Positions 1 through 57,851 of a DNA stretch of 57,851 nt are shown piece after piece. The stretch covers positions 1-57,851 of the IMG/VR virus record IMGVR_UViG_3300027840_000002. One strand, 5' to 3'. The notes beneath the pieces are model-generated. The model saw only the letters and a list, made by a program, of their open reading frames with translations. It was not told where the DNA came from and did not search any database. Both the position numbers and the translations under genes were made by a program. Numbering within the stretch: the stretch's first letter is position 1; every line of letters starts with the position of its first letter. The stretch is from a virus. Lineage: Duplodnaviria; Caudoviricetes.

Positions 1-2226
1 TCTGCCAGTTTAAAGAATTCTCGCAGTGCTTCTTCTAACAATGCCCTGCAGGGTCGCACGAACGCATCGCGACCAGGTGAACGAATCGCTGACATACGCG
101 GCTATGTTCGGGCATATCCGGATCTCCTTATGGATTACAGGATTTTTAAAGACCGTACTGAATACGAAGTACAGTTTTTGTGCCTGGGTTCAGGGGAATA
201 TCAGATCGAAGATGTGAGAGACGGTATTACCCCATCTGCAAATATTAGCGGTGAGCAGTTGAACTTTTATAAATCAGGATCTGCACCGGGCGCTGGTTCA
301 CCTTACATGAATATCGGCGGAACAATTGATATAAATCAGTTCCCGATCATGGTTGCAAAAGCATCAAATGAAGCTGACGGTTCAGAGGTTAAGCCGCCGA
401 ATTATGCCGATATCAGTAAAGCCATATTTAAAATTTATAGCACCGGCGAAATTGACACAACAGTTTCTGATTCCAGCACAACCATAGACTGGTCAGAACG
501 TGCACCTGTTGCGAGTACAGTTAAACTCACTCAGTTCTACAGTTTTACACCACGTGCTTTACCAGCGGGTACTTACGATCGTAATGACTTATCGGGCACG
601 TATACGGTGTTGTCATCCGGTGAAAATATATTGATCTTGGACACGACAGGGCATTCAGGGTGGTCAGCATTATCGTCAACAGGTCAGGCTGCATATTCGC
701 AGGCTTTCCAGCGTACGGATGGATATTGGGAGTTTACCAATAGCGGCGGCAGTACTCAGTTTAACTTTTCACCTTCAGTTGACAGCAGTACGCCTTATGT
801 AGTAGGTCCGTACCTACTTGAAAGCGCTGATAAAATAATGGTTAATTTATACGCACAAAATGGTATTTATAAGACTGATGGTGATGTTTATCCATTCAGT
901 GTTGCTTTCCAGGTGATACTTTCTGATCCAACAGGTTCAGCTGCTAATGTTACTCATAACATGACTGTGAGCGGAAGATTCACCGAGGCCGTCGGTAGTA
1001 CGTTGATCGTTAATAACCCTTATTCAGGGGCGGTTAACGTATCTGTCAGAAGAACATCTGACACAGATAAAGATTTCAGCGGTTCAGTTGTGGACAATAT
1101 TAAATGGCGGGATCTGTATGCGATAAGTAATATTTCACCGCGTTCTTACGGTAACGTTACGATCATCCATGCTGTAACGAAAGCCACCAATGCTGCGCTT
1201 AAACAGAAAGAACGTAAATTAAACATGCTTGCTACCCGGATTTATAATGGTGTTGCCAGTAGAAACTTTGCAGATGTGGTCATGTCAATTCATACTGACC
1301 CATATTTCGGTAGAAGGACAACAGCAACAATCGATGTCGATGCTCTGTATGATGCTCAGCAACAAATACTTGACTATTTTGGTGATCCAAGAGCAATACA
1401 AGTGGGTTATACGTTTGACAATAACAGTACAACTTATGAGGAAGCGTTACAGACCGTATGTAATGCTGTTAACGTAACACCTTACCAGGTGGGTAGCGTA
1501 CTGTATTTCTTCCCTGAACTACCGCAAACCACATCTTCAATGCAATTCGGTCATACATTTAAAGTGCCTGATACCGATAAACGTACCCGTACATTTTCAC
1601 CACTTAAAGATTACACCGGTGTTCAGGTTAAATATTATGATCACGATGAAGAGTCCTACTTATACGTTACATCCGGTGAAGAAACCAACGTTAATAAGAT
1701 AGATCTTGACGCATGTCAATCAAAATATCTGGCTACTATTCGTGCTAATCGCGAATATAATAAATTACAGTTTCAACGTGTAACGCATGAGTGTACAGCG
1801 TTAAGTATAGGTTTACAGGCAGCACCGGGTATGCGCGTTGACATGGTTGATAACACCAGGATGAAACAGATGGATGGGGTTGTTACCGACGTTGATGGGT
1901 TAACTTTATATTTGAGCGATCCTGTTCAATTACTTGATGGTTATTCCTATACAATAACATTCACCGGAAGATTAGGTACCCTTGAGAATATCCCGATTTT
2001 AGTCGGTACAGATGAGTTCACGGTAACCCTGGTCAATGCACCATCTGAAGATGTATATACAGGCTGGCTTCGAGACAGAACATCGTATGTAATACGTACT
2101 GACGATGAACGTACTAAGCTTGCAATGCTGGTTCAGAGTATGGAACCGTCAGGGCGGGATAACAACTATCAGGTAGGGTTAACGTGCATCAATTACGACG
2201 CACGTTATTATCAAGATGATTTATGA
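1..2226 (+). CDS. Tail tip / central fibre (host-specificity J-like) protein, C-terminal part; continues from 57555..57851
   Basis: Frame 1 is open from position 1 (SASLKNSRSASSNNALQGRTNASRPGERIADIRGYVRAYPDLL) into the 698-aa ORF at 130. The motif style is that of siphovirus tail-tip proteins, and it follows Dit/DUF1833/NlpC genes across the window junction. Confidence 0.85.
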   Translation, partial: SASLKNSRSASSNNALQGRTNASRPGERIADIRGYVRAYPDLLMDYRIFKDRTEYEVQFLCLGSGEYQIEDVRDGITPSANISGEQLNFYKSGSAPGAGSPYMNIGGTIDINQFPIMVAKASNEADGSEVKPPNYADISKAIFKIYSTGEIDTTVSDSSTTIDWSERAPVASTVKLTQFYSFTPRALPAGTYDRNDLSGTYTVLSSGENILILDTTGHSGWSALSSTGQAAYSQAFQRTDGYWEFTNSGGSTQFNFSPSVDSSTPYVVGPYLLESADKIMVNLYAQNGIYKTDGDVYPFSVAFQVILSDPTGSAANVTHNMTVSGRFTEAVGSTLIVNNPYSGAVNVSVRRTSDTDKDFSGSVVDNIKWRDLYAISNISPRSYGNVTIIHAVTKATNAALKQKERKLNMLATRIYNGVASRNFADVVMSIHTDPYFGRRTTATIDVDALYDAQQQILDYFGDPRAIQVGYTFDNNSTTYEEALQTVCNAVNVTPYQVGSVLYFFPELPQTTSSMQFGHTFKVPDTDKRTRTFSPLKDYTGVQVKYYDHDEESYLYVTSGEETNVNKIDLDACQSKYLATIRANREYNKLQFQRVTHECTALSIGLQAAPGMRVDMVDNTRMKQMDGVVTDVDGLTLYLSDPVQLLDGYSYTITFTGRLGTLENIPILVGTDEFTVTLVNAPSEDVYTGWLRDRTSYVIRTDDERTKLAMLVQSMEPSGRDNNYQVGLTCINYDARYYQDDL

Positions 2227-4167
2227 AGAGAGAATGATATTTAAAGCAGCAGATGTTGTTTGAGGGTTAATCAAAGCACCAGAGGGTGTATATAAAGCAA
2301 TATTAATTGTCTTTGCACCTATTGATGTAATGAATGTCTGATAAGCACCTGCTGTACCAGCGACTTGCACATTCTCTACTGCCGCCTGTGTCACATGCGT
2401 TGGGAAGTTTACTGTTATAGCTGAAGACGTTAAGGTTACAGATCCAATGATTGAATTGCTGTCAATCAGGTTTGTACCGCCAGAGCCGTTAGTTGCCACG
2501 CGAGCTTTACGCTGAAAATCTACAGTAAGATCGGTAACTACAAACAGGCGGGCGAACATTGGTCTGGATGTCTTAATTCCACTAACTTTGATATTGCTAA
2601 CAGCTGATCCTGTGAAAGTGATCATAGCCCCAGTTGTTCCTGAGTATCCAGGAATTGAATTATCGTGAACATTACTTATGGTGGTATTATTAGCTCCGTC
2701 GTTCACCAATATAGGGCTAGCAGCAGAGGGTGTGCTAATAACACCGTTATTAATCATACCATCTTGGTAGCTAAGACTAATTCCGACACAATCCGCACCG
2801 GAAAGTGAGGTATTCTTCGGTCTAACCCTTATGTTAAAATTAGTTATAAGGAACCTAGAGCAAGTCACTCCGCTCTGGTTTTGAGTTGTGATTCCATACA
2901 CACCTACGCCGTCCTGATACTTAATGATGTCCAGTTGGACATCATGTAAAATGAAATCAGATATTTCACCTTCTTGAGGATTGAAAGCCACCCCACCATT
3001 AGCTCCATCGACAACTATGGAGCCCATATTAAAGATTGTACTCTTCCTTACATTTATACCCCAAAAATTTCTATCATCTTTACCTAAATATTTCCCTATC
3101 AGATTGGTTGCTATGAAGTTTCTGTTTCCAGATGTGTCTCCGTAACCTCCTGTTGAAACATATAAAACATGGCGTCCGTTATCTACAGCGCCAACATCAA
3201 GAATCACACCATCGATTAATGAATCTTGAATGTTATCCGTGATTACACCATATCCGCCACGGCCATCCCTTGTTGATGGGTTTAAAGGATGGAATGTAGT
3301 GTCATGTGCAATAACATCTCGGACAATAGAGCTTTTGGCTTGCCCGATAGCTAAAGCACCTGTGTAAATTTGGGCAAGAATCCCAGTAATTTTTAGGTAC
3401 TTTACCTTATAGGCCAAAACCGCATATGCCTGATTGCCTGGTTCGGTACTTAAAGCGGAACCAGTTGAACGGAAGTCTGATACCGTCACGTAATCTTTAG
3501 TGTCAGTGGTATTAATCCCTTCAATGCGCATACCGGCACTAGTTGAGGTGGTTTGGGTAAAGGTTCCCCCAGCACCTTTAATATGTTGGAATGCGGCGGG
3601 GGAAATATAATCTGAGGAAGTTATGTCTTTATTAATCTCCACATCATTGCCGTTTGTCAGAACCTCAACTATACCACCCGAATAACCGTCAGGCCTCCTG
3701 TCAATGGCATCTAGATCTAATTTTAAATCCCCTCGATGGTTGGTGCCTATAAACGATCCGTCACCATTCATTATTTCATTTCTTAATGTCAAATCAGACT
3801 GATCAACCCAAGCCCCCGGACCGATACCACCGGCGCTGGTAGGTGTGCTACCGGCAGGTACGACTTTCGGTAGAGATCCTGTCCACTGATAGAAACTTCC
3901 ATCTGCTTCATATAGTAAAACTTCCCAGCGATTATTGAGAGTTCCACCGTCTTCAAATGAACCGTTTACCGGCTTGAAACCGATATCGGAGAATAAACCG
4001 TCCAGGGTAGCATTGGTATACCCTACACCGCGAATAGGATCTGTCACCACCAAGGCAGGTGAACCGCTCGCATCTTTGCTGGTAGCAACGTGTTCAATAT
4101 GCAAAATCGACTCTTTCGCCGCTTTCAGATCATCAGCACTTACATATGCGCCGCATGAATCAGCCAT
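2221..4167 (-). CDS. Tailspike / polysaccharide depolymerase (beta-helix)
   Basis: N-terminal particle-binding segment (MADSCG...GSFEDGGTL...YQWTGSLPKVVPAGSTP..GGIGPGAWV) is typical of siphovirus tailspikes. The body is Asn/Gly/Ile-rich and beta-helix-like. SD GAGGG upstream. Confidence 0.85.
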   Translation of the reverse strand: MADSCGAYVSADDLKAAKESILHIEHVATSKDASGSPALVVTDPIRGVGYTNATLDGLFSDIGFKPVNGSFEDGGTLNNRWEVLLYEADGSFYQWTGSLPKVVPAGSTPTSAGGIGPGAWVDQSDLTLRNEIMNGDGSFIGTNHRGDLKLDLDAIDRRPDGYSGGIVEVLTNGNDVEINKDITSSDYISPAAFQHIKGAGGTFTQTTSTSAGMRIEGINTTDTKDYVTVSDFRSTGSALSTEPGNQAYAVLAYKVKYLKITGILAQIYTGALAIGQAKSSIVRDVIAHDTTFHPLNPSTRDGRGGYGVITDNIQDSLIDGVILDVGAVDNGRHVLYVSTGGYGDTSGNRNFIATNLIGKYLGKDDRNFWGINVRKSTIFNMGSIVVDGANGGVAFNPQEGEISDFILHDVQLDIIKYQDGVGVYGITTQNQSGVTCSRFLITNFNIRVRPKNTSLSGADCVGISLSYQDGMINNGVISTPSAASPILVNDGANNTTISNVHDNSIPGYSGTTGAMITFTGSAVSNIKVSGIKTSRPMFARLFVVTDLTVDFQRKARVATNGSGGTNLIDSNSIIGSVTLTSSAITVNFPTHVTQAAVENVQVAGTAGAYQTFITSIGAKTINIALYTPSGALINPQTTSAALNIILSS

Positions 4168-4272
4168 TGTATCACCCTCTCAGGAATGTTAAGATTTATC
4201 CTAAAAACCGCTGTTTGTTGTTTCCCCGGTTTCAGGTTACACTGTGAGCAACTGTCACATATGGATATTATC

Positions 4273-4674
4273 ATGAATGACTCACAACTACACCAGCAAA
4301 TCGGGCGTCTCACAGAAGCGGTAGAAACCCAGTCAAGTATTACGCGGGAGCTATCGCATAAAATGACAACTATCGGTGATAAGGTCGAACAGGTTGACCG
4401 AAAATTATCGGAAATGTCATCAAGCATGGTGACAAAAGAAAGCCTGCGATCGGCGGGTATAGATCTGATGAGGCCAGAAGAACATCACGCTGACATGACC
4501 TGGGTCAGAAATAAACGCATTGCATCTGAAACGCGCAAGCCTGTTTATTCTCATGCTATTAAAGCTATTGCCGCAGCTGTAGCGATCGCGGTCGGAGCAT
4601 GGTTATGGCAGGCATTCACCACACAGTTAAGTAAAGATGTTCGAGTGGAAATCCATAATGAACAAAGTAAATAA
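4273..4674 (+). CDS. Membrane protein heading the lysis cassette (holin/antiholin candidate)
   Basis: Coiled-coil-like N-terminus and one C-terminal hydrophobic helix (AIAAAVAIAVGAWLWQAF); overlaps the endolysin start. Start choice is uncertain. Confidence 0.5.
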   Translation: MNDSQLHQQIGRLTEAVETQSSITRELSHKMTTIGDKVEQVDRKLSEMSSSMVTKESLRSAGIDLMRPEEHHADMTWVRNKRIASETRKPVYSHAIKAIAAAVAIAVGAWLWQAFTTQLSKDVRVEIHNEQSK

Positions 4675-5203
4675 ACGTGTAATAGCTGTACTGTTACTTG
4701 CAATCCCTGCCGTTGAGGGTTTGCAACAGAGCGTATATAAAGACCAGGGTGGCGTACCGACTGTATGCAGTGGTGTGACGGGTGCTAATATCAAGATGGG
4801 TATGACCTTCACTGAGAAACAGTGTCGTGATATGAATCTGCAGGCGATACTGAGCCATAGTAAACCGCTTGAAAAAATACCCCATCAGTTACCTGACAGG
4901 GTTAATGTTGCGTTCGGCAGTTGGCTTTATCAGTACGGGGAAACTAATTTCAATAGTAGCACTGCTAAAAAGTATCTCAGTCAGAATCGTCTGAAAGACG
5001 CTTGTGATGAAATTCTTAAATGGCGATTTACGCGTGTGAATGGCGTGAAAGTTGACTGTTCAATAAAGTCCAGCCGTTGTGGCGGGGTATGGACACGTGC
5101 ACAGAACAATAACCAGCTGTGCCTGGGTAAAATTAGCGTTGATCAGTATCTGCAACGCATTGGTGCGGAGCCATTAAAATATGACGGTGAGTACACCAAT
5201 TAA
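4658..5203 (+). CDS. SAR endolysin, GH24 phage lysozyme
   Basis: Basic then hydrophobic N-terminus (KVNKRVIAVLLLAIPAV) followed by the E-x8-D-x5-T catalytic triad (EGLQQSVYKDQGGVPT). Confidence 0.9.
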   Translation: MNKVNKRVIAVLLLAIPAVEGLQQSVYKDQGGVPTVCSGVTGANIKMGMTFTEKQCRDMNLQAILSHSKPLEKIPHQLPDRVNVAFGSWLYQYGETNFNSSTAKKYLSQNRLKDACDEILKWRFTRVNGVKVDCSIKSSRCGGVWTRAQNNNQLCLGKISVDQYLQRIGAEPLKYDGEYTN

Positions 5204-5396
5204 AAGCTGGTCAGTATGGGCGCTCATCGCGGGGCTGATACTTGACGCAGTGAATGAATATTACGGCGCATGGTTCCCTTCGTGGGTAACCCTGTGCATA
5301 TTCAGCCTTGCACTACTATGCCGTTTCTTATCACAGGAGGCTGTACGTGAACAAGCTATACGCTGCTATTGCTGGATTGTTAATCGTAATTGGTAG
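5181..5396 (+). CDS. Holin candidate (two transmembrane helices)
   Basis: 71 aa, two hydrophobic segments, between endolysin and spanins. Confidence 0.6.
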   Translation: MTVSTPIKSWSVWALIAGLILDAVNEYYGAWFPSWVTLCIFSLALLCRFLSQEAVREQAIRCYCWIVNRNW

Positions 5397-5718
5397 TCAC
5401 GCGATCGTTTATCGTGCCGGCTGGTCTGCTCACGCCGATAAAATGAATGCTCAGGCTGCACAGAATAAACAGAAAGCCGAAAACAGACAGGCTAAATCAA
5501 CCGCTCAGTCACAGCAGGTACGTACCGTCACTGAGACAAAATATCGTACCGTATACAGAGACGTGGTGAAATATGTCCAGGATTCGAATCGTACTAAGTG
5601 TGATTTTGACGCTGACTATCAGCGGTTGCGCCAGTCCGCCCTTGACGCCGACTCAGCCATCCGCAGAGATGACCGCTCCGGTGTGCGAATTATCGAAAAA
5701 AGCACCGATGAACACTGA
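5347..5718 (+). CDS. Inner-membrane spanin (Rz-like)
   Basis: GTG start after AGGAGG; N-terminal TM helix, Gln/Ala-rich coiled coil, C-terminal Cys. Confidence 0.8.
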   Translation: MNKLYAAIAGLLIVIGSHAIVYRAGWSAHADKMNAQAAQNKQKAENRQAKSTAQSQQVRTVTETKYRTVYRDVVKYVQDSNRTKCDFDADYQRLRQSALDADSAIRRDDRSGVRIIEKSTDEH

Positions 5719-5821
5719 TGAGAGTATCGTGATTGAAAACCAGAACACGGAGTGTGCCACGAAGCGAAAGCTGACGGTATACGACTGGCAGGACTGGTAC
5801 CGCGATAACTTTAAAAAATAG
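5573..5821 (+). CDS. Outer-membrane spanin lipoprotein (Rz1-like)
   Basis: Signal peptide with lipobox ISG-C, Pro-rich mature part, overlaps the i-spanin in another frame. Confidence 0.85.
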   Translation: MSRIRIVLSVILTLTISGCASPPLTPTQPSAEMTAPVCELSKKAPMNTDESIVIENQNTECATKRKLTVYDWQDWYRDNFKK

Positions 5822-5840
5822 CCCGCTAAGCGCGGGCTTT
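5813..5840. terminator. Bidirectional intrinsic terminator
   Basis: AGCCCGC-TAAGC-GCGGGCT between convergent genes, flanked by A and T runs. Confidence 0.7.
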
Positions 5841-6350
5841 AATACGTTTCAGTGATACATATCGGGTGAGAGTAACCTGATCTCCCGGTCTGAACACACA
5901 AACCACCGTTGGCTTGTTATTACCTTTCACTTCCTTTCCCGTCAGATTGGAAACATAATTCACCCTACCACCGGTGATGTGTATCACTTCAGAGGCTTCG
6001 TTAACGCAGAGTTCAGCCCACGATGTTGAAAGATCTGAGGGTAGAACCACGGTGAACTCTGCCTGCATATTATCCCGCTGCCAGATTAACCACTCAATAA
6101 AAGGTTTGATGTTGTTGAAAGGTGGGTTTAACCAGCACTTTTCACCGAAATTTACAATCTGCTTTAAAGCATTCATTTCTTCAGTGAAGTAGCGTTCGCA
6201 AAGCGAATTTTTATCGGCTGCGGCCGCATCCAGCGTGAAAGGTCCGTACAGTTCATTCAGCCAGGAAAAAAGATAACCGGGTGTCCGCCACTTCTGGCGG
6301 TCCGCATCATCCGTGGTGGTTCCATTCCAGCGTGATCCACTCTTAGTCAT
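5826..6350 (-). CDS. Phage DNA N6-adenine methyltransferase (Dam-like)
   Basis: WRTP, FTLDAAA and catalytic NPPF motifs, GRVNY. Confidence 0.9.
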   Translation of the reverse strand: MTKSGSRWNGTTTDDADRQKWRTPGYLFSWLNELYGPFTLDAAAADKNSLCERYFTEEMNALKQIVNFGEKCWLNPPFNNIKPFIEWLIWQRDNMQAEFTVVLPSDLSTSWAELCVNEASEVIHITGGRVNYVSNLTGKEVKGNNKPTVVCVFRPGDQVTLTRYVSLKRIKARA

Positions 6351-6697
6351 TCTGGTAAATCCCCAATACCGTTATAAACAGGTTTTTTCATATCGCGTGC
6401 GATCCGTAGTTCAGCCGCACAGCGCGCATCATATTCCCAGTTAGGAAGCAACAGAACGCCATCACAGCGCGTTAGCAGTTCGTGGCAGACCGGTAACACT
6501 AAAGATTCGTAACGTGGCTCAAACAGCCATTCAGCAAACTGGATCTGCGTTGCCAGTGGTAACCAGTTTTTTCGTAAACGGTTAACCATCAGACACGCGT
6601 CATTGATTTTCTCTACGTTGCTGCGCACACCTTGCTGCCGGCGGTAGGGATGTGAGTCAAACACATCAAGAGGTGCACATACATACAAGAGTTTCAT
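6347..6697 (-). CDS. DUF4406/DUF1937-like protein (nucleoside deoxyribosyltransferase-like fold)
   Basis: MKLLYVCAP start and CDGVLLLPNWE...AELRIARDMKKPVY C-terminal motif. Confidence 0.6.
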   Translation of the reverse strand: MKLLYVCAPLDVFDSHPYRRQQGVRSNVEKINDACLMVNRLRKNWLPLATQIQFAEWLFEPRYESLVLPVCHELLTRCDGVLLLPNWEYDARCAAELRIARDMKKPVYNGIGDLPE

Positions 6698-7089
6698 TTA
6701 TAAGGCTCCCACACTGTGATTCCTGCAGCCTGCATACGCTTAGTCATATCTGCCGTTCCTGTACCGCCATGGAAAGCGATACCGTATTGCGGTTTCGGTT
6801 CAGCATCCATCATAGACTGGTTACGATCATGTCCGGCGCGTGCGTTGTATGGTCCGCGCTGGCCGTGGCGTATTACTGCACCGGGTGCGTCAAGATTCGA
6901 CCAATCTGCCGGGCAGCGTTCATGCTTAATACCTTTTGACTCAGCCCAATCTCCACAAATCCGATCAACACCTGCAGCATCACCTTCACGCAACATTGTG
7001 ATCGGATACTGTGCGTGCACCTCGTCAAGCGCCGCATAAATTGCAGCGCGGTCGGTATAGTTTCGCCCACCTGTTACCACGACGATCAT
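6694..7089 (-). CDS. SLOG-family protein (DUF2493 / YspA-like)
   Basis: VVTGGRNY, EGDAAGVD, PADW, AGHDRNQSM and AFHGGTGTADM motifs. Confidence 0.85.
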   Translation of the reverse strand: MIVVVTGGRNYTDRAAIYAALDEVHAQYPITMLREGDAAGVDRICGDWAESKGIKHERCPADWSNLDAPGAVIRHGQRGPYNARAGHDRNQSMMDAEPKPQYGIAFHGGTGTADMTKRMQAAGITVWEPYK

Positions 7090-7448
7090 CCACGCACCTC
7101 AGCCAGTACGTTCTCTACTCCGCGAATGTCAATGCCGCGAAGTACATCATGGATCAGACTCACACGGCGCGGGTCAGAGCATTTCACTTTAGTCTGTGTG
7201 CCTGCGGCCATGATATCGTACAGATCCTGCAGATACATGCCGCGCGAATCGCACTCAGCGCGTAGATCAGCAATAGGTGTACGATTGGGTGCTACTGTCA
7301 TACCGTCAAGCGCCAGGTCAAGCAGGCGGCGTTTACCGGTAACAGGCTTATCGTGGTACCATAGCCAGACTGATTGTGATGAAACTCCCCAGCGCTGGCC
7401 CAGCTCTTTTCGGCGTTTTGCCGGAATGTCTAAAGAAAATACAGGCAT
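7086..7448 (-). CDS. Putative HTH DNA-binding protein
   Basis: RKELGQRWGVSSQSVWLW resembles a Cro-type HTH. It has its own upstream promoter (TTGCAC-18-TAAAAT). Confidence 0.45.
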   Translation of the reverse strand: MPVFSLDIPAKRRKELGQRWGVSSQSVWLWYHDKPVTGKRRLLDLALDGMTVAPNRTPIADLRAECDSRGMYLQDLYDIMAAGTQTKVKCSDPRRVSLIHDVLRGIDIRGVENVLAEVRG

Positions 7449-7483
7449 AATAATTTTACTCTTGTGATTTACGTAATGTTTAA

Positions 7484-9601
7484 TTATTTTATCACTAGTT
7501 TATAGGCTTGTGCAATATACCATTCGTAATTTACAGCAGACCAGTCAAAGTCTTGCAGGTTGCTACACTCAGTGACAGGTTGCCCTGAGCAAAGGCCTGT
7601 GATCGTGACATCGCTCCACCGGCTTTTATTTTTTGTGTGGATGCGCGTATCGTGAGGGACACCAGCCGCATCCTGTTCACCTGGTTTACCGGTGATTTCT
7701 TCCAAGACCTGCTGATAAAACTGATCGGTGATTTTAGTGCGACGCTTCCACGTCCCCGGTACACCCTTCGGTATAGCTTTTTTAATCAACGACCCACCGT
7801 TAATACTCACAAAATAGCGGATTGTGTTACCTGTTTTACGCTCATAGCCATTCTGGTATACCAGCTGTAGCGAACAATCACGATTAACTTTTCCCCGGAT
7901 CATGAAATCAAACGGGTCAGAGTGACTACAGATAAACGCCGTGATATCTTCACCGCGTAGCATATGCGCTTCAACCGCTTTCTGAACAACAAGGGATGAA
8001 TGGTCCTTATGCCATTCGCGCTTGTATTCGTATGCACCTTTACGTTTCACACCACCTTCTTCGTACTCCGCGATATAGTTATTCACGTCGCGAATAAAGA
8101 ACCGGCTGTAACGCACCTCTTCAAGTTCAAGCTGTGTGACTTTTTCCCACCAGATGCGCAGATTATTTGCATGGTCCAGGTATTCAACAGGACAGTGGAA
8201 AGTGATACCGTCCGTATTACACTGGATCATTTTCAGGCCAGGGACTTTGATCAACTGTTCAACTAGCATGCACAGCGATAACTGTCCGTTGATAGTGATT
8301 TTCATGGTGTACATAGGATCGTAAAACGGACTATGTTCGTTGTTACTGTTACCGTAAGTACCATTTAGCGCAAGTTTATATGCGCCGCCCATCATCGTTT
8401 TCTTACCTACGCGATTTCGTTCGTTGAACAGATATTCTGAAATATCGCAATACTGTTCACCCAGGTGCGCAGGATAGATACGGTTTTTAATTGCCAGGTT
8501 GGGGTAATAACTGGCAACGTCAAGATCGACAATTTTATGTGTAGCGGTGCTGTGGACAATCTCACGATGAAGTGATGCGTGTAGTCCGCCTGTACCGAAA
8601 TCATAGTTAAAATTGTCAATTCGACAGTGAAGACTGACCGCGATAAATTTAGCACCGGTAAAGTCTGTGTCTACGGGTACATGGTAAAGCCGACGCGGTT
8701 TCTTCGCATCTTTCAGCCAGACTTTAACCTTTTTCGGATCCATCCAGCGAACCATTTCTGGTGTGCAACGGATATCAGAAAACACACCTTTTGTTTCTTT
8801 GATGGTCTGAGATTTGAGGTAGTCAAGAACCATCATGAAAGCGGGATGCTCAAGTCGCACATAATGGAATATGCACTGTGACAGATCGATAGACGCTCGC
8901 GGCGTCTGTCTCGGTATACGTTTACCAGCAGTGTTTCGCTCATAACATGGAATGCCGGCTTTTTCAAGTTCAATAATTAACACCTCAGCGCCGATCTTGG
9001 TGTCATTGTGGTTCATGAAATCACGACCGTATTTCGCAGTAAGTTCTTCACGAAATACAATCATGTCATACGATGCTTTGTAGAAATCTGTTGTTGCAAC
9101 AACGTCGTGATCGTTATAGTCAAGTAACGTATCTTTCTGCTGGTCGTCAAGCTGCGTACCAACCGGGAACGGGAGATCCTCTACGCTTTCCATACCCATA
9201 GCAATTTCCAGCGATTTAAGGCTGGTAGCTTTAGCCATATTGTCAAAATGGTGGATTTTCAGCAGGTCAATTTGTTCAACGAGGCGACGATCCGGCCACA
9301 TGGGAAATGAATTGTCGCCTTTGATACGCTGCATGGCTTTAGCATAAATCTGTTCGACGCTGCTATACGGATTTTCATAAAACCACTGAAGTACTTCCCA
9401 GTCAAACCACAGGTTATTAAAACCCACCATTCGTGCTTTAACCGAACGTAAGTAATTTAAGAATTCAAAAAGTTTTAAGCGATCATCACGTCGATCTGAA
9501 ACTTCAAAAGTGTATTTTGTGCCTGTTGATACATGCGTAGCGCGACAGGTAAAAGTGTTGGGGTAAGTTTCCAAATCGTAAGTATAGTCGCGAGGGTTCA
9601 T
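7484..9601 (-). CDS. DNA polymerase, family B-like, with 3'-5' exonuclease
   Basis: ExoI YDLETY, ExoII GFNNLWFD, ExoIII YNDHD; polymerase motifs DVASYYP, KLALNGTYG, NTDG. Confidence 0.95.
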   Translation of the reverse strand: MNPRDYTYDLETYPNTFTCRATHVSTGTKYTFEVSDRRDDRLKLFEFLNYLRSVKARMVGFNNLWFDWEVLQWFYENPYSSVEQIYAKAMQRIKGDNSFPMWPDRRLVEQIDLLKIHHFDNMAKATSLKSLEIAMGMESVEDLPFPVGTQLDDQQKDTLLDYNDHDVVATTDFYKASYDMIVFREELTAKYGRDFMNHNDTKIGAEVLIIELEKAGIPCYERNTAGKRIPRQTPRASIDLSQCIFHYVRLEHPAFMMVLDYLKSQTIKETKGVFSDIRCTPEMVRWMDPKKVKVWLKDAKKPRRLYHVPVDTDFTGAKFIAVSLHCRIDNFNYDFGTGGLHASLHREIVHSTATHKIVDLDVASYYPNLAIKNRIYPAHLGEQYCDISEYLFNERNRVGKKTMMGGAYKLALNGTYGNSNNEHSPFYDPMYTMKITINGQLSLCMLVEQLIKVPGLKMIQCNTDGITFHCPVEYLDHANNLRIWWEKVTQLELEEVRYSRFFIRDVNNYIAEYEEGGVKRKGAYEYKREWHKDHSSLVVQKAVEAHMLRGEDITAFICSHSDPFDFMIRGKVNRDCSLQLVYQNGYERKTGNTIRYFVSINGGSLIKKAIPKGVPGTWKRRTKITDQFYQQVLEEITGKPGEQDAAGVPHDTRIHTKNKSRWSDVTITGLCSGQPVTECSNLQDFDWSAVNYEWYIAQAYKLVIK

Positions 9602-9792
9602 AAAGCATGATACTCCCAGTGTGAAAAAGAGTTACTTTTTCTAAATTCTTTGAGTCGATAAATATTTGCTTTTAATTGAAGTCGACTCAGCCGAATTGGT
9701 ACTGTCCAATACTTGAAAGGATTGCCGTTTTCATCTAAGTCTACATCCCGATATGTACCGTCTGCTTCACCGCCTACGAATAAAATTTTCAT
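9598..9792 (-). CDS. Hypothetical protein
   Basis: SD GAGGT; ATGA overlap with the polymerase start. Confidence 0.7.
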   Translation of the reverse strand: MKILFVGGEADGTYRDVDLDENGNPFKYWTVPIRLSRLQLKANIYRLKEFRKSNSFSHWEYHAL

Positions 9793-9805
9793 TGCTACAC
9801 CTCAT

Positions 9806-9830
9806 AAAATAAAGCCCGCCGAAGCGGGCT
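9806..9830 (-). terminator. Intrinsic terminator after ssb
   Basis: AGCCCGC-TTCG-GCGGGCT plus T-rich tail on the minus strand. Confidence 0.8.
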
Positions 9831-9838
9831 GGTTAATC

Positions 9839-10579
9839 TTACTGCCAGACGGCATGACCTGCGCTTACCATACCTTCGTCTGTCCACCCTGCTGCGCGTA
9901 ACGCTTCAATAGTATGTGCGCCGGTTTGCACCAGAACCTTAACCGGTGGCGGTGCAAGGAAATCATTCTGTGGCGCTGGTGCCGGTGCAGCAGTTGGTGC
10001 GGGAGCCGTCGCAGCAGCAGGTTGCGCAGATACACCGAAAGCATTAGCCAGTGCCTGCGTATTCATACCACCACCTGACGATTCAGCCATTTGTGGTCGT
10101 TGTGTTTTATCACAATTGACAACCTGAACACCCTGCAGCCCTAACGAAACGCCTTTGTTACCTGAGTTGTCATATTTGTATGAGTCAACACAGATACGGA
10201 TGCCTGCACCAGAATAGAACTTATCTTTTTCAAAGTTAAGATCCATAGGCTGACCGTTAGCATTAATCACGCCGACCGGATAACCGGATTTAGCATTAAT
10301 CACCCATTTACCCGCGTATGCTACAATTTTTACACCGGTGCTGCTCTGGTAAACATCTCCGTCATGCCAGCGATCGTTTACAGCGAACGGATTGACGAAA
10401 GGTACTTTTTCAGATGTCGCTTTATTCTGCAGCAATTGAGTCAGTTCACTGACTGTCGCTGTATCGCTTTTATCAATCAGCACTTTTACACTGTACTTAC
10501 CGTTGTCATCTGGTTTTGTGACATTTTCAAAAGCCAGCAATACTTCGTTAGTTACTACTTTACCGTCGGATAAAATCAT
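9839..10579 (-). CDS. Single-stranded DNA-binding protein (DUF2815 / T7 gp2.5-like)
   Basis: GKYSV, DGD, FYSGA, GNKGVSLGLQGVQ motifs; start at ATG 10579 after GGAG. Confidence 0.85.
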   Translation of the reverse strand: MILSDGKVVTNEVLLAFENVTKPDDNGKYSVKVLIDKSDTATVSELTQLLQNKATSEKVPFVNPFAVNDRWHDGDVYQSSTGVKIVAYAGKWVINAKSGYPVGVINANGQPMDLNFEKDKFYSGAGIRICVDSYKYDNSGNKGVSLGLQGVQVVNCDKTQRPQMAESSGGGMNTQALANAFGVSAQPAAATAPAPTAAPAPAPQNDFLAPPPVKVLVQTGAHTIEALRAAGWTDEGMVSAGHAVWQ

Positions 10580-10580
10580 T

Positions 10581-11729
10581 TTACGCTCCGTTAAACCATT
10601 CAGATAATTTTGACGCAACAGCTGCGCCGGTAGCTTCTGCAGGTACTAATCGCTTACCTGCTGTGGGTTTGTAAATTAACATCGTTGATACGTCGTTGTC
10701 AATTATTTTAATCAAATTAGGCGGTGAAATCAGTTCGCGCGGTTTCAACACCTTTTCAGCAAGATCCGGACGCATTGCGATCAGGATATCCGCCGCACCT
10801 TCAACGTACTTGCGGTGCGTATTTCTCTGTACAAGTTTGTAACCCGGTACATGTTTGCCCTGATTTTCAGCCATGTGGAAAGCAAGCGCATCAACGGCCT
10901 GCTGTTGCTGTTTAATAAAAGTCATAGCCTCGTCAAGCATGCCTTTGCGATCGGCAATGACTGACGGTGAAGGTGATTCAAGTGGCTGCATAGCGATCAC
11001 CTGTTTCAGATAGCTTTCAGTTTTGTCCCAGTGGGCTTTGCATGACGCTGTACCCGGACAGTACTCACACCATGATCCGGTATTAAATTCATGCGTACCG
11101 GCACGTGCTGCTGCTGCCCATATCTTTTCCCACCACGTATACAATTCAGTAAGTGTAAGCGTCCAGGTTCGAATCGGTCCTTCAGAGTGATAACAGTTCG
11201 GCTGTACAATGTGGAAAGTCAGCGTTTCCGGTAACGGTATGTTCCGTTGCTGTAAATCGCGGACCGCGCCGATCATATAAAACGCACCCTGATAGTTATC
11301 AACAGCTGGCACAAACATACGTCCGTGCTTATAGTCAAAAATGTCAAGGTGTTTATACATCGGGCTGTAACTACCCACATCAAGTGTGCCGAACATATCA
11401 TCAGACAGACTTACACGCCGCTCCATATACGTGTTTGACCAGTTCATACAGCAGATTTCAGAAACGTAATCAACCATGATATCGGTCGCTTCAAACATTT
11501 CATCGTACAGGCTAACGTCATTAGGTGCATATGACGGCCACACACCATCGAAATCACGGTTATGTTCTTTCCAGTGGTTGAGGCGCGTCTCAACAATCCA
11601 GTGCGCTGCTGTACCTTGTTCTGCTGCATCCGTTGGTAAACCCGGTGGTGCGAGATGTAACAGCGCCACGCTACCCGGACAATTGCTCCAGCGGAAACAA
11701 TTACTGCCCCCTAACGTAGCGTGGCTCAT
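10581..11729 (-). CDS. DUF2800 / Cas4-like PD-(D/E)xK exonuclease
   Basis: HATLGGS..RW.NCPGS, GTAAH, FGTLD, DYKHG, WCEYCP...C cysteine cluster. Confidence 0.85.
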   Translation of the reverse strand: MSHATLGGSNCFRWSNCPGSVALLHLAPPGLPTDAAEQGTAAHWIVETRLNHWKEHNRDFDGVWPSYAPNDVSLYDEMFEATDIMVDYVSEICCMNWSNTYMERRVSLSDDMFGTLDVGSYSPMYKHLDIFDYKHGRMFVPAVDNYQGAFYMIGAVRDLQQRNIPLPETLTFHIVQPNCYHSEGPIRTWTLTLTELYTWWEKIWAAAARAGTHEFNTGSWCEYCPGTASCKAHWDKTESYLKQVIAMQPLESPSPSVIADRKGMLDEAMTFIKQQQQAVDALAFHMAENQGKHVPGYKLVQRNTHRKYVEGAADILIAMRPDLAEKVLKPRELISPPNLIKIIDNDVSTMLIYKPTAGKRLVPAEATGAAVASKLSEWFNGA

Positions 11730-11731
11730 AT

Positions 11732-12991
11732 TTATACCACCAGGCTTTCTACTGGTACGCCTGCGACAATTGATGTCATGTTAGCGACCAGTGCATCGCG
11801 GGTGTCATACATGGCTTTCATCTGGTCAGCCGTCGCAGCCGGAACTTGTGTGATGCCTGATTTTTTCAGCAGGAACTGTACAAGCGGCCCGTGGTATTTA
11901 CCCATATAGTCAGCAGATGCGGCGCGACCTGCATCACCGACTGCCTGTACGATTTCCTGGAATTGCTGAATCGGCTGTTTAACATCTGCGGCAGGCACAG
12001 GGGTCGGTGTTGGCGCGGGAGTTTCAACAACCGGTGCCGGTGCCGGTGCGGGTGTACCCTGCAGTTCAGCAGTCACAGAGGCGATCGTGGCGTCATCGAC
12101 ACCGCGACGTTTTTTCCAGGTCCCATCTGCATTCAGCGCTTTAGTGCCGGCGTGGATACGCTCATCCCACGGCAGGTTGTTTTTATCGACGGTCGGTGCT
12201 GAGTTGTTTTGCTCACCATCATCATCTTCAGCAGTCGGTGTCGGTACAGGTGCCGGTGTTTCAGCGGCGGCGGTCTGGACATCGGCAGGCGTAATCTGCG
12301 CCCGGTTGGATGCGACATGTTTTTCAACAGCGTTAGCGATAGCTACACCCATACTACCGTTGTTCAGTTTAGCCACGATCTCAGCCAGTTCAGCGGTGCT
12401 TTCAGTTTTAACGCTCAGTGTATATTCAGCCATTTCTTTTGATTTCCTGTTAATAAGTTGTTGGATCACGTTGTTACAAAATTCAGCTTCGTTAATCGCA
12501 TCGTGCAGGGCGTTATGTTTAACACCTTTGAACGTGCTGTGCCAGTGTGGCAGTCTTAAAATATGCGTTCCGATAAATGTCAGAGTGCGCATATCGAGAT
12601 CACCCCAGTATTTAACCGGTGACTGCATACCCAGGGCTTCACATGCTGATTCTAACCACTGGTTGTCGGCGCGCGGACCGTTACCGATCGCATATTCAAC
12701 ACCATGTTTCTTCAGCCAGGCTGCGAACTCAGTCAGTACATCACGCAAAGGGCGCTGGTCAACTGACAGAACATCCTGTGCTGCGCTACCCTGTTTCGCC
12801 CACCACGCTTTTGTTGACTCGCTGACATGCAGACCTGCATCAATTGATGTTTGCGGTATGATGTTCGCGTAAAACGTGTCAACCTGTCCGCCGGTATTGA
12901 AGTCGCGGATAACAGCTCCAATACTGAGCAGTGCAGCATTGTGTTCAGTGCTGAGAGTTTCAAAATCTAAGACACTGACCAGTGGAATCAC
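11732..12991 (-). CDS. DEDDh 3'-5' exonuclease fused to a Pro/Ala-rich protein with a PWDERIH motif
   Basis: N-terminal LDFETL...HNALHDA exonuclease motifs; C-terminal PWDERIH..TK..NADGTWKKRRGVD segment. Confidence 0.8.
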   Translation of the reverse strand: MIPLVSVLDFETLSTEHNAALLSIGAVIRDFNTGGQVDTFYANIIPQTSIDAGLHVSESTKAWWAKQGSAAQDVLSVDQRPLRDVLTEFAAWLKKHGVEYAIGNGPRADNQWLESACEALGMQSPVKYWGDLDMRTLTFIGTHILRLPHWHSTFKGVKHNALHDAINEAEFCNNVIQQLINRKSKEMAEYTLSVKTESTAELAEIVAKLNNGSMGVAIANAVEKHVASNRAQITPADVQTAAAETPAPVPTPTAEDDDGEQNNSAPTVDKNNLPWDERIHAGTKALNADGTWKKRRGVDDATIASVTAELQGTPAPAPAPVVETPAPTPTPVPAADVKQPIQQFQEIVQAVGDAGRAASADYMGKYHGPLVQFLLKKSGITQVPAATADQMKAMYDTRDALVANMTSIVAGVPVESLVV

Positions 12992-13200
12992 TGTTTCACC
13001 TCGCGGAACATAATGCGTTTGTACTTATTCAGTGTAAAAATATCGGTACCGTGGTCATGGTTTAACATGAACGTACCTGTATCACTGAAATGTGCACCGC
13101 TAAGGATCCGGTGTGCCTGGTCAGCACCAAGTGCGCTACAGATACACTCAGTTTGAGAACCACCTGAATCTTCAAAAATAAATTTCACTGCCATCTTCAT
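12988..13200 (-). CDS. Hypothetical protein
   Basis: SD GAGGT before ATG 13200; first gene of the leftward replication operon. Confidence 0.7.
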   Translation of the reverse strand: MKMAVKFIFEDSGGSQTECICSALGADQAHRILSGAHFSDTGTFMLNHDHGTDIFTLNKYKRIMFREVKQ

Positions 13201-13225
13201 AACCTCGTTTGTTGTCGGTGAAAGA

Positions 13226-13267
13226 ATCATAAACGCATTGACACACTGACGTCAATAGTTTTAAATT
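13226..13267. promoter_or_regulatory. Overlapping divergent sigma70 promoters
   Basis: Plus strand: TTGACA (13238) with TTAAAT/TAAATT at 13261/13262. Minus strand: TTGACG (13255) -18- TATGAT. Confidence 0.7.
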
Positions 13268-13291
13268 AAAATAAATTACGGAGGTGTAAAA

Positions 13292-13468
13292 ATGAAAGAA
13301 CTAACCCTGAATGACTGTAACAGCCTGATAAAACAGCTGGAATCACAACCAACAATGAGCATCAAAGAGGAAAAATACTACAGTGCGCTGCTCATCGCTC
13401 GCAGTGTGTTGCAGCCTGTTGATACTACTCCTCAACAGTATGAATCGCTGGTGCGTAAAAATGTTTAA
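13292..13468 (+). CDS. Small hypothetical protein (58 aa, not in ORF track)
   Basis: SD GGAGGT; MKELTLNDCNSLIKQLE... Confidence 0.7.
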   Translation: MKELTLNDCNSLIKQLESQPTMSIKEEKYYSALLIARSVLQPVDTTPQQYESLVRKNV

Positions 13469-13580
13469 ACTGTGGGTTTCACTCAGCGCAGGGTGTGCGA
13501 TGGTTACGGTGGCAGGTGGGGCGTTTGGCTGGTGCCTCGCAAGTGCTGTATTTTTAATCTTAGCAATGTTAACGGATTAA
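13461..13580 (+). CDS. Small hydrophobic protein (39 aa)
   Basis: MFKLWVSLSAGCAMV...; fills the gap before the helicase. Confidence 0.45.
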   Translation: MFKLWVSLSAGCAMVTVAGGAFGWCLASAVFLILAMLTD

Positions 13581-13582
13581 GC

Positions 13583-15262
13583 ATGAACATAACAATGCGC
13601 CCGTACCAGCAACGGGTTATTGATGGCGTATATTCTTCCTGGTTATCGGGAGCACAGTCAGTGTGCGCGGTGGTACCAACCGGCGGTGGTAAAACCCGCA
13701 TAAAAGCGCACATCGCAAAAATGGAGCGTGATGCGGGCAACATAATGATTCTGATCGCACACAGGCGTGAGCTTATCGGACAGATCAGCATGGCCTTGGC
13801 GCAAGAGGGGATCATTCACCAGCTGTTATGTGCTAATGCTGCCCGCAATTATATTTCCACGTCGCATGTTAAAGAACTGGGTAGGTCGTACTACAGCCCC
13901 CAGGAAGAACGTATTTTCGTGGCGTCGATTGACTCGTTTAAACCTGTCGATATTGACTGGTTTGCAGCGCGTGGCGCACGATTGAGATGGACGCTGGACG
14001 AAACTCATCATCTTTTGCGTGAAAATAAATGGGGGAAGGTGATAAGCCAGTTTGACAAAGCAGGTGCGTTAGGTTTGGGTGTGACAGCTACACCGGTTCG
14101 TGCTGAGGGTAAAGGGTTAGGCCGCCATGCTGACGGGTTGTTTGATGTCATGGTTGAAGGTCCGGGTATGCGTGAACTGATCACTCAGGGATATCTGTCT
14201 GACTATAAAGTTTTCTGCCCGCCGATCAGCATTGATTTCAGCAGCATCGAAACCAGTAAATCAACTGGTGATTACAAGGAAGCACCGCTGAAGGAAGCGA
14301 TCGGTAAATCAACCCTGACCGGGGATATTGTTGGTACATATCTTAAGCATGCCGGCGGTAAGCGTGGTCTGACATTTACTGTTGATATTGACAGTGCTGA
14401 AGAAATGGCTGCTGAGTACCGAAAAAATGGTATTCCTGCTCAGGCGATCAGTTCACGCAACACAGATAAAGAACGCACGCTGTACAGTGAGCAAATAAAA
14501 TCAGGTGAATTGCTGCAGCTGGTATCGTCAGATCTGATTTCTGAAGGCTACGATGTCCCGGCTATTGAGGTCGCCAGCATGGGTCGTCCTACGCAGTCAG
14601 AGGGTCTGTATAAACAACAGTTTGGTCGCATCTTACGTACGTTACCCGGCAAACCCTATGCTATGCTGTTTGACCACGTTGGAAACGTTCAGCGTTTCGG
14701 TTTACCCGATGCGCCACGCATCTGGACGCTTGATCGTCGTGAACGTACTGCTAAAAAAGAAACAGGCGCTGAAACCCTCAAAGTCTGTGCATCCTGTTTC
14801 CAGCCGTTTGAAGCGCGGCGCGCTATTTGTCCCCACTGTGGGGAGCGTATCAAAGTTGCACCCGATGGCGGCAGAACACTGGAAGAGGTAGAAGGCGATC
14901 TGACGGAACTTTCACCGGAGGTACTCGCTAAAATGCGCGGTGAAGTTGAGCGTGTAATGGAATCACCGGATGCCGTGCGTGAAAGATTTTTGATGGCCGG
15001 TGCACCGCATATCGCTGCAGCTGGGGCAGCTAAACAGCATCGTTTACGCCTGGAGTCACAAAATGTGCTACGCACCGTGATGACATCATTTTGGGATTTT
15101 TACCGCGAACAGTTAGGGTGCGATGTACGTAGTGCGCAGATAACATTCTGGCAGCTTTTCGGTATAGACGTTATGTCAGCACAGACACTGGGTAAAAACG
15201 ATGCTGAAGCGCTGACAGTACGTATCCGCGAACATTTATCAGTCATGGGGGTAGCGGCGTGA
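13583..15262 (+). CDS. Superfamily 2 DNA helicase with C-terminal zinc ribbon
   Basis: RPYQ, PTGGGKT, DETHH, TATP, EGYDVP, QQFGRILR, CxxC..CxxC. Confidence 0.95.
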   Translation: MNITMRPYQQRVIDGVYSSWLSGAQSVCAVVPTGGGKTRIKAHIAKMERDAGNIMILIAHRRELIGQISMALAQEGIIHQLLCANAARNYISTSHVKELGRSYYSPQEERIFVASIDSFKPVDIDWFAARGARLRWTLDETHHLLRENKWGKVISQFDKAGALGLGVTATPVRAEGKGLGRHADGLFDVMVEGPGMRELITQGYLSDYKVFCPPISIDFSSIETSKSTGDYKEAPLKEAIGKSTLTGDIVGTYLKHAGGKRGLTFTVDIDSAEEMAAEYRKNGIPAQAISSRNTDKERTLYSEQIKSGELLQLVSSDLISEGYDVPAIEVASMGRPTQSEGLYKQQFGRILRTLPGKPYAMLFDHVGNVQRFGLPDAPRIWTLDRRERTAKKETGAETLKVCASCFQPFEARRAICPHCGERIKVAPDGGRTLEEVEGDLTELSPEVLAKMRGEVERVMESPDAVRERFLMAGAPHIAAAGAAKQHRLRLESQNVLRTVMTSFWDFYREQLGCDVRSAQITFWQLFGIDVMSAQTLGKNDAEALTVRIREHLSVMGVAA

Positions 15263-15831
15263 TGGCGATTGTAAAAAGAAAACCGGATATAAAAATGTCA
15301 GAAAGAAACATTCAGAAAGTTTTATACAGAAATCTTCAATCACTTTTTAAAGTTATGATACCAAACTATTACTGTGACAATAAATTCGGTTTTGAATGTG
15401 ACATGCTTTGTGTTCGTCAATCGGGGTACACGGTTGAAATAGAAATAAAAATATCAGAGAAAGATTTCAAGAAAGATTTTACAAAACAATGTGCAGATTA
15501 TGATGATCCCGCAGAATGGGTTGATGTCGGCAACGGTTTACAAAAAATGAATTACCCGATGTTAACGAAACATGATTTACTTCAACAAGGTAGACTCACC
15601 TGCAATTACTTCAGTTATGCTATGCCTATGCCGCTTGCCCTTAAGCTGATGCCGGATTTGCCGGACTACTGCGGTTTGATAGCCATTCACGACAATGGCG
15701 GTACGTCAACTTTGAAAGAAGGAAAATTGTTGCACAAAAACAAAATTTCAGATTTCAAACTGGCTTCAATGGCTCAGAACTTGTGTTTTCGTTACTGGAC
15801 ACTTCTTAATAAATCGGAGCCATTAATATGA
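15259..15831 (+). CDS. PD-(D/E)xK nuclease-like protein (MmcB-like)
   Basis: ECDML...EIEIKISEKDFKKD...CNYFSY...CGLI motif order. Confidence 0.6.
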   Translation: MMAIVKRKPDIKMSERNIQKVLYRNLQSLFKVMIPNYYCDNKFGFECDMLCVRQSGYTVEIEIKISEKDFKKDFTKQCADYDDPAEWVDVGNGLQKMNYPMLTKHDLLQQGRLTCNYFSYAMPMPLALKLMPDLPDYCGLIAIHDNGGTSTLKEGKLLHKNKISDFKLASMAQNLCFRYWTLLNKSEPLI

Positions 15832-16058
15832 TGACATCACTGGGTGAGTATATCAAAGAAACTATCGAACAGCATGAAACTGATATTCGAATTACCATGT
15901 TGGTTGGTATGCCTGAGTGGGAATTTATTATTGTTATGAGTGAAGGATTTTTCGATGGTGTTTGTGCCGGTACAAGACGAAACGGCATTTACTATTCAGA
16001 ACATGATTTACTGATCGCATATCATCAGCGTAACCCTGGCGCGGAACCTCTTATATGA
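15828..16058 (+). CDS. Hypothetical protein
   Basis: ATGA-coupled on both sides. Confidence 0.65.
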   Translation: MMTSLGEYIKETIEQHETDIRITMLVGMPEWEFIIVMSEGFFDGVCAGTRRNGIYYSEHDLLIAYHQRNPGAEPLI

Positions 16059-16564
16059 TCAACGATATCAGCATAACGCACTGGGCACAGCGCCACGGTG
16101 TATCACCTGCAGCACTACGTGAGCTGACTGAAATATTATGTCCGGACATCGCAATACCTGATCCTGAAAAGTATGACAATGAAGCGCAGGTACAAGCGCA
16201 GATCCGAAAAGCATCCGCGTACGCTAAGTGCTGGCTTGGGCGTAACAATAACGGTGCAATGGAAAAGGATGGGCGCTGGATCAGGTTCGGCCTGGCGAAT
16301 GATAGCAAACAGACCAACGAACGCTTTAAATCTGGGGATCTGATAGGTATCACACCGCGCCTCGTAATGCCGGAACACATCGGGCAGGTATGGGGAATAT
16401 TCACCTGCGCTGAGGTAAAAGAGCCAGGGTGGAAATTTACACCGGGTGATAAGCGCGCCATAGCACAACTTGCATTTAATAATCACGTTATTCGATACGG
16501 GGGTATTGCGGGGTTCTGTACATCCGTAGTAGACTACCTTAAATTAATTGAGGGTAACGTATGA
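16055..16564 (+). CDS. VRR-NUC domain nuclease (Holliday junction resolvase candidate)
   Basis: EAQVQAQI, RNNNG, SGDLIG, AEVK, Q..F...GG.A motifs. Confidence 0.85.
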   Translation: MINDISITHWAQRHGVSPAALRELTEILCPDIAIPDPEKYDNEAQVQAQIRKASAYAKCWLGRNNNGAMEKDGRWIRFGLANDSKQTNERFKSGDLIGITPRLVMPEHIGQVWGIFTCAEVKEPGWKFTPGDKRAIAQLAFNNHVIRYGGIAGFCTSVVDYLKLIEGNV

Positions 16565-16728
16565 ACGAAACGATTAAAGCACTGGTTGAAAAACACGGTC
16601 TGACTGCTGTAGCTAACGCTGCTATGGTCACAGAACGTACCATTAAATTGCAACTCGTCAGTAGCCGGAACGTCATGAGTTCGGTACGCGTGAATCGTGC
16701 AAAAATTAAACTGGAAGGTAAATCCTGA
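16561..16728 (+). CDS. Small hypothetical protein (55 aa, not in ORF track)
   Basis: SD GAGGGT; coupled to neighbours. Confidence 0.65.
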   Translation: MNETIKALVEKHGLTAVANAAMVTERTIKLQLVSSRNVMSSVRVNRAKIKLEGKS

Positions 16729-17084
16729 TGCAAACTATTTACTCTGACGCGTCAACCGATCCGATCTGTGCTTATCTGAAAGACAGCCCGATCAAAGCGT
16801 TTACCCGCAAAAATGAAGAGGTGGCGCTAACTGTACAAAATGAGGGTTTCATCATTGTTCCTGCAGGCCATCGTGTTCGCGTGCCGACAGGTTTAACTGT
16901 TGATGATGAGGATAAAGGTTTCATTATGCAGACTGCGGGCGCAACTTTCACTAACGGTCTGCAGTTTACTGACTCTCTGATCGAGATCGTAGCGGGTGAT
17001 CTGTACATTGATGTGATGAACATCTCTGAAATTTCTGTTGCGATCAGCCACGGTGACAAACTCGGTAAAGTGGTGCTGCTATGA
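16728..17084 (+). CDS. Degenerate dUTPase-fold protein
   Basis: IIVPAGHRVRVPTGL and VMN...ISHGDKLGKVV align with the trimeric dUTPase scaffold, but the catalytic motifs are missing. Confidence 0.6.
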   Translation: MQTIYSDASTDPICAYLKDSPIKAFTRKNEEVALTVQNEGFIIVPAGHRVRVPTGLTVDDEDKGFIMQTAGATFTNGLQFTDSLIEIVAGDLYIDVMNISEISVAISHGDKLGKVVLL

Positions 17085-17341
17085 ATATCGATTACGAACG
17101 CAGACTTTTCGAAAATGCATTTGGTCGAAATGCAGATCTGACACGTAACAGCCAGGATGGCTACGAATCCGGAGCGACATCCCTGCAATGGGAAGGCTGG
17201 CAGGAGTGCGCAAAACGTATTCCTGAACGTCGTGACTATAGTGACCCAAGACCAGCCGAAGATGAGCCGCGTTTATGTGCGAAAAATCGTAATTACTGGC
17301 GCATGGGTTTCAATGCTGCAATTGAGAGTGGAAATCCATGA
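17081..17341 (+). CDS. Hypothetical protein
   Basis: ATGA-coupled; ERRLFE...WEGWQ motif of small phage early proteins. Confidence 0.65.
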   Translation: MNIDYERRLFENAFGRNADLTRNSQDGYESGATSLQWEGWQECAKRIPERRDYSDPRPAEDEPRLCAKNRNYWRMGFNAAIESGNP

Positions 17342-17880
17342 AAGCTAACGAGTTGCCTTCTATGGAATACCTGCATTCTCGTCTGACATACGACCCGGTA
17401 TCTGGAAATTTATTTTGGAAACATAACAATAAAATGTCAGTTCAATGGAACGGCAGGTTTGCAAACACTAAAGCTGGGACGTTGACATCACACAAATCAG
17501 GAAAATCATATGAAATGGTGATTGTTGATTATAAAAAGTATAAGTCGCATCGTGTGATTTTCAAGATGTATTACGGTTTTGATCCGCAAGAAGTAGACCA
17601 TATTAACGGTGACGGCCTTGACAATCGCATTCATAATTTGAGATCGGTCTCACCTACAGAAAATAAACGTAATTTAAGATTACAAAAACACAATACATCA
17701 GGGGTAAGTGGGGTTTGTTTTAATAAAACTTTTAACAAATGGTGGGCTTACATAAAACTTAGTGGTAAGCAGAAAAGTTTAGGATATTTTACAAAATTAG
17801 AAGATGCTGTTGCAGCAAGAAAACTTGCTGAAATAAAATATAAATTCCATCCGAACCACGGCAGTGTTCGGCCACTTTAG
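17338..17880 (+). mobile_element. Free-standing HNH homing endonuclease with AP2 domain
   Basis: YDPVSGNL, HRV, VDHINGDGLDNRIHNLR, NTSGVSGV, LGYF..LEDAVAAR; AT-rich relative to neighbours. Confidence 0.9.
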
Positions 17881-17889
17881 GTGAAACTG

Positions 17890-20187
17890 ATGACATTGCA
17901 AACTTATTACCAGGTCTTGACTGGTGGGCGTCCTGCACACTTCAGAACCTTTGTTGACCCGAAAGAAATGCGTGAAGGCCAGTACGGCAGAAAATATGCC
18001 GGGACGCTTAATGAAGTTTTTCCGAAACTTCAGTCTGATAATTCAGAGTTCCGCGGCGTTTACATGGTTGTCAATCAGGGTGGGGATAGCGATGCCTCTA
18101 TCATGATGGCACGTGCCTGTTTTATTGATATTGACAATGGCGACTTACCGTCTGAATGGCATGTTGAACCAACCATGATCTGCAGTCGCGGTGACAAAAA
18201 AGGACACCATGTTTACTGGTGTCTTAACGAAGGTGTTTCTGATATGGCTACATGGTCAGGTGTACAGAAACAGCTTATCCGGCGCTACAAATCAGATCAG
18301 ACAATTCACAATCCATCCAGGATACTCCGACTTCCTGACATGTTGCACTGGAAAGATATTTCAAACCCTCAGTCCTATAGTCTTATCTATGTAAACGAAA
18401 AAAATCGTTACACACTTGATCAGATTAAAGTCGGTCTGCCGGCAATAGCTGACACCATTTATACCGCGCCGTCAGTGCGTGGTGAGGTAATGCTTGAATC
18501 AGATGACCCTTACAGCATTCAGCGTGCAGTTGCCTATCTGATGAACTGCAGGGTGGCTATAGAGGGTGAAAATGGCGATCACACCACCTTTGCCACTGCT
18601 GCACACTGTCGTGAATTCGGCTTGTCCGAGGGTGTTACGCTGGGTCTGATGATGGAGCACTGGAATCCCCGGTGCGAACCGCCATGGGATCCGTCAGAAC
18701 TTACTCTGAAAATTGCTAACGCCTACGCATATGCTGCGCGCCCACAGGGTTCATCGCATCCGTCTGTGCTGTTCCCACCATCGCCGCCGCCGGATGTACC
18801 TAAACCATCATGCCGCCCGAATAAACCTAAAATGCCGGGTGGTAACGTGATGGACATCACCGGGCAGATTGAATATTTTCGCGGTGTAGTATATCTGGAA
18901 GCACAAAACCGTTTTCTGTGTCCAGATGGTCAGATTATGAAGCCGGAAGCGTTCAGCGCACGCTACAGCGGTTATCAGTTCTCGCTTGATGCTCAGATGG
19001 ATAAGTTCACATTCAAAGCGCATGAAGCGTTCACGCTGTCACGTGGTCACGAATTTACCAAAGCGTGGTCAGCCTGCTTTCGTCCCGAATGTCAACCGGG
19101 CAAGGTTGTCAATGACGAAGGTGTGGACCTCGTAAATATTTACGCACCGGCTTACATCGATCGACGTAAGGGAGACGTAACACCTTTTCTTACGCATCTG
19201 GCTAAGCTTCTGCCAAACGACCGGGATCGCGTGATCGTTCTGTCTTACATGGCTGCGTGCGTTCAGTACCCCGGTATGAAATCGCAGTGGTGCCCGGTTA
19301 TTCAGGGATGCGAGGGGAATGGTAAGTCATTCCTGGGTACCGCGCTGTCATACGCCGTGGGTCGCCGGTACACACACGTTCCGGAAGCGTCAGATCTTGA
19401 ATCCCAGTTCAACGGATGGCTGCAGGGTAATTTGCTGGTTATCGTTGAAGAACTGAAAACAGACGATAAGCACACTTTGCTGGAACGCATGAAGCCGATG
19501 ATCACGAATAAGCGCATTCAAATCCAGCAGAAAGGCATTGACCAGGTTACCGGCGATAATCGTGCTAACTTTATCTGTTTCAGCAACCACCGCGACTGTG
19601 TTCCGATCAAACGCAATGGACGTCGCTACGCTATGCTATATACGGCGCAGCAGTCAGCTGAAGACCTGAAGCGCGATGGTATGCCGCCGGATTATTTCTA
19701 TCGCCTGTATGACTGGGCTGATAACGGCGGCTGGCAGATTATCGCATGGTTCCTGTCACAGTATGAAATCCCTGATGAGTTTAATCCTAAAACTCTGTGT
19801 CAGCGTGCACCCGAAACATCAAGCCAGCACGAAGCAGAAAAACTGTCACTGGGTCGTGTGGAACAGGAAATCATGGAAGCGATTGATAGCGAGATGACAG
19901 GCTTCAAAGGCGACTGGATCAGCAGCTACCACCTGACAAACCTGCTGAAAGAAAAAGGCCTCGAACGTTTCCTGCCGCCTAACAAGCGTCGCGCCACCCT
20001 GGAGGATATCGGTTATATTCAGCACCCGGCACTGGCGGACGGTCGTATCAACAGTCCGATTCCGCTCGAAGGTAAGCCGCGTCTTTATATTGATAAGACA
20101 CGTAAAGACCTGATGAATATTAAAGCACCTAAAGAGGTTGCCGAACTGTATATGATGGCACAAAACAACTTTGCGGGCGGTGTGTGA
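17890..20187 (+). CDS. Primase-helicase (RepB-type primase, PriCT, SF3/D5-like NTPase)
   Basis: FIDID, HVYW, SRILRLP, WNPRCEPPW, GCEGNGKS, VEEL, FSNH, RRY; SD AGGTG before ATG 17890. Confidence 0.9.
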   Translation: MTLQTYYQVLTGGRPAHFRTFVDPKEMREGQYGRKYAGTLNEVFPKLQSDNSEFRGVYMVVNQGGDSDASIMMARACFIDIDNGDLPSEWHVEPTMICSRGDKKGHHVYWCLNEGVSDMATWSGVQKQLIRRYKSDQTIHNPSRILRLPDMLHWKDISNPQSYSLIYVNEKNRYTLDQIKVGLPAIADTIYTAPSVRGEVMLESDDPYSIQRAVAYLMNCRVAIEGENGDHTTFATAAHCREFGLSEGVTLGLMMEHWNPRCEPPWDPSELTLKIANAYAYAARPQGSSHPSVLFPPSPPPDVPKPSCRPNKPKMPGGNVMDITGQIEYFRGVVYLEAQNRFLCPDGQIMKPEAFSARYSGYQFSLDAQMDKFTFKAHEAFTLSRGHEFTKAWSACFRPECQPGKVVNDEGVDLVNIYAPAYIDRRKGDVTPFLTHLAKLLPNDRDRVIVLSYMAACVQYPGMKSQWCPVIQGCEGNGKSFLGTALSYAVGRRYTHVPEASDLESQFNGWLQGNLLVIVEELKTDDKHTLLERMKPMITNKRIQIQQKGIDQVTGDNRANFICFSNHRDCVPIKRNGRRYAMLYTAQQSAEDLKRDGMPPDYFYRLYDWADNGGWQIIAWFLSQYEIPDEFNPKTLCQRAPETSSQHEAEKLSLGRVEQEIMEAIDSEMTGFKGDWISSYHLTNLLKEKGLERFLPPNKRRATLEDIGYIQHPALADGRINSPIPLEGKPRLYIDKTRKDLMNIKAPKEVAELYMMAQNNFAGGV

Positions 20188-21509
20188 TGACTACATACGG
20201 AAGTGTGTGCAGCGGCATTGAAGCCGCTTCGGTAGCGTGGGAAAGCCTCGGATGGCAACCCGCATGGTTCTCACAGTTTGATCCTGAACATAATTATAAA
20301 CGTCAGGCTGATTTCCCATCTCGGGTTCTGGCTCATCACTGGCCGCACGTCCCAAACCTGGGTGACATGACGAAAATTGCCGATCTGGTTCGCTGGGGTG
20401 CTATTGAAGCACCTGACGTTCTGGTCGGTGGTACACCCTGCCAGGCATTCAGTGTTGCAGGACTACGTAAAGGACTGTCGGATCCTCGGGGTCAGTTAAC
20501 TATTTCATTTGGAGAACTCGCCGATGCAATCGACGAAAAACGAGAAAAACCATGCACTATCATCTGGGAAAATGTACCCGGAGTGCTCAACAGCAAGGAC
20601 AACGCTTTTGGATGCTTTCTTGCCCTGCTTGCCGGTGAAAGCTGTGAGCTGCAACCACCAGGGCGAAAATGGACAAACGCGGGTTGTGTGTCTGGACCCA
20701 AAAGAATTGTCGCGTGGCGAGTTCTCGATGCTCAATACTTCGGAGTGGCCCAACGACGCCGGCGTGTGTTCGTTGTCGCAAGTGCTGATCCGGAATTCGA
20801 TCCCACAGCAGTACTTTTTGAGTCCGACAGCCTGCGCCGGGATACTCCGCCGCGCAGAGAAACGGGGAAGGAAACTACCGGAAATGCTGGACAAGGCTTT
20901 AAGACAGGTAGCCACTGGGACGGTGAACAGTATCCACACCCCAGCTTGAGTCAGTCATTTAATACAGGCGGTATTGGTCAGAGTAATCAGGAAGTATTCA
21001 GTCAACGGGGAGCGGGTCTGGTACAGTGTTTTGGTGGTGGAAATACAGCCGGTGAAATTGATGTTGCAACCACTTGTACGGCGCACGGTAATCGTCAGGA
21101 TTTCGATACGGAGACATTCGCTGTGTTTAACTGGCAAGCGGGCGGTAATACGTCGTCAGATTTGGGTATGAATTCTCATTATGCCGGTACATTACAGGCG
21201 AGCACTCATCCGGCTATTTGTTTTGCCCCTGGTAATCTGACACGTGGTGGAGGAATGTCACCCTCAACTGAAACAACAGGAACTTTATGTGCACATGGCG
21301 GGCGATCTTATAGTGATCAGTCGCCATGTGTGGCAGCTGATATGCAGGTACGTCGACTAATGCCGGTAGAGTGTGAACGTTTGCAGGGTTTTCGGGATGG
21401 TCATACTGATATACCTGGTGCGAAGGATGGACCGCGTTATAAAGCGCTGGGAAACAGTATGGCGGTTCCGGTGATGAGATGGTTAGGACGAAAAATCAGC
21501 CCGCGCTAA
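20184..21509 (+). CDS. DNA cytosine-C5 methyltransferase
   Basis: GSVCSGIEA, GGTPCQAFS, WENVPG, QRRRRVF, RRLMPVECERLQGF, YKALGNS. Confidence 0.95.
   Translation: MMTTYGSVCSGIEAASVAWESLGWQPAWFSQFDPEHNYKRQADFPSRVLAHHWPHVPNLGDMTKIADLVRWGAIEAPDVLVGGTPCQAFSVAGLRKGLSDPRGQLTISFGELADAIDEKREKPCTIIWENVPGVLNSKDNAFGCFLALLAGESCELQPPGRKWTNAGCVSGPKRIVAWRVLDAQYFGVAQRRRRVFVVASADPEFDPTAVLFESDSLRRDTPPRRETGKETTGNAGQGFKTGSHWDGEQYPHPSLSQSFNTGGIGQSNQEVFSQRGAGLVQCFGGGNTAGEIDVATTCTAHGNRQDFDTETFAVFNWQAGGNTSSDLGMNSHYAGTLQASTHPAICFAPGNLTRGGGMSPSTETTGTLCAHGGRSYSDQSPCVAADMQVRRLMPVECERLQGFRDGHTDIPGAKDGPRYKALGNSMAVPVMRWLGRKISPR
20524..20949 (+). CDS. Nested +1-frame ORF within the C5 methyltransferase (M.EcoHK31I beta-like)
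   Basis: 141 codons open, GGAG 9 nt before ATG; SEWPN..CSLSQVL...YFLSPTACAGILRRAEKRGRKLP. Confidence 0.6.
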   Translation: MQSTKNEKNHALSSGKMYPECSTARTTLLDAFLPCLPVKAVSCNHQGENGQTRVVCLDPKELSRGEFSMLNTSEWPNDAGVCSLSQVLIRNSIPQQYFLSPTACAGILRRAEKRGRKLPEMLDKALRQVATGTVNSIHTPA

Positions 21510-21524
21510 GCGGGCTTTCTTTTA
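21491..21524. terminator. Bidirectional terminator
   Basis: AGCCCGC-GCTAA-GCGGGCT plus TTCTTTT at a convergent junction. Confidence 0.7.
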
Positions 21525-21811
21525 TGGTAGCGCACAATCTGAGAAACGTACGATTGAGGAATTTCCATTTTATCAGCTATCTCTGTGACACTCAGACCTT
21601 CATCGTGTAGTGCGCGACACAGTTCGACATCATGATCGCTGTGTTTAACGGCGTAATGATTATCCCCGTTTTTGATCATAGAAATACCGAGCAGATGTAC
21701 CCGGTTAGTTACTGACTTTCGCGATCGGTTTAACATTACGGCTATCTGTGCGGCGGTATGCGTCCTTGCATACTGTCTGAGGATCGAATCCTCTAACGGT
21801 GAATACTTCAT
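21506..21811 (-). CDS. DNA-binding protein (Myb/GcrA-like repeat plus HTH)
   Basis: YSPLEDSILR...AQIAVMLNRSRKSV.NR..LGI, then GLSVTEIADKMEIPQSYVSQI. Confidence 0.75.
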   Translation of the reverse strand: MKYSPLEDSILRQYARTHTAAQIAVMLNRSRKSVTNRVHLLGISMIKNGDNHYAVKHSDHDVELCRALHDEGLSVTEIADKMEIPQSYVSQIVRYHKRKPA

Positions 21812-22072
21812 TTACTCGCCGCGTGCACGGAGCATAAAATCCGCCTGGCTATAAGCTGCTCTTGCCATCATAAGTTGTTCATTACGGTCCAGAGATAGCG
21901 GAATAGACTGCAGAGCCAGCCCTGCGAAATGGTCACGCAGTGTCATTCCCGCTATTGGCATGTTGTGTTCACTACCCGGAATCGGAAATGCTGACCCGCC
22001 TGTTTCTTTATTTATTATGAATCTCCCGCTTAAACCGCTATCTAAAATATCTTCAGCATCAGAGCGTTTCAT
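21812..22072 (-). CDS. Hypothetical protein (GMTLRDxFA family)
   Basis: GGSAFP...GMTLRDHFAGLALQ...AY..AD.ML.AR, a motif common in phages. Confidence 0.75.
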   Translation of the reverse strand: MKRSDAEDILDSGLSGRFIINKETGGSAFPIPGSEHNMPIAGMTLRDHFAGLALQSIPLSLDRNEQLMMARAAYSQADFMLRARGE

Positions 22073-22233
22073 ACATTATACTCCTTAACGGTTTGCAGGG
22101 TGCCGGTACGCACTAAGCGCCGGCGGATGTTATGCAGCCATAGCCAGGGTGAGAATAAACGGCTGACTACGCGCTGTGATTCACGATTGCGGATCTCAAG
22201 AATGTACATAATTTTTCTCCGAGAATTTATTAT

Positions 22234-22368
22234 CTATTTCCTTCTTGAGGCTTTAAGTCCTGCCTCAAAACCTTTTGTATAGACAATCTGACCGATCCAG
22301 TAAATACCTAAAGCTATTAATACACCGATAGCAAAGCCTATTACTGATAATAATTCTTGACTATCCAT
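22234..22368 (-). CDS. Small membrane protein (44 aa, not in ORF track)
   Basis: SD AAGGA; MDSQELLSVIGFAIGVLIALGIYWIGQIVYTKGFEAGLKASRRK. Confidence 0.65.
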   Translation of the reverse strand: MDSQELLSVIGFAIGVLIALGIYWIGQIVYTKGFEAGLKASRRK

Positions 22369-22580
22369 TTTATTTTCCTTACTTAAACTGCACCGCCGTA
22401 GCGGTGCTGGTTGTTTTATTCATAATCTTGATAGTCAATCTCTTTACTATCACCATCGCAAACAATATCTGAACCAAAATAAAAATTATGCCAAATCGCC
22501 TGCTCTATAGTAATGCTCTCGTAACTCATATCCATTTTATTTTCCTTGCTTAAAGTGCGCCACCGTAGCGGCGCTGGTTG
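22363..22580 (-). repeat. Two 51-bp direct repeats (22363-22413, 22530-22580): UACG hairpin, SD and start codon
   Basis: 46/51 identical; each precedes a micro-ORF. Confidence 0.9.
22416..22535 (-). CDS. Small acidic protein (39 aa, not in ORF track)
   Basis: SD AAGGA; MDMSYESITIEQAIWHNFYFGSDIVCDGDSKEIDYQDYE. Confidence 0.6.
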   Translation of the reverse strand: MDMSYESITIEQAIWHNFYFGSDIVCDGDSKEIDYQDYE

Positions 22581-22581
22581 G

Positions 22582-22872
22582 TTAGTTCGGTGATAAACCA
22601 GAATCCCGTATGAATGTTAAAAACGGTACTCCTTCATCATTCTTTGAGACTTTAACATCGCCGATGTTATGCAGCCAATCAAACGCAGCGCACATGTTGT
22701 GCAACACATCCCAAAACCCCGAGTCGTTATTATCCACGCCGAAAGAAGAAATGAAATCATCAGCAAGATCGAAAGTTGATTTTACTGATCCGATGGGAAC
22801 GCTGCGGAGAAAGTTAACAACAAATCTCACATCCCATGCTTTTTGTTGAACATCTGAAATATTAAATGACAT
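22582..22872 (-). CDS. Hypothetical protein
   Basis: SD GGAG; first gene after a sigma70 promoter. Confidence 0.7.
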   Translation of the reverse strand: MSFNISDVQQKAWDVRFVVNFLRSVPIGSVKSTFDLADDFISSFGVDNNDSGFWDVLHNMCAAFDWLHNIGDVKVSKNDEGVPFLTFIRDSGLSPN

Positions 22873-22907
22873 GATTATTACTCCGCTATCTGGCCGCCTT
22901 GAAAACT

Positions 22908-22967
22908 ATAGTACGACAACGCGTACACACCGTCAACAATTATTTTATAGTGAGTATAAATAAAAAA
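22908..22967 (-). promoter_or_regulatory. Early sigma70 promoter with AT-rich upstream element
   Basis: TTGACG-17-TACTAT. The upstream TTTTTATTTATACTcACTATAAAATAATTGTTGACGGTG is nearly identical to 26694-26732. Confidence 0.85.
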
Positions 22968-22983
22968 GCGCCCGAAGGCGCTT
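22962..22983 (-). terminator. Intrinsic terminator
   Basis: GCGCC-TTCG-GGCGC plus T6. Confidence 0.8.
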
Positions 22984-23503
22984 AGTATAACAATTCTAAA
23001 AGTCTTTCATAGAACATCCCGGAAACGTTGTCTGGCGTTTCGTCAAGCCATCGTATCGTACTCAGCGGTTCGATACCCTGCAGGCACGGCCAGTTTACAC
23101 CGTCGTCACCCAGGAGTAACTTTCGTTCTGTAGCGAGCATTGTCAGATCGGCTAGCTTAACTTCCGGTGACATTTTATCAGGTAGTCCGAACCGGCGACG
23201 CACGACTGATTCAATCCGATCCTCAAGCGCACGGTAATCCGGCAGCAGTGACTTAAGCGGTGAACTGACGTCACCCGTGTACGCTTCATGCGCGTCGTGT
23301 AGCAGCGCTTCAAGGGCGAACTCACGTGACACTATGTAAGACGCGTTCAGCGAGTGAACAGCAACGCTATAAGGTTTTTTAGTGTGGCCCGTGAAACGAT
23401 TTATATGTGACAGAGCACGCGCAATGTCAATGATGCTGACCATTTCAGGCTGAGGATCCTGCAGGTCGAAGTGTATACCGGTGGATGTTTGAATGTAGAT
23501 CAT
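22982..23503 (-). CDS. HD-domain 5'-deoxynucleotidase (YfbR-like)
   Basis: DIARALSHINRFTGH..YSVAVHS, ALLHDAHEAYTGD, VKLAD...ATE. Confidence 0.9.
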   Translation of the reverse strand: MIYIQTSTGIHFDLQDPQPEMVSIIDIARALSHINRFTGHTKKPYSVAVHSLNASYIVSREFALEALLHDAHEAYTGDVSSPLKSLLPDYRALEDRIESVVRRRFGLPDKMSPEVKLADLTMLATERKLLLGDDGVNWPCLQGIEPLSTIRWLDETPDNVSGMFYERLLELLY

Positions 23504-23505
23504 TG

Positions 23506-24300
23506 TTATGGTCTCCAGACGACGCCTAAAACTTTCTCAGGCTTTCGCTTTTTTATGTTTGAAATATAGGTCATCGCCTGCTTGACATTTTCACAATGAG
23601 TAAGTGTGACCCACCAGAAGAAACCTACTCTTTTTTGAACAGATGGTGAGGTTACTTGATTACCGAATGGTGTGTACCACCTGATAGTTGCGATTCTGTA
23701 TTTAGTCATCATTAACCCTGCCATTTCATTGCGGCATCTAACTCAGCCTGCGGGATGTTAAGTAACGTCTTGCGTTGCGACGGTGTGATTTTACCCAGTC
23801 CGCAAAATACGATCTGACCGTGCTGATTGCGAACTGTGGAAACACCTTTCTCACGATACATATTTAATAGTGCTAATGTGTTCATTCGGTGACCTCCCAG
23901 CCATAACCCTTGGTAAATTTAATCAGCGCTCGTTTACGTAAATGCTGTAACCGACCATCGATTACGCGGAAAGCTTCACGCTTTGTCTGTTTCGCAATTT
24001 TCTGAGCTATATCATGGATTTCAACGTTTTCGATCTCGTAAAATCGACGTTTGTTATTGACGATCTGCTCTAAAATCTTACGGTCTAATTCACTGTAATC
24101 AGTATTCATTCGGTCACCTCATCAAATGAGTTATTGCGAACAGCTTCAATCAATTCGTCAGCATCAACAGTGAATGATTTGACTGTTTCGCAGCCTCCTA
24201 CTTTCGCACCGGCGATGCGATAACCGCCATTTTTATCACAAATGCAAAGTGACAACCCGCCTTCAATATTTCGACTTATTTCTACACATACTTTTTTCAT
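23506..24300 (-). CDS. Four small hypothetical genes (23506-23712, 23712-23885, 23882-24109, 24106-24300)
   Basis: Stop/start-coupled ORFs of 57-75 aa; SD GAGGT precedes two of them. Confidence 0.65.
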
Positions 24301-25067
24301 TCCACCCCTCCGATGATTTCATTTCGTTTATCTAACACCTCGGTCATATCGACATAACCGTAACCGTACTCTTCACCTGGTGGTGGCGGGTTCTTACCGT
24401 CATTCATTGCAAGCTTATCCGGGAATGCTCCTGTGTACCACGACAGGTCGCCGGCGTTTAACAGGCGAATACCTTTCCAGGCAATACCGCTACCCATATC
24501 CCAGTTCAGCTTAGTACGGATTGTCGGCATGTCCATTGCGGCAATCACCTCATCTTCTGCGATCGATGGATCATCACTCCAGATTCGGATCCAGTACGTC
24601 AGATCGTATGCGGTGAGAGGCTTGTTAATACCCGGACCTTCCCACAGGCACTGACGCTTAACGATCGCCTGGTGAATGAAACCTTTCCATGACACGGCGT
24701 AGTTCTCAACTGATGCCGGCAGGTGCATATCGATGCCTCGCGCCTGAGCAACAGCGTTAACCTGATCTGCGCGCGCTACGTATGTTGGTACACAGAATAT
24801 CAGATCGAGACTTTCAGCCGTTTTAATTATCGCATCATCAGTCAGATAACGACACTGAGCCTTTTCAATAATATCCGCACTGTTTTCAGGAATACCCACG
24901 GCGTGCCAGTAGCCGTTAGTATAGTACGATCTGTTACCGAAAAAAGTACCGAGACGACGCATGTCGAAAAACGGATCTATTTTCTTAATATATTCCGCGA
25001 TGTCTTTCTTTGACGTTTTAAAGTCAATATCGCGGCGGAATTCAAAGTCAGTCAGCAATAATGGCAT
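24297..25067 (-). CDS. Hypothetical protein, possible C-terminal winged-helix
   Basis: 256-aa ORF; RTK...GIAWKGIRL resembles D5-type C-terminal winged-helix ends (weak). Confidence 0.55.
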   Translation of the reverse strand: MPLLLTDFEFRRDIDFKTSKKDIAEYIKKIDPFFDMRRLGTFFGNRSYYTNGYWHAVGIPENSADIIEKAQCRYLTDDAIIKTAESLDLIFCVPTYVARADQVNAVAQARGIDMHLPASVENYAVSWKGFIHQAIVKRQCLWEGPGINKPLTAYDLTYWIRIWSDDPSIAEDEVIAAMDMPTIRTKLNWDMGSGIAWKGIRLLNAGDLSWYTGAFPDKLAMNDGKNPPPPGEEYGYGYVDMTEVLDKRNEIIGGVE

Positions 25068-25425
25068 TTTTAATAAACCCCCGTGAAATAGTTACACCGT
25101 ACGTACCGATAATATTTACCGGTACACCCTGCGATGTCATACGGTCGTTTTCATCCACGCAACTATTCTCTGTGAGCCAGTAATACGCATGAAATTCATC
25201 CACCTCAAACGGGATACGAACAGATTCACCAGGGCGGTAAATGAGGCGTTTTAACCATGCGATAGTCGTCTCAGGGATCTCCGGCGCTGCGTTAATGATG
25301 ACCGTCTGGGTACGTCCCATCAGGCTGACATTACGTAATACGTCGCCGCCGCACATGTGTGCCGCTGTTTTAGGGGGTAACCCCGCTGGTATCTGGCAGA
25401 TCGAATGCTTGCGAAATTTAATCAT
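25048..25425 (-). CDS. Hypothetical protein
   Basis: SD AGAGGA before ATG (MIKFRK). Confidence 0.65.
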   Translation of the reverse strand: MIKFRKHSICQIPAGLPPKTAAHMCGGDVLRNVSLMGRTQTVIINAAPEIPETTIAWLKRLIYRPGESVRIPFEVDEFHAYYWLTENSCVDENDRMTSQGVPVNIIGTYGVTISRGFIKNAIIAD

Positions 25426-25560
25426 TTTGTCCTCTTTTGCTAGGTTGAATAATTTATAACGTATCACACGATTCTGTTTGACGTCAAGTACGGGCTTAAC
25501 CGGGCGTTCGGTGTGTATGGAAATCAATGTGTTAGAGAGTAACTTCTCTACCCCCAACAC

Positions 25561-25800
25561 TGACTAAATCCATTACAGTATTCTACAATATATATATATA
25601 TACATTATATTACTATACATACTCTATTATTATATTTATATTTATATTTAAGAGAATAATAAAGGGAGTAAGGGGGTTTGTCAGACTGGCTGCGAGTCCG
25701 ATGCGCGGGTTTCGTTCGGTCTGGTTCGGTGTGTAAATTTTAGCTGTGGATAAGCTGTGGATAACTTTAAAAAGTTGATAAGCTGTGGATAACTTTAAGT
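25561..25800. other. Putative replication origin: AT-rich tract plus three DnaA boxes
   Basis: ~100-bp very AT-rich tract with (TA)n; TGTGGATAA at 25745, 25756, 25784; at a strand switch. Confidence 0.6.
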
Positions 25801-25862
25801 GTTGATTTTAACTGGTTGAGGTGCTACTCTCAGTCACTGGTAATACTGCGAGGCGTAACGGG

Positions 25863-26054
25863 ATGAACGAATATACACACAAAGGTTTATTTGCTTATTG
25901 CATTCCGGTGTATATTAAATTCGACCGGTTTAATATACCGCAGTTAGAAGGTCGCAATTATATTTGCGATAAATTATTAAGCGGTGCGTTGTACATATGG
26001 GAACGTTTTATTTATTCAGACTTCCCGATTGTTATTACAGGTGAATTAAAATGA
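25863..26054 (+). CDS. Hypothetical protein
   Basis: SD GAGG; ATGA overlap with terS. Confidence 0.6.
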   Translation: MNEYTHKGLFAYCIPVYIKFDRFNIPQLEGRNYICDKLLSGALYIWERFIYSDFPIVITGELK

Positions 26055-26668
26055 CAATTGACGAATTGAGAAATGAATTAGATCCGCTGGTCGCAAACTT
26101 TTGCGATTTATATATTCAGCGTGATATTAATTCGCTTTCTAATTCTGATATTGTTAAACAGGTTTGGCCTGATATTAACTGTCCCGGACAGAAAGCCGCA
26201 CGTTTATTAAAACGACCTGATGTTAATAATTATTTGATTGCTCGACAGACTGACATCTGTCAAAGCGTCGAGATGGGACTGGCTGAAATCCGTTTGCGAC
26301 TCGCACAGGATGTACGCGGCGTTCATGACCGTTTCCCGTACCTGGAGTGGCTACCCGTCCAGGATGAGAAGGGTCGCACTAAGTTCCTGCCGCACATTCT
26401 GTCTGTTGATGATATCCCGCCGGAAGATCGTCGTTACATCGCGATGCTGGAAGAATCAGACAACGGTTATTACGCCGTCACCCTGGTTGAGGACCTGCAG
26501 CCTAAAGACCGTAACAAAGCGTACGAAATGCTGATCCGCATGCAGGGCGGTTTTAACGACAACGTGAACCTGCATGCCAGCGTGCGAACCGTCACACCGG
26601 AAGATGTGGCTAATGCACATGACAGCAAAGAAGCGTGCGACCTGTATCAGCAGGCAATGAAAGGGTGA
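26051..26668 (+). CDS. Terminase small subunit
   Basis: FCDLY...AARLLKRPDV..YL N-terminal HTH, DR.KA.EML.R..G.F C-terminal motif; upstream of terL. Confidence 0.8.
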   Translation: MTIDELRNELDPLVANFCDLYIQRDINSLSNSDIVKQVWPDINCPGQKAARLLKRPDVNNYLIARQTDICQSVEMGLAEIRLRLAQDVRGVHDRFPYLEWLPVQDEKGRTKFLPHILSVDDIPPEDRRYIAMLEESDNGYYAVTLVEDLQPKDRNKAYEMLIRMQGGFNDNVNLHASVRTVTPEDVANAHDSKEACDLYQQAMKG

Positions 26669-26674
26669 CCATCG

Positions 26675-26751
26675 AAGCGTGCAGCGATGCACGTTTTTAT
26701 TTATACTAACTATAAAATAATTGTTGACGGTGCGTACGACTGTGATATCAT
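26675..26751 (+). promoter_or_regulatory. Terminator followed by an early sigma70 promoter
   Basis: CGTGCA-GCGA-TGCACG-T5, then TTGACG-16-TATCAT. Confidence 0.75.
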
Positions 26752-26784
26752 TACCTCAACGAAACGAAATTGAGGAATTGAAAA

Positions 26785-27314
26785 ATGGAAATGACCATCA
26801 TCAAACGTGCTAAAGACCTGACTAAAGGCGCTTTTAAATTAGGTTCAGTTGTTGATGTTGATACTGACGACATGGTTGTTTATCACAAAGGCTTAGAGTG
26901 GAAAGTTCGCAAAAATGAAGACGGTACTTACGCACTGTTAGACGGGAAGACTGTTTTTCAATAAGCGTGAGTTAAAGGTGCGTCACTTAAAATGAGGATC
27001 TATTGATGAATAAGACACTGAATGTTAAATCAATTCGCAACGGTGCTTTTAAGCAATCATTACCTGTTATTTTCGAAGGTCAAGTAAAAGACGGCGATGA
27101 TTTCCGCTTTGTAATCGCATCTACCGAAAGTGCTTCTTTCAAAGCCGATATTCGTAAAAGCTCGGGTTTACTAATCGGTCGCGGTGATGATGACTTTTTC
27201 AATCCCGATCACGCCGCCGTGTCGCCTGTTTTCCCGGTCTTACCTTACGATGACAAGAAAATCATCGCACAGCAATTGCGCGAGCTGGCTGATTGGTTTG
27301 ACTCTCAGGCGTGA
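26785..27314 (+). CDS. Two hypothetical genes inserted between terS and terL (26785-26964, ~27006-27314)
   Basis: Both have SD TGAGGA; 59 and ~102 aa. Confidence 0.7.
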
Positions 27315-27344
27315 TATACTCCCCTGACAGAACAGGGGAAAAAC

Positions 27345-29099
27345 ATGATAGATAAATCAACTTATGATGCCCTGCGTGACGCGGGGCTTTCACATTTCGA
27401 CGCCGTGTCATCAGCAGGTGGCGATCCGCGCGTATCGTATTTCTGGCCTCCTGACCACAAGTCAGAGGTTGAGCGCCGTCTGAGATTGCTGCAGCGTCTG
27501 CGCGCCGATCCGGTGTTAGCACGTGCAGCACACGTTCACTACAAACATAACCCGGTTGACTGGTGTCTTGACTGGGCGACAACGTACGATCCGCGTAACG
27601 CAACGCGCGGCCTGCCAACGCTTATGCCGTTCAGCATGTTTGAACGTCAGACAGATCTGATTAAATTCCTGCACAGCTGCGTACTCGATGAAGAGAACGG
27701 TCTTATCGAGAAAGCGCGTGATATGGGCGCGACGGTTGCCGCCTCAGCGTTCAGCGTCTGGCTGTGGCTGTACTGGCCTGGCGCTGCTGTCGGTTTTGGT
27801 TCGCGCAAGGAAGAACTCGTTGACCGCCTGGGTGACCCGAAAACGATATTTGATAAGCTGCGTTCCTGTATTAAAAATCTTCCGTCAGATCTGTTCTGGC
27901 CCAAAGGGTTCAACCCGGTTCAGCACATGACGTACATGAAAATTATCAACCCGGCTAACGGTGCAACGATCGCCGGCGAAGCGGGTGATAATATCGGGCG
28001 CGGTGGTCGTACGCTGATCTATTTCAAAGATGAGGCCGCACACTACGAACGCCCCGAACTGATTGAAGCGGCGCTGGGTGATAACACCAACGTTCAGATC
28101 GACATTTCATCAGTTAACGGTATGGGTAACGTTTTCCATCGCCGTCGCATGTCAGGATTTGAATGGAATCCTGGATGCACACCGCCGAAAGGTAAGACGC
28201 GTATATTTATCATGGACTGGAGCGACCACCCGGCTAAATCACAGGCCTGGTACGACGCACGTCGTCAGCGTGCTGAGGATGAAGGCCTGATGCACGTGTT
28301 CGCCCAGGAAGTCGATCGTGATTACAGTGCTGCTGTTGAGAATATACTGATCCCCGCTGCATGGGTGCAGTCCGCACGCGGTGCACATCTTAAACTCGGG
28401 TTATCACCATCGGGTAAACGCACTGCCGGGATGGACGTCGCTGATGGTGGCAGCGACGTGAACGCACTGTGTTTCATGCGCGGTGTGCTCGTAGAACACA
28501 TGGAGACGCTTGCAGGCGACGGTGATGACGCGTATTACGATTTCCACACGAAAGCCGCACAGCGTGGCGCCCATGAATTCTGGTACGACGTGACTGGCAT
28601 CGGGCGCGCTGCGAAAGTTGCTGCGAAGAACACAGATAACGCGATGCCGGTGTTTGCCTGGGTGCCGTCGGGTGCCGTCGTCAACCCGGCACAGTCCATT
28701 ATGGGCGAAACGGAAGACGATGTGACGCGCACGAACCGCGACCATTACGCCACGCTCAAAGCACAGGCCTGGTTCTATCTGCGCAGACGGTTCAAGAAAA
28801 CGTACGACTGGGTGAAAAACGGCATTGAGTGCGATCCGGACGATATTATCAGCCTGCCCGAAAAAGCAGTGTGGGTAGATAAGCTGGTCACCGAACTGGG
28901 TCAGGTAACGTACGGCTATCAGAACGGCGGCAAAGTCATCGTGAACAAAGCACCTGCCGGCACGAAGTCGCCGAACATGGCTGATGCCCTGGTGATTGCT
29001 GCTATGCAGCCTAAACCAAACGCTAAGGTCATTCGTCGTCGCACCACGCCGCACGCAGGTATCGTACAGTCAGGTGCCGGTAATTACGACGGTATGTAA
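27345..29099 (+). CDS. Terminase large subunit
   Basis: IEKARDMGAT Walker A region, YFKDEAAH Walker B, ISSVNG, nuclease GMDVA, SPNMADA. Confidence 0.95.
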   Translation: MIDKSTYDALRDAGLSHFDAVSSAGGDPRVSYFWPPDHKSEVERRLRLLQRLRADPVLARAAHVHYKHNPVDWCLDWATTYDPRNATRGLPTLMPFSMFERQTDLIKFLHSCVLDEENGLIEKARDMGATVAASAFSVWLWLYWPGAAVGFGSRKEELVDRLGDPKTIFDKLRSCIKNLPSDLFWPKGFNPVQHMTYMKIINPANGATIAGEAGDNIGRGGRTLIYFKDEAAHYERPELIEAALGDNTNVQIDISSVNGMGNVFHRRRMSGFEWNPGCTPPKGKTRIFIMDWSDHPAKSQAWYDARRQRAEDEGLMHVFAQEVDRDYSAAVENILIPAAWVQSARGAHLKLGLSPSGKRTAGMDVADGGSDVNALCFMRGVLVEHMETLAGDGDDAYYDFHTKAAQRGAHEFWYDVTGIGRAAKVAAKNTDNAMPVFAWVPSGAVVNPAQSIMGETEDDVTRTNRDHYATLKAQAWFYLRRRFKKTYDWVKNGIECDPDDIISLPEKAVWVDKLVTELGQVTYGYQNGGKVIVNKAPAGTKSPNMADALVIAAMQPKPNAKVIRRRTTPHAGIVQSGAGNYDGM

Positions 29100-29164
29100 A
29101 ATAATTATTGACAGCGTGAACGGTGCGTCGTATCGTAGCGCTGTCAATAACTGAGGAATGAATT

Positions 29165-29986
29165 ATGAAAGAACTGTTTGACGTTTTACTGACATTACGC
29201 TGTGTAGAGATCCATCTGACTTTAGAAAACTACAGCGTAACGTTCGTTCATGATGACGATGTTCACGTTACTCTCAGTCACCCTCACGCAAAAGGTCTGA
29301 CTGATGCTGTTAAAAAATTCATTAAGGAATAAATTATGAATAACGATCAGCATCTACGGTTACAAATGAAAGACAGGTTGATTTCTGAACTTCAAGAGCA
29401 TGCTGAAAAGATGATTTCAGGCATGGAATTATTAGAACATCAATGTGACGATCTGAAAAAGCAAGTGAAACGTCTTGAACACTTTAAGCAGGCCTATATG
29501 GAATGGAGCGATAAAACAGAATGGGTGCAGAATGACAGTCGGTTTCATGTACTTCTTCCGTGGGGTAAACATCGTGCAGATGTTCTCAAAGAATATATTG
29601 AACGTTTGGAAAAGAATTTATCAAACACGTTTTCAATTGAGGAATAAATCATGCTTAAGTGGTTAGCTAAATTCTTTGGATCAGCGGCTGATAAAATAAC
29701 AAATTACGTCTGGCCTGACTCACGTGAAATTGACTACACGTCGCAACGCTGGGGTCACGAATTACATATTGGCACATCGTGGAGCGCACAGAAAAAGTTT
29801 AATCTTACAGGTCATTATTTTGGTAGAGGTTTGCTTCACGACAAAGGTATCAACGAAGGTGATGTTCTACTTATCGCTATGAACGGTGGTAAAATCGGCA
29901 TGTTGCGGGTTTACAGCATCACCTGGTTCCGCGATCCGAACGATATGTTTTCAGCTACAGTAATGTTTGAAGGTGTGAAAGACTGA
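29165..29986 (+). CDS. Three hypothetical early genes (29165-29332, 29336-29647, 29651-29986)
   Basis: Downstream of TTGACA-17-TATCGT (29108-29136); each has an AGGA SD. Confidence 0.7.
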
Positions 29987-30056
29987 ACTATTTTTCAGAT
30001 TGACAGTGTAAAATAATTGAGTATAGTGTGTTTAAATTAAACGAGGAGATAGAGAT

Positions 30057-31837
30057 ATGACAGAGATTAAGCGTTATGACGCTGTGTTAGTTGATGGTGT
30101 TCCGGCTCATCGCCCGAGTGATTCTGGCCGATGGGTTATGCATGAAGACCACGCCGCAATCGTCGCCGAAAAGGATGTGCGTATCGCTGAGCTTGAATCT
30201 GCAAAAAGGTCAGTAACTGAAAACTATCTGCGGGTGACAGCAGAAAGGAACGAGGCGCTGTATAAAGTTATTGAGCTTCAGGAGCAGGTACGGGCGCTGG
30301 CTGCTGAGAATGCAACACTTAGCAACCTTCAACCCACTGAATTAATGGTGTCTTCAGCACATGCAGAGGCTGAACATTACGACAATTTAAACCTCGATGA
30401 AGACCTGATCGTTCTCATGTGGCAGGCGATGCACTCAGTAATCAAAACCCCAGCCACTGATGCCCGTATCCGCGCAGGAGAGCAGCCATGAACATACAAC
30501 AGTTAAAAGAGCTGGCGAAATTAGCGGATTCAGAAGTTACCTGGATTCTCTTGCCAAAGGATCTGGCTAATGACGGGTGGTGCACCGAGGTTGTCAATTA
30601 CATTTCTGTTGTTTCGCCGTCCACGATAACTGCATTGGTAGATCGGATTGAAGCAGCAGAGCGTGAGCGCGACGAGCTGAGGTTGGAAATCGCGCGTATC
30701 GGTGGAGCGAAATCTATAGAAGTTTTACGGCGCGATGCTGCGGCGGGTGAGCCTTATGGTTATGTGCACAAATCACTGTACGAGGCAGTAGGGTCTGCTG
30801 GGTTATCTAACGACCATGAAGCGTACCGTGATAGCCCAACCCACATAGCGCTATACACCGCCGCACAGCCTGCCGTGTTGCCGCATAAATTATCAATGGA
30901 TACTGATCCAGAGCTTCAGGGAGATTTTCGTGTACACGAAGCCATCAGGCGCAAAGGATTTAACCAGGCATTAGACGCAGCCTTGGAGCTGGGAGCACAG
31001 CAGCAGAAGGTTGTTGAGTTGCCTGCGCTGTTTAACCTAAAAATGGCTGGGGATGTGAAGACTAAGCAATATTTCAAAGGAAGTAACGACACCATCAAGC
31101 AGATCGCCGGGTTACTCGACGCGGCCAGTGTGAAGTGGGAGGTGAAGAAGTGAAAACCATCACTGTAACAGTCACTGTTGATATCCCTGACGAAGCAACT
31201 GACAAGGATATTCAGGATTTCGTCGATGTTGAGTATGGGGAATGTAACAGCATGAGCATGAGTAACCCATGCCGAAAATCTGCTGATGTAGTGGACGCCA
31301 CCTGGAGGCATGATGTTTAACGAACTTATCGAGCAGATCGGCGGGCGGGCGCGGCTTGAGAAAATTGCTTCATGGTCTGAGCAATCATGGTCTGAGCAAT
31401 TTGGGCGGGGGTCAAATATTGTGCTTCCTGTATCAGAAGCTGAAGCAATGGCCCGCGCCCTGCTGGCGGTGCTGGATGCTAATCAGGTCCACCAGTTTAT
31501 CAGTAATGACCCTCTATATGATGGCTATGTGGAGTGGATTGATTGCAATGAGGAGTACTTCAAAGGCGTTCGCAGTCATGAGGGGCGGACTTTATACACC
31601 GCCCCGCCATCGGCCACCGTGTCGGATGTAAACTTTGACCTATCGAAGCCAGGAACTGAGGCGACAGTTATCACGCACTACCAAGTGCCGGACGGGTGGA
31701 AGCTGGTACCGTTAAAAGCATTTCCGTCACAGTGGGCCGCAGGCCAGAAAGCTTTCGACTCTGCGGGGATTAACAAAATCGACCCGGTTTATCACGCCAT
31801 GGTTGAAGCAGCGCCAGCGCCGGGAGGTACTATATAA
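30057..31837 (+). CDS. Four Ea/Ead-like mosaic early genes (30057-30491, 30488-31153, 31150-31320, 31310-31837)
   Basis: Promoter TTGACA-16-TATAGT (30000-30027). Motifs ALAAEN, TPATDA, LYTAPP, VPDGWKLVP, Y.AM..AAP are typical of lambdoid/P22 ea genes. Confidence 0.7.
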
Positions 31838-31888
31838 AATATGAGTAGTACGGTAACATGACGTGATCATTCACTCAGGGGAAATATC

Positions 31889-34546
31889 ATGTCTGTTACC
31901 GATTACCGTACCGTTTCAAGTTCCAATCCCGCCACCCTGGTTGCTGAGGTGAAAAAACTCATTGCTGCAGGGTGGCAACCTCTGTCCGGACACGTCGCCG
32001 GTTCATACAGCGGATCTTCAAAATTTTCGCAGGTCATGGTGAAAGGATCGGGTACATCGTATACCGATTACAATCTTCTTTATTCGTCAAGCGAAACTGT
32101 TCTCAATGACCAGGTTACGGCAGCGATCGCTACCGGGTGGGATGTATTACCGGGTGGTGTGGGCAGTGCGTCATCACACAGTCTTCTTTGTCAGCCTATG
32201 ATTAAAGGTACAGGAGTTGTAGCCGGTTCAGGTCTGCAGCCATCAAATAACCTTTCTGACGTACCAAACAAAACTACAGCGTTAGTGAATCTGAACGCTA
32301 TGAGTAAATCAGATGTGGACGGTGTTGCGAGTTTTGCAGATCTGCGCACCCGTCAGCCACGTTATGCCGGCGAACGTGTTATGCTTCGCGAATACAACGC
32401 TGGTGCGAGTCGTTTAACAGGTGGCGGCTGGTTTGTTGGTTATCTTACCGCCCAGGCTGATGACGGTGGTTACATTGCATCATCCGGCGCAGCGTGGCAC
32501 TGGAAGCGACAGAAAGAACTTGCAGATCTGACTGTGAATGATTTCGGCGCGGTAAATGACGGTGTGACAGATGCTGGTCCGGCATTCAAGCGTATGTATG
32601 AATTCCTTTTCGGGTCTTTCGCGCGCGGATTGTCCGGATCGCTTTCTCCAACGTTATCCGTACAGTTTGAAGCTGGTACGTATTTTATTTCGCCACTTGA
32701 TTTACGCGGCTACGGATCTCCTGTACCAAACAATGCCGCTGATGCTGCGCAAAACCCATCAGGTTTTTATGCGGCAGGTCACTTCCGTATGTCGGGTCCG
32801 CGCTGTCAGTTCGGTAAACAGATTTCCACGACGATCGTTTCCGATAAATCTGATACTCCGGTATTTCGCATCAATCACCGTTACTGGACGGTGCACGGCA
32901 TTAACTGGAATGGACAGCAGACCGTACAACGTAACGTTTACAGTGCCGATACGAATCCTACCGGTACGAATATGCTGATCGGCGCTACGCAGGGTGTGTT
33001 TAACGATACGGCCAGCAATAAGCAGCCTTTCATGAAGAATGACTGTCCAACAGGTTGCTTTGCTAACGTAAGCTGTGTCAATGCTCAGGATACCGGGTCG
33101 TATACCTTTTATTATCTTGACAGCCTTGACAGCCATTTCGACCAGGTTTATTCACAACGTACAGCTGGTCCTTTCCTTCAGGTTGGCTGGTCGGATCCTA
33201 ACAAAGTATTTTACGGGAAATGGGACCACTCGACGGCTATCAAACTGAGTAACTTCAATTTCCAGTTTGCTATGGCTCCGGCGTTCTGGATCCCGCGTCA
33301 CGGTCAGGGAATCATTGATAACGGATGGATTGAACATGGAAACGTACCGTTCGATATTAACAATGGACAATGGAACATTAATATGCTGTCCATTGAAAGC
33401 TGTACTAAAAATGCGGTAGCCTGGAACCGCCGTCTGATCATCGATACACTGTCTGGTCCGACAGGTAACACTATCGATATGACTACGGGTCCGAGCGATC
33501 CAGCATGGCCAAGTTATCCGCTGAATCCGGACGGTAGTACTATCACAGCTTTCCAGTCTGCGTACGAACTGGGTAGTTCACGCCAGGAGGCTTATGCAAC
33601 GGTGTTTGATAACCCGCTCAAGGCGCGCTGGTACACCGGCGTGATTCGCGGTACAAATAATACTGCCAGCCCTGTGTGGATGAACATCGGTTCGTTCTTT
33701 ACGCCTGCCGTTGGTGGCAGCTGGGAAATTGAAATCATTTGCCGCAATGGATTTTCATCACTCGGTAGTGCACCGCTGGCTGTAAATGCCGACCGCACAC
33801 CGGGTAAGACAATAATTAACGTCCAGCGCGGTCAGGCCACCTCACCGGCTATAAGCATGCATCATTTCGGTCACACCGGTGTACTTACAGCACAATACCA
33901 GGCTCAGGTTTACAATAATACCTTACCTGCGTTATGGGTTCAGCTTTCATCATACTGCGGTGAGTATGTTGTGAACGTCAAAGGTACAGGTATCACACGT
34001 CTTGAAGGAGGTGAGTGTTCACTATTTAACGTGAGCGGATTAACTCAGGCGTCATCACCGGGACTGCTCACGATTGAAGGACGTTTCTCACTGCATAACG
34101 GATCGGCAGGTATCGGTGCACAGGGTTCTGTTTTAGCTCTGCAGACAACGCGTGCAAGCGGTACCAGCGCACCGGTCACATCAGCGCCGATTCTGTACGC
34201 CAGGGTGAATATTAACGGTCAGGAAGTCGCTATGCCGATTTACGCCTACATTCCTCGTTTCACCACTAACACGCCGGCGACACTCACCGTTACTACCGGA
34301 TCTGCGCTGAGCCTCTCAGCGGTAGTCGTGGATGGTGTCAGTCAGCAGTGGCAGAAATCTACGGATAGTGGTGTCACCTGGAATAATATTTCCGGCGCGA
34401 CTAACACCACGTACAGTATCGCTGCGGCAGCAAGTGGTGACGCTGGTCAGTACAGATTGCTGGTGCGCGGTAACAACGGATCGGGCGGCGCGGGTGATAC
34501 TGCTGGATACGGTTATTCGAATGTCACGACCGTCACAGTGAATTAA
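31889..34546 (+). CDS. AmsF/WceF-like tailspike-fold exopolysaccharide-modifying protein with two N-terminal DUF1737-like repeats and a C-terminal Ig-like domain
   Basis: Repeated Y......L...V...IA.GW..GG; SFADLR..P...GERV.LREY..GGGWF..DDGG; DFGAVNDGVTD; WDHSTAI; QWQKSTD...DAGQYR. Confidence 0.7.
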   Translation: MSVTDYRTVSSSNPATLVAEVKKLIAAGWQPLSGHVAGSYSGSSKFSQVMVKGSGTSYTDYNLLYSSSETVLNDQVTAAIATGWDVLPGGVGSASSHSLLCQPMIKGTGVVAGSGLQPSNNLSDVPNKTTALVNLNAMSKSDVDGVASFADLRTRQPRYAGERVMLREYNAGASRLTGGGWFVGYLTAQADDGGYIASSGAAWHWKRQKELADLTVNDFGAVNDGVTDAGPAFKRMYEFLFGSFARGLSGSLSPTLSVQFEAGTYFISPLDLRGYGSPVPNNAADAAQNPSGFYAAGHFRMSGPRCQFGKQISTTIVSDKSDTPVFRINHRYWTVHGINWNGQQTVQRNVYSADTNPTGTNMLIGATQGVFNDTASNKQPFMKNDCPTGCFANVSCVNAQDTGSYTFYYLDSLDSHFDQVYSQRTAGPFLQVGWSDPNKVFYGKWDHSTAIKLSNFNFQFAMAPAFWIPRHGQGIIDNGWIEHGNVPFDINNGQWNINMLSIESCTKNAVAWNRRLIIDTLSGPTGNTIDMTTGPSDPAWPSYPLNPDGSTITAFQSAYELGSSRQEAYATVFDNPLKARWYTGVIRGTNNTASPVWMNIGSFFTPAVGGSWEIEIICRNGFSSLGSAPLAVNADRTPGKTIINVQRGQATSPAISMHHFGHTGVLTAQYQAQVYNNTLPALWVQLSSYCGEYVVNVKGTGITRLEGGECSLFNVSGLTQASSPGLLTIEGRFSLHNGSAGIGAQGSVLALQTTRASGTSAPVTSAPILYARVNINGQEVAMPIYAYIPRFTTNTPATLTVTTGSALSLSAVVVDGVSQQWQKSTDSGVTWNNISGATNTTYSIAAAASGDAGQYRLLVRGNNGSGGAGDTAGYGYSNVTTVTVN

Positions 34547-34559
34547 TTTATAAAAACTG

Positions 34560-34588
34560 TTGCGTGGCCGCAAGGATGGGGCTATATT
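34560..34588 (+). promoter_or_regulatory. Sigma70 promoter for the RNA cluster
   Basis: TTGCGT-17-TATATT with an A/T-rich upstream element. Confidence 0.75.
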
Positions 34589-34594
34589 CAGATT

Positions 34595-34930
34595 TAGGCG
34601 TAACAACGGGCATGTCGCCTTAGTAAATCGTCATAGGTGCAAGGTTAAAAACTTGTCGGTAGCTCCACGAAACGGAGCACACGACAGGTAAGAGCATTGA
34701 GAACCGCCGAGACTGCCACGAAAGTAGTAAGTCCGTGCAAACGTCATGCAGTGCTCTTTCCGTTGTGGTGAATGCGCAGGCTGATGCGCTAAGCGTGATG
34801 GTGACCGGGTTCCTAGGCCGGGTGAACAAATCGTGAGTATGTAAGCTCAACTGGTAGAGCTTCCGTCAAAGTCGGAGTGATCTGGTTCAACTCCAGAGAT
34901 ACAAGCAGGAGATCAGCTCCTGCCACCACA
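34595..34930 (+). ncRNA. Structured non-coding RNA(s), family not identified
   Basis: No plus-strand ORF of 60 aa or more. Multiple stems, a long stem 34680-34699/34749-34767, and a multibranch fold 34764-34930 with complementary loops. Confidence 0.65.
34835..34904 (+). pseudogene. tRNA-like element with degenerate acceptor stem
   Basis: D arm GCTC-AACTGGTA-GAGC, anticodon-like arm TTCCG-TCAAAGT-CGGAG, T arm TCTGG-TTCAACT-CCAGA. Only 4 acceptor pairs and no CCA. Confidence 0.6.
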
Positions 34931-34938
34931 CATTATTC

Positions 34939-35005
34939 GGCCCTTTAGCTCAGCGGTTAGTTCATAATCGCCAGGGCACTGGTTCAAATCCAGTAAGGGT
35001 CACCA
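34939..35005 (+). pseudogene. tRNA-Ile2/Met(CAT)-derived gene with ~9-nt internal deletion
   Basis: Intact acceptor GGCCCTT/AAGGGTC-ACCA, T arm and TTCATAA loop. The 3' D strand and 5' anticodon strand are missing (67 nt). Confidence 0.8.
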
Positions 35006-35009
35006 ATTT

Positions 35010-35032
35010 AGTCGGGAAACCGACTTTTTATT
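35010..35032 (+). terminator. Intrinsic terminator closing the RNA cluster
   Basis: AGTCGG-GAAA-CCGACT plus T run. Confidence 0.8.
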
Positions 35033-35069
35033 AAACGTAGTGTAAAATAATTGACAGGAGTGTATATAA

Positions 35070-36196
35070 ATGTTTAACATGACTCTTCAGGAACTGTATG
35101 AGTTTTTAAAAATAGAAGGTTGTGAACTTCGAATAGGATTCGACTATCCGCGAGTGAATGAACTAACTTTAACCTGGCTAAATAAAAATAATAATAAGCA
35201 GTTTTCACGCAGATTCAGCACGTTTGAACTCGAAATGATGCGTGTACCAGAAAGTATGCTTGTTTACGCAAGAAGTCAGGCTGAGGAGTGCTTAAAGTGA
35301 TTAAACTGATCATATTTTTACGTAACGCTATTTTTATAACCTCGTTTGCATACTTTGTGTTGATTGCGTTTATTGGAGTTATGTCTTTTGTGTCATGGGA
35401 TATAAACTTGATAATTGATATGTTCCAATCACTTACATGGTATGGTTTCAGGGTAACTTTTCTTTTTTCAGCATTGATAAGTGTGGTAGTTACATATGTC
35501 AAGTATGAGGGGTGGTAATGAAACGTATCCTGATTTTCATGCTGCTATTCATATCGTCGCCAGTTTTTGCCGATGGCAACGTTATGGACATATGGGTGAC
35601 GAAGTATGCGCTGACACGCGGCGTAGAGCAGCACAAAGCGAAAGTATTCAGTAATGGTAAGCTGGCCGTGGTGGACAACACTTACTACCGTAACAGCGAA
35701 TTCTGGTACACCGCAGAAGATGCGCGTAACCAGGCGATCAAAATGAAACAGCAGCGAATCGACACACTGATCCGCGAACTGAAACGTCTACAGAGTAAGG
35801 AATTCAAATAATGCGTATTCGTCGTGAAAGTCTTGAAAAAACCACAGGTATGTCACCGGTCGATGTTCAGACTTACCTTAGCCGTGCCGCACGCATGGCG
35901 ATCGGTGAGGGTAAAAAAGTTGTACGCATCAGCCGCGTCTCTACAGATACGAAACTGCGTACCCGGCGCACCATTGATGAACTGGTGATATCATGATTAA
36001 GAAACGTCCCATTAAAGCTACCGATCTCCACGATGGTTTGCTGATTGATTTTGATGGTGCGGAACCAGCTATCATCCGTGATGTTCTTATCGGTAAAAAC
36101 ATGGTTGAATTCACGGCGAATGGTACAAAATTCGCTGTTGAACATGATGAACAGCTGGTGCAGGTTACCAGACTCACACTGGTGTGCGGTCAATGA
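35070..36196 (+). CDS. Five small hypothetical genes (35070-35300, ~35297-35518 membrane, 35518-35811 with signal-like N-terminus, 35811-35996, 35993-36196)
   Basis: Tightly coupled ORFs. Confidence 0.65.
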
Positions 36197-36459
36197 CCTG
36201 GGAAATCAAACATAAATCCGGTACGGTATTGTTCCGTACCGATAACATTGAAACAGCGCGCGACAGAGAGCGTGCGGGGTGGTGGGTAGTGAATGTAAAA
36301 TATCAAGAATTGACATCAAAAGCACTGGAGTGCGAGCAGAGTAAACTGTTTAAACAGGCTGCTAAAGCGTGGAGCAGTGCAGCAGGTGTTGCGCGAAATC
36401 CACTTAACGTAAACTGGTGTGAGGCACGCGCCGAAGCATGTAAAAAGAAATGTCGGTAA
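36193..36459 (+). CDS. ANR/PerC-like small regulator domain protein
   Basis: A.E.E....QA.KAW..A...A....N..WC..RA..C pattern. Confidence 0.6.
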   Translation: MTWEIKHKSGTVLFRTDNIETARDRERAGWWVVNVKYQELTSKALECEQSKLFKQAAKAWSSAAGVARNPLNVNWCEARAEACKKKCR

Positions 36460-37075
36460 TGCGTACCGACTTCCCGTACGATCTATATCTGCGACCTGTT
36501 GCTGTTCAGGTCGCTGCAAAACTGACGGTTTGTCCGCCGGTGATCGGAGAGAACATCTACATTTACTTTGAACACGGCAGCATGGAATACTGGGTGATGC
36601 ATGCCACGGAGGAACTGATTGCAGCTATTTCAGTAAACCTGTCATTACCGTACTGGGTAGCAATGCGTGAAACAGAATTCTGGTACAACCAGTTATCGTA
36701 TGCTCAGGCTTACAGTATGAACATTGATTATAAAATAGTCAGATCGTGGTACCCGAAAGGCAATGAATTGACAAACGAGGTATTACACTCATGAAAGTAA
36801 AGGATACCAGACTCGGAATCGAAAGGCTTGTCGATGGATCATTTTCACCGTTCGAATATCGAAAATGGTTGAATGCTGCCGAAAAAGCAATAGAAAATAT
36901 TGAAAATCTTGATTTCAGGCATGACAACTTTAGATGGATAAAAATAGAAAATGGGGAGCCTGTTTTTGCTAACGGGATTTTACCGGCTATAACCTTGAAG
37001 GATATTCATTTTCTTATAACTCGCGCACACGTATTTACTCAAATGCGCAGGATGATAGACCGATCTGTACACTAA
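36459..37075 (+). CDS. Two hypothetical genes (36459-36794, 36791-37075)
   Basis: TAATG/ATGA coupling. Confidence 0.65.
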
Positions 37076-37131
37076 CCCTATCGCTCTGTTACACTACGGG
37101 GAATATCAATGTGTAACGGAGCGCCCATCTG

Positions 37132-38484
37132 ATGGCTTCACAGAAACAGCCCGCAGGAGCATACAGCTACGGGCGTACCGCAAACAATGGCCTGATTCAG
37201 GTTGATGATGATTTCCTTCCAGCCTTACGCGGTGAATTGCGTAAACTCACGTTCCAGCAAATGTCACGTAATGATGAAACGCTGGGCGCACTGCGCACGC
37301 TGATCACTGCTGTGATGTTAACCGTACCGTGGGAAATGGATGCAGCAGAAGCTGACACGTCAAAAGAGTACGCCGATCTCGCTAAAAATATCGTAATCGA
37401 AAACATGGGTGACCCGGAAGATCCGTACCCTGGTGTATCTTTTAATGACTTCCTGCAAAATATTTACAGTACGTTTGAGTGGGGTTACAGCGTTTTTGAT
37501 GTCGTGACATATACTCGTCCCGATGGTCGTATCGGCATCAAAGAAATGATGATTATTGGACAGAACAGCGTTGAAGAATGGATGACCGATGATTTTGGTC
37601 GCGCCATTGCTGTTCGTCAGTTTGTACCGGTTGTGGGTATCAGTAAAATCATCACGCGTGATCGTTATGTCCACTTCATCAATCAGCCAAACTGCGGATC
37701 GCCGGAAGGTGAATCTATGTATCGATCCGCTTACAAGCCGTGGTTTTATAAAAAACGACTGCAGGAAATTGAGGCGGTACAGGCGGAGCGCGGAACAGGT
37801 TTACCAGTAGTCACCGTAGATGCACAGTTGAGTATTGACGCTGAGTCAGACGATCCGTTGATCAGCGGGCCGGCACGTGCTCTGATCGGCAGCTATCGCA
37901 AACTGGTCAGCGATATACGTTACAATAAAGAATCAGGTGTGGTTCTGTTCAGCAGTCCGTTCGAATCGACAGATGCGAATACCGGTCAGACCTCTTACAG
38001 CAACATCCGTACGGCTGAATTCCGTTTCGAAACACCTTCGCAGAGTAATGCCGTAAATCTTGATGCGGTCATTCGTCGCTATGATATCGCAATGGCGCGT
38101 ACCATACTGGCTGATTTCATGTTCCTGGGTACGAGCGGAAGCGGTGGTAACCGTTCACTGTCAGACAATAGCACATCAATGTTCCTGAAAGGTATTCAGG
38201 GGCGCCTGGAAAGCGTGGCATCAACGATTAACCGCCAGCTTATCCCGATGATCTGGAAACTAAACGGGTTACCTGATGAAATGCGACCTACTATCCGTGT
38301 CGGTACCGTGATGAAAGAGTCACTGACCACGCTGGGGACGTTCATTAGGGATCTGGCTGGTGCAGGTGCATTGACACCGGATGACGCGTTAGAAGGGTTC
38401 CTGCGCAGCGAGGGTGGGTTACCTGAAAAGTCTGACGAGTTGACCAGAGGTGCATTACCTTCACTCGATGATAACACCCCGTAA
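37132..38484 (+). CDS. Portal protein (DUF935-like)
   Basis: 450 aa; WGYSVFDV, SPEGES.YR.AY.PW.YK, ER..GLP, I.RYD..MAR.ILA.F, INRQLIP....LN. Confidence 0.9.
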   Translation: MASQKQPAGAYSYGRTANNGLIQVDDDFLPALRGELRKLTFQQMSRNDETLGALRTLITAVMLTVPWEMDAAEADTSKEYADLAKNIVIENMGDPEDPYPGVSFNDFLQNIYSTFEWGYSVFDVVTYTRPDGRIGIKEMMIIGQNSVEEWMTDDFGRAIAVRQFVPVVGISKIITRDRYVHFINQPNCGSPEGESMYRSAYKPWFYKKRLQEIEAVQAERGTGLPVVTVDAQLSIDAESDDPLISGPARALIGSYRKLVSDIRYNKESGVVLFSSPFESTDANTGQTSYSNIRTAEFRFETPSQSNAVNLDAVIRRYDIAMARTILADFMFLGTSGSGGNRSLSDNSTSMFLKGIQGRLESVASTINRQLIPMIWKLNGLPDEMRPTIRVGTVMKESLTTLGTFIRDLAGAGALTPDDALEGFLRSEGGLPEKSDELTRGALPSLDDNTP

Positions 38485-38497
38485 GGGGTGTTTTTAT
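38473..38497. terminator. Terminator after portal
   Basis: AACACCCC-GTAA-GGGGTGTT plus T run. Confidence 0.8.
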
Positions 38498-39247
38498 TTA
38501 CTCCTCATCTGCCAGGCGACTTACTGACAAGACACATACCTTTTGAAAACCATTATCTATTAATACTTTACTTTCCATTGATTCCAGATCTTTCATTGAC
38601 GGAGGTTTACCATCATCTCTGTAATTTACAAATCTCCCGAACCCGCTGTAATTATTTTTACTAAAACTATAACCGATCAACCATGCCTGTTTCATTTCTT
38701 ACCCCGTACAATTCGACACATATCATTGTAAATAACAGGATGTTTACGACAACCGGCAATGTTGCAATTGTGACAGTTACGTAAAAATGAGTCGTTGACA
38801 CTTTCATTAACCCAGTGCTTCAACACCCATCGCCGCCAGGTAAACCATTTGAATAACAAAATCATTCAGTCATCCCCCACAGTGGTTCAAGTTTTTCACC
38901 GAACAATTCAGCGGCACGATGACCCGGTGATCCGTGCAATACTGAGGACACTCGACCACGCCGATCGGTACGTACATAAGCACGCGGCGTTTTCATTGAC
39001 TTTTCAATTTTCAGCAGACGTTCTGCCATTGTGTTAAAACTCTCACCGTAATTCATACACATGCCCTCATAATAACCAGTTGATTAATCAGATCGTCCAG
39101 GTGGTCACGCAGCGCCTGTTCGCAGTCTTTACGCGATTCATCTTTGTAAGTCTGCAATTTGGTAAACACCAGATAATCGCGCTCGTAAGTCGTCTTACCG
39201 TTCGATCCGTTCTTTTCGCGTATCTCTAACATTGGGATAGTTGTCAT
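38498..39247 (-). CDS. Four small antisense hypothetical genes (38498-38695, 38692-38865, 38862-39056, 39053-39247)
   Basis: ATGA-coupled chain of 57-65 aa ORFs. Confidence 0.65.
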
Positions 39248-39331
39248 ACTGTACTCTATAAAATAATTATTGACAATGTAAATCTACACCGCTAAATTGT
39301 TACTGTCAACGTAAACAACTAAGGACCGGAA

Positions 39332-39922
39332 ATGAAACTGATAGATCTGTTAAAAATTGAGTTACCAAAGCGGGGCGGATGGCCTAAAGGTATGATTAAG
39401 TGCTGTCAAAGTATTTCTGATAGCGAGTTATATTTTTATGACGATGATGATTCGGACGAGATACGTTTTAAATTTTACCCTTCGTGTAAAACAACAACAG
39501 AAGAAAGAGTGAACGGTTATTTTTATGTCACCCGTGAAGAATATGAACAGGCTATGAGTCAGCCACCTGGGTTTCATCTACCGACACACACTATTGATGG
39601 GGAAAAATTTCAAGGAAATATATATTTTCGTGTATCTGAAAATGTTAAACACTCCGCTCATTCTTTCCTGGAGAAAGGTGTACAGCACATGAAAGATCGT
39701 GCCGCGCAACGTGATATTGAAGGCGGTGAGCGGAGTATGAAAGCGTGTGTTGATGCATTCAATGCGATGTTCGGTCACAGTCTGACTGAAACCGAAGGAT
39801 GGCAGTTCATGGTGCTGCTTAAGATGGCGCGTAGCCGTAATAAATTTAACCCTGATGACTATGAAGACGCAGCAGCGTATAGTGGTCTGGCAGGTGAGGC
39901 ACGCAGTAATGAAAAGAAATGA
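39332..39922 (+). CDS. Two-domain protein with C-terminal DUF6378-like domain
   Basis: Promoter TTGACA-17-TAAATT; C-terminal GWQFMVLLKMAR....DDYEDAAAYSGLAGE; N-terminus paralogous to 50576-51184. Confidence 0.7.
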   Translation: MKLIDLLKIELPKRGGWPKGMIKCCQSISDSELYFYDDDDSDEIRFKFYPSCKTTTEERVNGYFYVTREEYEQAMSQPPGFHLPTHTIDGEKFQGNIYFRVSENVKHSAHSFLEKGVQHMKDRAAQRDIEGGERSMKACVDAFNAMFGHSLTETEGWQFMVLLKMARSRNKFNPDDYEDAAAYSGLAGEARSNEKK

Positions 39923-40486
39923 TCTGATCGTTCTCGCTGAAGACATGCGTAAAGAAGCACAAGGTTATCGGGGTCAGAATAACCATCAGCGTGCCGGCGG
40001 ACTGGAGCGGGCAGCAACGATGCTTGAGTCGCTACTCGCCCGTGAAATTCGCTACGTAGGCGGTGAGCAGGCCATCGAAGGTGATACAGTAATGTGTGGT
40101 GGCGAACAGTTTCGGGTCGATCGTATTGATTACCAGCACGGTGTGTTAAAATCATACATTGACCCGACAGGCTACGCAGCATCAAGCTGTGTTTTAATTT
40201 CGCGGGGGTGAATATGATCCGTGACGGCACTTACGATAATCGTTCTGCACAAATGCGTGAATACTGGATTGACGGTAACTGTTATGACTGTCACCCTGCT
40301 GTAATTATTAATGCTGCATGTGTAGAACAGCCTCATGCCGTAAAACCTTTCGGTTATTACCCCGAGGTGGTCTGGCAACCATCAGCATGGTTGTTACCAG
40401 ATACTGAAAGCCGGGTGATAAAATCGATAGTAACTATTGATGCATTCATTCACAGGATGATTAAAAGTGCCGGATCCGTATCCTAA
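39909..40486 (+). CDS. Two hypothetical genes (39909-40211, 40208-40486)
   Basis: Coupled ORFs with SD. Confidence 0.6.
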
Positions 40487-41396
40487 ACTCGCAAATAAAA
40501 CTGAAGCGGCTATATATGCCGCTTTAATCGATGTGTGGAAAGCTGTCCGCACGTCTTATTCCCTCAAAGAAATCGAGCAGATCTATCTTACATCCGGCGT
40601 ACCTGGTGTGATGGCGATGCTTGACAATCTTGATCCGCTGATCGCTAACCGACTGTCGCCGGTTCTGCAGTCGTCAATGATCGAGTCGGGACGTATAGTC
40701 ATTGAGATACTTCCGGCACTGGCTATAACCACGCCAGCCTGGTTGCCCGCCCTCAGCATCAGCGCATCTAATGCTGCTATGAGATATGAACTCGATCTGA
40801 TACGCCAGATCAGCGACACGACAAAAGCCGCTGTGAGACAGTCCGTAGTGGAAGCTGTTGCAACAGGTAAACCGCCTGCAGCGATCGCCAGGCAGTTCCG
40901 TAGCACACTGGGTATCACCGACGGTCAGCAGGTGTGGGTGAGTAATTATCGTAAAGCGCTTGAAAATGGCGATAAGAAAGCACTTACGTATGAACTGCGT
41001 GATAAACGCTTTGATGCATCAGTGCGCGCCGGCACACTATCACAGGATAAGATTGATACGTTGGTGCAACGTTACGAGGAAAAGCTCGTCATATACCGAT
41101 CTAAAGTTATTGCGCGCACAGAGTCATTACGCGCGGTTGAAATAGGTCAGTATGAAAGTGTACGGCAGGGGATGGATAACGGTAATATCGACCCAAATCT
41201 TGAAAAAGGATGGGTGACTACTAAAGATGGGCGTGAACGCGACTGGCATTACGACCTGTCAAACAAATGGGTAAATTTCAATGACTATTTTATCAATAGT
41301 CACGGTCAACTACTTTACCCACGCGATCCCAATGGTGCGTCCAGTAATACCGTTCAGTGCCGGTGCAGACTTCGTTACAGATTATCTACAAGCTGA
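40467..41396 (+). CDS. Head morphogenesis / minor head protein (Mu gpF / SPP1 gp7-like)
   Basis: R..VIARTE, K.W.T..D.RER..H, YPRDP......QCRC. Confidence 0.9.
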   Translation: MPDPYPKLANKTEAAIYAALIDVWKAVRTSYSLKEIEQIYLTSGVPGVMAMLDNLDPLIANRLSPVLQSSMIESGRIVIEILPALAITTPAWLPALSISASNAAMRYELDLIRQISDTTKAAVRQSVVEAVATGKPPAAIARQFRSTLGITDGQQVWVSNYRKALENGDKKALTYELRDKRFDASVRAGTLSQDKIDTLVQRYEEKLVIYRSKVIARTESLRAVEIGQYESVRQGMDNGNIDPNLEKGWVTTKDGRERDWHYDLSNKWVNFNDYFINSHGQLLYPRDPNGASSNTVQCRCRLRYRLSTS

Positions 41397-41815
41397 CGGA
41401 CCGTCGATTTAGGTAAATACATCACCTGAGCAATCTGATTAAACGACAGTCCGATATCTCTCAGACGTCGGGCTTCTTTCATATGGGCTGTGGTAAGTTT
41501 GTTGTATGGCTTTCGGTGATATGCAAGGTTAAGCCCGAGCACGTGAGCACGCATATTAACTGAAGCGTTAGTTTTACGGCAGGCAGCTGCGATCTGCGAT
41601 ACAGGGTGGTGACCTGCCATGTCGCGTAAGGTTGCATCCTGGCGTTCTGTCCAGCGTGATACACCTGCTGAGAAACGCACGCCCAGGGATCGGGCGCGGT
41701 TCTTCACACTGTTCAGATTCATACCTAACGCTTTAGCAACCTGACCACTCGTCATAGTGCTGACATTGCTGATAATGAACTGATCCTGCTCGTTAGTGAA
41801 TTTACGGTTTGTCAT
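41375..41815 (-). CDS. DNA-binding protein (two Myb/GcrA-like repeats plus HTH)
   Basis: FT.EQD...QVA.ALG....SV..RA..LG twice, then GLSFNQIAQVMYLPKSTV. Confidence 0.75.
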   Translation of the reverse strand: MTNRKFTNEQDQFIISNVSTMTSGQVAKALGMNLNSVKNRARSLGVRFSAGVSRWTERQDATLRDMAGHHPVSQIAAACRKTNASVNMRAHVLGLNLAYHRKPYNKLTTAHMKEARRLRDIGLSFNQIAQVMYLPKSTVRQLVDNL

Positions 41816-42093
41816 TTTCTTTTATCGCCGCATTTAACGCCTATACCCATTGTCATGATAGATTCGGCGCATTGCACTAACGCGTCATTGAATCCATCAT
41901 CCTGTGCGCGCGCTTCTGGATAGCTATTGTGCTTGAATGGCTTTTGTGCTGGTAGTTCAATCTCAATAGCTGCGCGTGATGCCTGCCATATTTCCCACGC
42001 ATCGCAAAACTCTGAGTGGTGTTTATCTCCACTTAAATACTTTTCTCCATACCTCTCGACGTACCACTCTTCAAACTGCGCTCGACTATCCAT
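41812..42093 (-). CDS. Hypothetical protein
   Basis: MDSRAQFEEW...WQASRAAIEIELP, a common phage early family; SD AGAGGA. Confidence 0.7.
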   Translation of the reverse strand: MDSRAQFEEWYVERYGEKYLSGDKHHSEFCDAWEIWQASRAAIEIELPAQKPFKHNSYPEARAQDDGFNDALVQCAESIMTMGIGVKCGDKRK

Positions 42094-42610
42094 TTCTTTT
42101 CCTCTATGTGTTTTCAGTAAAGATAACATAACACAGAATTATTTTAATGTGTATTCGATTTAGTTATAACGAATAGATATTTTTGAAGTCACGGCTTAAG
42201 TACGATTTGTAATCTATCGTAACAAAACGTAACCTATCTATTTTAGTCATGCTTATCGGATTAGCTACCAGAAAATCACTAAAATTTAAGACCGCACTAA
42301 AAATGTCCGGTCGTTCGGGAAGTCTTGGGAGAGTAAGGTTGAATGCTATTTTTCCAAAACCCCGAACACGCCAAACTCCTTTTATAGTGATCTGATCCAA
42401 TTACATCACTACCTCCTTATCACTCTGTATTATGAATTTATTAAAAGTAAGGGGAGTAAGGGGGAAAGTCAGTAATGGCGCTAGGTCCCTTAACTGGTCG
42501 TACCACAAAACCTGTCAGGTATAAGGGGTTTCTAATATTACTATTAGTAAAACTAATACTGTTGCACTTGACAAAATGCAGTGATATTATTCTTCGCAGG
42601 AGGAAAACAC

Positions 42611-42994
42611 ATGTCTGATAACGTTATCAAAGTTGACACCGGTCGCCGTCTTGTTTTCGGATGGGCGCAGGTTTGCACTAAAAACGGTGAAGATTACTAT
42701 GACACCGACGCACAGCATATCCCCGAAAATGTAACGCTCGACGCCTGGTCTGATTTCATGCGCAACGGTCGTGTGAATAAAGCGATGCATGCCGGCGATC
42801 AGGTCGGTGATGTTGCTTTCGCGTTTCCTGCCTACCCTGAAATTTTTAAATCTCTCGGTCTGAGCATCGGCGATCAGTCAGGTATTATCGTCGGCGTGTA
42901 TGTTAACGATGATGATGTTCTGAATAAGTACCACACTGGCGTTTACAAAGGTTTCAGTGTGGGCGGATCAGCTAACTGGGAGGATGTCGAATAA
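42611..42994 (+). CDS. XkdF-like prohead serine protease
   Basis: RLVFGWA, MHAG, G.YKGFSVGG; SD AGGAGG. Confidence 0.8.
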   Translation: MSDNVIKVDTGRRLVFGWAQVCTKNGEDYYDTDAQHIPENVTLDAWSDFMRNGRVNKAMHAGDQVGDVAFAFPAYPEIFKSLGLSIGDQSGIIVGVYVNDDDVLNKYHTGVYKGFSVGGSANWEDVE

Positions 42995-44214
42995 TGCGAT
43001 TCGACGGTAAGTCAAACAAACAGCGTGCACGTGCGTTTAAACTCACTGAACTTTCAGGCGTTACCACACCGGCACACACCGGTGCTGACGTGACAATTTT
43101 CAAAGCTGCCGGTGAAGTTTATGCGTATAAGCCAAAAGACGGTGAGCCGAAATTACGCATTGACGATGCAACGCATGTCGGTGCAGCAATCGCGGCACTC
43201 GGCCCGAAGGGTTTTCGCGGCAACAAAGTTCAGATCCCTGAAGCCGATCTACCGGGCGTTATTGCACGTGTGCGTGCAGCCTGGCGTAAATTCCATCCTG
43301 ACATGACTGATGAAGATATGCCTGCTGCGATCCGCAAATTCGGCGATATGTTTAAATCAGCTTTCACTGAAGCTGTAGCAGAAGAACAGGCAAAAAGACA
43401 GGTTGATTTGCAAACACGTGCAGTGTGGGATACAATCTGGCTGAATGAGTGTGCATTACGTGAAGCAATTGAAATGGCGGCTGAAAACGGGGAACCGATT
43501 AAACCAATTATTTCAGATTTCGTAATGAACCTCGCGCGAAGTCTTTTAACCAACGAGGATCCTGCAATGTCCGCAGAACTGCAAAAACAGTTAGACGAGG
43601 CGAAGGCGCAGAACGCCGTACTTACCGCAGAGGCGGGCATGAACGACGCGCAGAAAGCCTATTACAGTACGCTGGATGAAACCGCTAAGGCTTCTTTCCG
43701 TACATTTGACCCTTCAACACGTGACGCGATGGTCAGTACCGCTAAAGCAGGTGATGAATCACTTGATGTTAACGGCGCTACCATTATGAAATCTGCTGTA
43801 GGTGATGCTACTTTCCAGATCCTGAAATCACAGCAGGCCGAAATCGCTGTTCAGAAAGAAGCTTCAACTGTCGCTAAATTTACTGAAATGGCTAAATCTG
43901 CCGATTTCGTCACTCTGCCTGGTGAGCTTACTGTTAAAGCTGCCGCGCTGCGCGCTATCGACGCAATGCCTGATGTGGCTAAAGCCGCTGTGACAGCAAT
44001 GCTGAAAGCGGGCAATGAAGCTATGAAAGCTCGCCATGCTCCAGCAGGTCACCATGTTTCGCTGGATGAAGGTATGACCGCCCAGGATAAACTGGACAGC
44101 ATGGCTAAAGCTTACGCTGAAAAAAATCAGACTACCTTTGAACAGGCTTCCGTAAAAGTAATGGAAACCCGTGAAGGTGCTGAACTGTACAAACTGATCT
44201 CTGAGGGTAAATAA
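42994..44214 (+). CDS. Scaffolding protein with protease-like N-terminal strand and DUF6582-like insert
   Basis: LTELSGVTTPAHTGA; KLRIDDATHVGAA...RVRAAWRKF; Ala/Lys-rich coiled coil. Confidence 0.75.
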   Translation: MRFDGKSNKQRARAFKLTELSGVTTPAHTGADVTIFKAAGEVYAYKPKDGEPKLRIDDATHVGAAIAALGPKGFRGNKVQIPEADLPGVIARVRAAWRKFHPDMTDEDMPAAIRKFGDMFKSAFTEAVAEEQAKRQVDLQTRAVWDTIWLNECALREAIEMAAENGEPIKPIISDFVMNLARSLLTNEDPAMSAELQKQLDEAKAQNAVLTAEAGMNDAQKAYYSTLDETAKASFRTFDPSTRDAMVSTAKAGDESLDVNGATIMKSAVGDATFQILKSQQAEIAVQKEASTVAKFTEMAKSADFVTLPGELTVKAAALRAIDAMPDVAKAAVTAMLKAGNEAMKARHAPAGHHVSLDEGMTAQDKLDSMAKAYAEKNQTTFEQASVKVMETREGAELYKLISEGK

Positions 44215-44216
44215 TC

Positions 44217-44603
44217 ATGGCACATACTTATGCTGCGCAGGATATCTCACATCTGACCGGTGCCGCCGTTGCCTTCGGACAGATCGTAAAGTTTAGCGGC
44301 GTCGACGCTCAAAACGCCGGGCTGGCTGTTCCATGCTCTACCGCCGGCGAGCAGGCTGTAGGTGTAGCGGCTTCCGCTGCCACGGCTTCAGGTGAAACGC
44401 TGATGATTACCGTTGGCGGTGTATGTAAAGCGCTTTTCGGCGCAACCGTTGCACCAGGTGTTCGTTTTACCACTAACGCGTCAGGTCGTGTGATTGCAGC
44501 TGCTGCAGGTCAGGCTGTACTGGGTACTGTTGTACTGGGTGCCGGTAACGGTGAGATCGGTTCTGTTCTGTTCGATAAAGATGGCACCGTGCCTTCTGCC
44601 TAA
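44217..44603 (+). CDS. Capsid decoration / cement protein
   Basis: 128-aa Gly/Ala-rich beta protein between scaffold and capsid genes. Confidence 0.75.
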   Translation: MAHTYAAQDISHLTGAAVAFGQIVKFSGVDAQNAGLAVPCSTAGEQAVGVAASAATASGETLMITVGGVCKALFGATVAPGVRFTTNASGRVIAAAAGQAVLGTVVLGAGNGEIGSVLFDKDGTVPSA

Positions 44604-44618
44604 TAAGGGGATAATTAA

Positions 44619-45617
44619 ATGAGTTCTGCTAACCAGCCCGGTATTCAGTCAGTACACGTCAACCGCCCGCTAACTAACATCTCTGTCGCTATGTGGCAGG
44701 ATCCGTCTGTTTTCGCGTTCAACCGTGTATTCCCGAACATTCCTGTTCAAAACAAGTCAGACACCTATTTCAAATTCCGCCTGGCTGATTCACTGCGCGA
44801 TGATATGCGTCCGCGTGCACCGGGTGCTGAATCAGCAGGGTCTGGCTACAACTACGACCAGGACAACTACAGCATTAATGTGTATGCTCTGCATCACGAC
44901 ATCGCGGATCAGATCCGTGCTAACGCTGATTCCCCACTACAGCTGGACCAGGATACAACACGCTGGCTCACCCAGCAGGCGATGATCCGTCAGGAACGTC
45001 TGTTCGCGACCCGTTATCTGACTTCCGGTACATGGGGTCTGGATATCACCGGTGTAGCCGCCACACCAACCGGTAATCAGGTTCTGAAATGGACTGATGA
45101 CGCTTCTGACCCTGTGGCTGATGTCAAGAAATATATGACTCAGGTGCAACTGCTGTCAGGTGTTCGTCCTAACGTTCTGGTTCTTTCTCAGGATGTGCGT
45201 GACGCACTGGATACCAATCCGGCGATTATTGACCGCATCAAGTACTCAGGCGGTATTAGCAACAATACACCTGTTGTCGTTAATGATAGCGCGCTGGCTG
45301 CAGTATTCGGTGTTGAAGAGGTGATTGTGTCCGGCGCTATCGCCGCAACCAGCGCTGAAGGTGCAACTACACTGGTAAATCAGTTTATCAGCACTGGTAC
45401 AGCACTGCTGGCATATCGCACCCGTACACCTGGCACCCAGGTTCCGACTGCAGGTTACCGCTTCTCATGGCGCGGTTACACCGGCAACAACGAAGGTATG
45501 CTGATCAAGAAATTCCGCATGGAACATCTGGAAGCAGACCGAGTTGAAGCAACCCTGGCGACTGATATGAAAGTATCATACGCTGCTGCAGGTGCGCTGT
45601 TCACCGCCCTGGTATGA
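44619..45617 (+). CDS. Major capsid protein
   Basis: 332 aa; LTNISVA, VFP.IPV, R.PG.E, DPVAD, RPN.LVL; followed by a strong terminator. Confidence 0.9.
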   Translation: MSSANQPGIQSVHVNRPLTNISVAMWQDPSVFAFNRVFPNIPVQNKSDTYFKFRLADSLRDDMRPRAPGAESAGSGYNYDQDNYSINVYALHHDIADQIRANADSPLQLDQDTTRWLTQQAMIRQERLFATRYLTSGTWGLDITGVAATPTGNQVLKWTDDASDPVADVKKYMTQVQLLSGVRPNVLVLSQDVRDALDTNPAIIDRIKYSGGISNNTPVVVNDSALAAVFGVEEVIVSGAIAATSAEGATTLVNQFISTGTALLAYRTRTPGTQVPTAGYRFSWRGYTGNNEGMLIKKFRMEHLEADRVEATLATDMKVSYAAAGALFTALV

Positions 45618-45624
45618 ATTGATT

Positions 45625-45647
45625 AGCCCGCTTCGGCGGGCTTTTTA
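45625..45647 (+). terminator. Terminator after capsid gene
   Basis: AGCCCGC-TTCG-GCGGGCT-TTTT. Confidence 0.85.
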
Positions 45648-45725
45648 TTACCAGAAAATTGAGATGACGACCAGCCAGAAAAGTGCACATCCTGCCAGCA
45701 TTACTAACCACGTCTTACGCTTCAT
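45648..45725 (-). CDS. 25-aa membrane micropeptide, YmiA-like
   Basis: MKRKTWLVMLAGCALFWLVVISIFW, SD GAGGT. Confidence 0.6.
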   Translation of the reverse strand: MKRKTWLVMLAGCALFWLVVISIFW

Positions 45726-45936
45726 TGGACACCTCGAATTTACCGTGTAAACCATCCAAAACATTTTGAAAAATCACGTCACCTTCATCATCAATTATTT
45801 CAAATGAGTGTTTACTGTTAATGCCACCGAACATATTTTTATCTCCTTGTCCGGAATAAACTCCATAACGTTTACCAACTGTTAAATAATCTGTACCTTC
45901 AGTTTCAATACATTTAACAAATTGACCTTTCTTCAT
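45715..45936 (-). CDS. Hypothetical protein
   Basis: VKCI....LTVGKRY.V motif; own promoter TTGACG-16-TAGACT. Confidence 0.7.
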   Translation of the reverse strand: MKKGQFVKCIETEGTDYLTVGKRYGVYSGQGDKNMFGGINSKHSFEIIDDEGDVIFQNVLDGLHGKFEVSNEA

Positions 45937-46056
45937 TTCGTAACCCTCACTGTTTAAACTGCATTCAGTCTATCATACCTGTGTACACCGTCAATAATTA
46001 TTTTAACCTATCAGATAAACCGCACAGGTTGTATACTATCTGACGGAGGTAACACG

Positions 46057-46437
46057 ATGGAAAACTTTAACCGTTTCAAACCTGTATTTGCCCGTTTCCC
46101 GTTCATGTTCAATGGTGAAAAGTACGAACCAGGCGATCTGTTCGAAGCTCAACCGCACATCGTTCAACGCATGTGGTTTGCGCGTAAACTGACACATATC
46201 GGCGAAGTGACAACTGACGAAGTGACAACTGACGAAGTGACAACTGACGAAGTGACAACTGACGAAGTGACAACTGACGAAGTGAGTGCTGTTAGCCTCG
46301 AACACACAGGTGCAGGCTGGTATAACGTACTCATGCACGGTGCGGTAATAAATCCTGAAAAAATCAAAGGTAAACAGAGAGCTGTTGATTGGGCTGTTGA
46401 AACACTCGGCGTTACTGCTGAAGATATCGAGGCATAA
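46057..46437 (+). CDS. Head-associated protein with (TTDEV)5 linker
   Basis: SD GGAGGT; position after the capsid gene. Confidence 0.65.
   Translation: MENFNRFKPVFARFPFMFNGEKYEPGDLFEAQPHIVQRMWFARKLTHIGEVTTDEVTTDEVTTDEVTTDEVTTDEVSAVSLEHTGAGWYNVLMHGAVINPEKIKGKQRAVDWAVETLGVTAEDIEA
46203..46285 (+). repeat. Perfect 15-bp tandem repeat, ~5.5 copies
   Basis: CGAAGTGACAACTGA repeated. Confidence 0.95.
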
Positions 46438-46439
46438 TT

Positions 46440-46841
46440 ATGGCTGACCAGTCAAAGATCGACCTGGTGAAACTGTTCTTCAACGGCAACAACACCATTC
46501 AGTCACAGTGGACAGATGAACAGATCGGTACTTTGCTGGATGCCGGTATGTCACCTATTGATTGTGCAATTTTTATGGTTGACAGCACGATGTCGCTGTA
46601 CACCACCAAACCTAACATTAAAGTCGGTCAGATTTCACTGGACTGGAATGCAGTGATTAACGGTTTGAACAAACTTAAACTGGATCTGGTTTATCGTAAA
46701 AATCAGGGCGCCGGTGACCCAGGCGGATCGGGTGGAAGTGTAAATCGCCGCATCGGCGGTGCAATTTTCACTGGCGGTTGCATTCCGCGTAAGTTTGAAG
46801 ATGGTCAGCTGGATAACCCGCCTTTTTCGGACTATCCGTAA
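46440..46841 (+). CDS. Head-tail adaptor (putative)
   Basis: TDEQI..LL motif, size and position. Confidence 0.6.
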   Translation: MADQSKIDLVKLFFNGNNTIQSQWTDEQIGTLLDAGMSPIDCAIFMVDSTMSLYTTKPNIKVGQISLDWNAVINGLNKLKLDLVYRKNQGAGDPGGSGGSVNRRIGGAIFTGGCIPRKFEDGQLDNPPFSDYP

Positions 46842-47266
46842 TGGGAAATATTTCATACGCAGTAGATGTACTTGAAGGTGTTCAGACAGCGATCGCTGAG
46901 ATTGGGGAGCAGGCTACAATCAGCCGTAGTACGCAAATGCGCGATCCTGCAAACCCTACAAAGCAGATTACCGTTACCGAAGAGTGGACAGTTATCGGCG
47001 CGCTAATGGGTCCGGTTAGTCGTTTTGATAACGCGACACAGACTGTACGCCAGGTAACTCAGTGGTATACAGATCTGCTGTCTGTACAGAACTCTGTAGG
47101 TGCATATCTGAACACCATCATATCGGGCATACCTGCGATCACCTGGGTAAGTAAAGAAGGTGATACAGTTACCTTGAGCGACGGTACAGAATTCGTGTTG
47201 CTGCAGAACGAACAACCACGGATCAGCGGTATTCAGTGCGCTGCATTTCATGAGGTGGCGGGCTAA
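46841..47266 (+). CDS. Head closure protein (putative)
   Basis: Size, position, beta-rich. Confidence 0.55.
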   Translation: MGNISYAVDVLEGVQTAIAEIGEQATISRSTQMRDPANPTKQITVTEEWTVIGALMGPVSRFDNATQTVRQVTQWYTDLLSVQNSVGAYLNTIISGIPAITWVSKEGDTVTLSDGTEFVLLQNEQPRISGIQCAAFHEVAG

Positions 47267-47676
47267 TGGGTATTCGTGACGATATTAAACGTGTAAAACT
47301 TGATGTTCGTGAGTCAACCACTAAAGAAATCGTCGCACTTGCTCTTGAAATTCACGGTGAACTGGTGGATAACCCGCCCGAAGGTACACCAATTGACACC
47401 GGTTGGGCCTCAGCTAACTGGTGGCCTGCGGTTGGGTCGCCAGCAACAGGTAATACTGGTCAGGCTGTAGAGGGTTCCGTGTCCGGTCGTGAATCACAGC
47501 GTGCAGCCGGTGTGACTCAGGTACTGAGTTATCAGCTTGGGCAGGGTTCAATTTATATTACGAACAATGTACCTTACATTGATCGGTTAAATAACGGCTG
47601 GTCCCAGCAGTCACCTGCAGGTTTTGTTGATAAAGCGGTACAGGTTGCCGTAACTAATTTCAGGGCGAGACGATGA
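47266..47676 (+). CDS. Neck / tail completion protein (HK97 gp10-like)
   Basis: TPIDTG...ANW, IYITNNVPY..RLN.G.S.Q.P.GFV. Confidence 0.8.
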   Translation: MGIRDDIKRVKLDVRESTTKEIVALALEIHGELVDNPPEGTPIDTGWASANWWPAVGSPATGNTGQAVEGSVSGRESQRAAGVTQVLSYQLGQGSIYITNNVPYIDRLNNGWSQQSPAGFVDKAVQVAVTNFRARR

Positions 47677-48092
47677 CAATTAATGATATTCGCGCGCTTA
47701 TCACCATGCGTCTGATTAACCTTGGTCTGTTAGTTGACGGAATGGAAATCGACGGTGAACAGTATGACCCTGGTGCTAATGATACCTGGGTGCGTATCAA
47801 CGTTCAGTTCAATACCGCAGCGATTACAACACTGGGCGGTGAAGGTGTGCCACGTCGGCGCGATCGCATAGGTACAGCTTACATCAACGTGTTTACGCCG
47901 CTTAAAGGTCAAAGCGTTTACGATAATGATGAACTGTGCGAACAGATTTTGCAGGGCTTCGAAGGGGTATGGCAGGATCCGTGTATCCGGTACGGTCAGC
48001 CAACCGGGGTACGTGTTGAAAGCAGTGGACGCGATGATAACTGGTGGTTACAGACAGTTGTGGTACCTTTCACCGCAGAGACAGTAAGATAG
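47673..48092 (+). CDS. Tail terminator protein (putative)
   Basis: WVR...R.G...INVFTP.G, W....V.VPF; position. Confidence 0.7.
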   Translation: MTINDIRALITMRLINLGLLVDGMEIDGEQYDPGANDTWVRINVQFNTAAITTLGGEGVPRRRDRIGTAYINVFTPLKGQSVYDNDELCEQILQGFEGVWQDPCIRYGQPTGVRVESSGRDDNWWLQTVVVPFTAETVR

Positions 48093-48114
48093 CCCGCTTC
48101 TGCGGGCTTTTTAT

Positions 48115-48549
48115 TTATTTCCCCGTTGACCCGAAACCGCCCGTACCGCGCTCAGTTTCAGTGAGTGTTTCGACGATGTTCAGCGTGACACGCGTTACCG
48201 GCAGTATCATTGCCTGGGCGACACGATCGCCTTTCTGCAGGTTGTCCAGAATTTCCTGACCGGCAGTGGAATCAGCTCGCAGTTTTACGCGCACTTCGCC
48301 GCGATAATCACTGTCGATCACACCAACAGCATTACTCAGGCTGATATCATATTTGAAACCGTGACCTGAACGACTGAATACCAGCATTACATGGTTGTCA
48401 GGAATTTCAAACGACAGTCCGGTACCACAGTCGGCGTTACCATAATCGTCATAACGGATCTGGCCGTCAGTGGCGATATCAAAACACGCTGCACCGGCTG
48501 ATGCATAGAAAGGTACGGTTGCATTTTCGTTTAATAGTTTGATGTTCAT
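48115..48549 (-). CDS. dut: dUTPase (trimeric)
   Basis: AACFD, SRSG, GVIDSDYRGE, RVAQ, RGTGGFGSTG. Confidence 0.95.
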   Translation of the reverse strand: MNIKLLNENATVPFYASAGAACFDIATDGQIRYDDYGNADCGTGLSFEIPDNHVMLVFSRSGHGFKYDISLSNAVGVIDSDYRGEVRVKLRADSTAGQEILDNLQKGDRVAQAMILPVTRVTLNIVETLTETERGTGGFGSTGK

Positions 48550-48593
48550 TAACGGATCTCAAAAGTGAAAGCCCGCCGAAGCGGGCAGTTTTA

Positions 48594-48779
48594 TTAACGA
48601 TGGATACGTGACTGGAAAAAGGTATCAAGTTTCAGATAACCGTTTGCCAGCATATCCTGTTTACCTGGGCGGGACATACGCTTAACTGATGCTTTGGTAA
48701 CTTTGTTGCTGCGTGCTTCAGAAGATGCTGCGCGACGTTCTTTACGTGAAGGACCGAATACAGTTTTGATGAATTTCAT
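48594..48779 (-). CDS. Small basic hypothetical protein
   Basis: Promoter TTGACG-17-TATATT; SD AAGGT; Arg/Lys-rich. Confidence 0.6.
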   Translation of the reverse strand: MKFIKTVFGPSRKERRAASSEARSNKVTKASVKRMSRPGKQDMLANGYLKLDTFFQSRIHR

Positions 48780-48928
48780 TTTATTTACCTTTATCATGCC
48801 GGACACCATGTCCTGCTCTGAAAATGAATATACGTCAGTTAAAATACATCGTCAACAATTATTTTAACCTATCGTGAAATTAGTCTAAGTGGTACAATTT
48901 TACAGCAACCAACTCATGAGGAATTACC

Positions 48929-50362
48929 ATGGCTTTAGATCCTTGCGCTGGCGGCGCTGCTGATGGTTCAGGCACTTCGATCAGTGTCTGTCGCGTCAAC
49001 GAGCCTGTAAGCAATACACCGTGGACGTATCTTTTACCGAACGAAGTAGGCACCTGGGGTGCATCCCTTGATACCACTTCGAGTCAGCCGCTAAGTCTCG
49101 ATCGCATGGCGCGAAAAGGTACAATCACTTCACTTTCAGCTGAAGCGCAGATCACCTGCGATCAGAATATTGATATGCTGGCGTATTTCTGCGATGCGCT
49201 GCTGTTCTCAGTCTGGAAAGGTAATAACCCTAACGCCACAACTTCAACTGCGGTTACAACCAGCGGTTACAGTGTTGCATCTGGTGGTGCGTCATTCGTC
49301 CAGGGTGATAAAGTTTTCGCTGCAGGCTTTGACGTTGCTGCCAATAACGGTCTTAAGACCGTAGGATCAGGCTCAACGTCAACTAACATCGCTGTGACGG
49401 GACTGACAGCTGAAGCATCAGGTGGACGACTGTATAAAGCAGGTCGTACAGCCACCGCCGGTGACGTTGATATGGATGCATCAGGAAACCTGACTTCTAC
49501 CGCCCTGGACTTCACTACCCTGGGTCTGGTTGATGGTATGCACATCGCGTTTAGCGGCATGAGCAGCACAGCAGATGGTACAGCACGTATTCGTGGGATT
49601 TCTGCTAACCTGCTGACTCTTGATCGTCATAGTGGAGTAGTAGCTGCAACCTCTCCTACCGGTTCCGTAACACTGTATATCGGCTCGTTTGTACGTAACG
49701 TACCAATGGGTGACGCAGATTATCAGTGCGTACCTATGACGCTTGAAGCACGTTACAATACCGATCCTGCAACGTTCGAATACGGTACTGGCATGCTGCT
49801 GAATCAGATCGCATTCGGTAACAGCCTGGAAGATAAAACCACCATGGAATTGTCGTTCACCGGTCAGGACATGGAACCAATGACCGAGACGCGTAAGCCG
49901 GGGCAGTGGTTCGATCAGACACGTACCGAGATTTTCAATACTTCAGCTGACTTTGCTGATCTGCGTCTGCTCATCACCGGTGACACATCAGGTGAAACGT
50001 CTTATTTCAAAGACACCACCCTGACTGTGAATAACAACCTGACCGGCGAAACTGTACTCGGTAAACTGGGTCCACAGTTCATCAACCTGGGTAACTTCGA
50101 AGTGACACTCGAAACTGAGGTGGTACTGACTGACGCACGTGTTGCTGCTGCGATCCGTAACAACACTACCTGCGGTCTTCAGTATGTTCAGCAGAACAAT
50201 GAAGGTGCAATCCTGGTTGATATCCCATCGATGACGCTGGGTGACGGTGCACGTAACATTGCTGCCGGCGAGAAAGTAAAAATCTCAACCACCGGTACGG
50301 CATTCAAAGACACCGAACTGGGTTATGCTGTCGGTTTCACGCTGTTCCCTTACCTTCCATAA
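48929..50362 (+). CDS. Major tail tube protein
   Basis: 477 aa, Thr/Gly-rich, T..NNL.....LG......G.F.V motif; SD GAGGA; followed by terminator 50369-50389. Confidence 0.85.
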   Translation: MALDPCAGGAADGSGTSISVCRVNEPVSNTPWTYLLPNEVGTWGASLDTTSSQPLSLDRMARKGTITSLSAEAQITCDQNIDMLAYFCDALLFSVWKGNNPNATTSTAVTTSGYSVASGGASFVQGDKVFAAGFDVAANNGLKTVGSGSTSTNIAVTGLTAEASGGRLYKAGRTATAGDVDMDASGNLTSTALDFTTLGLVDGMHIAFSGMSSTADGTARIRGISANLLTLDRHSGVVAATSPTGSVTLYIGSFVRNVPMGDADYQCVPMTLEARYNTDPATFEYGTGMLLNQIAFGNSLEDKTTMELSFTGQDMEPMTETRKPGQWFDQTRTEIFNTSADFADLRLLITGDTSGETSYFKDTTLTVNNNLTGETVLGKLGPQFINLGNFEVTLETEVVLTDARVAAAIRNNTTCGLQYVQQNNEGAILVDIPSMTLGDGARNIAAGEKVKISTTGTAFKDTELGYAVGFTLFPYLP

Positions 50363-50393
50363 AAGTAAAAACCCGCACGGATGCGGGTTAGAT

Positions 50394-51184
50394 TTATTTC
50401 TGTTTTCTTTTTTCAGCGTAATATTTATTTTTACCTTTCTTCAGCGCTTCCGTTCTGCTTTTAGCGATTACCCGACATGTCCAACCATCCATATAATCGG
50501 CTTCAGTTCCACCGCTGTCCCAGCTACCGGATAAATATCGACCTACTACCCACTCTTTTTCCATCTTTTCAATCCTCATTTGTTTACGTTCACGTCAATC
50601 ATTTTAACGCCGGGGATTTTACCAGCTTCGATGGCTTCAATGGTTTTCTCTGCTACAGGTCGGGTGAACACACCGAGAGAAAGAAGCGACGTGATTGCCG
50701 ATTCGCGCTTGCGATCCGTTTCGGTGCGGAAAGTAAATTCCGACCCTAGGAGATGAACAGCCGCACCGTCAGCAAAACCAAACGCTATCCCGTTTGATAC
50801 ACCAACACATTCAAAAAGAAACCATTCAGCAGAAGATGCATAATTGTATTTCGCTTTACATTTTACCCCAACAGGCGGCAATCCCTCACCATTCCAAGCT
50901 GGCTGTTGTACTGCAATGGCGGCTTCGTATTGTTCTCGGGTGACGATCGCCGTAGCATAGTCTTCAGGTTCATCACATTTAAAATTTACCCCCGGTATCC
51001 AGAACGCTTTTTCCTCAGCGCCGTCACAAGTGTGTATTGAAAGAATGTCACCTTTGAAACCGGGCGTGCCGTTTTCAGTGAAGTATACTCCACCCCTATT
51101 TATGTTGTAACCTGCGTGAGATGCACGCTCCGGCCACTCACCTCGATCTGGCAGCTCTTTAACCAGCAATTCTAAAAGTGTCAT
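50394..51184 (-). CDS. Two antisense hypothetical genes (50394-50564, 50576-51184)
   Basis: Promoter TTGACT-17-TAAAAT; WNGEGLPPVG..C motif in the larger gene. Confidence 0.7.
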
Positions 51185-51292
51185 TTCTCAATCCTCAGTT
51201 GTTTACGTTAACGTGAATTATTTTAACCGTTGCTATCATGTAAGTCAATACTGTAAAATAAATATTATTCACATGTACGGAGCAACATTTTA

Positions 51293-52041
51293 ATGAAAAT
51301 TCCTTCATCCTTACTTTCCAGCTTTGACCGCAATGAAACGGCACAGATTGAACTGTCCCATGGCTTCACAGTAACCCTGTGTGAAAACAACGTGACTAAC
51401 CCTATGTGGGGTAAGCGTGCGCGTGAGTTCATTCAGGCTAACCCTGACCACCCGGCTGCAGGCGATAAGTTTAGCGAGTTCATTCGCGATCTGCGTCAGA
51501 ACATTACTCAAGCTGAAAGTACGGATTTTATCGCTGATGTGCTGATTGTTGACTGGCAGTCCGATGAGTTGAAATACACTGCTAAAAACGCACGCGAACT
51601 GCTGCGTAAACTGCCGCGAATGGCCGATAACATTCTGTTACATTCATCTATTGAATCAAATTACCGTAACGCTGAGGTTGAGCAGGCAGTGGGGGAATAA
51701 CAGCACTGCTACTGTGGACAGGCGAGAAACAAAATGATACCGATAATGACTGGATCAGAAAACTCGCATCACGGCGTAAAGTAGCAGTGCCTGAAGTTGC
51801 GGCTGAAAAAGCCGGCGAAGCGCCAGATATCCGACCTCAGTTCATGCCGTGGTTCAACGCGTATATGGAACTCGCCACATGCCGCACAGAGCGCCGAATG
51901 ATACCTTGGACAGATATAGCTAAATATGCTGAGGTTTACGGCTTACCGCTTGAAACACTTCGTCGTATAGTAAGGCGTGTTGATGCCGCAGTGCAGGCTG
52001 ATAACGATAAGAATAACCGTAAACTGATCAAGCCCCATTAA
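51293..52041 (+). CDS. Tail assembly chaperone (51293-51700) with -1 frameshifted extension to 52041
   Basis: G GGG GAA TAA at 51691-51700; the -1 frame is open through the 84-aa ORF; lies between tube and tape measure genes. Confidence 0.85.
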
Positions 52042-52379
52042 GGGGCTTTTTTCATCAGTCTTACTTGCAGATTGTAACCTGCCGTCATCGCATCATCAGT
52101 AAGCGAAATGACTTTTTTGTTATTACCTGTCGCGTACTTTTTCGCCACGTCGATGTTTTCACGATACGAATCGTACTCCCATGTGTGGCGCGAATGGTAC
52201 ATCCCACGCCCTTTCTGACAAGCATCCTGAACAACCTGGTTATTACGATCGTTAAACGGCAGATCGTATTTAGCCATCACAACTGTTGCGATCGACTGGC
52301 AGTCAGGAAGATTGTTCAGTTCATCGTTACTGTCACAGCCGACCAGCAGCAAGCACATTAAACCTATAACTGTTTTCAT
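52038..52379 (-). CDS. Lipoprotein (superinfection-exclusion candidate)
   Basis: MKTVIGLMCLLLVG-C lipobox; own sigma70 promoter. Confidence 0.7.
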   Translation of the reverse strand: MKTVIGLMCLLLVGCDSNDELNNLPDCQSIATVVMAKYDLPFNDRNNQVVQDACQKGRGMYHSRHTWEYDSYRENIDVAKKYATGNNKKVISLTDDAMTAGYNLQVRLMKKAP

Positions 52380-52466
52380 TTACATAACCCTCAATTATTT
52401 TAACCTGACGCTATTTAAACGCATACTGTACAATGTGTCAATACTTTTATAAAGCGAGATTAGGCG

Positions 52467-55262
52467 ATGGCAATCGGTATTGAAATTGCACTTGACCCCA
52501 GCAATGTTGTTAACGGCGCTAACCAGGTTGACAAAGCACTTGACGGGATCGGCAACTCTGCGGACAACGTTCAGAAAAAAACTGATACGATGGGTGAGGC
52601 CATGCTTGCGGCTCTCACAAAGCAGCAGAAAGCTACGCAACAGATGCTGGCGAATGCTCAGGCAACTAAAGCTGTCGCCCAGGAGCAATCACGCCTGCTC
52701 GCCTCTCAGTCATCACTGAATAGCAGTTCAGCACAGTCTGAGGCGCGACAGAAAGAATATCAGCGTTTAAGTGCACAGATTAAACAAGCGGTGCAGCAGG
52801 AAGCGCAGGCTAAAAAAGAACTGGCGTCAATAAATAAATTACTTTCGGGACAGAAATTACCAGAACCTCAATCTTATACGCGAACCGAACAGGCTGTAAA
52901 CGGTATAGCAACAGCAGGTAAAGCATTACTGGCGTTAGGGCTTGCGTCAAAGCTTGCACAGTGGGGCACAGCTTTTGTTGAGGTTGCGGACAACGTAAAC
53001 CTTCTGCAGTCGCGCATCTCTCTGTACACCAAATCTCAGCAGGAAACAAACGCTGTATTTGCTCAGTTACAGGCCATTTCTAACAGTGCCGGTGTGAGCC
53101 TCCAGGATACAGCGGGAACGTTTGCACGATTCGCCTCCGCCGGCAAAGATATGGGCGTATCTAACGATCAGGTTCTTAAATTGATCGGCAACTTGCAAAC
53201 GATGGCGCGTGTATCTGGCGCATCCACACAAGAAGCGTCAGCTGCTATTTACCAACTTAGTCAGTCATTCGCGTCAGGCAGGCTGCAGGGTGACGAATTC
53301 AGATCTGTATCTGAACAACTGCCTGTGGTTCTTGACACACTGGCGAAAAAGCTCGGTGTGACACGCGGTGAACTTCGTCAGATGGCAACTGACGGTAAGT
53401 TGAACAGCGACACACTGCTGCTGCTGGCCGGTGATTTTGCTGAACTCGATGCCCAGGCCGCTAAATTGCCGCGTACTGTTGACCAGGCGTCACAATCGCT
53501 GATGAACAACCTGGCTGCAGCTGCTGATGCGCTGAACGATAAGCTGGGAGTGACGGGGGGACTGGCTAAAGCGATTGACAGCGTTTCGTCATCGCTCGGT
53601 GACTGGGTTAAACAGTCTGAAGGTACATACGGCGAGGTTGACAGATTAAATCGCGTGGTACGCGATGCGGAAGGTGATCTGGCTATGTATCAGCGTCGTC
53701 TGGAATTTATTCCATCTGATACGGTTTGGGGTAAGTCGATCCAGAAAGACATTGACGACACTAAAGCTAAAATCGCATCTGCTAACATGGAACTCCAAGC
53801 GTATACACGCTTGATGACTACAGTAAGTAATTTTTCAGCAGATGTTGCAAAAATCACTGCGCCACCTATTGCGAAAAAAGATGATGCTCAGGCGCAGAAA
53901 ACTATTAATAGTCTGCAAGAGCAACTACAGTACACTGATGCGCTTAAAAAAGGCAACTATGAACTGGCTGCTTCTATCAAACTCGGTACTGATGCTACAG
54001 CGAACCAGGTTTCAGCATATGCAATACTGTTGAAACAGCAGACAGACGTTAAGAATGAAAAAACAGCATCTGCAAAAGCATCACGCGAAGCTACATCCGA
54101 GGCTGAACGCGAACAGAAACAGTTAGAACGCAATCAGGCTGCTAATCAGAAATACATTAAAACACTGACCGATAAAACCACAGCCGGTACGTATGATGTT
54201 CAGCGTGCAAAAGAAATGGTTGCACAGTCATTACGCCAGGGTCAGTCTGTCGATGAACTGAGCGCATCATATCTTAAATCTATTCAGGTTCAGAACCAGC
54301 TTACCCTTGCATCACAACAAACCGAAGCGCAATCGCGCCTGAATAAAGATGCAACAGATGCTGAAAAACAGGCTGTCGATCAGTACGTGGCGTCGCTTTA
54401 TCAACAACAACAGGCGAAACAGCTTGCGGCGCAGGTTTCACAGATCTCCACAGATACAACAAATGAACTGAATCCTGTTCAGGGTCAGATGGACCAGATT
54501 GCACAACAGGAAGCTCAGCGGCTGGCAATTCTTGAACAGGCTCGACAGCAGGATCTTTTGAACGAACAGCAGTACCAGCAACTTAAAACACAAACACAAC
54601 AGTCCGGTGAACAGCAGCGTAACGATCTGTTAACTCAGAACAATGCTATGTTGCTCGGGGCTACCAGTGACTTGTTCGGTGGGATCGCCGATACGTTGAA
54701 ACAATCTCAGGGTGAACAGTCAAGTATCTATAAAGCGATGTTTGCGGCCAGTAAAGCATTTGCGATCGCCCAGGCGTCAGTGCTGCTGTGGCAGAACGTC
54801 AGTAAAGCGATGGCTGTTGGCTTCCCACAGAACATACCGTTTATTGCGGCTGCTTTCGCACAGGGTACGTCTATTCTCGGAAGTCTCTCATCTATCGCTG
54901 CTACAGGCTTCGCAACGGGTGGTTACATCACCGGTGCAGGTACAGGTACCTCTGACAGCATTCCCGCCCGTTTAAGCGCAGGAGAATACGTTATGCCCGC
55001 GCAGCAAACCCGTCAGTACCGTAATGAACTGGCAGCAATGCGCGCAGGTACGTATAACGGTCAGGGTCAGGGTGGAGGTATGTCGGTACAGGTTGCAAAC
55101 TACGGTAACGATAATGTGACCACTCAACAACTTGATGAAAATCGTGTAAGATTGATCATCGGTGAAGAGGTTCCTCGAGTTAATGCAGCTGAGTTTAATA
55201 ACCCGTACAGTCAGACGAATAAAGCTTATCGCTCAAACTACAACGCAGAGAGGAAAGTGTGA
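52467..55262 (+). CDS. Tape measure protein
   Basis: 931 aa, QLSQ..ASG.LQGDEFRSV.EQ tape domain, FATGGY..G.GT..SDSIPARLS.GEYV. Confidence 0.95.
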   Translation: MAIGIEIALDPSNVVNGANQVDKALDGIGNSADNVQKKTDTMGEAMLAALTKQQKATQQMLANAQATKAVAQEQSRLLASQSSLNSSSAQSEARQKEYQRLSAQIKQAVQQEAQAKKELASINKLLSGQKLPEPQSYTRTEQAVNGIATAGKALLALGLASKLAQWGTAFVEVADNVNLLQSRISLYTKSQQETNAVFAQLQAISNSAGVSLQDTAGTFARFASAGKDMGVSNDQVLKLIGNLQTMARVSGASTQEASAAIYQLSQSFASGRLQGDEFRSVSEQLPVVLDTLAKKLGVTRGELRQMATDGKLNSDTLLLLAGDFAELDAQAAKLPRTVDQASQSLMNNLAAAADALNDKLGVTGGLAKAIDSVSSSLGDWVKQSEGTYGEVDRLNRVVRDAEGDLAMYQRRLEFIPSDTVWGKSIQKDIDDTKAKIASANMELQAYTRLMTTVSNFSADVAKITAPPIAKKDDAQAQKTINSLQEQLQYTDALKKGNYELAASIKLGTDATANQVSAYAILLKQQTDVKNEKTASAKASREATSEAEREQKQLERNQAANQKYIKTLTDKTTAGTYDVQRAKEMVAQSLRQGQSVDELSASYLKSIQVQNQLTLASQQTEAQSRLNKDATDAEKQAVDQYVASLYQQQQAKQLAAQVSQISTDTTNELNPVQGQMDQIAQQEAQRLAILEQARQQDLLNEQQYQQLKTQTQQSGEQQRNDLLTQNNAMLLGATSDLFGGIADTLKQSQGEQSSIYKAMFAASKAFAIAQASVLLWQNVSKAMAVGFPQNIPFIAAAFAQGTSILGSLSSIAATGFATGGYITGAGTGTSDSIPARLSAGEYVMPAQQTRQYRNELAAMRAGTYNGQGQGGGMSVQVANYGNDNVTTQQLDENRVRLIIGEEVPRVNAAEFNNPYSQTNKAYRSNYNAERKV

Positions 55263-55834
55263 TGGATGAGTTACCGGAACTGCGATACGGCGGTGAGATG
55301 GTCCGTCCTGAGCGCGATAGTTATTCATTCAGTCAGCCGTGGGGTGTGACTAAATCAAATATAGCCGGCACCCTTTCGCGACTGGGCAGGAGTAGTTTTG
55401 GTGGACCGGCGTTATTGACATGTACTGTGCAACTTGGAAACCCCGCCCGCCTGCAATGGTGGGATGATTTCTATAATTACACTATTGCTGAAGGATCTAA
55501 ACGTTTTGTGATGGAACTGCTGATAAACGGCGTGATTCAGAGTCACGTTGTTCAGATTGTTTCCACACCGAAGGTTACAACGATCGGCTGGCAAGGATCT
55601 GTCGATTTAAATCTTGAAGCTGTACCGATTGTTGACCGTTGTGCGGCTCAGGCGCGGCAGATAATGATGCCTTGCTACGGTGACAAAACAGGTTATATCA
55701 TCGGTCAAATCATCGAGGTAGGTCAGCTTTTGAATAATACAGACGTTGCTTACTACGATGGAGAATTCCAGTATAATGGCGCTGTAAGTCACGATTACAC
55801 CTCCACCTGGTCACTTTCAAAACATAAGGCTTAA
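55259..55834 (+). CDS. Distal tail protein (putative)
   Basis: Follows TMP; F...I.EGS..F.M.L motif. Confidence 0.7.
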   Translation: MMDELPELRYGGEMVRPERDSYSFSQPWGVTKSNIAGTLSRLGRSSFGGPALLTCTVQLGNPARLQWWDDFYNYTIAEGSKRFVMELLINGVIQSHVVQIVSTPKVTTIGWQGSVDLNLEAVPIVDRCAAQARQIMMPCYGDKTGYIIGQIIEVGQLLNNTDVAYYDGEFQYNGAVSHDYTSTWSLSKHKA

Positions 55835-55836
55835 TC

Positions 55837-56700
55837 ATGGCAAATTTACCTGAATCAGCAACCTGGGAAACCGGTATTTATCAGCTGGAAGAGAGTGATC
55901 GCGTACAAGGCGGCCCATCAGGGGTATCTAATAACCAGGCTAAGCAGTTAGCCAACCGTACATCATACCTTTATGCGAATAAAGCCGATCTGGCATCACC
56001 GACATTTACTGGTATTCCTGTAGCACCTACTGCCGCAGTCGGTACTTCTAATACACAGATCGCTACTACGGGATTTGTTGCTACAAGTTTTTCCCCGCTT
56101 GCATCACCGACATTTACTGGTACGCCTTCAGCACCTACCGCTGCAGCGGGTACTGCAACGACACAACTTGCTACTACAGCCTTTGTTGATAATTCATTTG
56201 CGAAAATTGCATCACCGACATTTACGGGTACCCCGTCAGCACCCACTGCTGTTGCAGCTACTTCCACCACTCAGATCGCAACTACGGCTTTCGTGAGAAC
56301 CGGTGTTAACGATGCAAGCAACGCCGCGACGGGAGTTGTGGGTGAGTATCTATCCAATACAGGTACATCAACGTCACTCACAACCAATGTGAATGCTAAC
56401 CTTGCGCAGCTTTCTTTAACCGCAGGGGACTGGGACGTCACCGGAGTCGGTCAGTTTGTCGGTGGTAATGCTACTTTGATCAAACTTGGAATACACACCA
56501 CAACTGCAGCGTTTGGTGCGTTCAACACTTTCATTCAGGTTTCAGCTAATTTCCCAGCATCGTCCACATCCAACATAAACGGTCCGGCGTCGTACCGTCT
56601 TTCTGTTAACGCAACTACCACGGTTTACCTGGTCGCCATGTCAACGTTCACCGCTACTCAGACAGCGCAAGGGTTTATTGCAGCACGCAGGGTACGCTAA
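55837..56700 (+). CDS. Short tail-fibre-like protein
   Basis: MANLPE...W..GIYQLE..D.V.GG..GVSN.QAKQLANRT.YL; three 36-aa ASPTFTG.P.APT repeats (108-bp period at 55993, 56101, 56209). Confidence 0.8.
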   Translation: MANLPESATWETGIYQLEESDRVQGGPSGVSNNQAKQLANRTSYLYANKADLASPTFTGIPVAPTAAVGTSNTQIATTGFVATSFSPLASPTFTGTPSAPTAAAGTATTQLATTAFVDNSFAKIASPTFTGTPSAPTAVAATSTTQIATTAFVRTGVNDASNAATGVVGEYLSNTGTSTSLTTNVNANLAQLSLTAGDWDVTGVGQFVGGNATLIKLGIHTTTAAFGAFNTFIQVSANFPASSTSNINGPASYRLSVNATTTVYLVAMSTFTATQTAQGFIAARRVR

Positions 56701-57206
56701 TGCAGAACGAACTACGTGAACTGCTTACTGTAGCTACAACCGGCAAAGGTGTAGTTGACGGTATTGAAATGAGTCACAGCAGCTGGCCGGAAAAACTTTA
56801 TATTACGTCAGCCTATCCCGGCTTTAGTGCCGTGCATGAAGACGCATTGACTTACGACTATCAGTATATACCGTTATCTGTAACCAAAGCGTCAAAGCAA
56901 AATGACCTTTCGCAGGATTTCAGTTTCACAGTACAGGATCTCAATGAGGTTGTTGGCGTATATCTTGATTTAATACCTCTTGACAGTGAGGAGAAACCGT
57001 CTGTAATTTTAAGAACTTTCGTATGGCGCGAAGATAACAGTGTTTCAGATATTCAGGATGGTCCATATAATCTTGAAGCTAAAGACATAAGTACTGTGCC
57101 GGAAGGCTGTACGTTTACAGCATCACCGCCATTGACTAACTATAGCGGCACGGGTGAATTATTTACGTTTGAACGTTTCCCCTCGCTTCTGGCTTACGCA
57201 ACATGA
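56700..57206 (+). CDS. Minor tail protein (DUF1833-like)
   Basis: IEMSHSSW, Y.YIP, TGE.FT.ERFP.L. Confidence 0.75.
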   Translation: MQNELRELLTVATTGKGVVDGIEMSHSSWPEKLYITSAYPGFSAVHEDALTYDYQYIPLSVTKASKQNDLSQDFSFTVQDLNEVVGVYLDLIPLDSEEKPSVILRTFVWREDNSVSDIQDGPYNLEAKDISTVPEGCTFTASPPLTNYSGTGELFTFERFPSLLAYAT

Positions 57207-57562
57207 TCGGCGACCGTTATGAAATTGATACCTGGAACTGCACACATGAGGTGGCGCAGTGGTATTGTCTTAACGGTTACCCGGACATATTGAAGGGGGT
57301 TAATACTGACAACTGGGATCTGAACTTTGTCAGATTTATGCGTAAAAAATTCGCACCTTTAGAAAGGTCTGAACAAGGCGCACTGGTTTTAATGACAAAT
57401 AAATATACCGGTGGCCTTCATGTAGGTGTGTGGGATCGTGGTATGATACATCATTGTTATTCACCGCCTGATGGGTCACCCGGTCAAACAATCAGATCGC
57501 CCGTCGGTATCGTGAAAAACTCACATAAAAATATCACGTTCTGGAGACTGAAAAATGTCTAA
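57203..57562 (+). CDS. NlpC/P60-like tail tip assembly protein
   Basis: Y....WNC, LHVGVW....HHC. Confidence 0.8.
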   Translation: MIGDRYEIDTWNCTHEVAQWYCLNGYPDILKGVNTDNWDLNFVRFMRKKFAPLERSEQGALVLMTNKYTGGLHVGVWDRGMIHHCYSPPDGSPGQTIRSPVGIVKNSHKNITFWRLKNV

Positions 57563-57851
57563 AATTATTTATCATAGTATTGACGGTGAAGAGATTGCTG
57601 AAGATGCTGATTTGGGGCAATGGTTGCTACAGCGCTGGCCGGCAGGTACAGTTCGCCCACGGGGTTTACTAATTTATAAAAATGATGAAAACATCACCCG
57701 AACATGGGTTGAAAACCCCGAACTACTTTCAGATTCGAAAGCTGTGTACCACATTTACACTTTGCCGAAGGGCGGGGTGGTAGGAGCCATTACAGGTATT
57801 ATCAGCACAATACTCAACCCTATCCTGAAATTATTCCTGCCTAATACCTCA
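57555..57851 (+). CDS. Tail tip protein, N-terminal 99 codons (continues at position 1)
   Basis: ATG at 57555 after GGAG; open to the last base, 297 nt. Confidence 0.85.
   Translation, partial: MSKIIYHSIDGEEIAEDADLGQWLLQRWPAGTVRPRGLLIYKNDENITRTWVENPELLSDSKAVYHIYTLPKGGVVGAITGIISTILNPILKLFLPNTS

Follow-up and report, generated by a model that had tools for sequence, protein, structure and literature searches.

The genome and its structural-gene leaders

The window analysed here is a stretch of 57,851 nucleotides and represents the complete genome (57.9 kb) of a siphophage that is closest, among named relatives, to Enterobacter phage Mulvp2 and is distantly related to Salmonella phage 9NA. With the 9NA-like siphophages (9NA, Klebsiella phage VLCpiS10a, Mulvp2) it has a mosaic layout in common in which opposite-strand blocks interrupt the structural genes, and its tail tube protein is 70% identical to that of Mulvp2 and 44-46% to those of the 9NA group. 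Canonical promoters are present throughout the structural region and on both strands, which bears out an initial annotation that had described early-type promoters scattered among the structural genes. The same annotation proposed that up to eight restarts (genes 25863, terL, portal, 42611, 46057, tail tube, chaperone and tape measure) each couple a local -10 box to a hairpin burying the Shine-Dalgarno (SD) sequence, so that read-through RNA folds over the SD while RNA started locally lacks the 5' arm. Every hexamer and arm that it quoted is present at the position given for it.

Upstream of terL, a canonical promoter cassette (AAAATAATT, G, TTGACG, 16 nt and TATCAT, with TG before the -10; 26714-26751, + strand) lies just 3' of the terS terminator (26674-26697). 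Our pattern scan found no + strand terminator between this cassette and terL, and its transcript is predicted to run through genes 26785 and 27006 into terL. At the junction stands the TGn-type extended -10 box TGATATACT (27312-27320, + strand; hexamer TATACT, within GTGA-TATACT at 27311-27320), whose TGA ends ORF 27006-27314 and which directly precedes, and is abutted by, the anti-SD arm of the leader hairpin TCCCCTG-6-CAGGGGA (27320-27339, + strand). The 3' arm of this hairpin is the SD itself (27333-27339; ATG at 27345). On its own it is predicted to fold with -11.7 kcal/mol, and opening the SD is predicted to cost 8.4 kcal/mol in long RNA vs 0.2 in short RNA, the former being stable (6.9-13.2 kcal/mol) for RNA that begins anywhere from 40 to 250 nt upstream. 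Across related genomes the box TGATATACT is invariant (5/5) and GTGATATACTCCCCT...AGGGG is retained (5/5), with upstream ORFs and flanks that are unrelated. The terL leader is significant in the window (p = 0.013) and in Mulvp2 and genome G001 (0/150 shuffles in each), borderline in G005 (p = 0.067) and not significant in G002 (p = 0.71).

The portal gene has a comparable approach. A terminator (35010-35025) and then the promoter-like TGTAAAATAATTGACA (35041-35056; together 35010-35056, + strand) precede nine small + strand genes (35070-37075) that run into the portal gene, again with no + strand terminator found by pattern scan between the promoter-like sequence and portal. The leader hairpin (37082-37123, + strand) consists of a 13-bp stem, CGCTCTGTTACAC / GTGTAACGGAGCG, and a 16-nt loop. 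Here the extended -10 TGTTACACT (37087-37095, + strand; TACACT at 37090-37095) lies within the 5' arm and the SD, GGAG (37118-37121, + strand; ATG at 37132), within the 3' arm. Predicted SD opening amounts to 11.4 kcal/mol for long vs 3.8 for short RNA in a fixed -13..-5 window, or to 10.3 vs 1.3 kcal/mol when the SD is located by anti-SD pairing, and it is stable (10.3-12.8 kcal/mol) for RNA from 70-250 nt upstream. For terL and portal alike, short RNA shows SD opening of <=1.5 kcal/mol when it starts at least 4 nt past the hexamer. The portal leader is significant in 4/4 genomes (p <= 0.007), and both arms are invariant in 5/5 sequences with loop and flanks that vary. The covariation in related phages envisaged by the initial annotation did not emerge at either gene: at terL it is not significant (297/500 shuffles score equally high), with one compensatory pair (GC in two sequences, CG in one, unpaired in two), and the portal stem shows zero variation.

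Both hairpin cassettes were seen in the Mulvp2-like clade only and not in 9NA or VLCpiS10a, where the motif GTCAAGAATTATTTTAA is found upstream of terL, portal, gp29/pfk and chaperone genes. The terL and portal genes of these two phages come after divergent gene blocks and show no difference between long and short leader, which makes them a natural control.

Leader folding at the eight sites

All energies are equilibrium predictions that ignore co-transcriptional folding and ribosomes on upstream ORFs. Against 200 dinucleotide shuffles of each leader, terL (z = -3.71; 0/200 shuffles fold equally well) and portal (z = -3.59; 1/200) are clearly more stable, followed by 46057 (-2.01; 5/200), chaperone (-1.31; 22/200), 42611 (-1.03; 28/200), tape measure (-0.02; 85/200), tail tube (+0.35; 119/200) and 25863 (+1.13; 177/200). 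When only the upstream portion was shuffled (n = 300), the fraction of shuffles reaching the observed SD-opening energy in long RNA was 0.007 for both terL and portal, 0.030 for chaperone, 0.157 for 42611, 0.160 for 46057, 0.343 for 25863, 0.473 for tape measure and 0.860 for tail tube. Ranked by SD closure among 90 genes (starts set heuristically plus a manual list; median 3.5 kcal/mol), portal comes first, terL fifth and 46057 ninth. Only at terL and portal does the SD pair in a stable helix of the long RNA; such pairing is absent at 25863, 42611, 48929 and 52467, and marginal as well as unconserved at 46057 and 51293. Among orthologous leaders of 42611, 46057, tail tube, chaperone and tape measure, none of the 18 tests outside the window fell below 0.05. 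So the predicted exchange between a closed read-through RNA and an open short RNA holds for terL and portal, where the hairpins exceed chance, and falls away at the other six, which stay within shuffle range or lack a counterpart in the orthologous leaders of relatives.

Two of these six lie outside the tail-side group. Gene 42611 is preceded by the extended -10 TGATATTAT and then a weak hairpin of 5-6 bp (42582-42605, + strand): GTGA-TATTAT stands before TTCTTC/GAGGAA at 42590-42605. Its TGn is conserved in 4/4 clade genomes and occurs in 9NA and VLCpiS10a too; the hairpin is neither significant against shuffles nor conserved in orthologous leaders. For ORF 25863, the stretch with the proposed TACTCT box and leader (25825-25862, + strand) gives no hairpin signal, and tblastn returned no homologue of this ORF in the five relatives searched.

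Tail-side restarts, a 13-mer and the promoter classes

The remaining four sites, on the tail side, each have a strong intrinsic terminator (starting at 45625, 48091, 50370 and 52030, respectively) and a block of antisense genes in front of them. One such terminator follows the major capsid gene (45625-45642, + strand), and similar + strand terminators end structural blocks at 38473-38492, 48091-48108, 50370-50389 and 52030-52048. Because of these terminators and antisense blocks, as judged from pattern scans, little read-through RNA is expected at the four sites, and their hairpins are neither conserved nor meaningfully above chance. What they do have is the 13-mer AATTATTTTAACC, invariant at all four and located 23-25 nt upstream of a -10 box that lacks a good -35. 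It occurs in four exact copies, all on the + strand, and at <=2 mismatches in 15 matches vs 2.3 expected. The orthologous sites of Mulvp2, G001, G002 and G003 carry it exactly, the chaperone site of G003 being the sole exception; its pairwise identity is 100% vs 37-68% for the spacer.

Before gene 46057, the 13-mer (45996-46008) is followed after 23 nt by TATACT (46032-46037; whole element 45996-46037, + strand), and the window gives no more than marginal support to a hairpin at 46006-46049, which is unconserved. The tail tube gene 48929 is preceded by the 13-mer (48857-48869), 23 nt and a TACAAT preceded by TGG (48890-48898; element 48857-48898, + strand); the best fold of its proposed arms (48868-48921) leaves the SD unpaired. 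For chaperone gene 51293 the 13-mer (51216-51228) and TAAAAT (51254-51259) are 25 nt apart (element 51216-51259, + strand), the arms are found at 51229-51286, and a minus-strand promoter, TTGACT-17-TAAAAT (51248-51220), overlaps the site with its -10 inside the 13-mer. Tape measure gene 52467 has the 13-mer (52393-52405), 23 nt and TACAAT (52429-52434; element 52393-52441, + strand) with arms at 52404-52464, and just downstream of this TACAAT the conserved GTGTCAATA can be read, on the minus strand, as the -35 hexamer TTGACA. Divergent minus-strand promoters also flank two of the 13-mers: the canonical TTGACG-16-TAGACT (45967-45994) abuts one and its twin, TTGACG-17-TATATT, lies at 48855-48827, and in both the 13-mer stands where an UP element of the divergent promoter would be.

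Proximity of a -10-like box to a start codon is by itself poor evidence for a promoter. The + strand of 25800-57851 contains 50 instances of TGnTAnnnT. Ten fall 5-60 nt ahead of one of the 42 + strand starts listed, against some 3.7 expected, given that 7.3% of positions are eligible. A proper extended -10, with TG one base upstream of TAnnnT, is found at terL, portal, 42611, tail tube and, 42 nt ahead of start 40467, head morphogenesis, while at 46057, 51293 and 52467 TG directly abuts the hexamer and the feature is absent. Structural-gene promoters here pair a TG-containing -10 with a poor -35, whereas the small-gene promoters have the consensus TTGACR -35. The initial annotation had taken the internal boxes for late promoters; they are host sigma-70-type extended -10 elements, and an extended -10 does not of itself make a promoter late. 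T4-type TATAAATA is absent at the terL and portal sites, and PHROGs scans of the 89 ORFs submitted returned no phage sigma factor or RNA polymerase gene. The genome does encode two small tandem helix-turn-helix proteins (21506-21811 and 41375-41815, both on the minus strand), the former of which scores 31.8 bits on Pfam Sigma70_r4 (cutoff 24.1).

Competing readings and known systems

To our minds these data are best read as two kinds of restart, a reading we consider somewhat better than an even bet. The structural genes would be split into many transcription units served by host RNA polymerase. At terL and portal, a small-gene operon with a canonical UP-like/-35/-10 promoter would enter the structural gene unterminated, and a conserved hairpin would pair the SD with an anti-SD arm that abuts (terL) or contains (portal) the TGn-extended -10. 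In read-through RNA the ribosome site is predicted to stay shut, whereas a transcript beginning some 7 nt past the internal -10 would miss the 5' arm and leave it open. The tail-side restarts, by comparison, would use a -10 without a good -35, 23-25 nt downstream of the 13-mer, and no meaningful hairpin. From the sequences, predicted energies, conservation and terminator and promoter matches set out above we infer that the internal boxes fire, where and when their transcripts start, and that the hairpins act as a block to translation in vivo.

The wider proposal, that one and the same lock operates at all eight restarts and explains how early promoters are tolerated among structural genes, we regard as scarcely tenable. 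Its sequence patterns do exist, canonical promoters are scattered over both strands and 46057 is marginal in the window (z = -2.01, rank 9/90), but six of the eight hairpins sit inside the shuffle range, five classes of site gain no significance in any orthologue, the tail tube fold misses its SD, and the four sites behind terminators and antisense blocks have their 5' arms in the poorly conserved spacers. A genome-wide lock is therefore not supported, and a T4-like lock at two genes, terL and portal, is plausible. A doubtful alternative, though one to be reckoned with, sees the terL and portal hairpins as constitutive translational dampers that hold down two low-copy proteins on every transcript, the -10-like boxes inside them going unused as promoters. 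A damping hairpin would look alike in its strong and conserved SD closure, and phages make do with far fewer copies of portal and large terminase than of the capsid or tail tube protein. Moreover, the hairpins seem to track the gene rather than the type of junction, since two other genes entered by promoter-driven blocks have no lock, namely tailspike 31889 (SD opening 3.9 kcal/mol) and head morphogenesis 40467 (mostly about 2 kcal/mol; 1.6-6.8 across lengths). A damper does not, however, account for TGATATAC, which lies outside the terL stem yet is invariant in 5/5 while loop and post-stem bases vary, for homology among relatives that starts exactly at the terL box though the upstream genes are unrelated, or for a portal box with proper TGn and TAnnnT in register. 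Nor do terL and portal of 9NA and VLCpiS10a show any long-vs-short difference, which argues against a gene-intrinsic need for damping.

Translational coupling, in which ribosomes completing the upstream ORF would unfold the stem and so let terL or portal be initiated, draws on the fact that the TGA in the terL box is the upstream stop in 4/5 genomes with ORFs of three unrelated kinds, and that the stem begins 5 nt past this stop at terL and 6 nt past it at portal in the window. We judge it improbable: the portal stem lies 13-16 nt past the stop in Mulvp2, G001 and G002, and G002 has no ORF ending at the terL TGA, yet each keeps its hairpin. Given its footprint, a terminating ribosome would probably extend over no more than one to three base pairs at the start of the stem, and the invariance of TATAC is left unexplained. 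Very improbable, too, is that the inverted repeats are DNA sites for a regulator of the internal promoters, with the RNA hairpin as a by-product. Invariant arms without covariation are what a protein-binding site would show and the two helix-turn-helix proteins are at hand, but the terL and portal palindromes are unrelated in sequence, which rules out a single regulator for both, and their spacings differ (7-6-7 vs 13-16-13). The 3' arm coincides exactly with the SD in either case, a feature that a DNA site does not predict, and invariance is equally expected if the arms double as -10 box and SD.

Returning to the two kinds of restart, the tail-side 13-mer invites comparison with the rrnB P1 UP element of E. 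coli: AATTATTTTAA recurs, base for base, as an 11-nt stretch of the UP sequence AGAAAATTATTTTAAATTTCCTCA printed in PMC3035448 and bioRxiv 10.1101/2020.06.05.136721. Like an UP element it is A/T-rich and sits directly upstream of the -35 position, and in canonical cassettes it abuts TTGACR. It differs from rrnB P1 in being centred near -43 rather than -50, with 25 instead of 30 nt from TTTTAA to the -10 hexamer, in its use in both orientations (between divergent promoters at two sites) and in its invariant flanking CC, which an A/T-tract site would not require. Hence the 13-mer appears to be an UP-element look-alike. T4 AsiA and Thermus phage P23-45 gp39/gp76 switch host polymerase to promoters without a -35, and the -35-poor structural promoters described here are similar in sequence. 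None of the proteins identified in this genome is AsiA-like or gp39-like.

As for the hairpins, the T4 precedent invoked by the initial annotation (e, soc, I-TevI) is real and, according to PMC3014915, extends to gene 49. In that account these genes have their SD in a helix, the 5' strand of which is encoded at or just after the promoter -10, such that transcripts from upstream promoters hold both arms and those from the internal promoter are without the 5' arm (PMC3014915). The predicted terL and portal leaders reproduce this geometry. In T4 the promoter is a gp55-dependent late TATAAATA, whereas here it would be a sigma-70-type TGn-extended -10 (TGATATACT, TGTTACACT), and the T4 genes so locked encode lysozyme, a decoration protein and a homing endonuclease, as opposed to terL and portal here. 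If true, a T4-like lock at terL and portal would add to the ribosome-binding-site hairpin locks already known from T4.

Hairpins over the Shine-Dalgarno of terL and the portal gene

All of the -10 boxes and hairpin arms on which the initial annotation based a genome-wide lock, i.e. eight hairpins that bury the Shine-Dalgarno (SD) of a gene in read-through RNA and carry a -10 box inside, are present where it had placed them. Their folding sets them apart. Compared with 200 dinucleotide shuffles each, the leaders of terL (z -3.71; 0/200 shuffles fold equally well), portal (z -3.59; 1/200) and gene 46057 (z -2.01; 5/200) are followed by those of the chaperone (start 51293; z -1.31; 22/200), gene 42611 (z -1.03; 28/200), tape measure (52467; z -0.02; 85/200), tail tube (48929; z +0.35; 119/200) and gene 25863 (z +1.13; 177/200), and the best fold of the tube leader leaves its SD untouched. 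The label protease, which gene 42611 had been given, finds an XkdF-type peptidase match, albeit a weak one (19.9 bits vs a cutoff of 24).

As a measure of locking we took the free energy to make the SD single-stranded in a long RNA, the read-through transcript reaching 70 nt beyond the presumed start site on the 5' side, vs a short RNA from the internal -10 box, beginning at that start (the seventh nucleotide after the hexamer); start sites are assumed and energies are equilibrium predictions. To judge the long value, we dinucleotide-shuffled the upstream part alone, 300 times. Opening the SD costs 8.4 vs 0.2 kcal/mol at terL and 11.4 vs 3.8 kcal/mol at portal (fraction of shuffles reaching the long value 0.007 for both), 7.3 vs 1.6 kcal/mol at the chaperone (0.030), 5.4 vs 0.4 at 42611 (0.157), 7.4 vs 0.6 at 46057 (0.160), 4.3 vs 3.1 at 25863 (0.343), 4.0 vs 1.2 at the tape measure (0.473) and 3.2 vs 3.8 at the tube (0.860). 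Ranked by SD closure among 90 gene starts (heuristic, from automatic calls and a manual list) folded from -90 to +20, portal comes 1st, terL 5th, 46057 9th, 42611 32nd, chaperone 38th, tape measure 46th, tube 53rd and 25863 56th. SD opening at terL stays at 6.9-13.2 kcal/mol when the long RNA reaches 40-250 nt upstream and that at portal at 10.3-12.8 kcal/mol for 70-250 nt, the 5' arm being lost at a 40-nt reach; for both, the result is unchanged for any RNA start at least 4 nt after the hexamer. The proposed lock at eight sites dissolves mostly into pattern-matching on a sequence dense in promoter elements. Rfam, at its gathering cutoff and at E <= 1, places a known RNA family at none of the leaders. 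As intrinsic terminators the terL and portal hairpins were rejected, no U-run following on either strand, and so they were as RNase III sites, their stems being merely 7 and 13 bp and RNase III needing longer ones.

For comparison we assembled Mulvp2 and four IMG/VR relatives (G001, 57 kb and complete; G002, 41 kb; G003, 18.5 kb; G005, 6.9 kb) and, for the portal leader, added one metagenome contig (L055), the other of two metagenome portal loci having no leader coverage. Protein-seeded scans of viral contigs gave one locus for the tail tube, three for portal and 16 for terL, the close relatives amounting to five contigs only; terL matches at 47-51% identity have unrelated, often GC-rich leaders. 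In these genomes the terL cassette (27312-27339), cGTGATATACTCCCCT...AGGGG...ATG, is kept in 5/5 with upstream sequence unrelated between lineages, and its stem has at least six pairs in every genome compared. At one pair both partners differ between genomes, two sequences having G-C, one C-G and two C.C. Covariation, which the initial annotation had wanted looked for, is not significant at terL over five sequences (297/500 shuffles score equally high) and absent from the portal stem among five, the 4-5 sequences per class having no statistical power for it. The portal arms (37082-37123), CGCTCTGTTACA and TGTAACGGAGCG, are invariant in 5/5 sequences, with a varying loop, varying flanks and one additional pair in the window and L055; covariation is not expected there if the arms must each fill a second role, the 5' one as TGn -10 box and the 3' one as SD.

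Applied to the relatives, the lock metric reaches significance at portal in 4/4 genomes (p <= 0.007; the start coordinate was 3 nt off for two orthologues, with the same SD found). At terL the window has p = 0.013, Mulvp2 and G001 each have 0/150, G005 is borderline (0.067) and G002 shows no lock (0.71). Among the other five classes 0/18 tests on orthologues outside the window fall below 0.05, and on inspection the relatives lack the complementarity that the arms have in the window at 46057, 51293 and 52467.

Beyond close relatives, a DNA scan with the portal 3' arm gave, among 80 of 101 matches listed, three known relatives as sole relatives and otherwise chance-like hits, and a scan with a terL 15-mer gave 34 loci, mostly chance-like too. 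In three unrelated IMG/VR families (L074/L079, L078, L085) the 15-mer has both a start codon and AGGGGG or AGGGGA in the next ~35 nt, so that the layout, an anti-SD arm directly behind a -10 box, may recur in other phages. In Mulvp2 (L001 5282-7691; record ~19281-21690) an annotated HNH homing endonuclease gene comes after the terL cassette and first terL codons, and after it an annotated full-length terL, an order from which the terL 5' end appears duplicated around the homing-endonuclease insertion. Among the matches listed for one DNA run (X5), those of a relative's contigs set in at 27310 and 37069 of the window, each the left edge of one of the two cassettes, a hint that fits mosaic boundaries at promoter boxes.

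A conserved 13-mer and other intergenic elements

The four tail-side sites have another element in common, an exact 13-mer, AATTATTTTAACC, at 45996, 48857, 51216 and 52393, all on the plus strand; at up to two mismatches it has 15 matches vs 2.3 expected. Its spacing to the -10 box is 23 (TATACT), 23 (TACAAT), 25 (TAAAAT) and 23 nt (TACAAT), too long for its TTAACC to be accepted as a -35 hexamer. At the orthologous sites of Mulvp2, G001, G002 and G003 it is exact save at the G003 chaperone site, where a consensus TTGACA-18-TAAAAT stands in its place, and pairwise identity is 100% for the 13-mer vs 37-68% for the 23-nt spacer. Since its core, GTCAAGAATTATTTTAA, also precedes terL, portal, gp29/pfk and chaperone genes in the more distant siphophages 9NA and VLCpiS10a, its conservation spans phages with tail tube proteins just ~45% identical. 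Eleven bases of the 13-mer are those of the rrnB P1 UP element in the sequence given by two sources (PMC3035448; bioRxiv 10.1101/2020.06.05.136721), and in the 9NA-like group the rrnB-like motif marks promoter regions cleanly and with deep conservation.

In the opposite orientation, the 13-mer is the A/T block of the phage's canonical promoter cassette, (TA)TAAAATAATT-n-TTGACR-17-TAnnnT, which occurs at 22946(-), 26714(+), 29098(+), 39260(+), 46004(-) and 48865(-), each time ~70 nt ahead of a gene start; at 45996 and 48857 two divergent promoters therefore share one element, which lies near -43 for each. At 51216 the -10 of a conserved minus-strand promoter, TTGACT-17-TAAAAT, comes from the reverse strand of the 13-mer. 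These intergenic regions are crowded with overlapping promoter elements of both strands, enough to account for the partial inverted repeats that had been read there as hairpin arms. Two more copies of the A/T block, as GTGTAAAATAATT, occur in other registers (30000-30027, 35040-35056), one within the spacer of TTGACA-16-TATAGT (11/12 matches) and the other fused to TTGACA, so the block may double as a TGTAAAAT-type -10 box.

The stretch that separates the leftward early block from the terS block (25561-25800) holds three perfect DnaA-box 9-mers (TTATCCACA, minus strand; 25745, 25756, 25784), the sole zero-mismatch copies in the window. They lie within 12-nt direct repeats, AGCTGTGGATAA, and adjoin an (AT)n and A/T-rich stretch (25574-25660); by its sequence the region resembles an origin dependent on host DnaA or a site for DnaA titration. 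A G-rich element, AAAGTAAGGGGAGTAAGGGGG(A/T)...GTCAG, whose reverse complement resembles an anti-SD sequence, occurs twice in the window, in the two largest intergenic regions (25660-25690, 42445-42475). It also stands at L001 ~19640-19680 and L046 ~10490-10530, and Mulvp2 and G001 have kept it ahead of their 42611 orthologue. The minus-strand gene adjoining it (42164-42400) ranks 2nd of 90 in SD closure.

Read-through into virion genes

The virus record (57,851 bp, the whole window; completeness rating 100%) encodes a tail tube protein that shares 70% identity with its Enterobacter phage Mulvp2 counterpart and 44-46% with the tail tube proteins of 9NA-like siphophages from Klebsiella and Salmonella. 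According to PHROGs, its plus strand carries terS, terL, portal, head morphogenesis, scaffold, major head, neck, tail tube, chaperone and tape measure genes, interleaved with short minus-strand blocks (dUTPase, helix-turn-helix proteins, unknowns); replication genes are located in the first 25 kb. As no sigma factor or RNA polymerase gene was found among the 89 ORFs scanned with PHROGs, transcription is taken to be driven by the host enzyme.

Strong intrinsic plus-strand terminators end the blocks before 46057, 48929, 51293 and 52467 (45625-42, 48091-108, 50370-89 and 52030-48), and each is followed by an antisense gene block. terL has a canonical promoter upstream (26714-26751; AAAATAATT-G-TTGACG-16-TATCAT) with two small genes between, and portal would be reached from 35041-35056 via nine small genes, neither run containing a terminator match. 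Hence both convincing hairpins sit where read-through from consensus promoters should enter a virion gene, and no such hairpins are found behind terminators. In 9NA and VLCpiS10a, terL and portal are each preceded by divergent blocks, and opening the SD costs about as much in the long as in the short RNA of their leaders (1.7 vs 1.2, 4.1 vs 2.5, 7.2 vs 6.6 and 1.9 vs 2.3 kcal/mol). Against a tidy rule, the same junction type has no lock at the tailspike gene (31889; 3.9 kcal/mol) or the head morphogenesis gene (40467; mostly ~2, and 1.6-6.8 kcal/mol across lengths tried).

An extended -10, TGATAAAAT, lies at 40416-40424 inside the ORF upstream of the latter, 42 nt before its GTG, and Mulvp2, G001 and G002 have TATAAT-like boxes at the equivalent place; neither it nor they have a hairpin alongside. 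Just before a terminator at 35010-35025, a short tRNA-like sequence (34939-35002, plus strand) scores 34 bits with Rfam tRNA (cutoff 29) and draws no call from ARAGORN; going by a loose-end consensus of contigs, relatives may carry a full tRNA there.

The two SD-pairing hairpins are conserved and unusually stable, and each has a conserved extended -10 in the right register. To our minds, a lock of the T4 kind at terL and portal, taken jointly with no lock at the other six sites, is somewhat the better bet. The internal boxes would fire, their transcripts would begin in or just after the 5' arm and the long RNA would be poorly translated. Promoter use might conceivably be switched by an anti-sigma region 4 factor, of which T4 AsiA and P23-45 gp39 are examples. 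Stable pairing over the SD would equally suit the main rival, a constitutive damper for two low-copy proteins; with the internal promoter absent from such a scheme, the conserved boxes fall outside it, and we consider it rather unlikely. Translational coupling is a weaker alternative; in its favour, the TGA within the terL box is the stop codon of the upstream ORF in 4/5 genomes, and these ORFs are of three different kinds. Weaker, too, is a DNA operator, for which the arms would matter as DNA; in both cassettes they include the SD.

A lock at terL and portal might also be part of something larger, albeit improbable: a two-tier promoter code, the T4 trick and a 13-mer switch site, all run by host polymerase alone in this phage clade. 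Consensus promoters (UP-like element, -35, -10) would drive accessory small genes and TG/-10 promoters lacking a -35 would drive virion genes; wherever the former read into the latter (terL, portal), the T4 trick would have evolved independently, with the second-tier promoter inside the SD-burying hairpin. Between divergent promoters, the 13-mer would be a shared bidirectional polymerase-docking or switch site, handing polymerase from leftward accessory to rightward virion promoters and possibly read by a small sigma-region-4-like helix-turn-helix protein of the phage. Candidate readers of the conserved promoter motifs are two small proteins with tandem helix-turn-helix motifs, 21506-21811 (-) and 41375-41815 (-), both 'D5-like transcriptional regulator' in PHROGs, of which the former matches Pfam Sigma70_r4 (31.8 bits; cutoff 24.1).

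Comparison with the T4 lock

Among the papers listed by full-text searches, none gave the impression, from its title or abstract, of describing these motifs. If 5'-end mapping confirms the lock, the T4 solution, in which read-through RNA is silenced and translation proceeds only from RNA of the hairpin-buried promoter, will have arisen in an unrelated siphophage with sigma-70-type promoters only, and a compact, portable part of ~35-60 nt that uncouples translation from upstream transcription will have been found. For annotation of mosaic phage genomes, the comparative pattern predicts that a lock will be present where an operon of small genes runs on into a virion gene, and missing where the two are separated by a terminator and an antisense block. 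In T4 genes e, soc, 49 and I-TevI (PMC3014915) the logic of the lock is the same as that proposed for terL and portal here. The promoter type differs, since neither gene here has the T4 kind of late promoter, dependent on a phage sigma factor, and so terL and portal are predicted to function as the T4 lock does while belonging to a different system.

What the first reader, a model, noticed from the sequence alone, without database searches (positions are those of the whole stretch)
34560..35032. Self-contained non-coding RNA operon with a kissing-loop scaffold that encloses a tRNA-like insert
A promoter (34560-34588) and terminator (35010-35032) bound ~430 nt with no plus-strand ORF in the track. 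Seen: small 5' hairpins; a long interrupted stem (34680-34699 with 34749-34767), like an RNase III substrate, around ~49 nt; CCACGAAA in two separate hairpins (34665, 34716). Next is a multibranch fold closed by TGTGGTG/CACCACA (34764-34770/34924-34930). It holds hairpins GCGC-AGGCTGAT-GCGC and GCAGGA-GATCAGC-TCCTGC, whose loops are complementary (GCTGAT/ATCAGC). The two large stems compete for 34764-34767. A tRNA-like cloverleaf sits inside the multibranch fold. I cannot assign a family. Inference: a processed RNA polycistron of scaffolds with variable payloads (regulatory sRNAs or decoys for host defence).
Basis: partly seen in the sequence, partly recalled or inferred. Interest (0 to 1): 0.75.

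Follow-up and report, generated by a model that had tools for sequence, protein, structure and literature searches.

The report
Widespread tRNA-shaped phage RNA cargo scaffold
This stretch encodes a structured non-coding RNA whose tRNA-shaped core is nearly identical in hundreds of phages and prophages of many bacteria while the piece it carries differs from phage to phage; it matches no catalogued RNA family and its function is untested.

Summary
Window 34764-34930 (+) is a three-way junction. It has a closing stem, hairpin A (GCGC-AGGCTGAT-GCGC), a variable insert and hairpin B, and the two hairpin loops pair with each other. The genomes are mostly Gamma- and Betaproteobacteria, in prophage settings. 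Covariation supports every helix and the loop-loop pairing. G-U pairs, same-strand tRNA genes and one-strand motifs point to a + strand RNA.

The inserts are hypervariable, reshuffled modules. One copies 16S rRNA helix 11 in sense. One holds the 13-nt anticodon stem-loop of initiator tRNA. Some are tRNA-like, as in this window.

No Rfam 15 family matches the core, and eight literature searches found no description.

My best reading is a tRNA-shaped carrier, co-transcribed with phage tRNAs or late genes, cut out by tRNA-processing enzymes, and displaying cargo RNAs that act on host factors. The structure and its spread are shown. Processing and cargo function are inferred. No RNA-seq proof of expression was obtained.

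The parts
34560..34588 (+).
   Evidence: Read from the sequence. It matches 3 of 6 and 5 of 6 hexamer positions and is not listed by the consensus scan. It is inferred and weak.
34597..34659 (+). Upstream conserved module that precedes the scaffold
   Evidence: The same module lies upstream of the scaffold in L001, L003, L004, L006, L055 and L076. Wastewater contigs cover 34559-34699. Its function is unknown.
34662..34678 (+). 5' hairpin: 5-bp stem with 7-nt loop ACGAAAC
   Evidence: The same hairpin recurs just before the scaffold in many loci, with a different stem but the same loop (for example a GCCAC/GTGGC stem).
34680..34767 (+). 5' domain: long interrupted stem (34680-34699 with 34749-34767) enclosing variable insert 1 (34700-34748)
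   Evidence: On alignment A1 the 14 pairs of this helix are 96.8% paired, and 6 pairs show changes on both sides. The isolated domain folds at -34.2 kcal/mol, z = -3.95.
34764..34930 (+). Core three-way junction (tRNA-shaped scaffold). Closing stem 34764-34770 with 34924-34930; linker AAT; hairpin A 34774-34789; cargo 34790-34904; hairpin B 34905-34923
   Evidence: Covariance model R1 matches 34763-34931 at 64.6 bits, E = 7e-17, and this is the only strong match in the window.
34780..34785 (+). Loop A residues GCTGAT that pair with loop B residues ATCAGC (34912-34917)
   Evidence: The 6 pairs are 92.6% (A1) and 98.4% (A2) paired. One sequence (L063) has compensating changes at two adjacent pairs.
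34790..34904 (+). Cargo (insert 2) of this phage: a hairpin region followed by a degenerate tRNA-like cloverleaf (34836-34904)
   Evidence: Rfam tRNA scores 25.3 bits, below gathering. A related cargo occurs in L042. The first half resembles sequence in a Pseudomonas phage and a cyanophage, in both cases followed by tRNA-like units.
34939..35005 (+). tRNA-like unit with a shortened anticodon arm and an encoded CCA. It is probably a deletion derivative of a CAU-anticodon tRNA
   Evidence: Rfam tRNA scores 34 bits, above gathering, but ARAGORN is negative. It is 75% identical to the annotated tRNA of phages P1 and P7. Related contigs carry 9 more bases at 34960-34961.
35010..35033 (+). Intrinsic terminator-like hairpin with a T run
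   Evidence: Listed by the scan and present in the fold.

Best explanation
**What it is.** Window 34597-35033 (+) is a non-coding RNA unit. Its centre (34764-34930) belongs to a large RNA family that is absent from Rfam 15 and that I did not find in the searchable literature. I call it a tRNA-shaped carrier.

**Architecture of the carrier.**
- An acceptor-like closing stem.
- A 3-nt linker.
- A D-arm-like hairpin A.
- A cargo arm where the anticodon and variable arms of a tRNA would sit.
- A T-arm-like hairpin B.
- The A and B loops form a 5-6 bp Watson-Crick kissing helix in place of the tRNA elbow.

**How it most likely works (inferred).**
1. The unit is transcribed together with phage tRNAs or at the head of phage operons.
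2. Host tRNA-processing enzymes cut it out, with RNase P acting at the 5' side of the closing stem.
3. It persists as a stable particle that presents its cargo RNA to host factors.

The cargos are swappable modules. Some copy pieces of the host translation apparatus. They probably act as decoys or ligands for host RNA-binding or RNA-cutting proteins in the phage-host conflict.

**Shown versus inferred.**
- Shown: the structure, its conservation, the strand, the modular cargo and the tRNA-operon context.
- Inferred: transcription of this copy, RNase P processing and the action of the cargo.
For: **Spread**
- An exact 21-mer of the core occurs in at least 120 IMG/VR contigs.
- A second 21-mer, covering hairpin A, occurs in at least 120 species genomes.

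**Structure**
- On A1 (54 sequences), 96.8% of cells pair, against 32-58% with the 3' partners slid. Ten pairs change on both sides, and 0 of 500 shuffles reach the observed values.
- On A2 (51 genome sequences), 97.9% of cells pair against 28-49% slid, with 129 cells changed on both sides against 35.5 in shuffles.
- The closing stem has at least 5 consecutive pairs in 81 of the 91 loci where hairpin B was located. With the partner slid by 1-3 bases, 0-3 of 91 reach that.
- Diverged tandem copies keep hairpin A through compensating changes.

**Strand**
- Many U-G and G-U pairs occur, for example 35 of 54 at one position.
- All 37 ARAGORN tRNAs found near 19 of 122 contexts lie on the same strand.
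- T-arm-like hairpins occur at 0.42 per kb in the arrays, 0.024 per kb outside them, and 0 on the reverse strand.

**tRNA-slot context**
- In Massilia locus L128, tRNA-Gly ends at 4558, the scaffold spans 4558-4664 and tRNA-Pro starts at 4720.
- In enteric prophages the order is Q antiterminator, terminator, RNA, holin, endolysin. Lambdoid phages keep tRNA genes in this slot (passages of PMC8022706).

**tRNA-like 3' trailer**
- N-C-C follows the closing stem in 35 of 85 genome elements. CC at later offsets occurs in only 4-7 of 85.
- Bacterial RNase P RNA pairs with the CC of the 3' CCA (established knowledge, recalled).

**Cargo**
- The two insert sites hold 50 and 57 clusters among 117 elements, and the modules recombine freely.
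- One module, in 8 loci, is a sense copy of E. coli 16S positions 243-282. Identity is 85-90%, and the Rfam SSU model gives E = 2e-5.
- A 13-mer found in 20 of 121 arrays matches, in 12 of them exactly, the anticodon stem-loop of the four tRNA-Met genes next to amiC and rimP. It occurs 0 times in 800 kb of flanks.
- The minimal 72-nt element (L159) has cloverleaf dimensions.
Against: **Expression unproven**
- No direct proof that this copy is expressed.
- The only RNA-library support is one 275-nt contig of a related element. That library could contain DNA.
- The wastewater 'RNA-Seq' runs are probably DNA.

**Not recognised as a tRNA**
- The Rfam tRNA model does not recognise the scaffold, even for the minimal element at E up to 10.
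- The T-like loop has 8-9 nt and lacks the tRNA consensus. Recognition by RNase P is therefore an assumption.

**3' trailer is patchy**
- The NCC trailer is absent in this window (CATT follows the stem).
- It is present in only 11 of 97 elements of the viral set.

**Host mimicry is limited**
- Most cargos resemble nothing identified.
- Generic anticodon-loop-like hairpins are not enriched: 57 on the forward strand against 89 on the reverse.
- The 13-mer match to initiator tRNA represents one module family and could be chance given the search space.
- The two commonest cargos match nothing in E. coli chromosomes outside prophage copies.

**Ascertainment and circularity**
- Both locus sets were collected with exact 21-mers, so invariance of those bases is partly built in.
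- In A2 the ends of the closing stem were set by extending pairs. Its 99.8% pairing is therefore partly by construction, which is why I cite the slid-partner control.
Confidence: 0.45

Rival explanations
1. The conserved core itself is the working part. It binds a highly conserved host machine (RNA polymerase, ribosome, RNase E or RNase P) and acts in cis on the phage operon transcript. It could serve as a processing site, a 5' stabiliser of the downstream message, or a put-like antitermination element. On this reading the third arm is a tolerated variable region.
For: - The core sequence is extremely conserved across Gamma- and Betaproteobacteria.
- It sits at operon heads: just after the late terminator and before the lysis genes in enteric and Pseudomonas prophages, or just after the repressor region and before the early recombination genes.
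- A terminator recurs about 10 nt upstream of the element.
- Many non-enteric copies are followed at once by a ribosome-binding site and an ORF.
Against: - In phage Bas77 the element lies on the strand opposite to the flanking structural genes and has its own terminator.
- In this window it is followed by a terminator, and the next gene has its own promoter-like site.
- The downstream ORFs share no family.
- Cargo modules are themselves conserved across genera and reshuffled, which is not expected for an unconstrained arm.
Confidence: 0.2
2. The two complementary loops pair between molecules rather than within one. The RNA then forms dimers or larger RNA-only assemblies, as phi29 pRNA rings or ROOL/GOLLD cages do, with the cargo arms on the outside.
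For: - Covariation cannot distinguish pairing within a molecule from pairing between molecules.
- The loops are 5-6 nt Watson-Crick partners that are conserved in sequence beyond what pairing needs.
- Tandem copies exist: three in L225, and seven in one genome.
- ROOL and GOLLD form homo-oligomers (abstract of PMC12286853). That they are phage-linked RNAs often near tRNAs is recalled.
Against: - The geometry matches the D-loop/T-loop contact within a single tRNA. The minimal 72-nt form has cloverleaf dimensions.
- There is no data on oligomeric state.
Confidence: 0.1
3. It is an antisense immunity or regulatory RNA of the P1 c4 / P4 CI kind: a tRNA-like, RNase P-processed RNA whose variable part pairs with target sites in the phage's own transcripts and sets immunity specificity.
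For: - It has a conserved tRNA-like scaffold with a hypervariable part, and it occurs in temperate phages near regulatory regions.
- That c4 and CI are processed by RNase P is recalled.
Against: - No Rfam C4 hit at E up to 10.
- In the complete window genome, 12-mers complementary to the element number 4, against 3.1 expected from shuffles.
- Over 150 cargos, the longest complement within 4 kb of flanks averages 8.67 nt, against 8.66 nt for shuffles.
- The window genome is lytic-looking, with no repressor or integrase found among the 56 ORFs scanned.
Confidence: 0.05
4. It is a new self-cleaving ribozyme or another catalytic RNA. Its core is the three-way junction with the loop-loop tertiary contact.
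For: - It is a small, highly conserved core with variable peripheral stems, a tertiary loop-loop contact and a phage context, as for hammerhead, twister-sister and pistol ribozymes (that comparison is recalled).
- Searches show the conserved core.
Against: - No known ribozyme family hits.
- Most conserved bases lie in helices rather than in junction strands, and the junction has only about 5 unpaired bases.
- The CUGAU of loop A is used for pairing, as covariation in L063 shows.
Confidence: 0.05
5. It is not a functional RNA. It is decayed tRNA genes together with conserved DNA 'linker' sequences at which mosaic phage genomes recombine.
For: - Modules on either side of the conserved segments are reshuffled, as expected from homologous recombination at conserved boundaries.
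- The tRNA-like unit at 34939-35002 looks like a deletion derivative of a tRNA.
Against: - Compensating base changes, tolerated G-U pairs and strand-specific motifs show selection on a folded + strand RNA.
- A near-invariant core across distant proteobacterial orders is not expected for decaying sequence.
Confidence: 0.05

Closest known systems
tRNA (Rfam RF00005) and phage tRNA gene clusters
   Same: - The helix layout and dimensions are cloverleaf-like: a closing stem of about 7 bp, a 4-bp arm with an 8-nt loop, a central arm, and a 5-bp arm next to the 3' strand.
- The two outer loops contact each other.
- It sits in tRNA arrays on the same strand, and in one case abuts a tRNA-Gly.
- An N-C-C trailer follows the stem in 35 of 85 genome elements.
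   Different: - The tRNA model does not hit it.
- The elbow is a 5-6 bp Watson-Crick kissing helix.
- The T-like loop has 8-9 nt without the T-loop consensus.
- The central arm can be 19 to about 170 nt of unrelated sequence.
P1/P7 c4 and P4 CI RNAs (Rfam C4, RF01695)
   Same: Both are phage-encoded, tRNA-like in shape and cut from longer transcripts (the RNase P processing is recalled). Both combine a conserved frame with a variable specificity part.
   Different: - No C4 model hit.
- No complementary targets near the element.
- The host range is far wider and the cargos are far larger.
Bacterial Y RNA YrlA (tRNA-like domain plus Ro-binding stem)
   Same: Both are modular RNAs with a tRNA-like domain joined to a long stem, and both occur in some phages (recalled).
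   Different: - No Rfam Y RNA or YrlA hit at E up to 10.
- No rsr-like or rtcB-like gene among the 56 window ORFs scanned with PHROGs.
- YrlA keeps canonical D and T loops (recalled).
ROOL and GOLLD large ornate RNAs
   Same: They are phage- or prophage-borne, often beside tRNA genes, of unknown function, and use kissing loops (abstract of PMC12286853 seen; the rest is recalled).
   Different: - They are several hundred nucleotides long with a large conserved body.
- No Rfam hit here.
- The present core is about 55 conserved nucleotides with a swappable arm.
phi29 pRNA
   Same: Both are phage RNAs built on a three-way junction, with two complementary loops that covary (recalled; titles only).
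   Different: - pRNA loops pair between molecules to form a ring on the portal, and pRNA occurs only in phi29-like phages.
- The present RNA occurs in unrelated phage types at varied genome positions.
Engineered 'tRNA scaffold' for expressing recombinant RNA in E. coli
   Same: The concept is the same: a payload replaces the anticodon arm so that the cell's tRNA enzymes process and stabilise it (recalled, from no call).
   Different: That scaffold is synthetic and uses a genuine tRNA frame. The element here is natural, with its own conserved frame.

Membership tests
tRNA (RF00005) | Score at or above the Rfam gathering threshold (29 bits) over the scaffold | tested here: not met
   No tRNA hit on 34764-34930 as a unit. 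No tRNA hit on the minimal 72-nt element of L159 at E up to 10.
tRNA (RF00005) | Called by ARAGORN with an anticodon | tested here: not met
   ARAGORN finds 0 genes in the whole window. In L231 it calls a 'tRNA-Leu' that overlaps a scaffold plus its cargo, which is a single odd case.
tRNA (RF00005), enclosed unit 34836-34904 | Gathering score | tested here: not met
   It scores 25.3 bits, below 29. The anticodon loop is aligned with 5 nt where the model has 7.
tRNA (RF00005), downstream unit 34939-35002 | Gathering score and a complete cloverleaf | tested here: inconclusive
   It scores 34 bits, above 29. However, the anticodon arm is cut to 11 nt, ARAGORN is negative, and relatives carry 9 more bases there.
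C4 antisense RNA (RF01695; P1 c4, P4 CI) | Match to the family model | tested here: not met
   No hit at E up to 10 in 34400-35200.
C4 antisense RNA (RF01695; P1 c4, P4 CI) | Loops complementary to target sites in the same phage | tested here: not met
   In the window, 4 complementary 12-mers against 3.1 expected. Over 150 cargos, the longest complement averages 8.67 nt against 8.66 nt for shuffles.
Known self-cleaving ribozymes, ROOL, GOLLD, Y RNA/YrlA, tmRNA and other Rfam 15 families | Match to any of the 4227 models over the scaffold | tested here: not met
   None at gathering level in the window or in 10 loci. None at E up to 10, 1 or 0.5. Only weak tmRNA-like hits (E 0.08-0.3) occur, in upstream modules and not on the scaffold.
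The new core motif defined here (model R1) | Closing stem, UG/CA, AAU linker, hairpin A, insert and hairpin B, with complementary loops | tested here: met
   Window 34763-34931 scores 64.6 bits, E = 7e-17, matching model positions 1-113.
RNase P substrate | Cleavage at the 5' end of the acceptor-like stem | not testable with these tools
   Only indirect signs exist: a 12-bp stack of closing stem plus hairpin B stem in the enteric form, the NCC trailer in 35 of 85 genome elements, and abutment to tRNA-Gly.

The most novel reading that the evidence does not exclude
Phages of many proteobacteria share a universal, tRNA-shaped RNA 'display cassette'. Host RNase P cuts it out like a tRNA. Its kissing elbow makes it stable. 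Its swappable cargo arm carries RNA decoys or aptamers. These cargos include copies of the initiator-tRNA anticodon arm and of 16S helix 11. They would disarm host RNA-targeting immunity or capture translation factors. This would be an RNA-level counterpart of protein anti-defence islands, evolving by cassette exchange at the conserved arms.
Probability: 0.2. Interest if true: 0.9.

Novelty: new variant of a known kind. Interest (0 to 1): 0.8.

Why it matters
**If the reading holds**
- This would be one of the most widespread phage non-coding RNA families still without a name. It occurred in about 1 in 10 genomes of an enterobacterial family sample and about 1 in 25 of a proteobacterial phylum sample.
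- It has a small, near-invariant core that should be easy to study structurally.
- Its natural modular design could be reused to express stable RNAs in bacteria.
- The hypervariable cargos would be a ready catalogue of RNA ligands shaped by phage-host conflict.

**Practical value now**
- The model lets annotators label these regions.
- It removes spurious 'hypothetical protein' calls over them, such as Bas77_0057.

**If the function proves mundane**
Even if it is only a processing or stability element, the core's sequence conservation across distant proteobacterial orders still needs an explanation.

Tried and rejected
- **RNA-seq evidence.** The window comes from a metagenome. The full holders are DNA runs that may be its source. 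Laying four runs gave only contigs. The very high summed depth over 34742-34809 in wastewater 'RNA-Seq' runs reflects many phages sharing the core and is probably DNA. The parts without cover say nothing.
- **Antisense targets.** None beyond chance in the window or in flanks.
- **General rRNA mimicry.** BLAST of all arrays against one E. coli rrn operon found only the helix-11 module (8 arrays) and one tRNA-Trp-like piece.
- **Commonest cargos.** The two commonest cargos find only 1 and 2 prophage copies in 5426 E. coli genomes.
- **Anticodon-loop decoys.** Generic anticodon-stem-loop look-alikes are not enriched.
- **Conserved protein partner.** The ORFs downstream of 65 genome elements share no family. 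PHROG annotation of the neighbours of 13 loci shows varied contexts.
- **Sequence strings in papers.** 0 papers.
- **Concept searches.** Nothing describes it.
  - Passages of PMC10690425, a catalogue of 10,006 candidate viral RNAs, do not mention it. Its supplementary tables were closed and may list it under a number.
  - Passages of PMC13192938 (Pas sRNAs) concern other sRNAs in the Q-holin region.
- **MAG taxon labels.** Labels outside Proteobacteria (Flavobacterium, Coriobacteriia, Acidobacteriota, Phycisphaerales, Geobacteraceae) are not trusted. The 'Geobacteraceae' contig L156 (57,909 nt) carries this very phage's sequence.
Full report
**1. What is in the window**

The region lies between an 885-aa tailspike/depolymerase-like gene (31889-34546, PHROG 4250, E = 1e-168) and a run of small + strand ORFs starting at 35070. 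The window is a complete 57,851-base virus record. It carries siphovirus-type structural genes and its own DNA polymerase, primase and helicases. It came from a metagenome.

- The + strand folds better than shuffles: z = -4.15, with 0 of 100 shuffles as good. The - strand gives z = -2.77.
- The terminator at 35010 is found by the scan. The proposed promoter is too weak to be listed.
- ARAGORN finds no tRNA in the window.
- Rfam finds only tRNA-model hits. One is at 34939-35002 (34 bits, above gathering, anticodon arm shortened). The other is at 34836-34904 (25.3 bits, below gathering). Nothing else reaches E of 10 or better over the scaffold.

**2. It is a family**

BLAST against GenBank phages showed 40-50 nt around 34749-34793 at 94-100% identity. 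The phages infect Escherichia, Klebsiella, Erwinia, Hafnia, Enterobacter, Salmonella, Cronobacter and Edwardsiella. The surrounding sequence is not conserved. Sixty of 5426 complete E. coli genomes hold it, on chromosomes and on plasmids of 94-113 kb.

Lining these up shows three conserved segments separated by two sites of unrelated sequence.

On a 54-sequence alignment, the structure I wrote down from the window was tested.
- It pairs in 96.8% of cells, against 32-58% when the 3' partners are slid by 1-3 columns.
- Ten pairs change on both sides.
- None of 500 shuffles reaches the observed values.
- Examples are the inner part of the long stem (GAGCA/TGCTC replaced by CTGC/GCAG and others), hairpin B (GCCGG/CCGGC, GCAGG/CCTGC, GACGG/CCGTC), and the loop-loop pairing, where one sequence changes two adjacent pairs in a compensating way.
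- Frequent U-G pairs, which would be A-C on the other strand, identify the + strand as the folded one.

**3. The core reaches far beyond enterobacterial phages**

Named isolates include:
- Enterobacterales: Kosakonia, Pantoea, Rahnella, Erwinia, Yersinia and others.
- Many Pseudomonas.
- Halomonas, Chromohalobacter, Marinobacterium, Dyella and Pseudoxanthomonas.
- Betaproteobacteria: Massilia, Pandoraea, Caballeronia, Chitiniphilus, Comamonas, Achromobacter, Janthinobacterium and Herminiimonas.

A few labels from other phyla are all metagenome bins. At least one of them is this very phage contig, mis-binned as Geobacteraceae (L156). I do not rely on those labels.

In all these loci the shared unit has the same order. 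It is a closing stem of free sequence, the pairs U-A and G-C, the linker AAU, hairpin A, an insert of 19 to about 170 nt, and hairpin B.
- Hairpin B was located by a fuzzy pattern in 91 of the 120 loci. In 81 of these the closing stem has at least 5 consecutive pairs. With the partner slid by 1-3 bases, 0-3 of 91 reach that.
- On a 51-sequence alignment, 129 cells carry changes on both sides, against 35.5 in shuffles. The stem ends in that alignment were set by pair extension, so the slid control is the fair test.

A covariance model built from this alignment (R1) gave these results.
- It scores window 34763-34931 at 64.6 bits, E = 7e-17, with no other credible hit in the window.
- It matches all 100 of the first 100 genome loci, of which 51 were training rows.
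- It finds extra, diverged tandem copies in which the hairpin A stem has changed in a compensating way while the loop is kept.
- In samples of unnamed species genomes, it hits 15 of 151 in the family around an Erwinia genome and 7 of 151 across that phylum, at E of 1e-4 or better. Both counts include the genome the sample was centred on. One genome has seven copies. Only 24 candidates per genome were scored, so these are lower bounds.

**4. Context**

- Nineteen of 122 viral contexts have ARAGORN tRNAs within about 1 kb. All 37 tRNAs are on the strand of the element.
- In Massilia, tRNA-Gly ends at the first base of the scaffold and tRNA-Pro follows 56 nt after it.
- In two enteric prophages the order is Q antiterminator, terminator, element, holin, endolysin, spanin.
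- In one Pseudomonas locus the element lies directly before a holin/antiholin gene. In others, and in Burkholderiales, it lies after a CI-like repressor and before recombination genes.
- An intrinsic terminator ending about 10 nt before the element recurs in enteric and Pseudomonas copies. Many copies therefore depend on antiterminated transcription. A paper on phage L notes that lambdoid phages keep tRNA genes in this slot, and that it is unknown whether they are cut from the late message (passages of PMC8022706).
- In phage Bas77 the element is antisense to the flanking structural genes, has its own terminator, and is overlain by an annotated 160-aa 'hypothetical protein' on the other strand.
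- No protein family is a constant neighbour.

**5. The cargo**

- Among 117 viral elements, insert 1 falls into 50 clusters and insert 2 into 57. The same insert-2 module is found with different insert-1 modules, and the reverse also holds. Some modules are shared between Pseudomonas, enteric and other hosts.
- One insert-2 module, in 8 loci, is a sense copy of E. coli 16S rRNA positions 243-282, which is helix 11 by recalled numbering. Identity is 85-90%, and the Rfam bacterial SSU model aligns it at positions 237-283 with E = 2e-5 and 3e-4.
- One insert-1 module holds a 13-mer. In the form found in 12 of the 20 arrays, it is identical to the anticodon stem-loop of four tRNA-Met genes of E. 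coli. Three of these lie in tandem beside amiC and one lies before rimP. By established knowledge (recalled) these are the initiator tRNA genes metZWV and metY. The motif or a one-base variant is in 20 of 121 arrays, in 0 of 800 kb of flanking DNA, and in 0 on the reverse strand. It represents one module family, and a 13-nt match could be chance.
- T-arm-like hairpins are about 18 times denser in the arrays than outside them, and are absent from the reverse strand. This count includes the genuine tRNAs.
- The window's own cargo is a hairpin region plus a degenerate cloverleaf. A Pseudomonas phage and a cyanophage carry a similar hairpin region, also followed by tRNA-like units.

Against a general mimicry rule:
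- Most cargos match nothing.
- The two commonest find only prophage copies in E. coli.
- Generic anticodon-loop-like hairpins are not enriched.
- Cargos are not complementary to their own genomes.

**6. How it most likely works**

The core has the layout and size of a cloverleaf. The smallest natural example is 72 nt: a closing stem of 8 pairs, a 4-bp arm with an 8-nt loop, a short central hairpin, and a 5-bp arm next to the 3' strand. The loop-loop helix stands where the D and T loops of a tRNA touch.

The element occupies tRNA slots. In 35 of 85 genome elements it is followed by N-C-C, against 4-7 of 85 for CC at later offsets. Those are the bases that bacterial RNase P RNA pairs with in pre-tRNAs (recalled).

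I therefore commit to this mechanism: a tRNA-shaped carrier that host tRNA-processing enzymes excise and that presents a swappable cargo in trans. The cargos are probably ligands or decoys for host RNA-binding or RNA-cleaving proteins.
- I put about 0.95 on 'a real, conserved, structured + strand RNA family'.
- I put about 0.45 on the carrier mechanism as a whole.
- I put about 0.2 on the decoy or anti-defence role.

The weak points are these.
- The tRNA model does not see the scaffold.
- The NCC trailer is missing in this window and in most enteric copies.
- No expression data exist beyond a single 275-nt contig of a related element in one transcriptome assembly.

**7. Comparison and novelty**

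No Rfam 15 family covers the scaffold in the window, in 30 viral loci, in a Pseudomonas phage, in a cyanophage or in a Pseudomonas genome locus. An int-alpA RNA lies next to one copy (L017) but is a separate motif.

Eight literature searches, two of them for the sequence itself, found no description. A 2023 catalogue of 10,006 candidate viral RNAs may contain it anonymously.

It works most like a tRNA or tRNA-like RNA, and like the RNase P-processed c4/CI RNAs. It fails the membership tests of both. I rate it a new variant of a known kind, namely tRNA-like phage RNAs, with an unusually wide spread and a modular design that has no described natural counterpart to my knowledge.

Noticed in passing
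L156 (contig DAINBV010000030.1, 57,909 nt) compared with the whole window: A metagenome bin labelled Geobacteraceae holds a contig of almost the same length as the window. It has the same element and the same downstream ORF (MFNMTLQELYEF...). This is probably the same phage, binned by mistake with a bacterium.
   Followed up: partly
L001 2753-3235 (-) = Bas77_0057 in PQ850598.1: An annotated 160-aa 'hypothetical protein' lies over the RNA element on the opposite strand. It is probably a spurious gene call. The same applies to 'hypothetical protein' labels under the match in several Klebsiella phages.
   Followed up: no
L017 264-330 (-): An int-alpA RNA (RF02996, 43.7 bits, above gathering) lies directly downstream of the scaffold on the same strand. 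This is a second structured RNA in the same unit.
   Followed up: no
Downstream of the scaffold in many loci, for example L002, L010 and L037: Recurrent 3' modules of 60-130 nt end in a strong terminator. They form a few families, and there are weak isrJ-like and DicF-like hits. They may be separate Hfq-type sRNAs. A link to the Pas sRNAs of the Q-holin region (PMC13192938) was not examined.
   Followed up: no
window 34939-35005: This tRNA-like unit with encoded CCA lacks 9 bases that related contigs in other samples carry at 34960-34961. It keeps a CAT triplet in what is left of the anticodon loop. It is either a decayed tRNA or a deliberately shortened one.
   Followed up: partly
window 35051-35080: The only consensus promoter-like site in the 1-kb scan (TTGACA, 18 nt, TAACAT) sits right after the terminator. 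It overlaps the start of the 76-aa ORF at 35070.
   Followed up: no
One Enterobacteriaceae-level genome holds seven copies spread along its chromosome.
   Followed up: partly
L055, L076, L035 and L008, upstream of the scaffold: Weak, sub-threshold matches to tmRNA models (E 0.08-0.3) fall in modules upstream of the scaffold. They are unexplained and may be chance.
   Followed up: no
L231 4397-4485: ARAGORN calls a 'tRNA-Leu (aag)' that is in fact the 5' half of a scaffold plus a T-arm inside its cargo. The scaffold can therefore create false tRNA calls.
   Followed up: no
L002 5972-6089 (-): An IS1222 frameshift element (156.6 bits) lies about 1.2 kb from the scaffold. An insertion sequence sits in that prophage region.
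   Followed up: no
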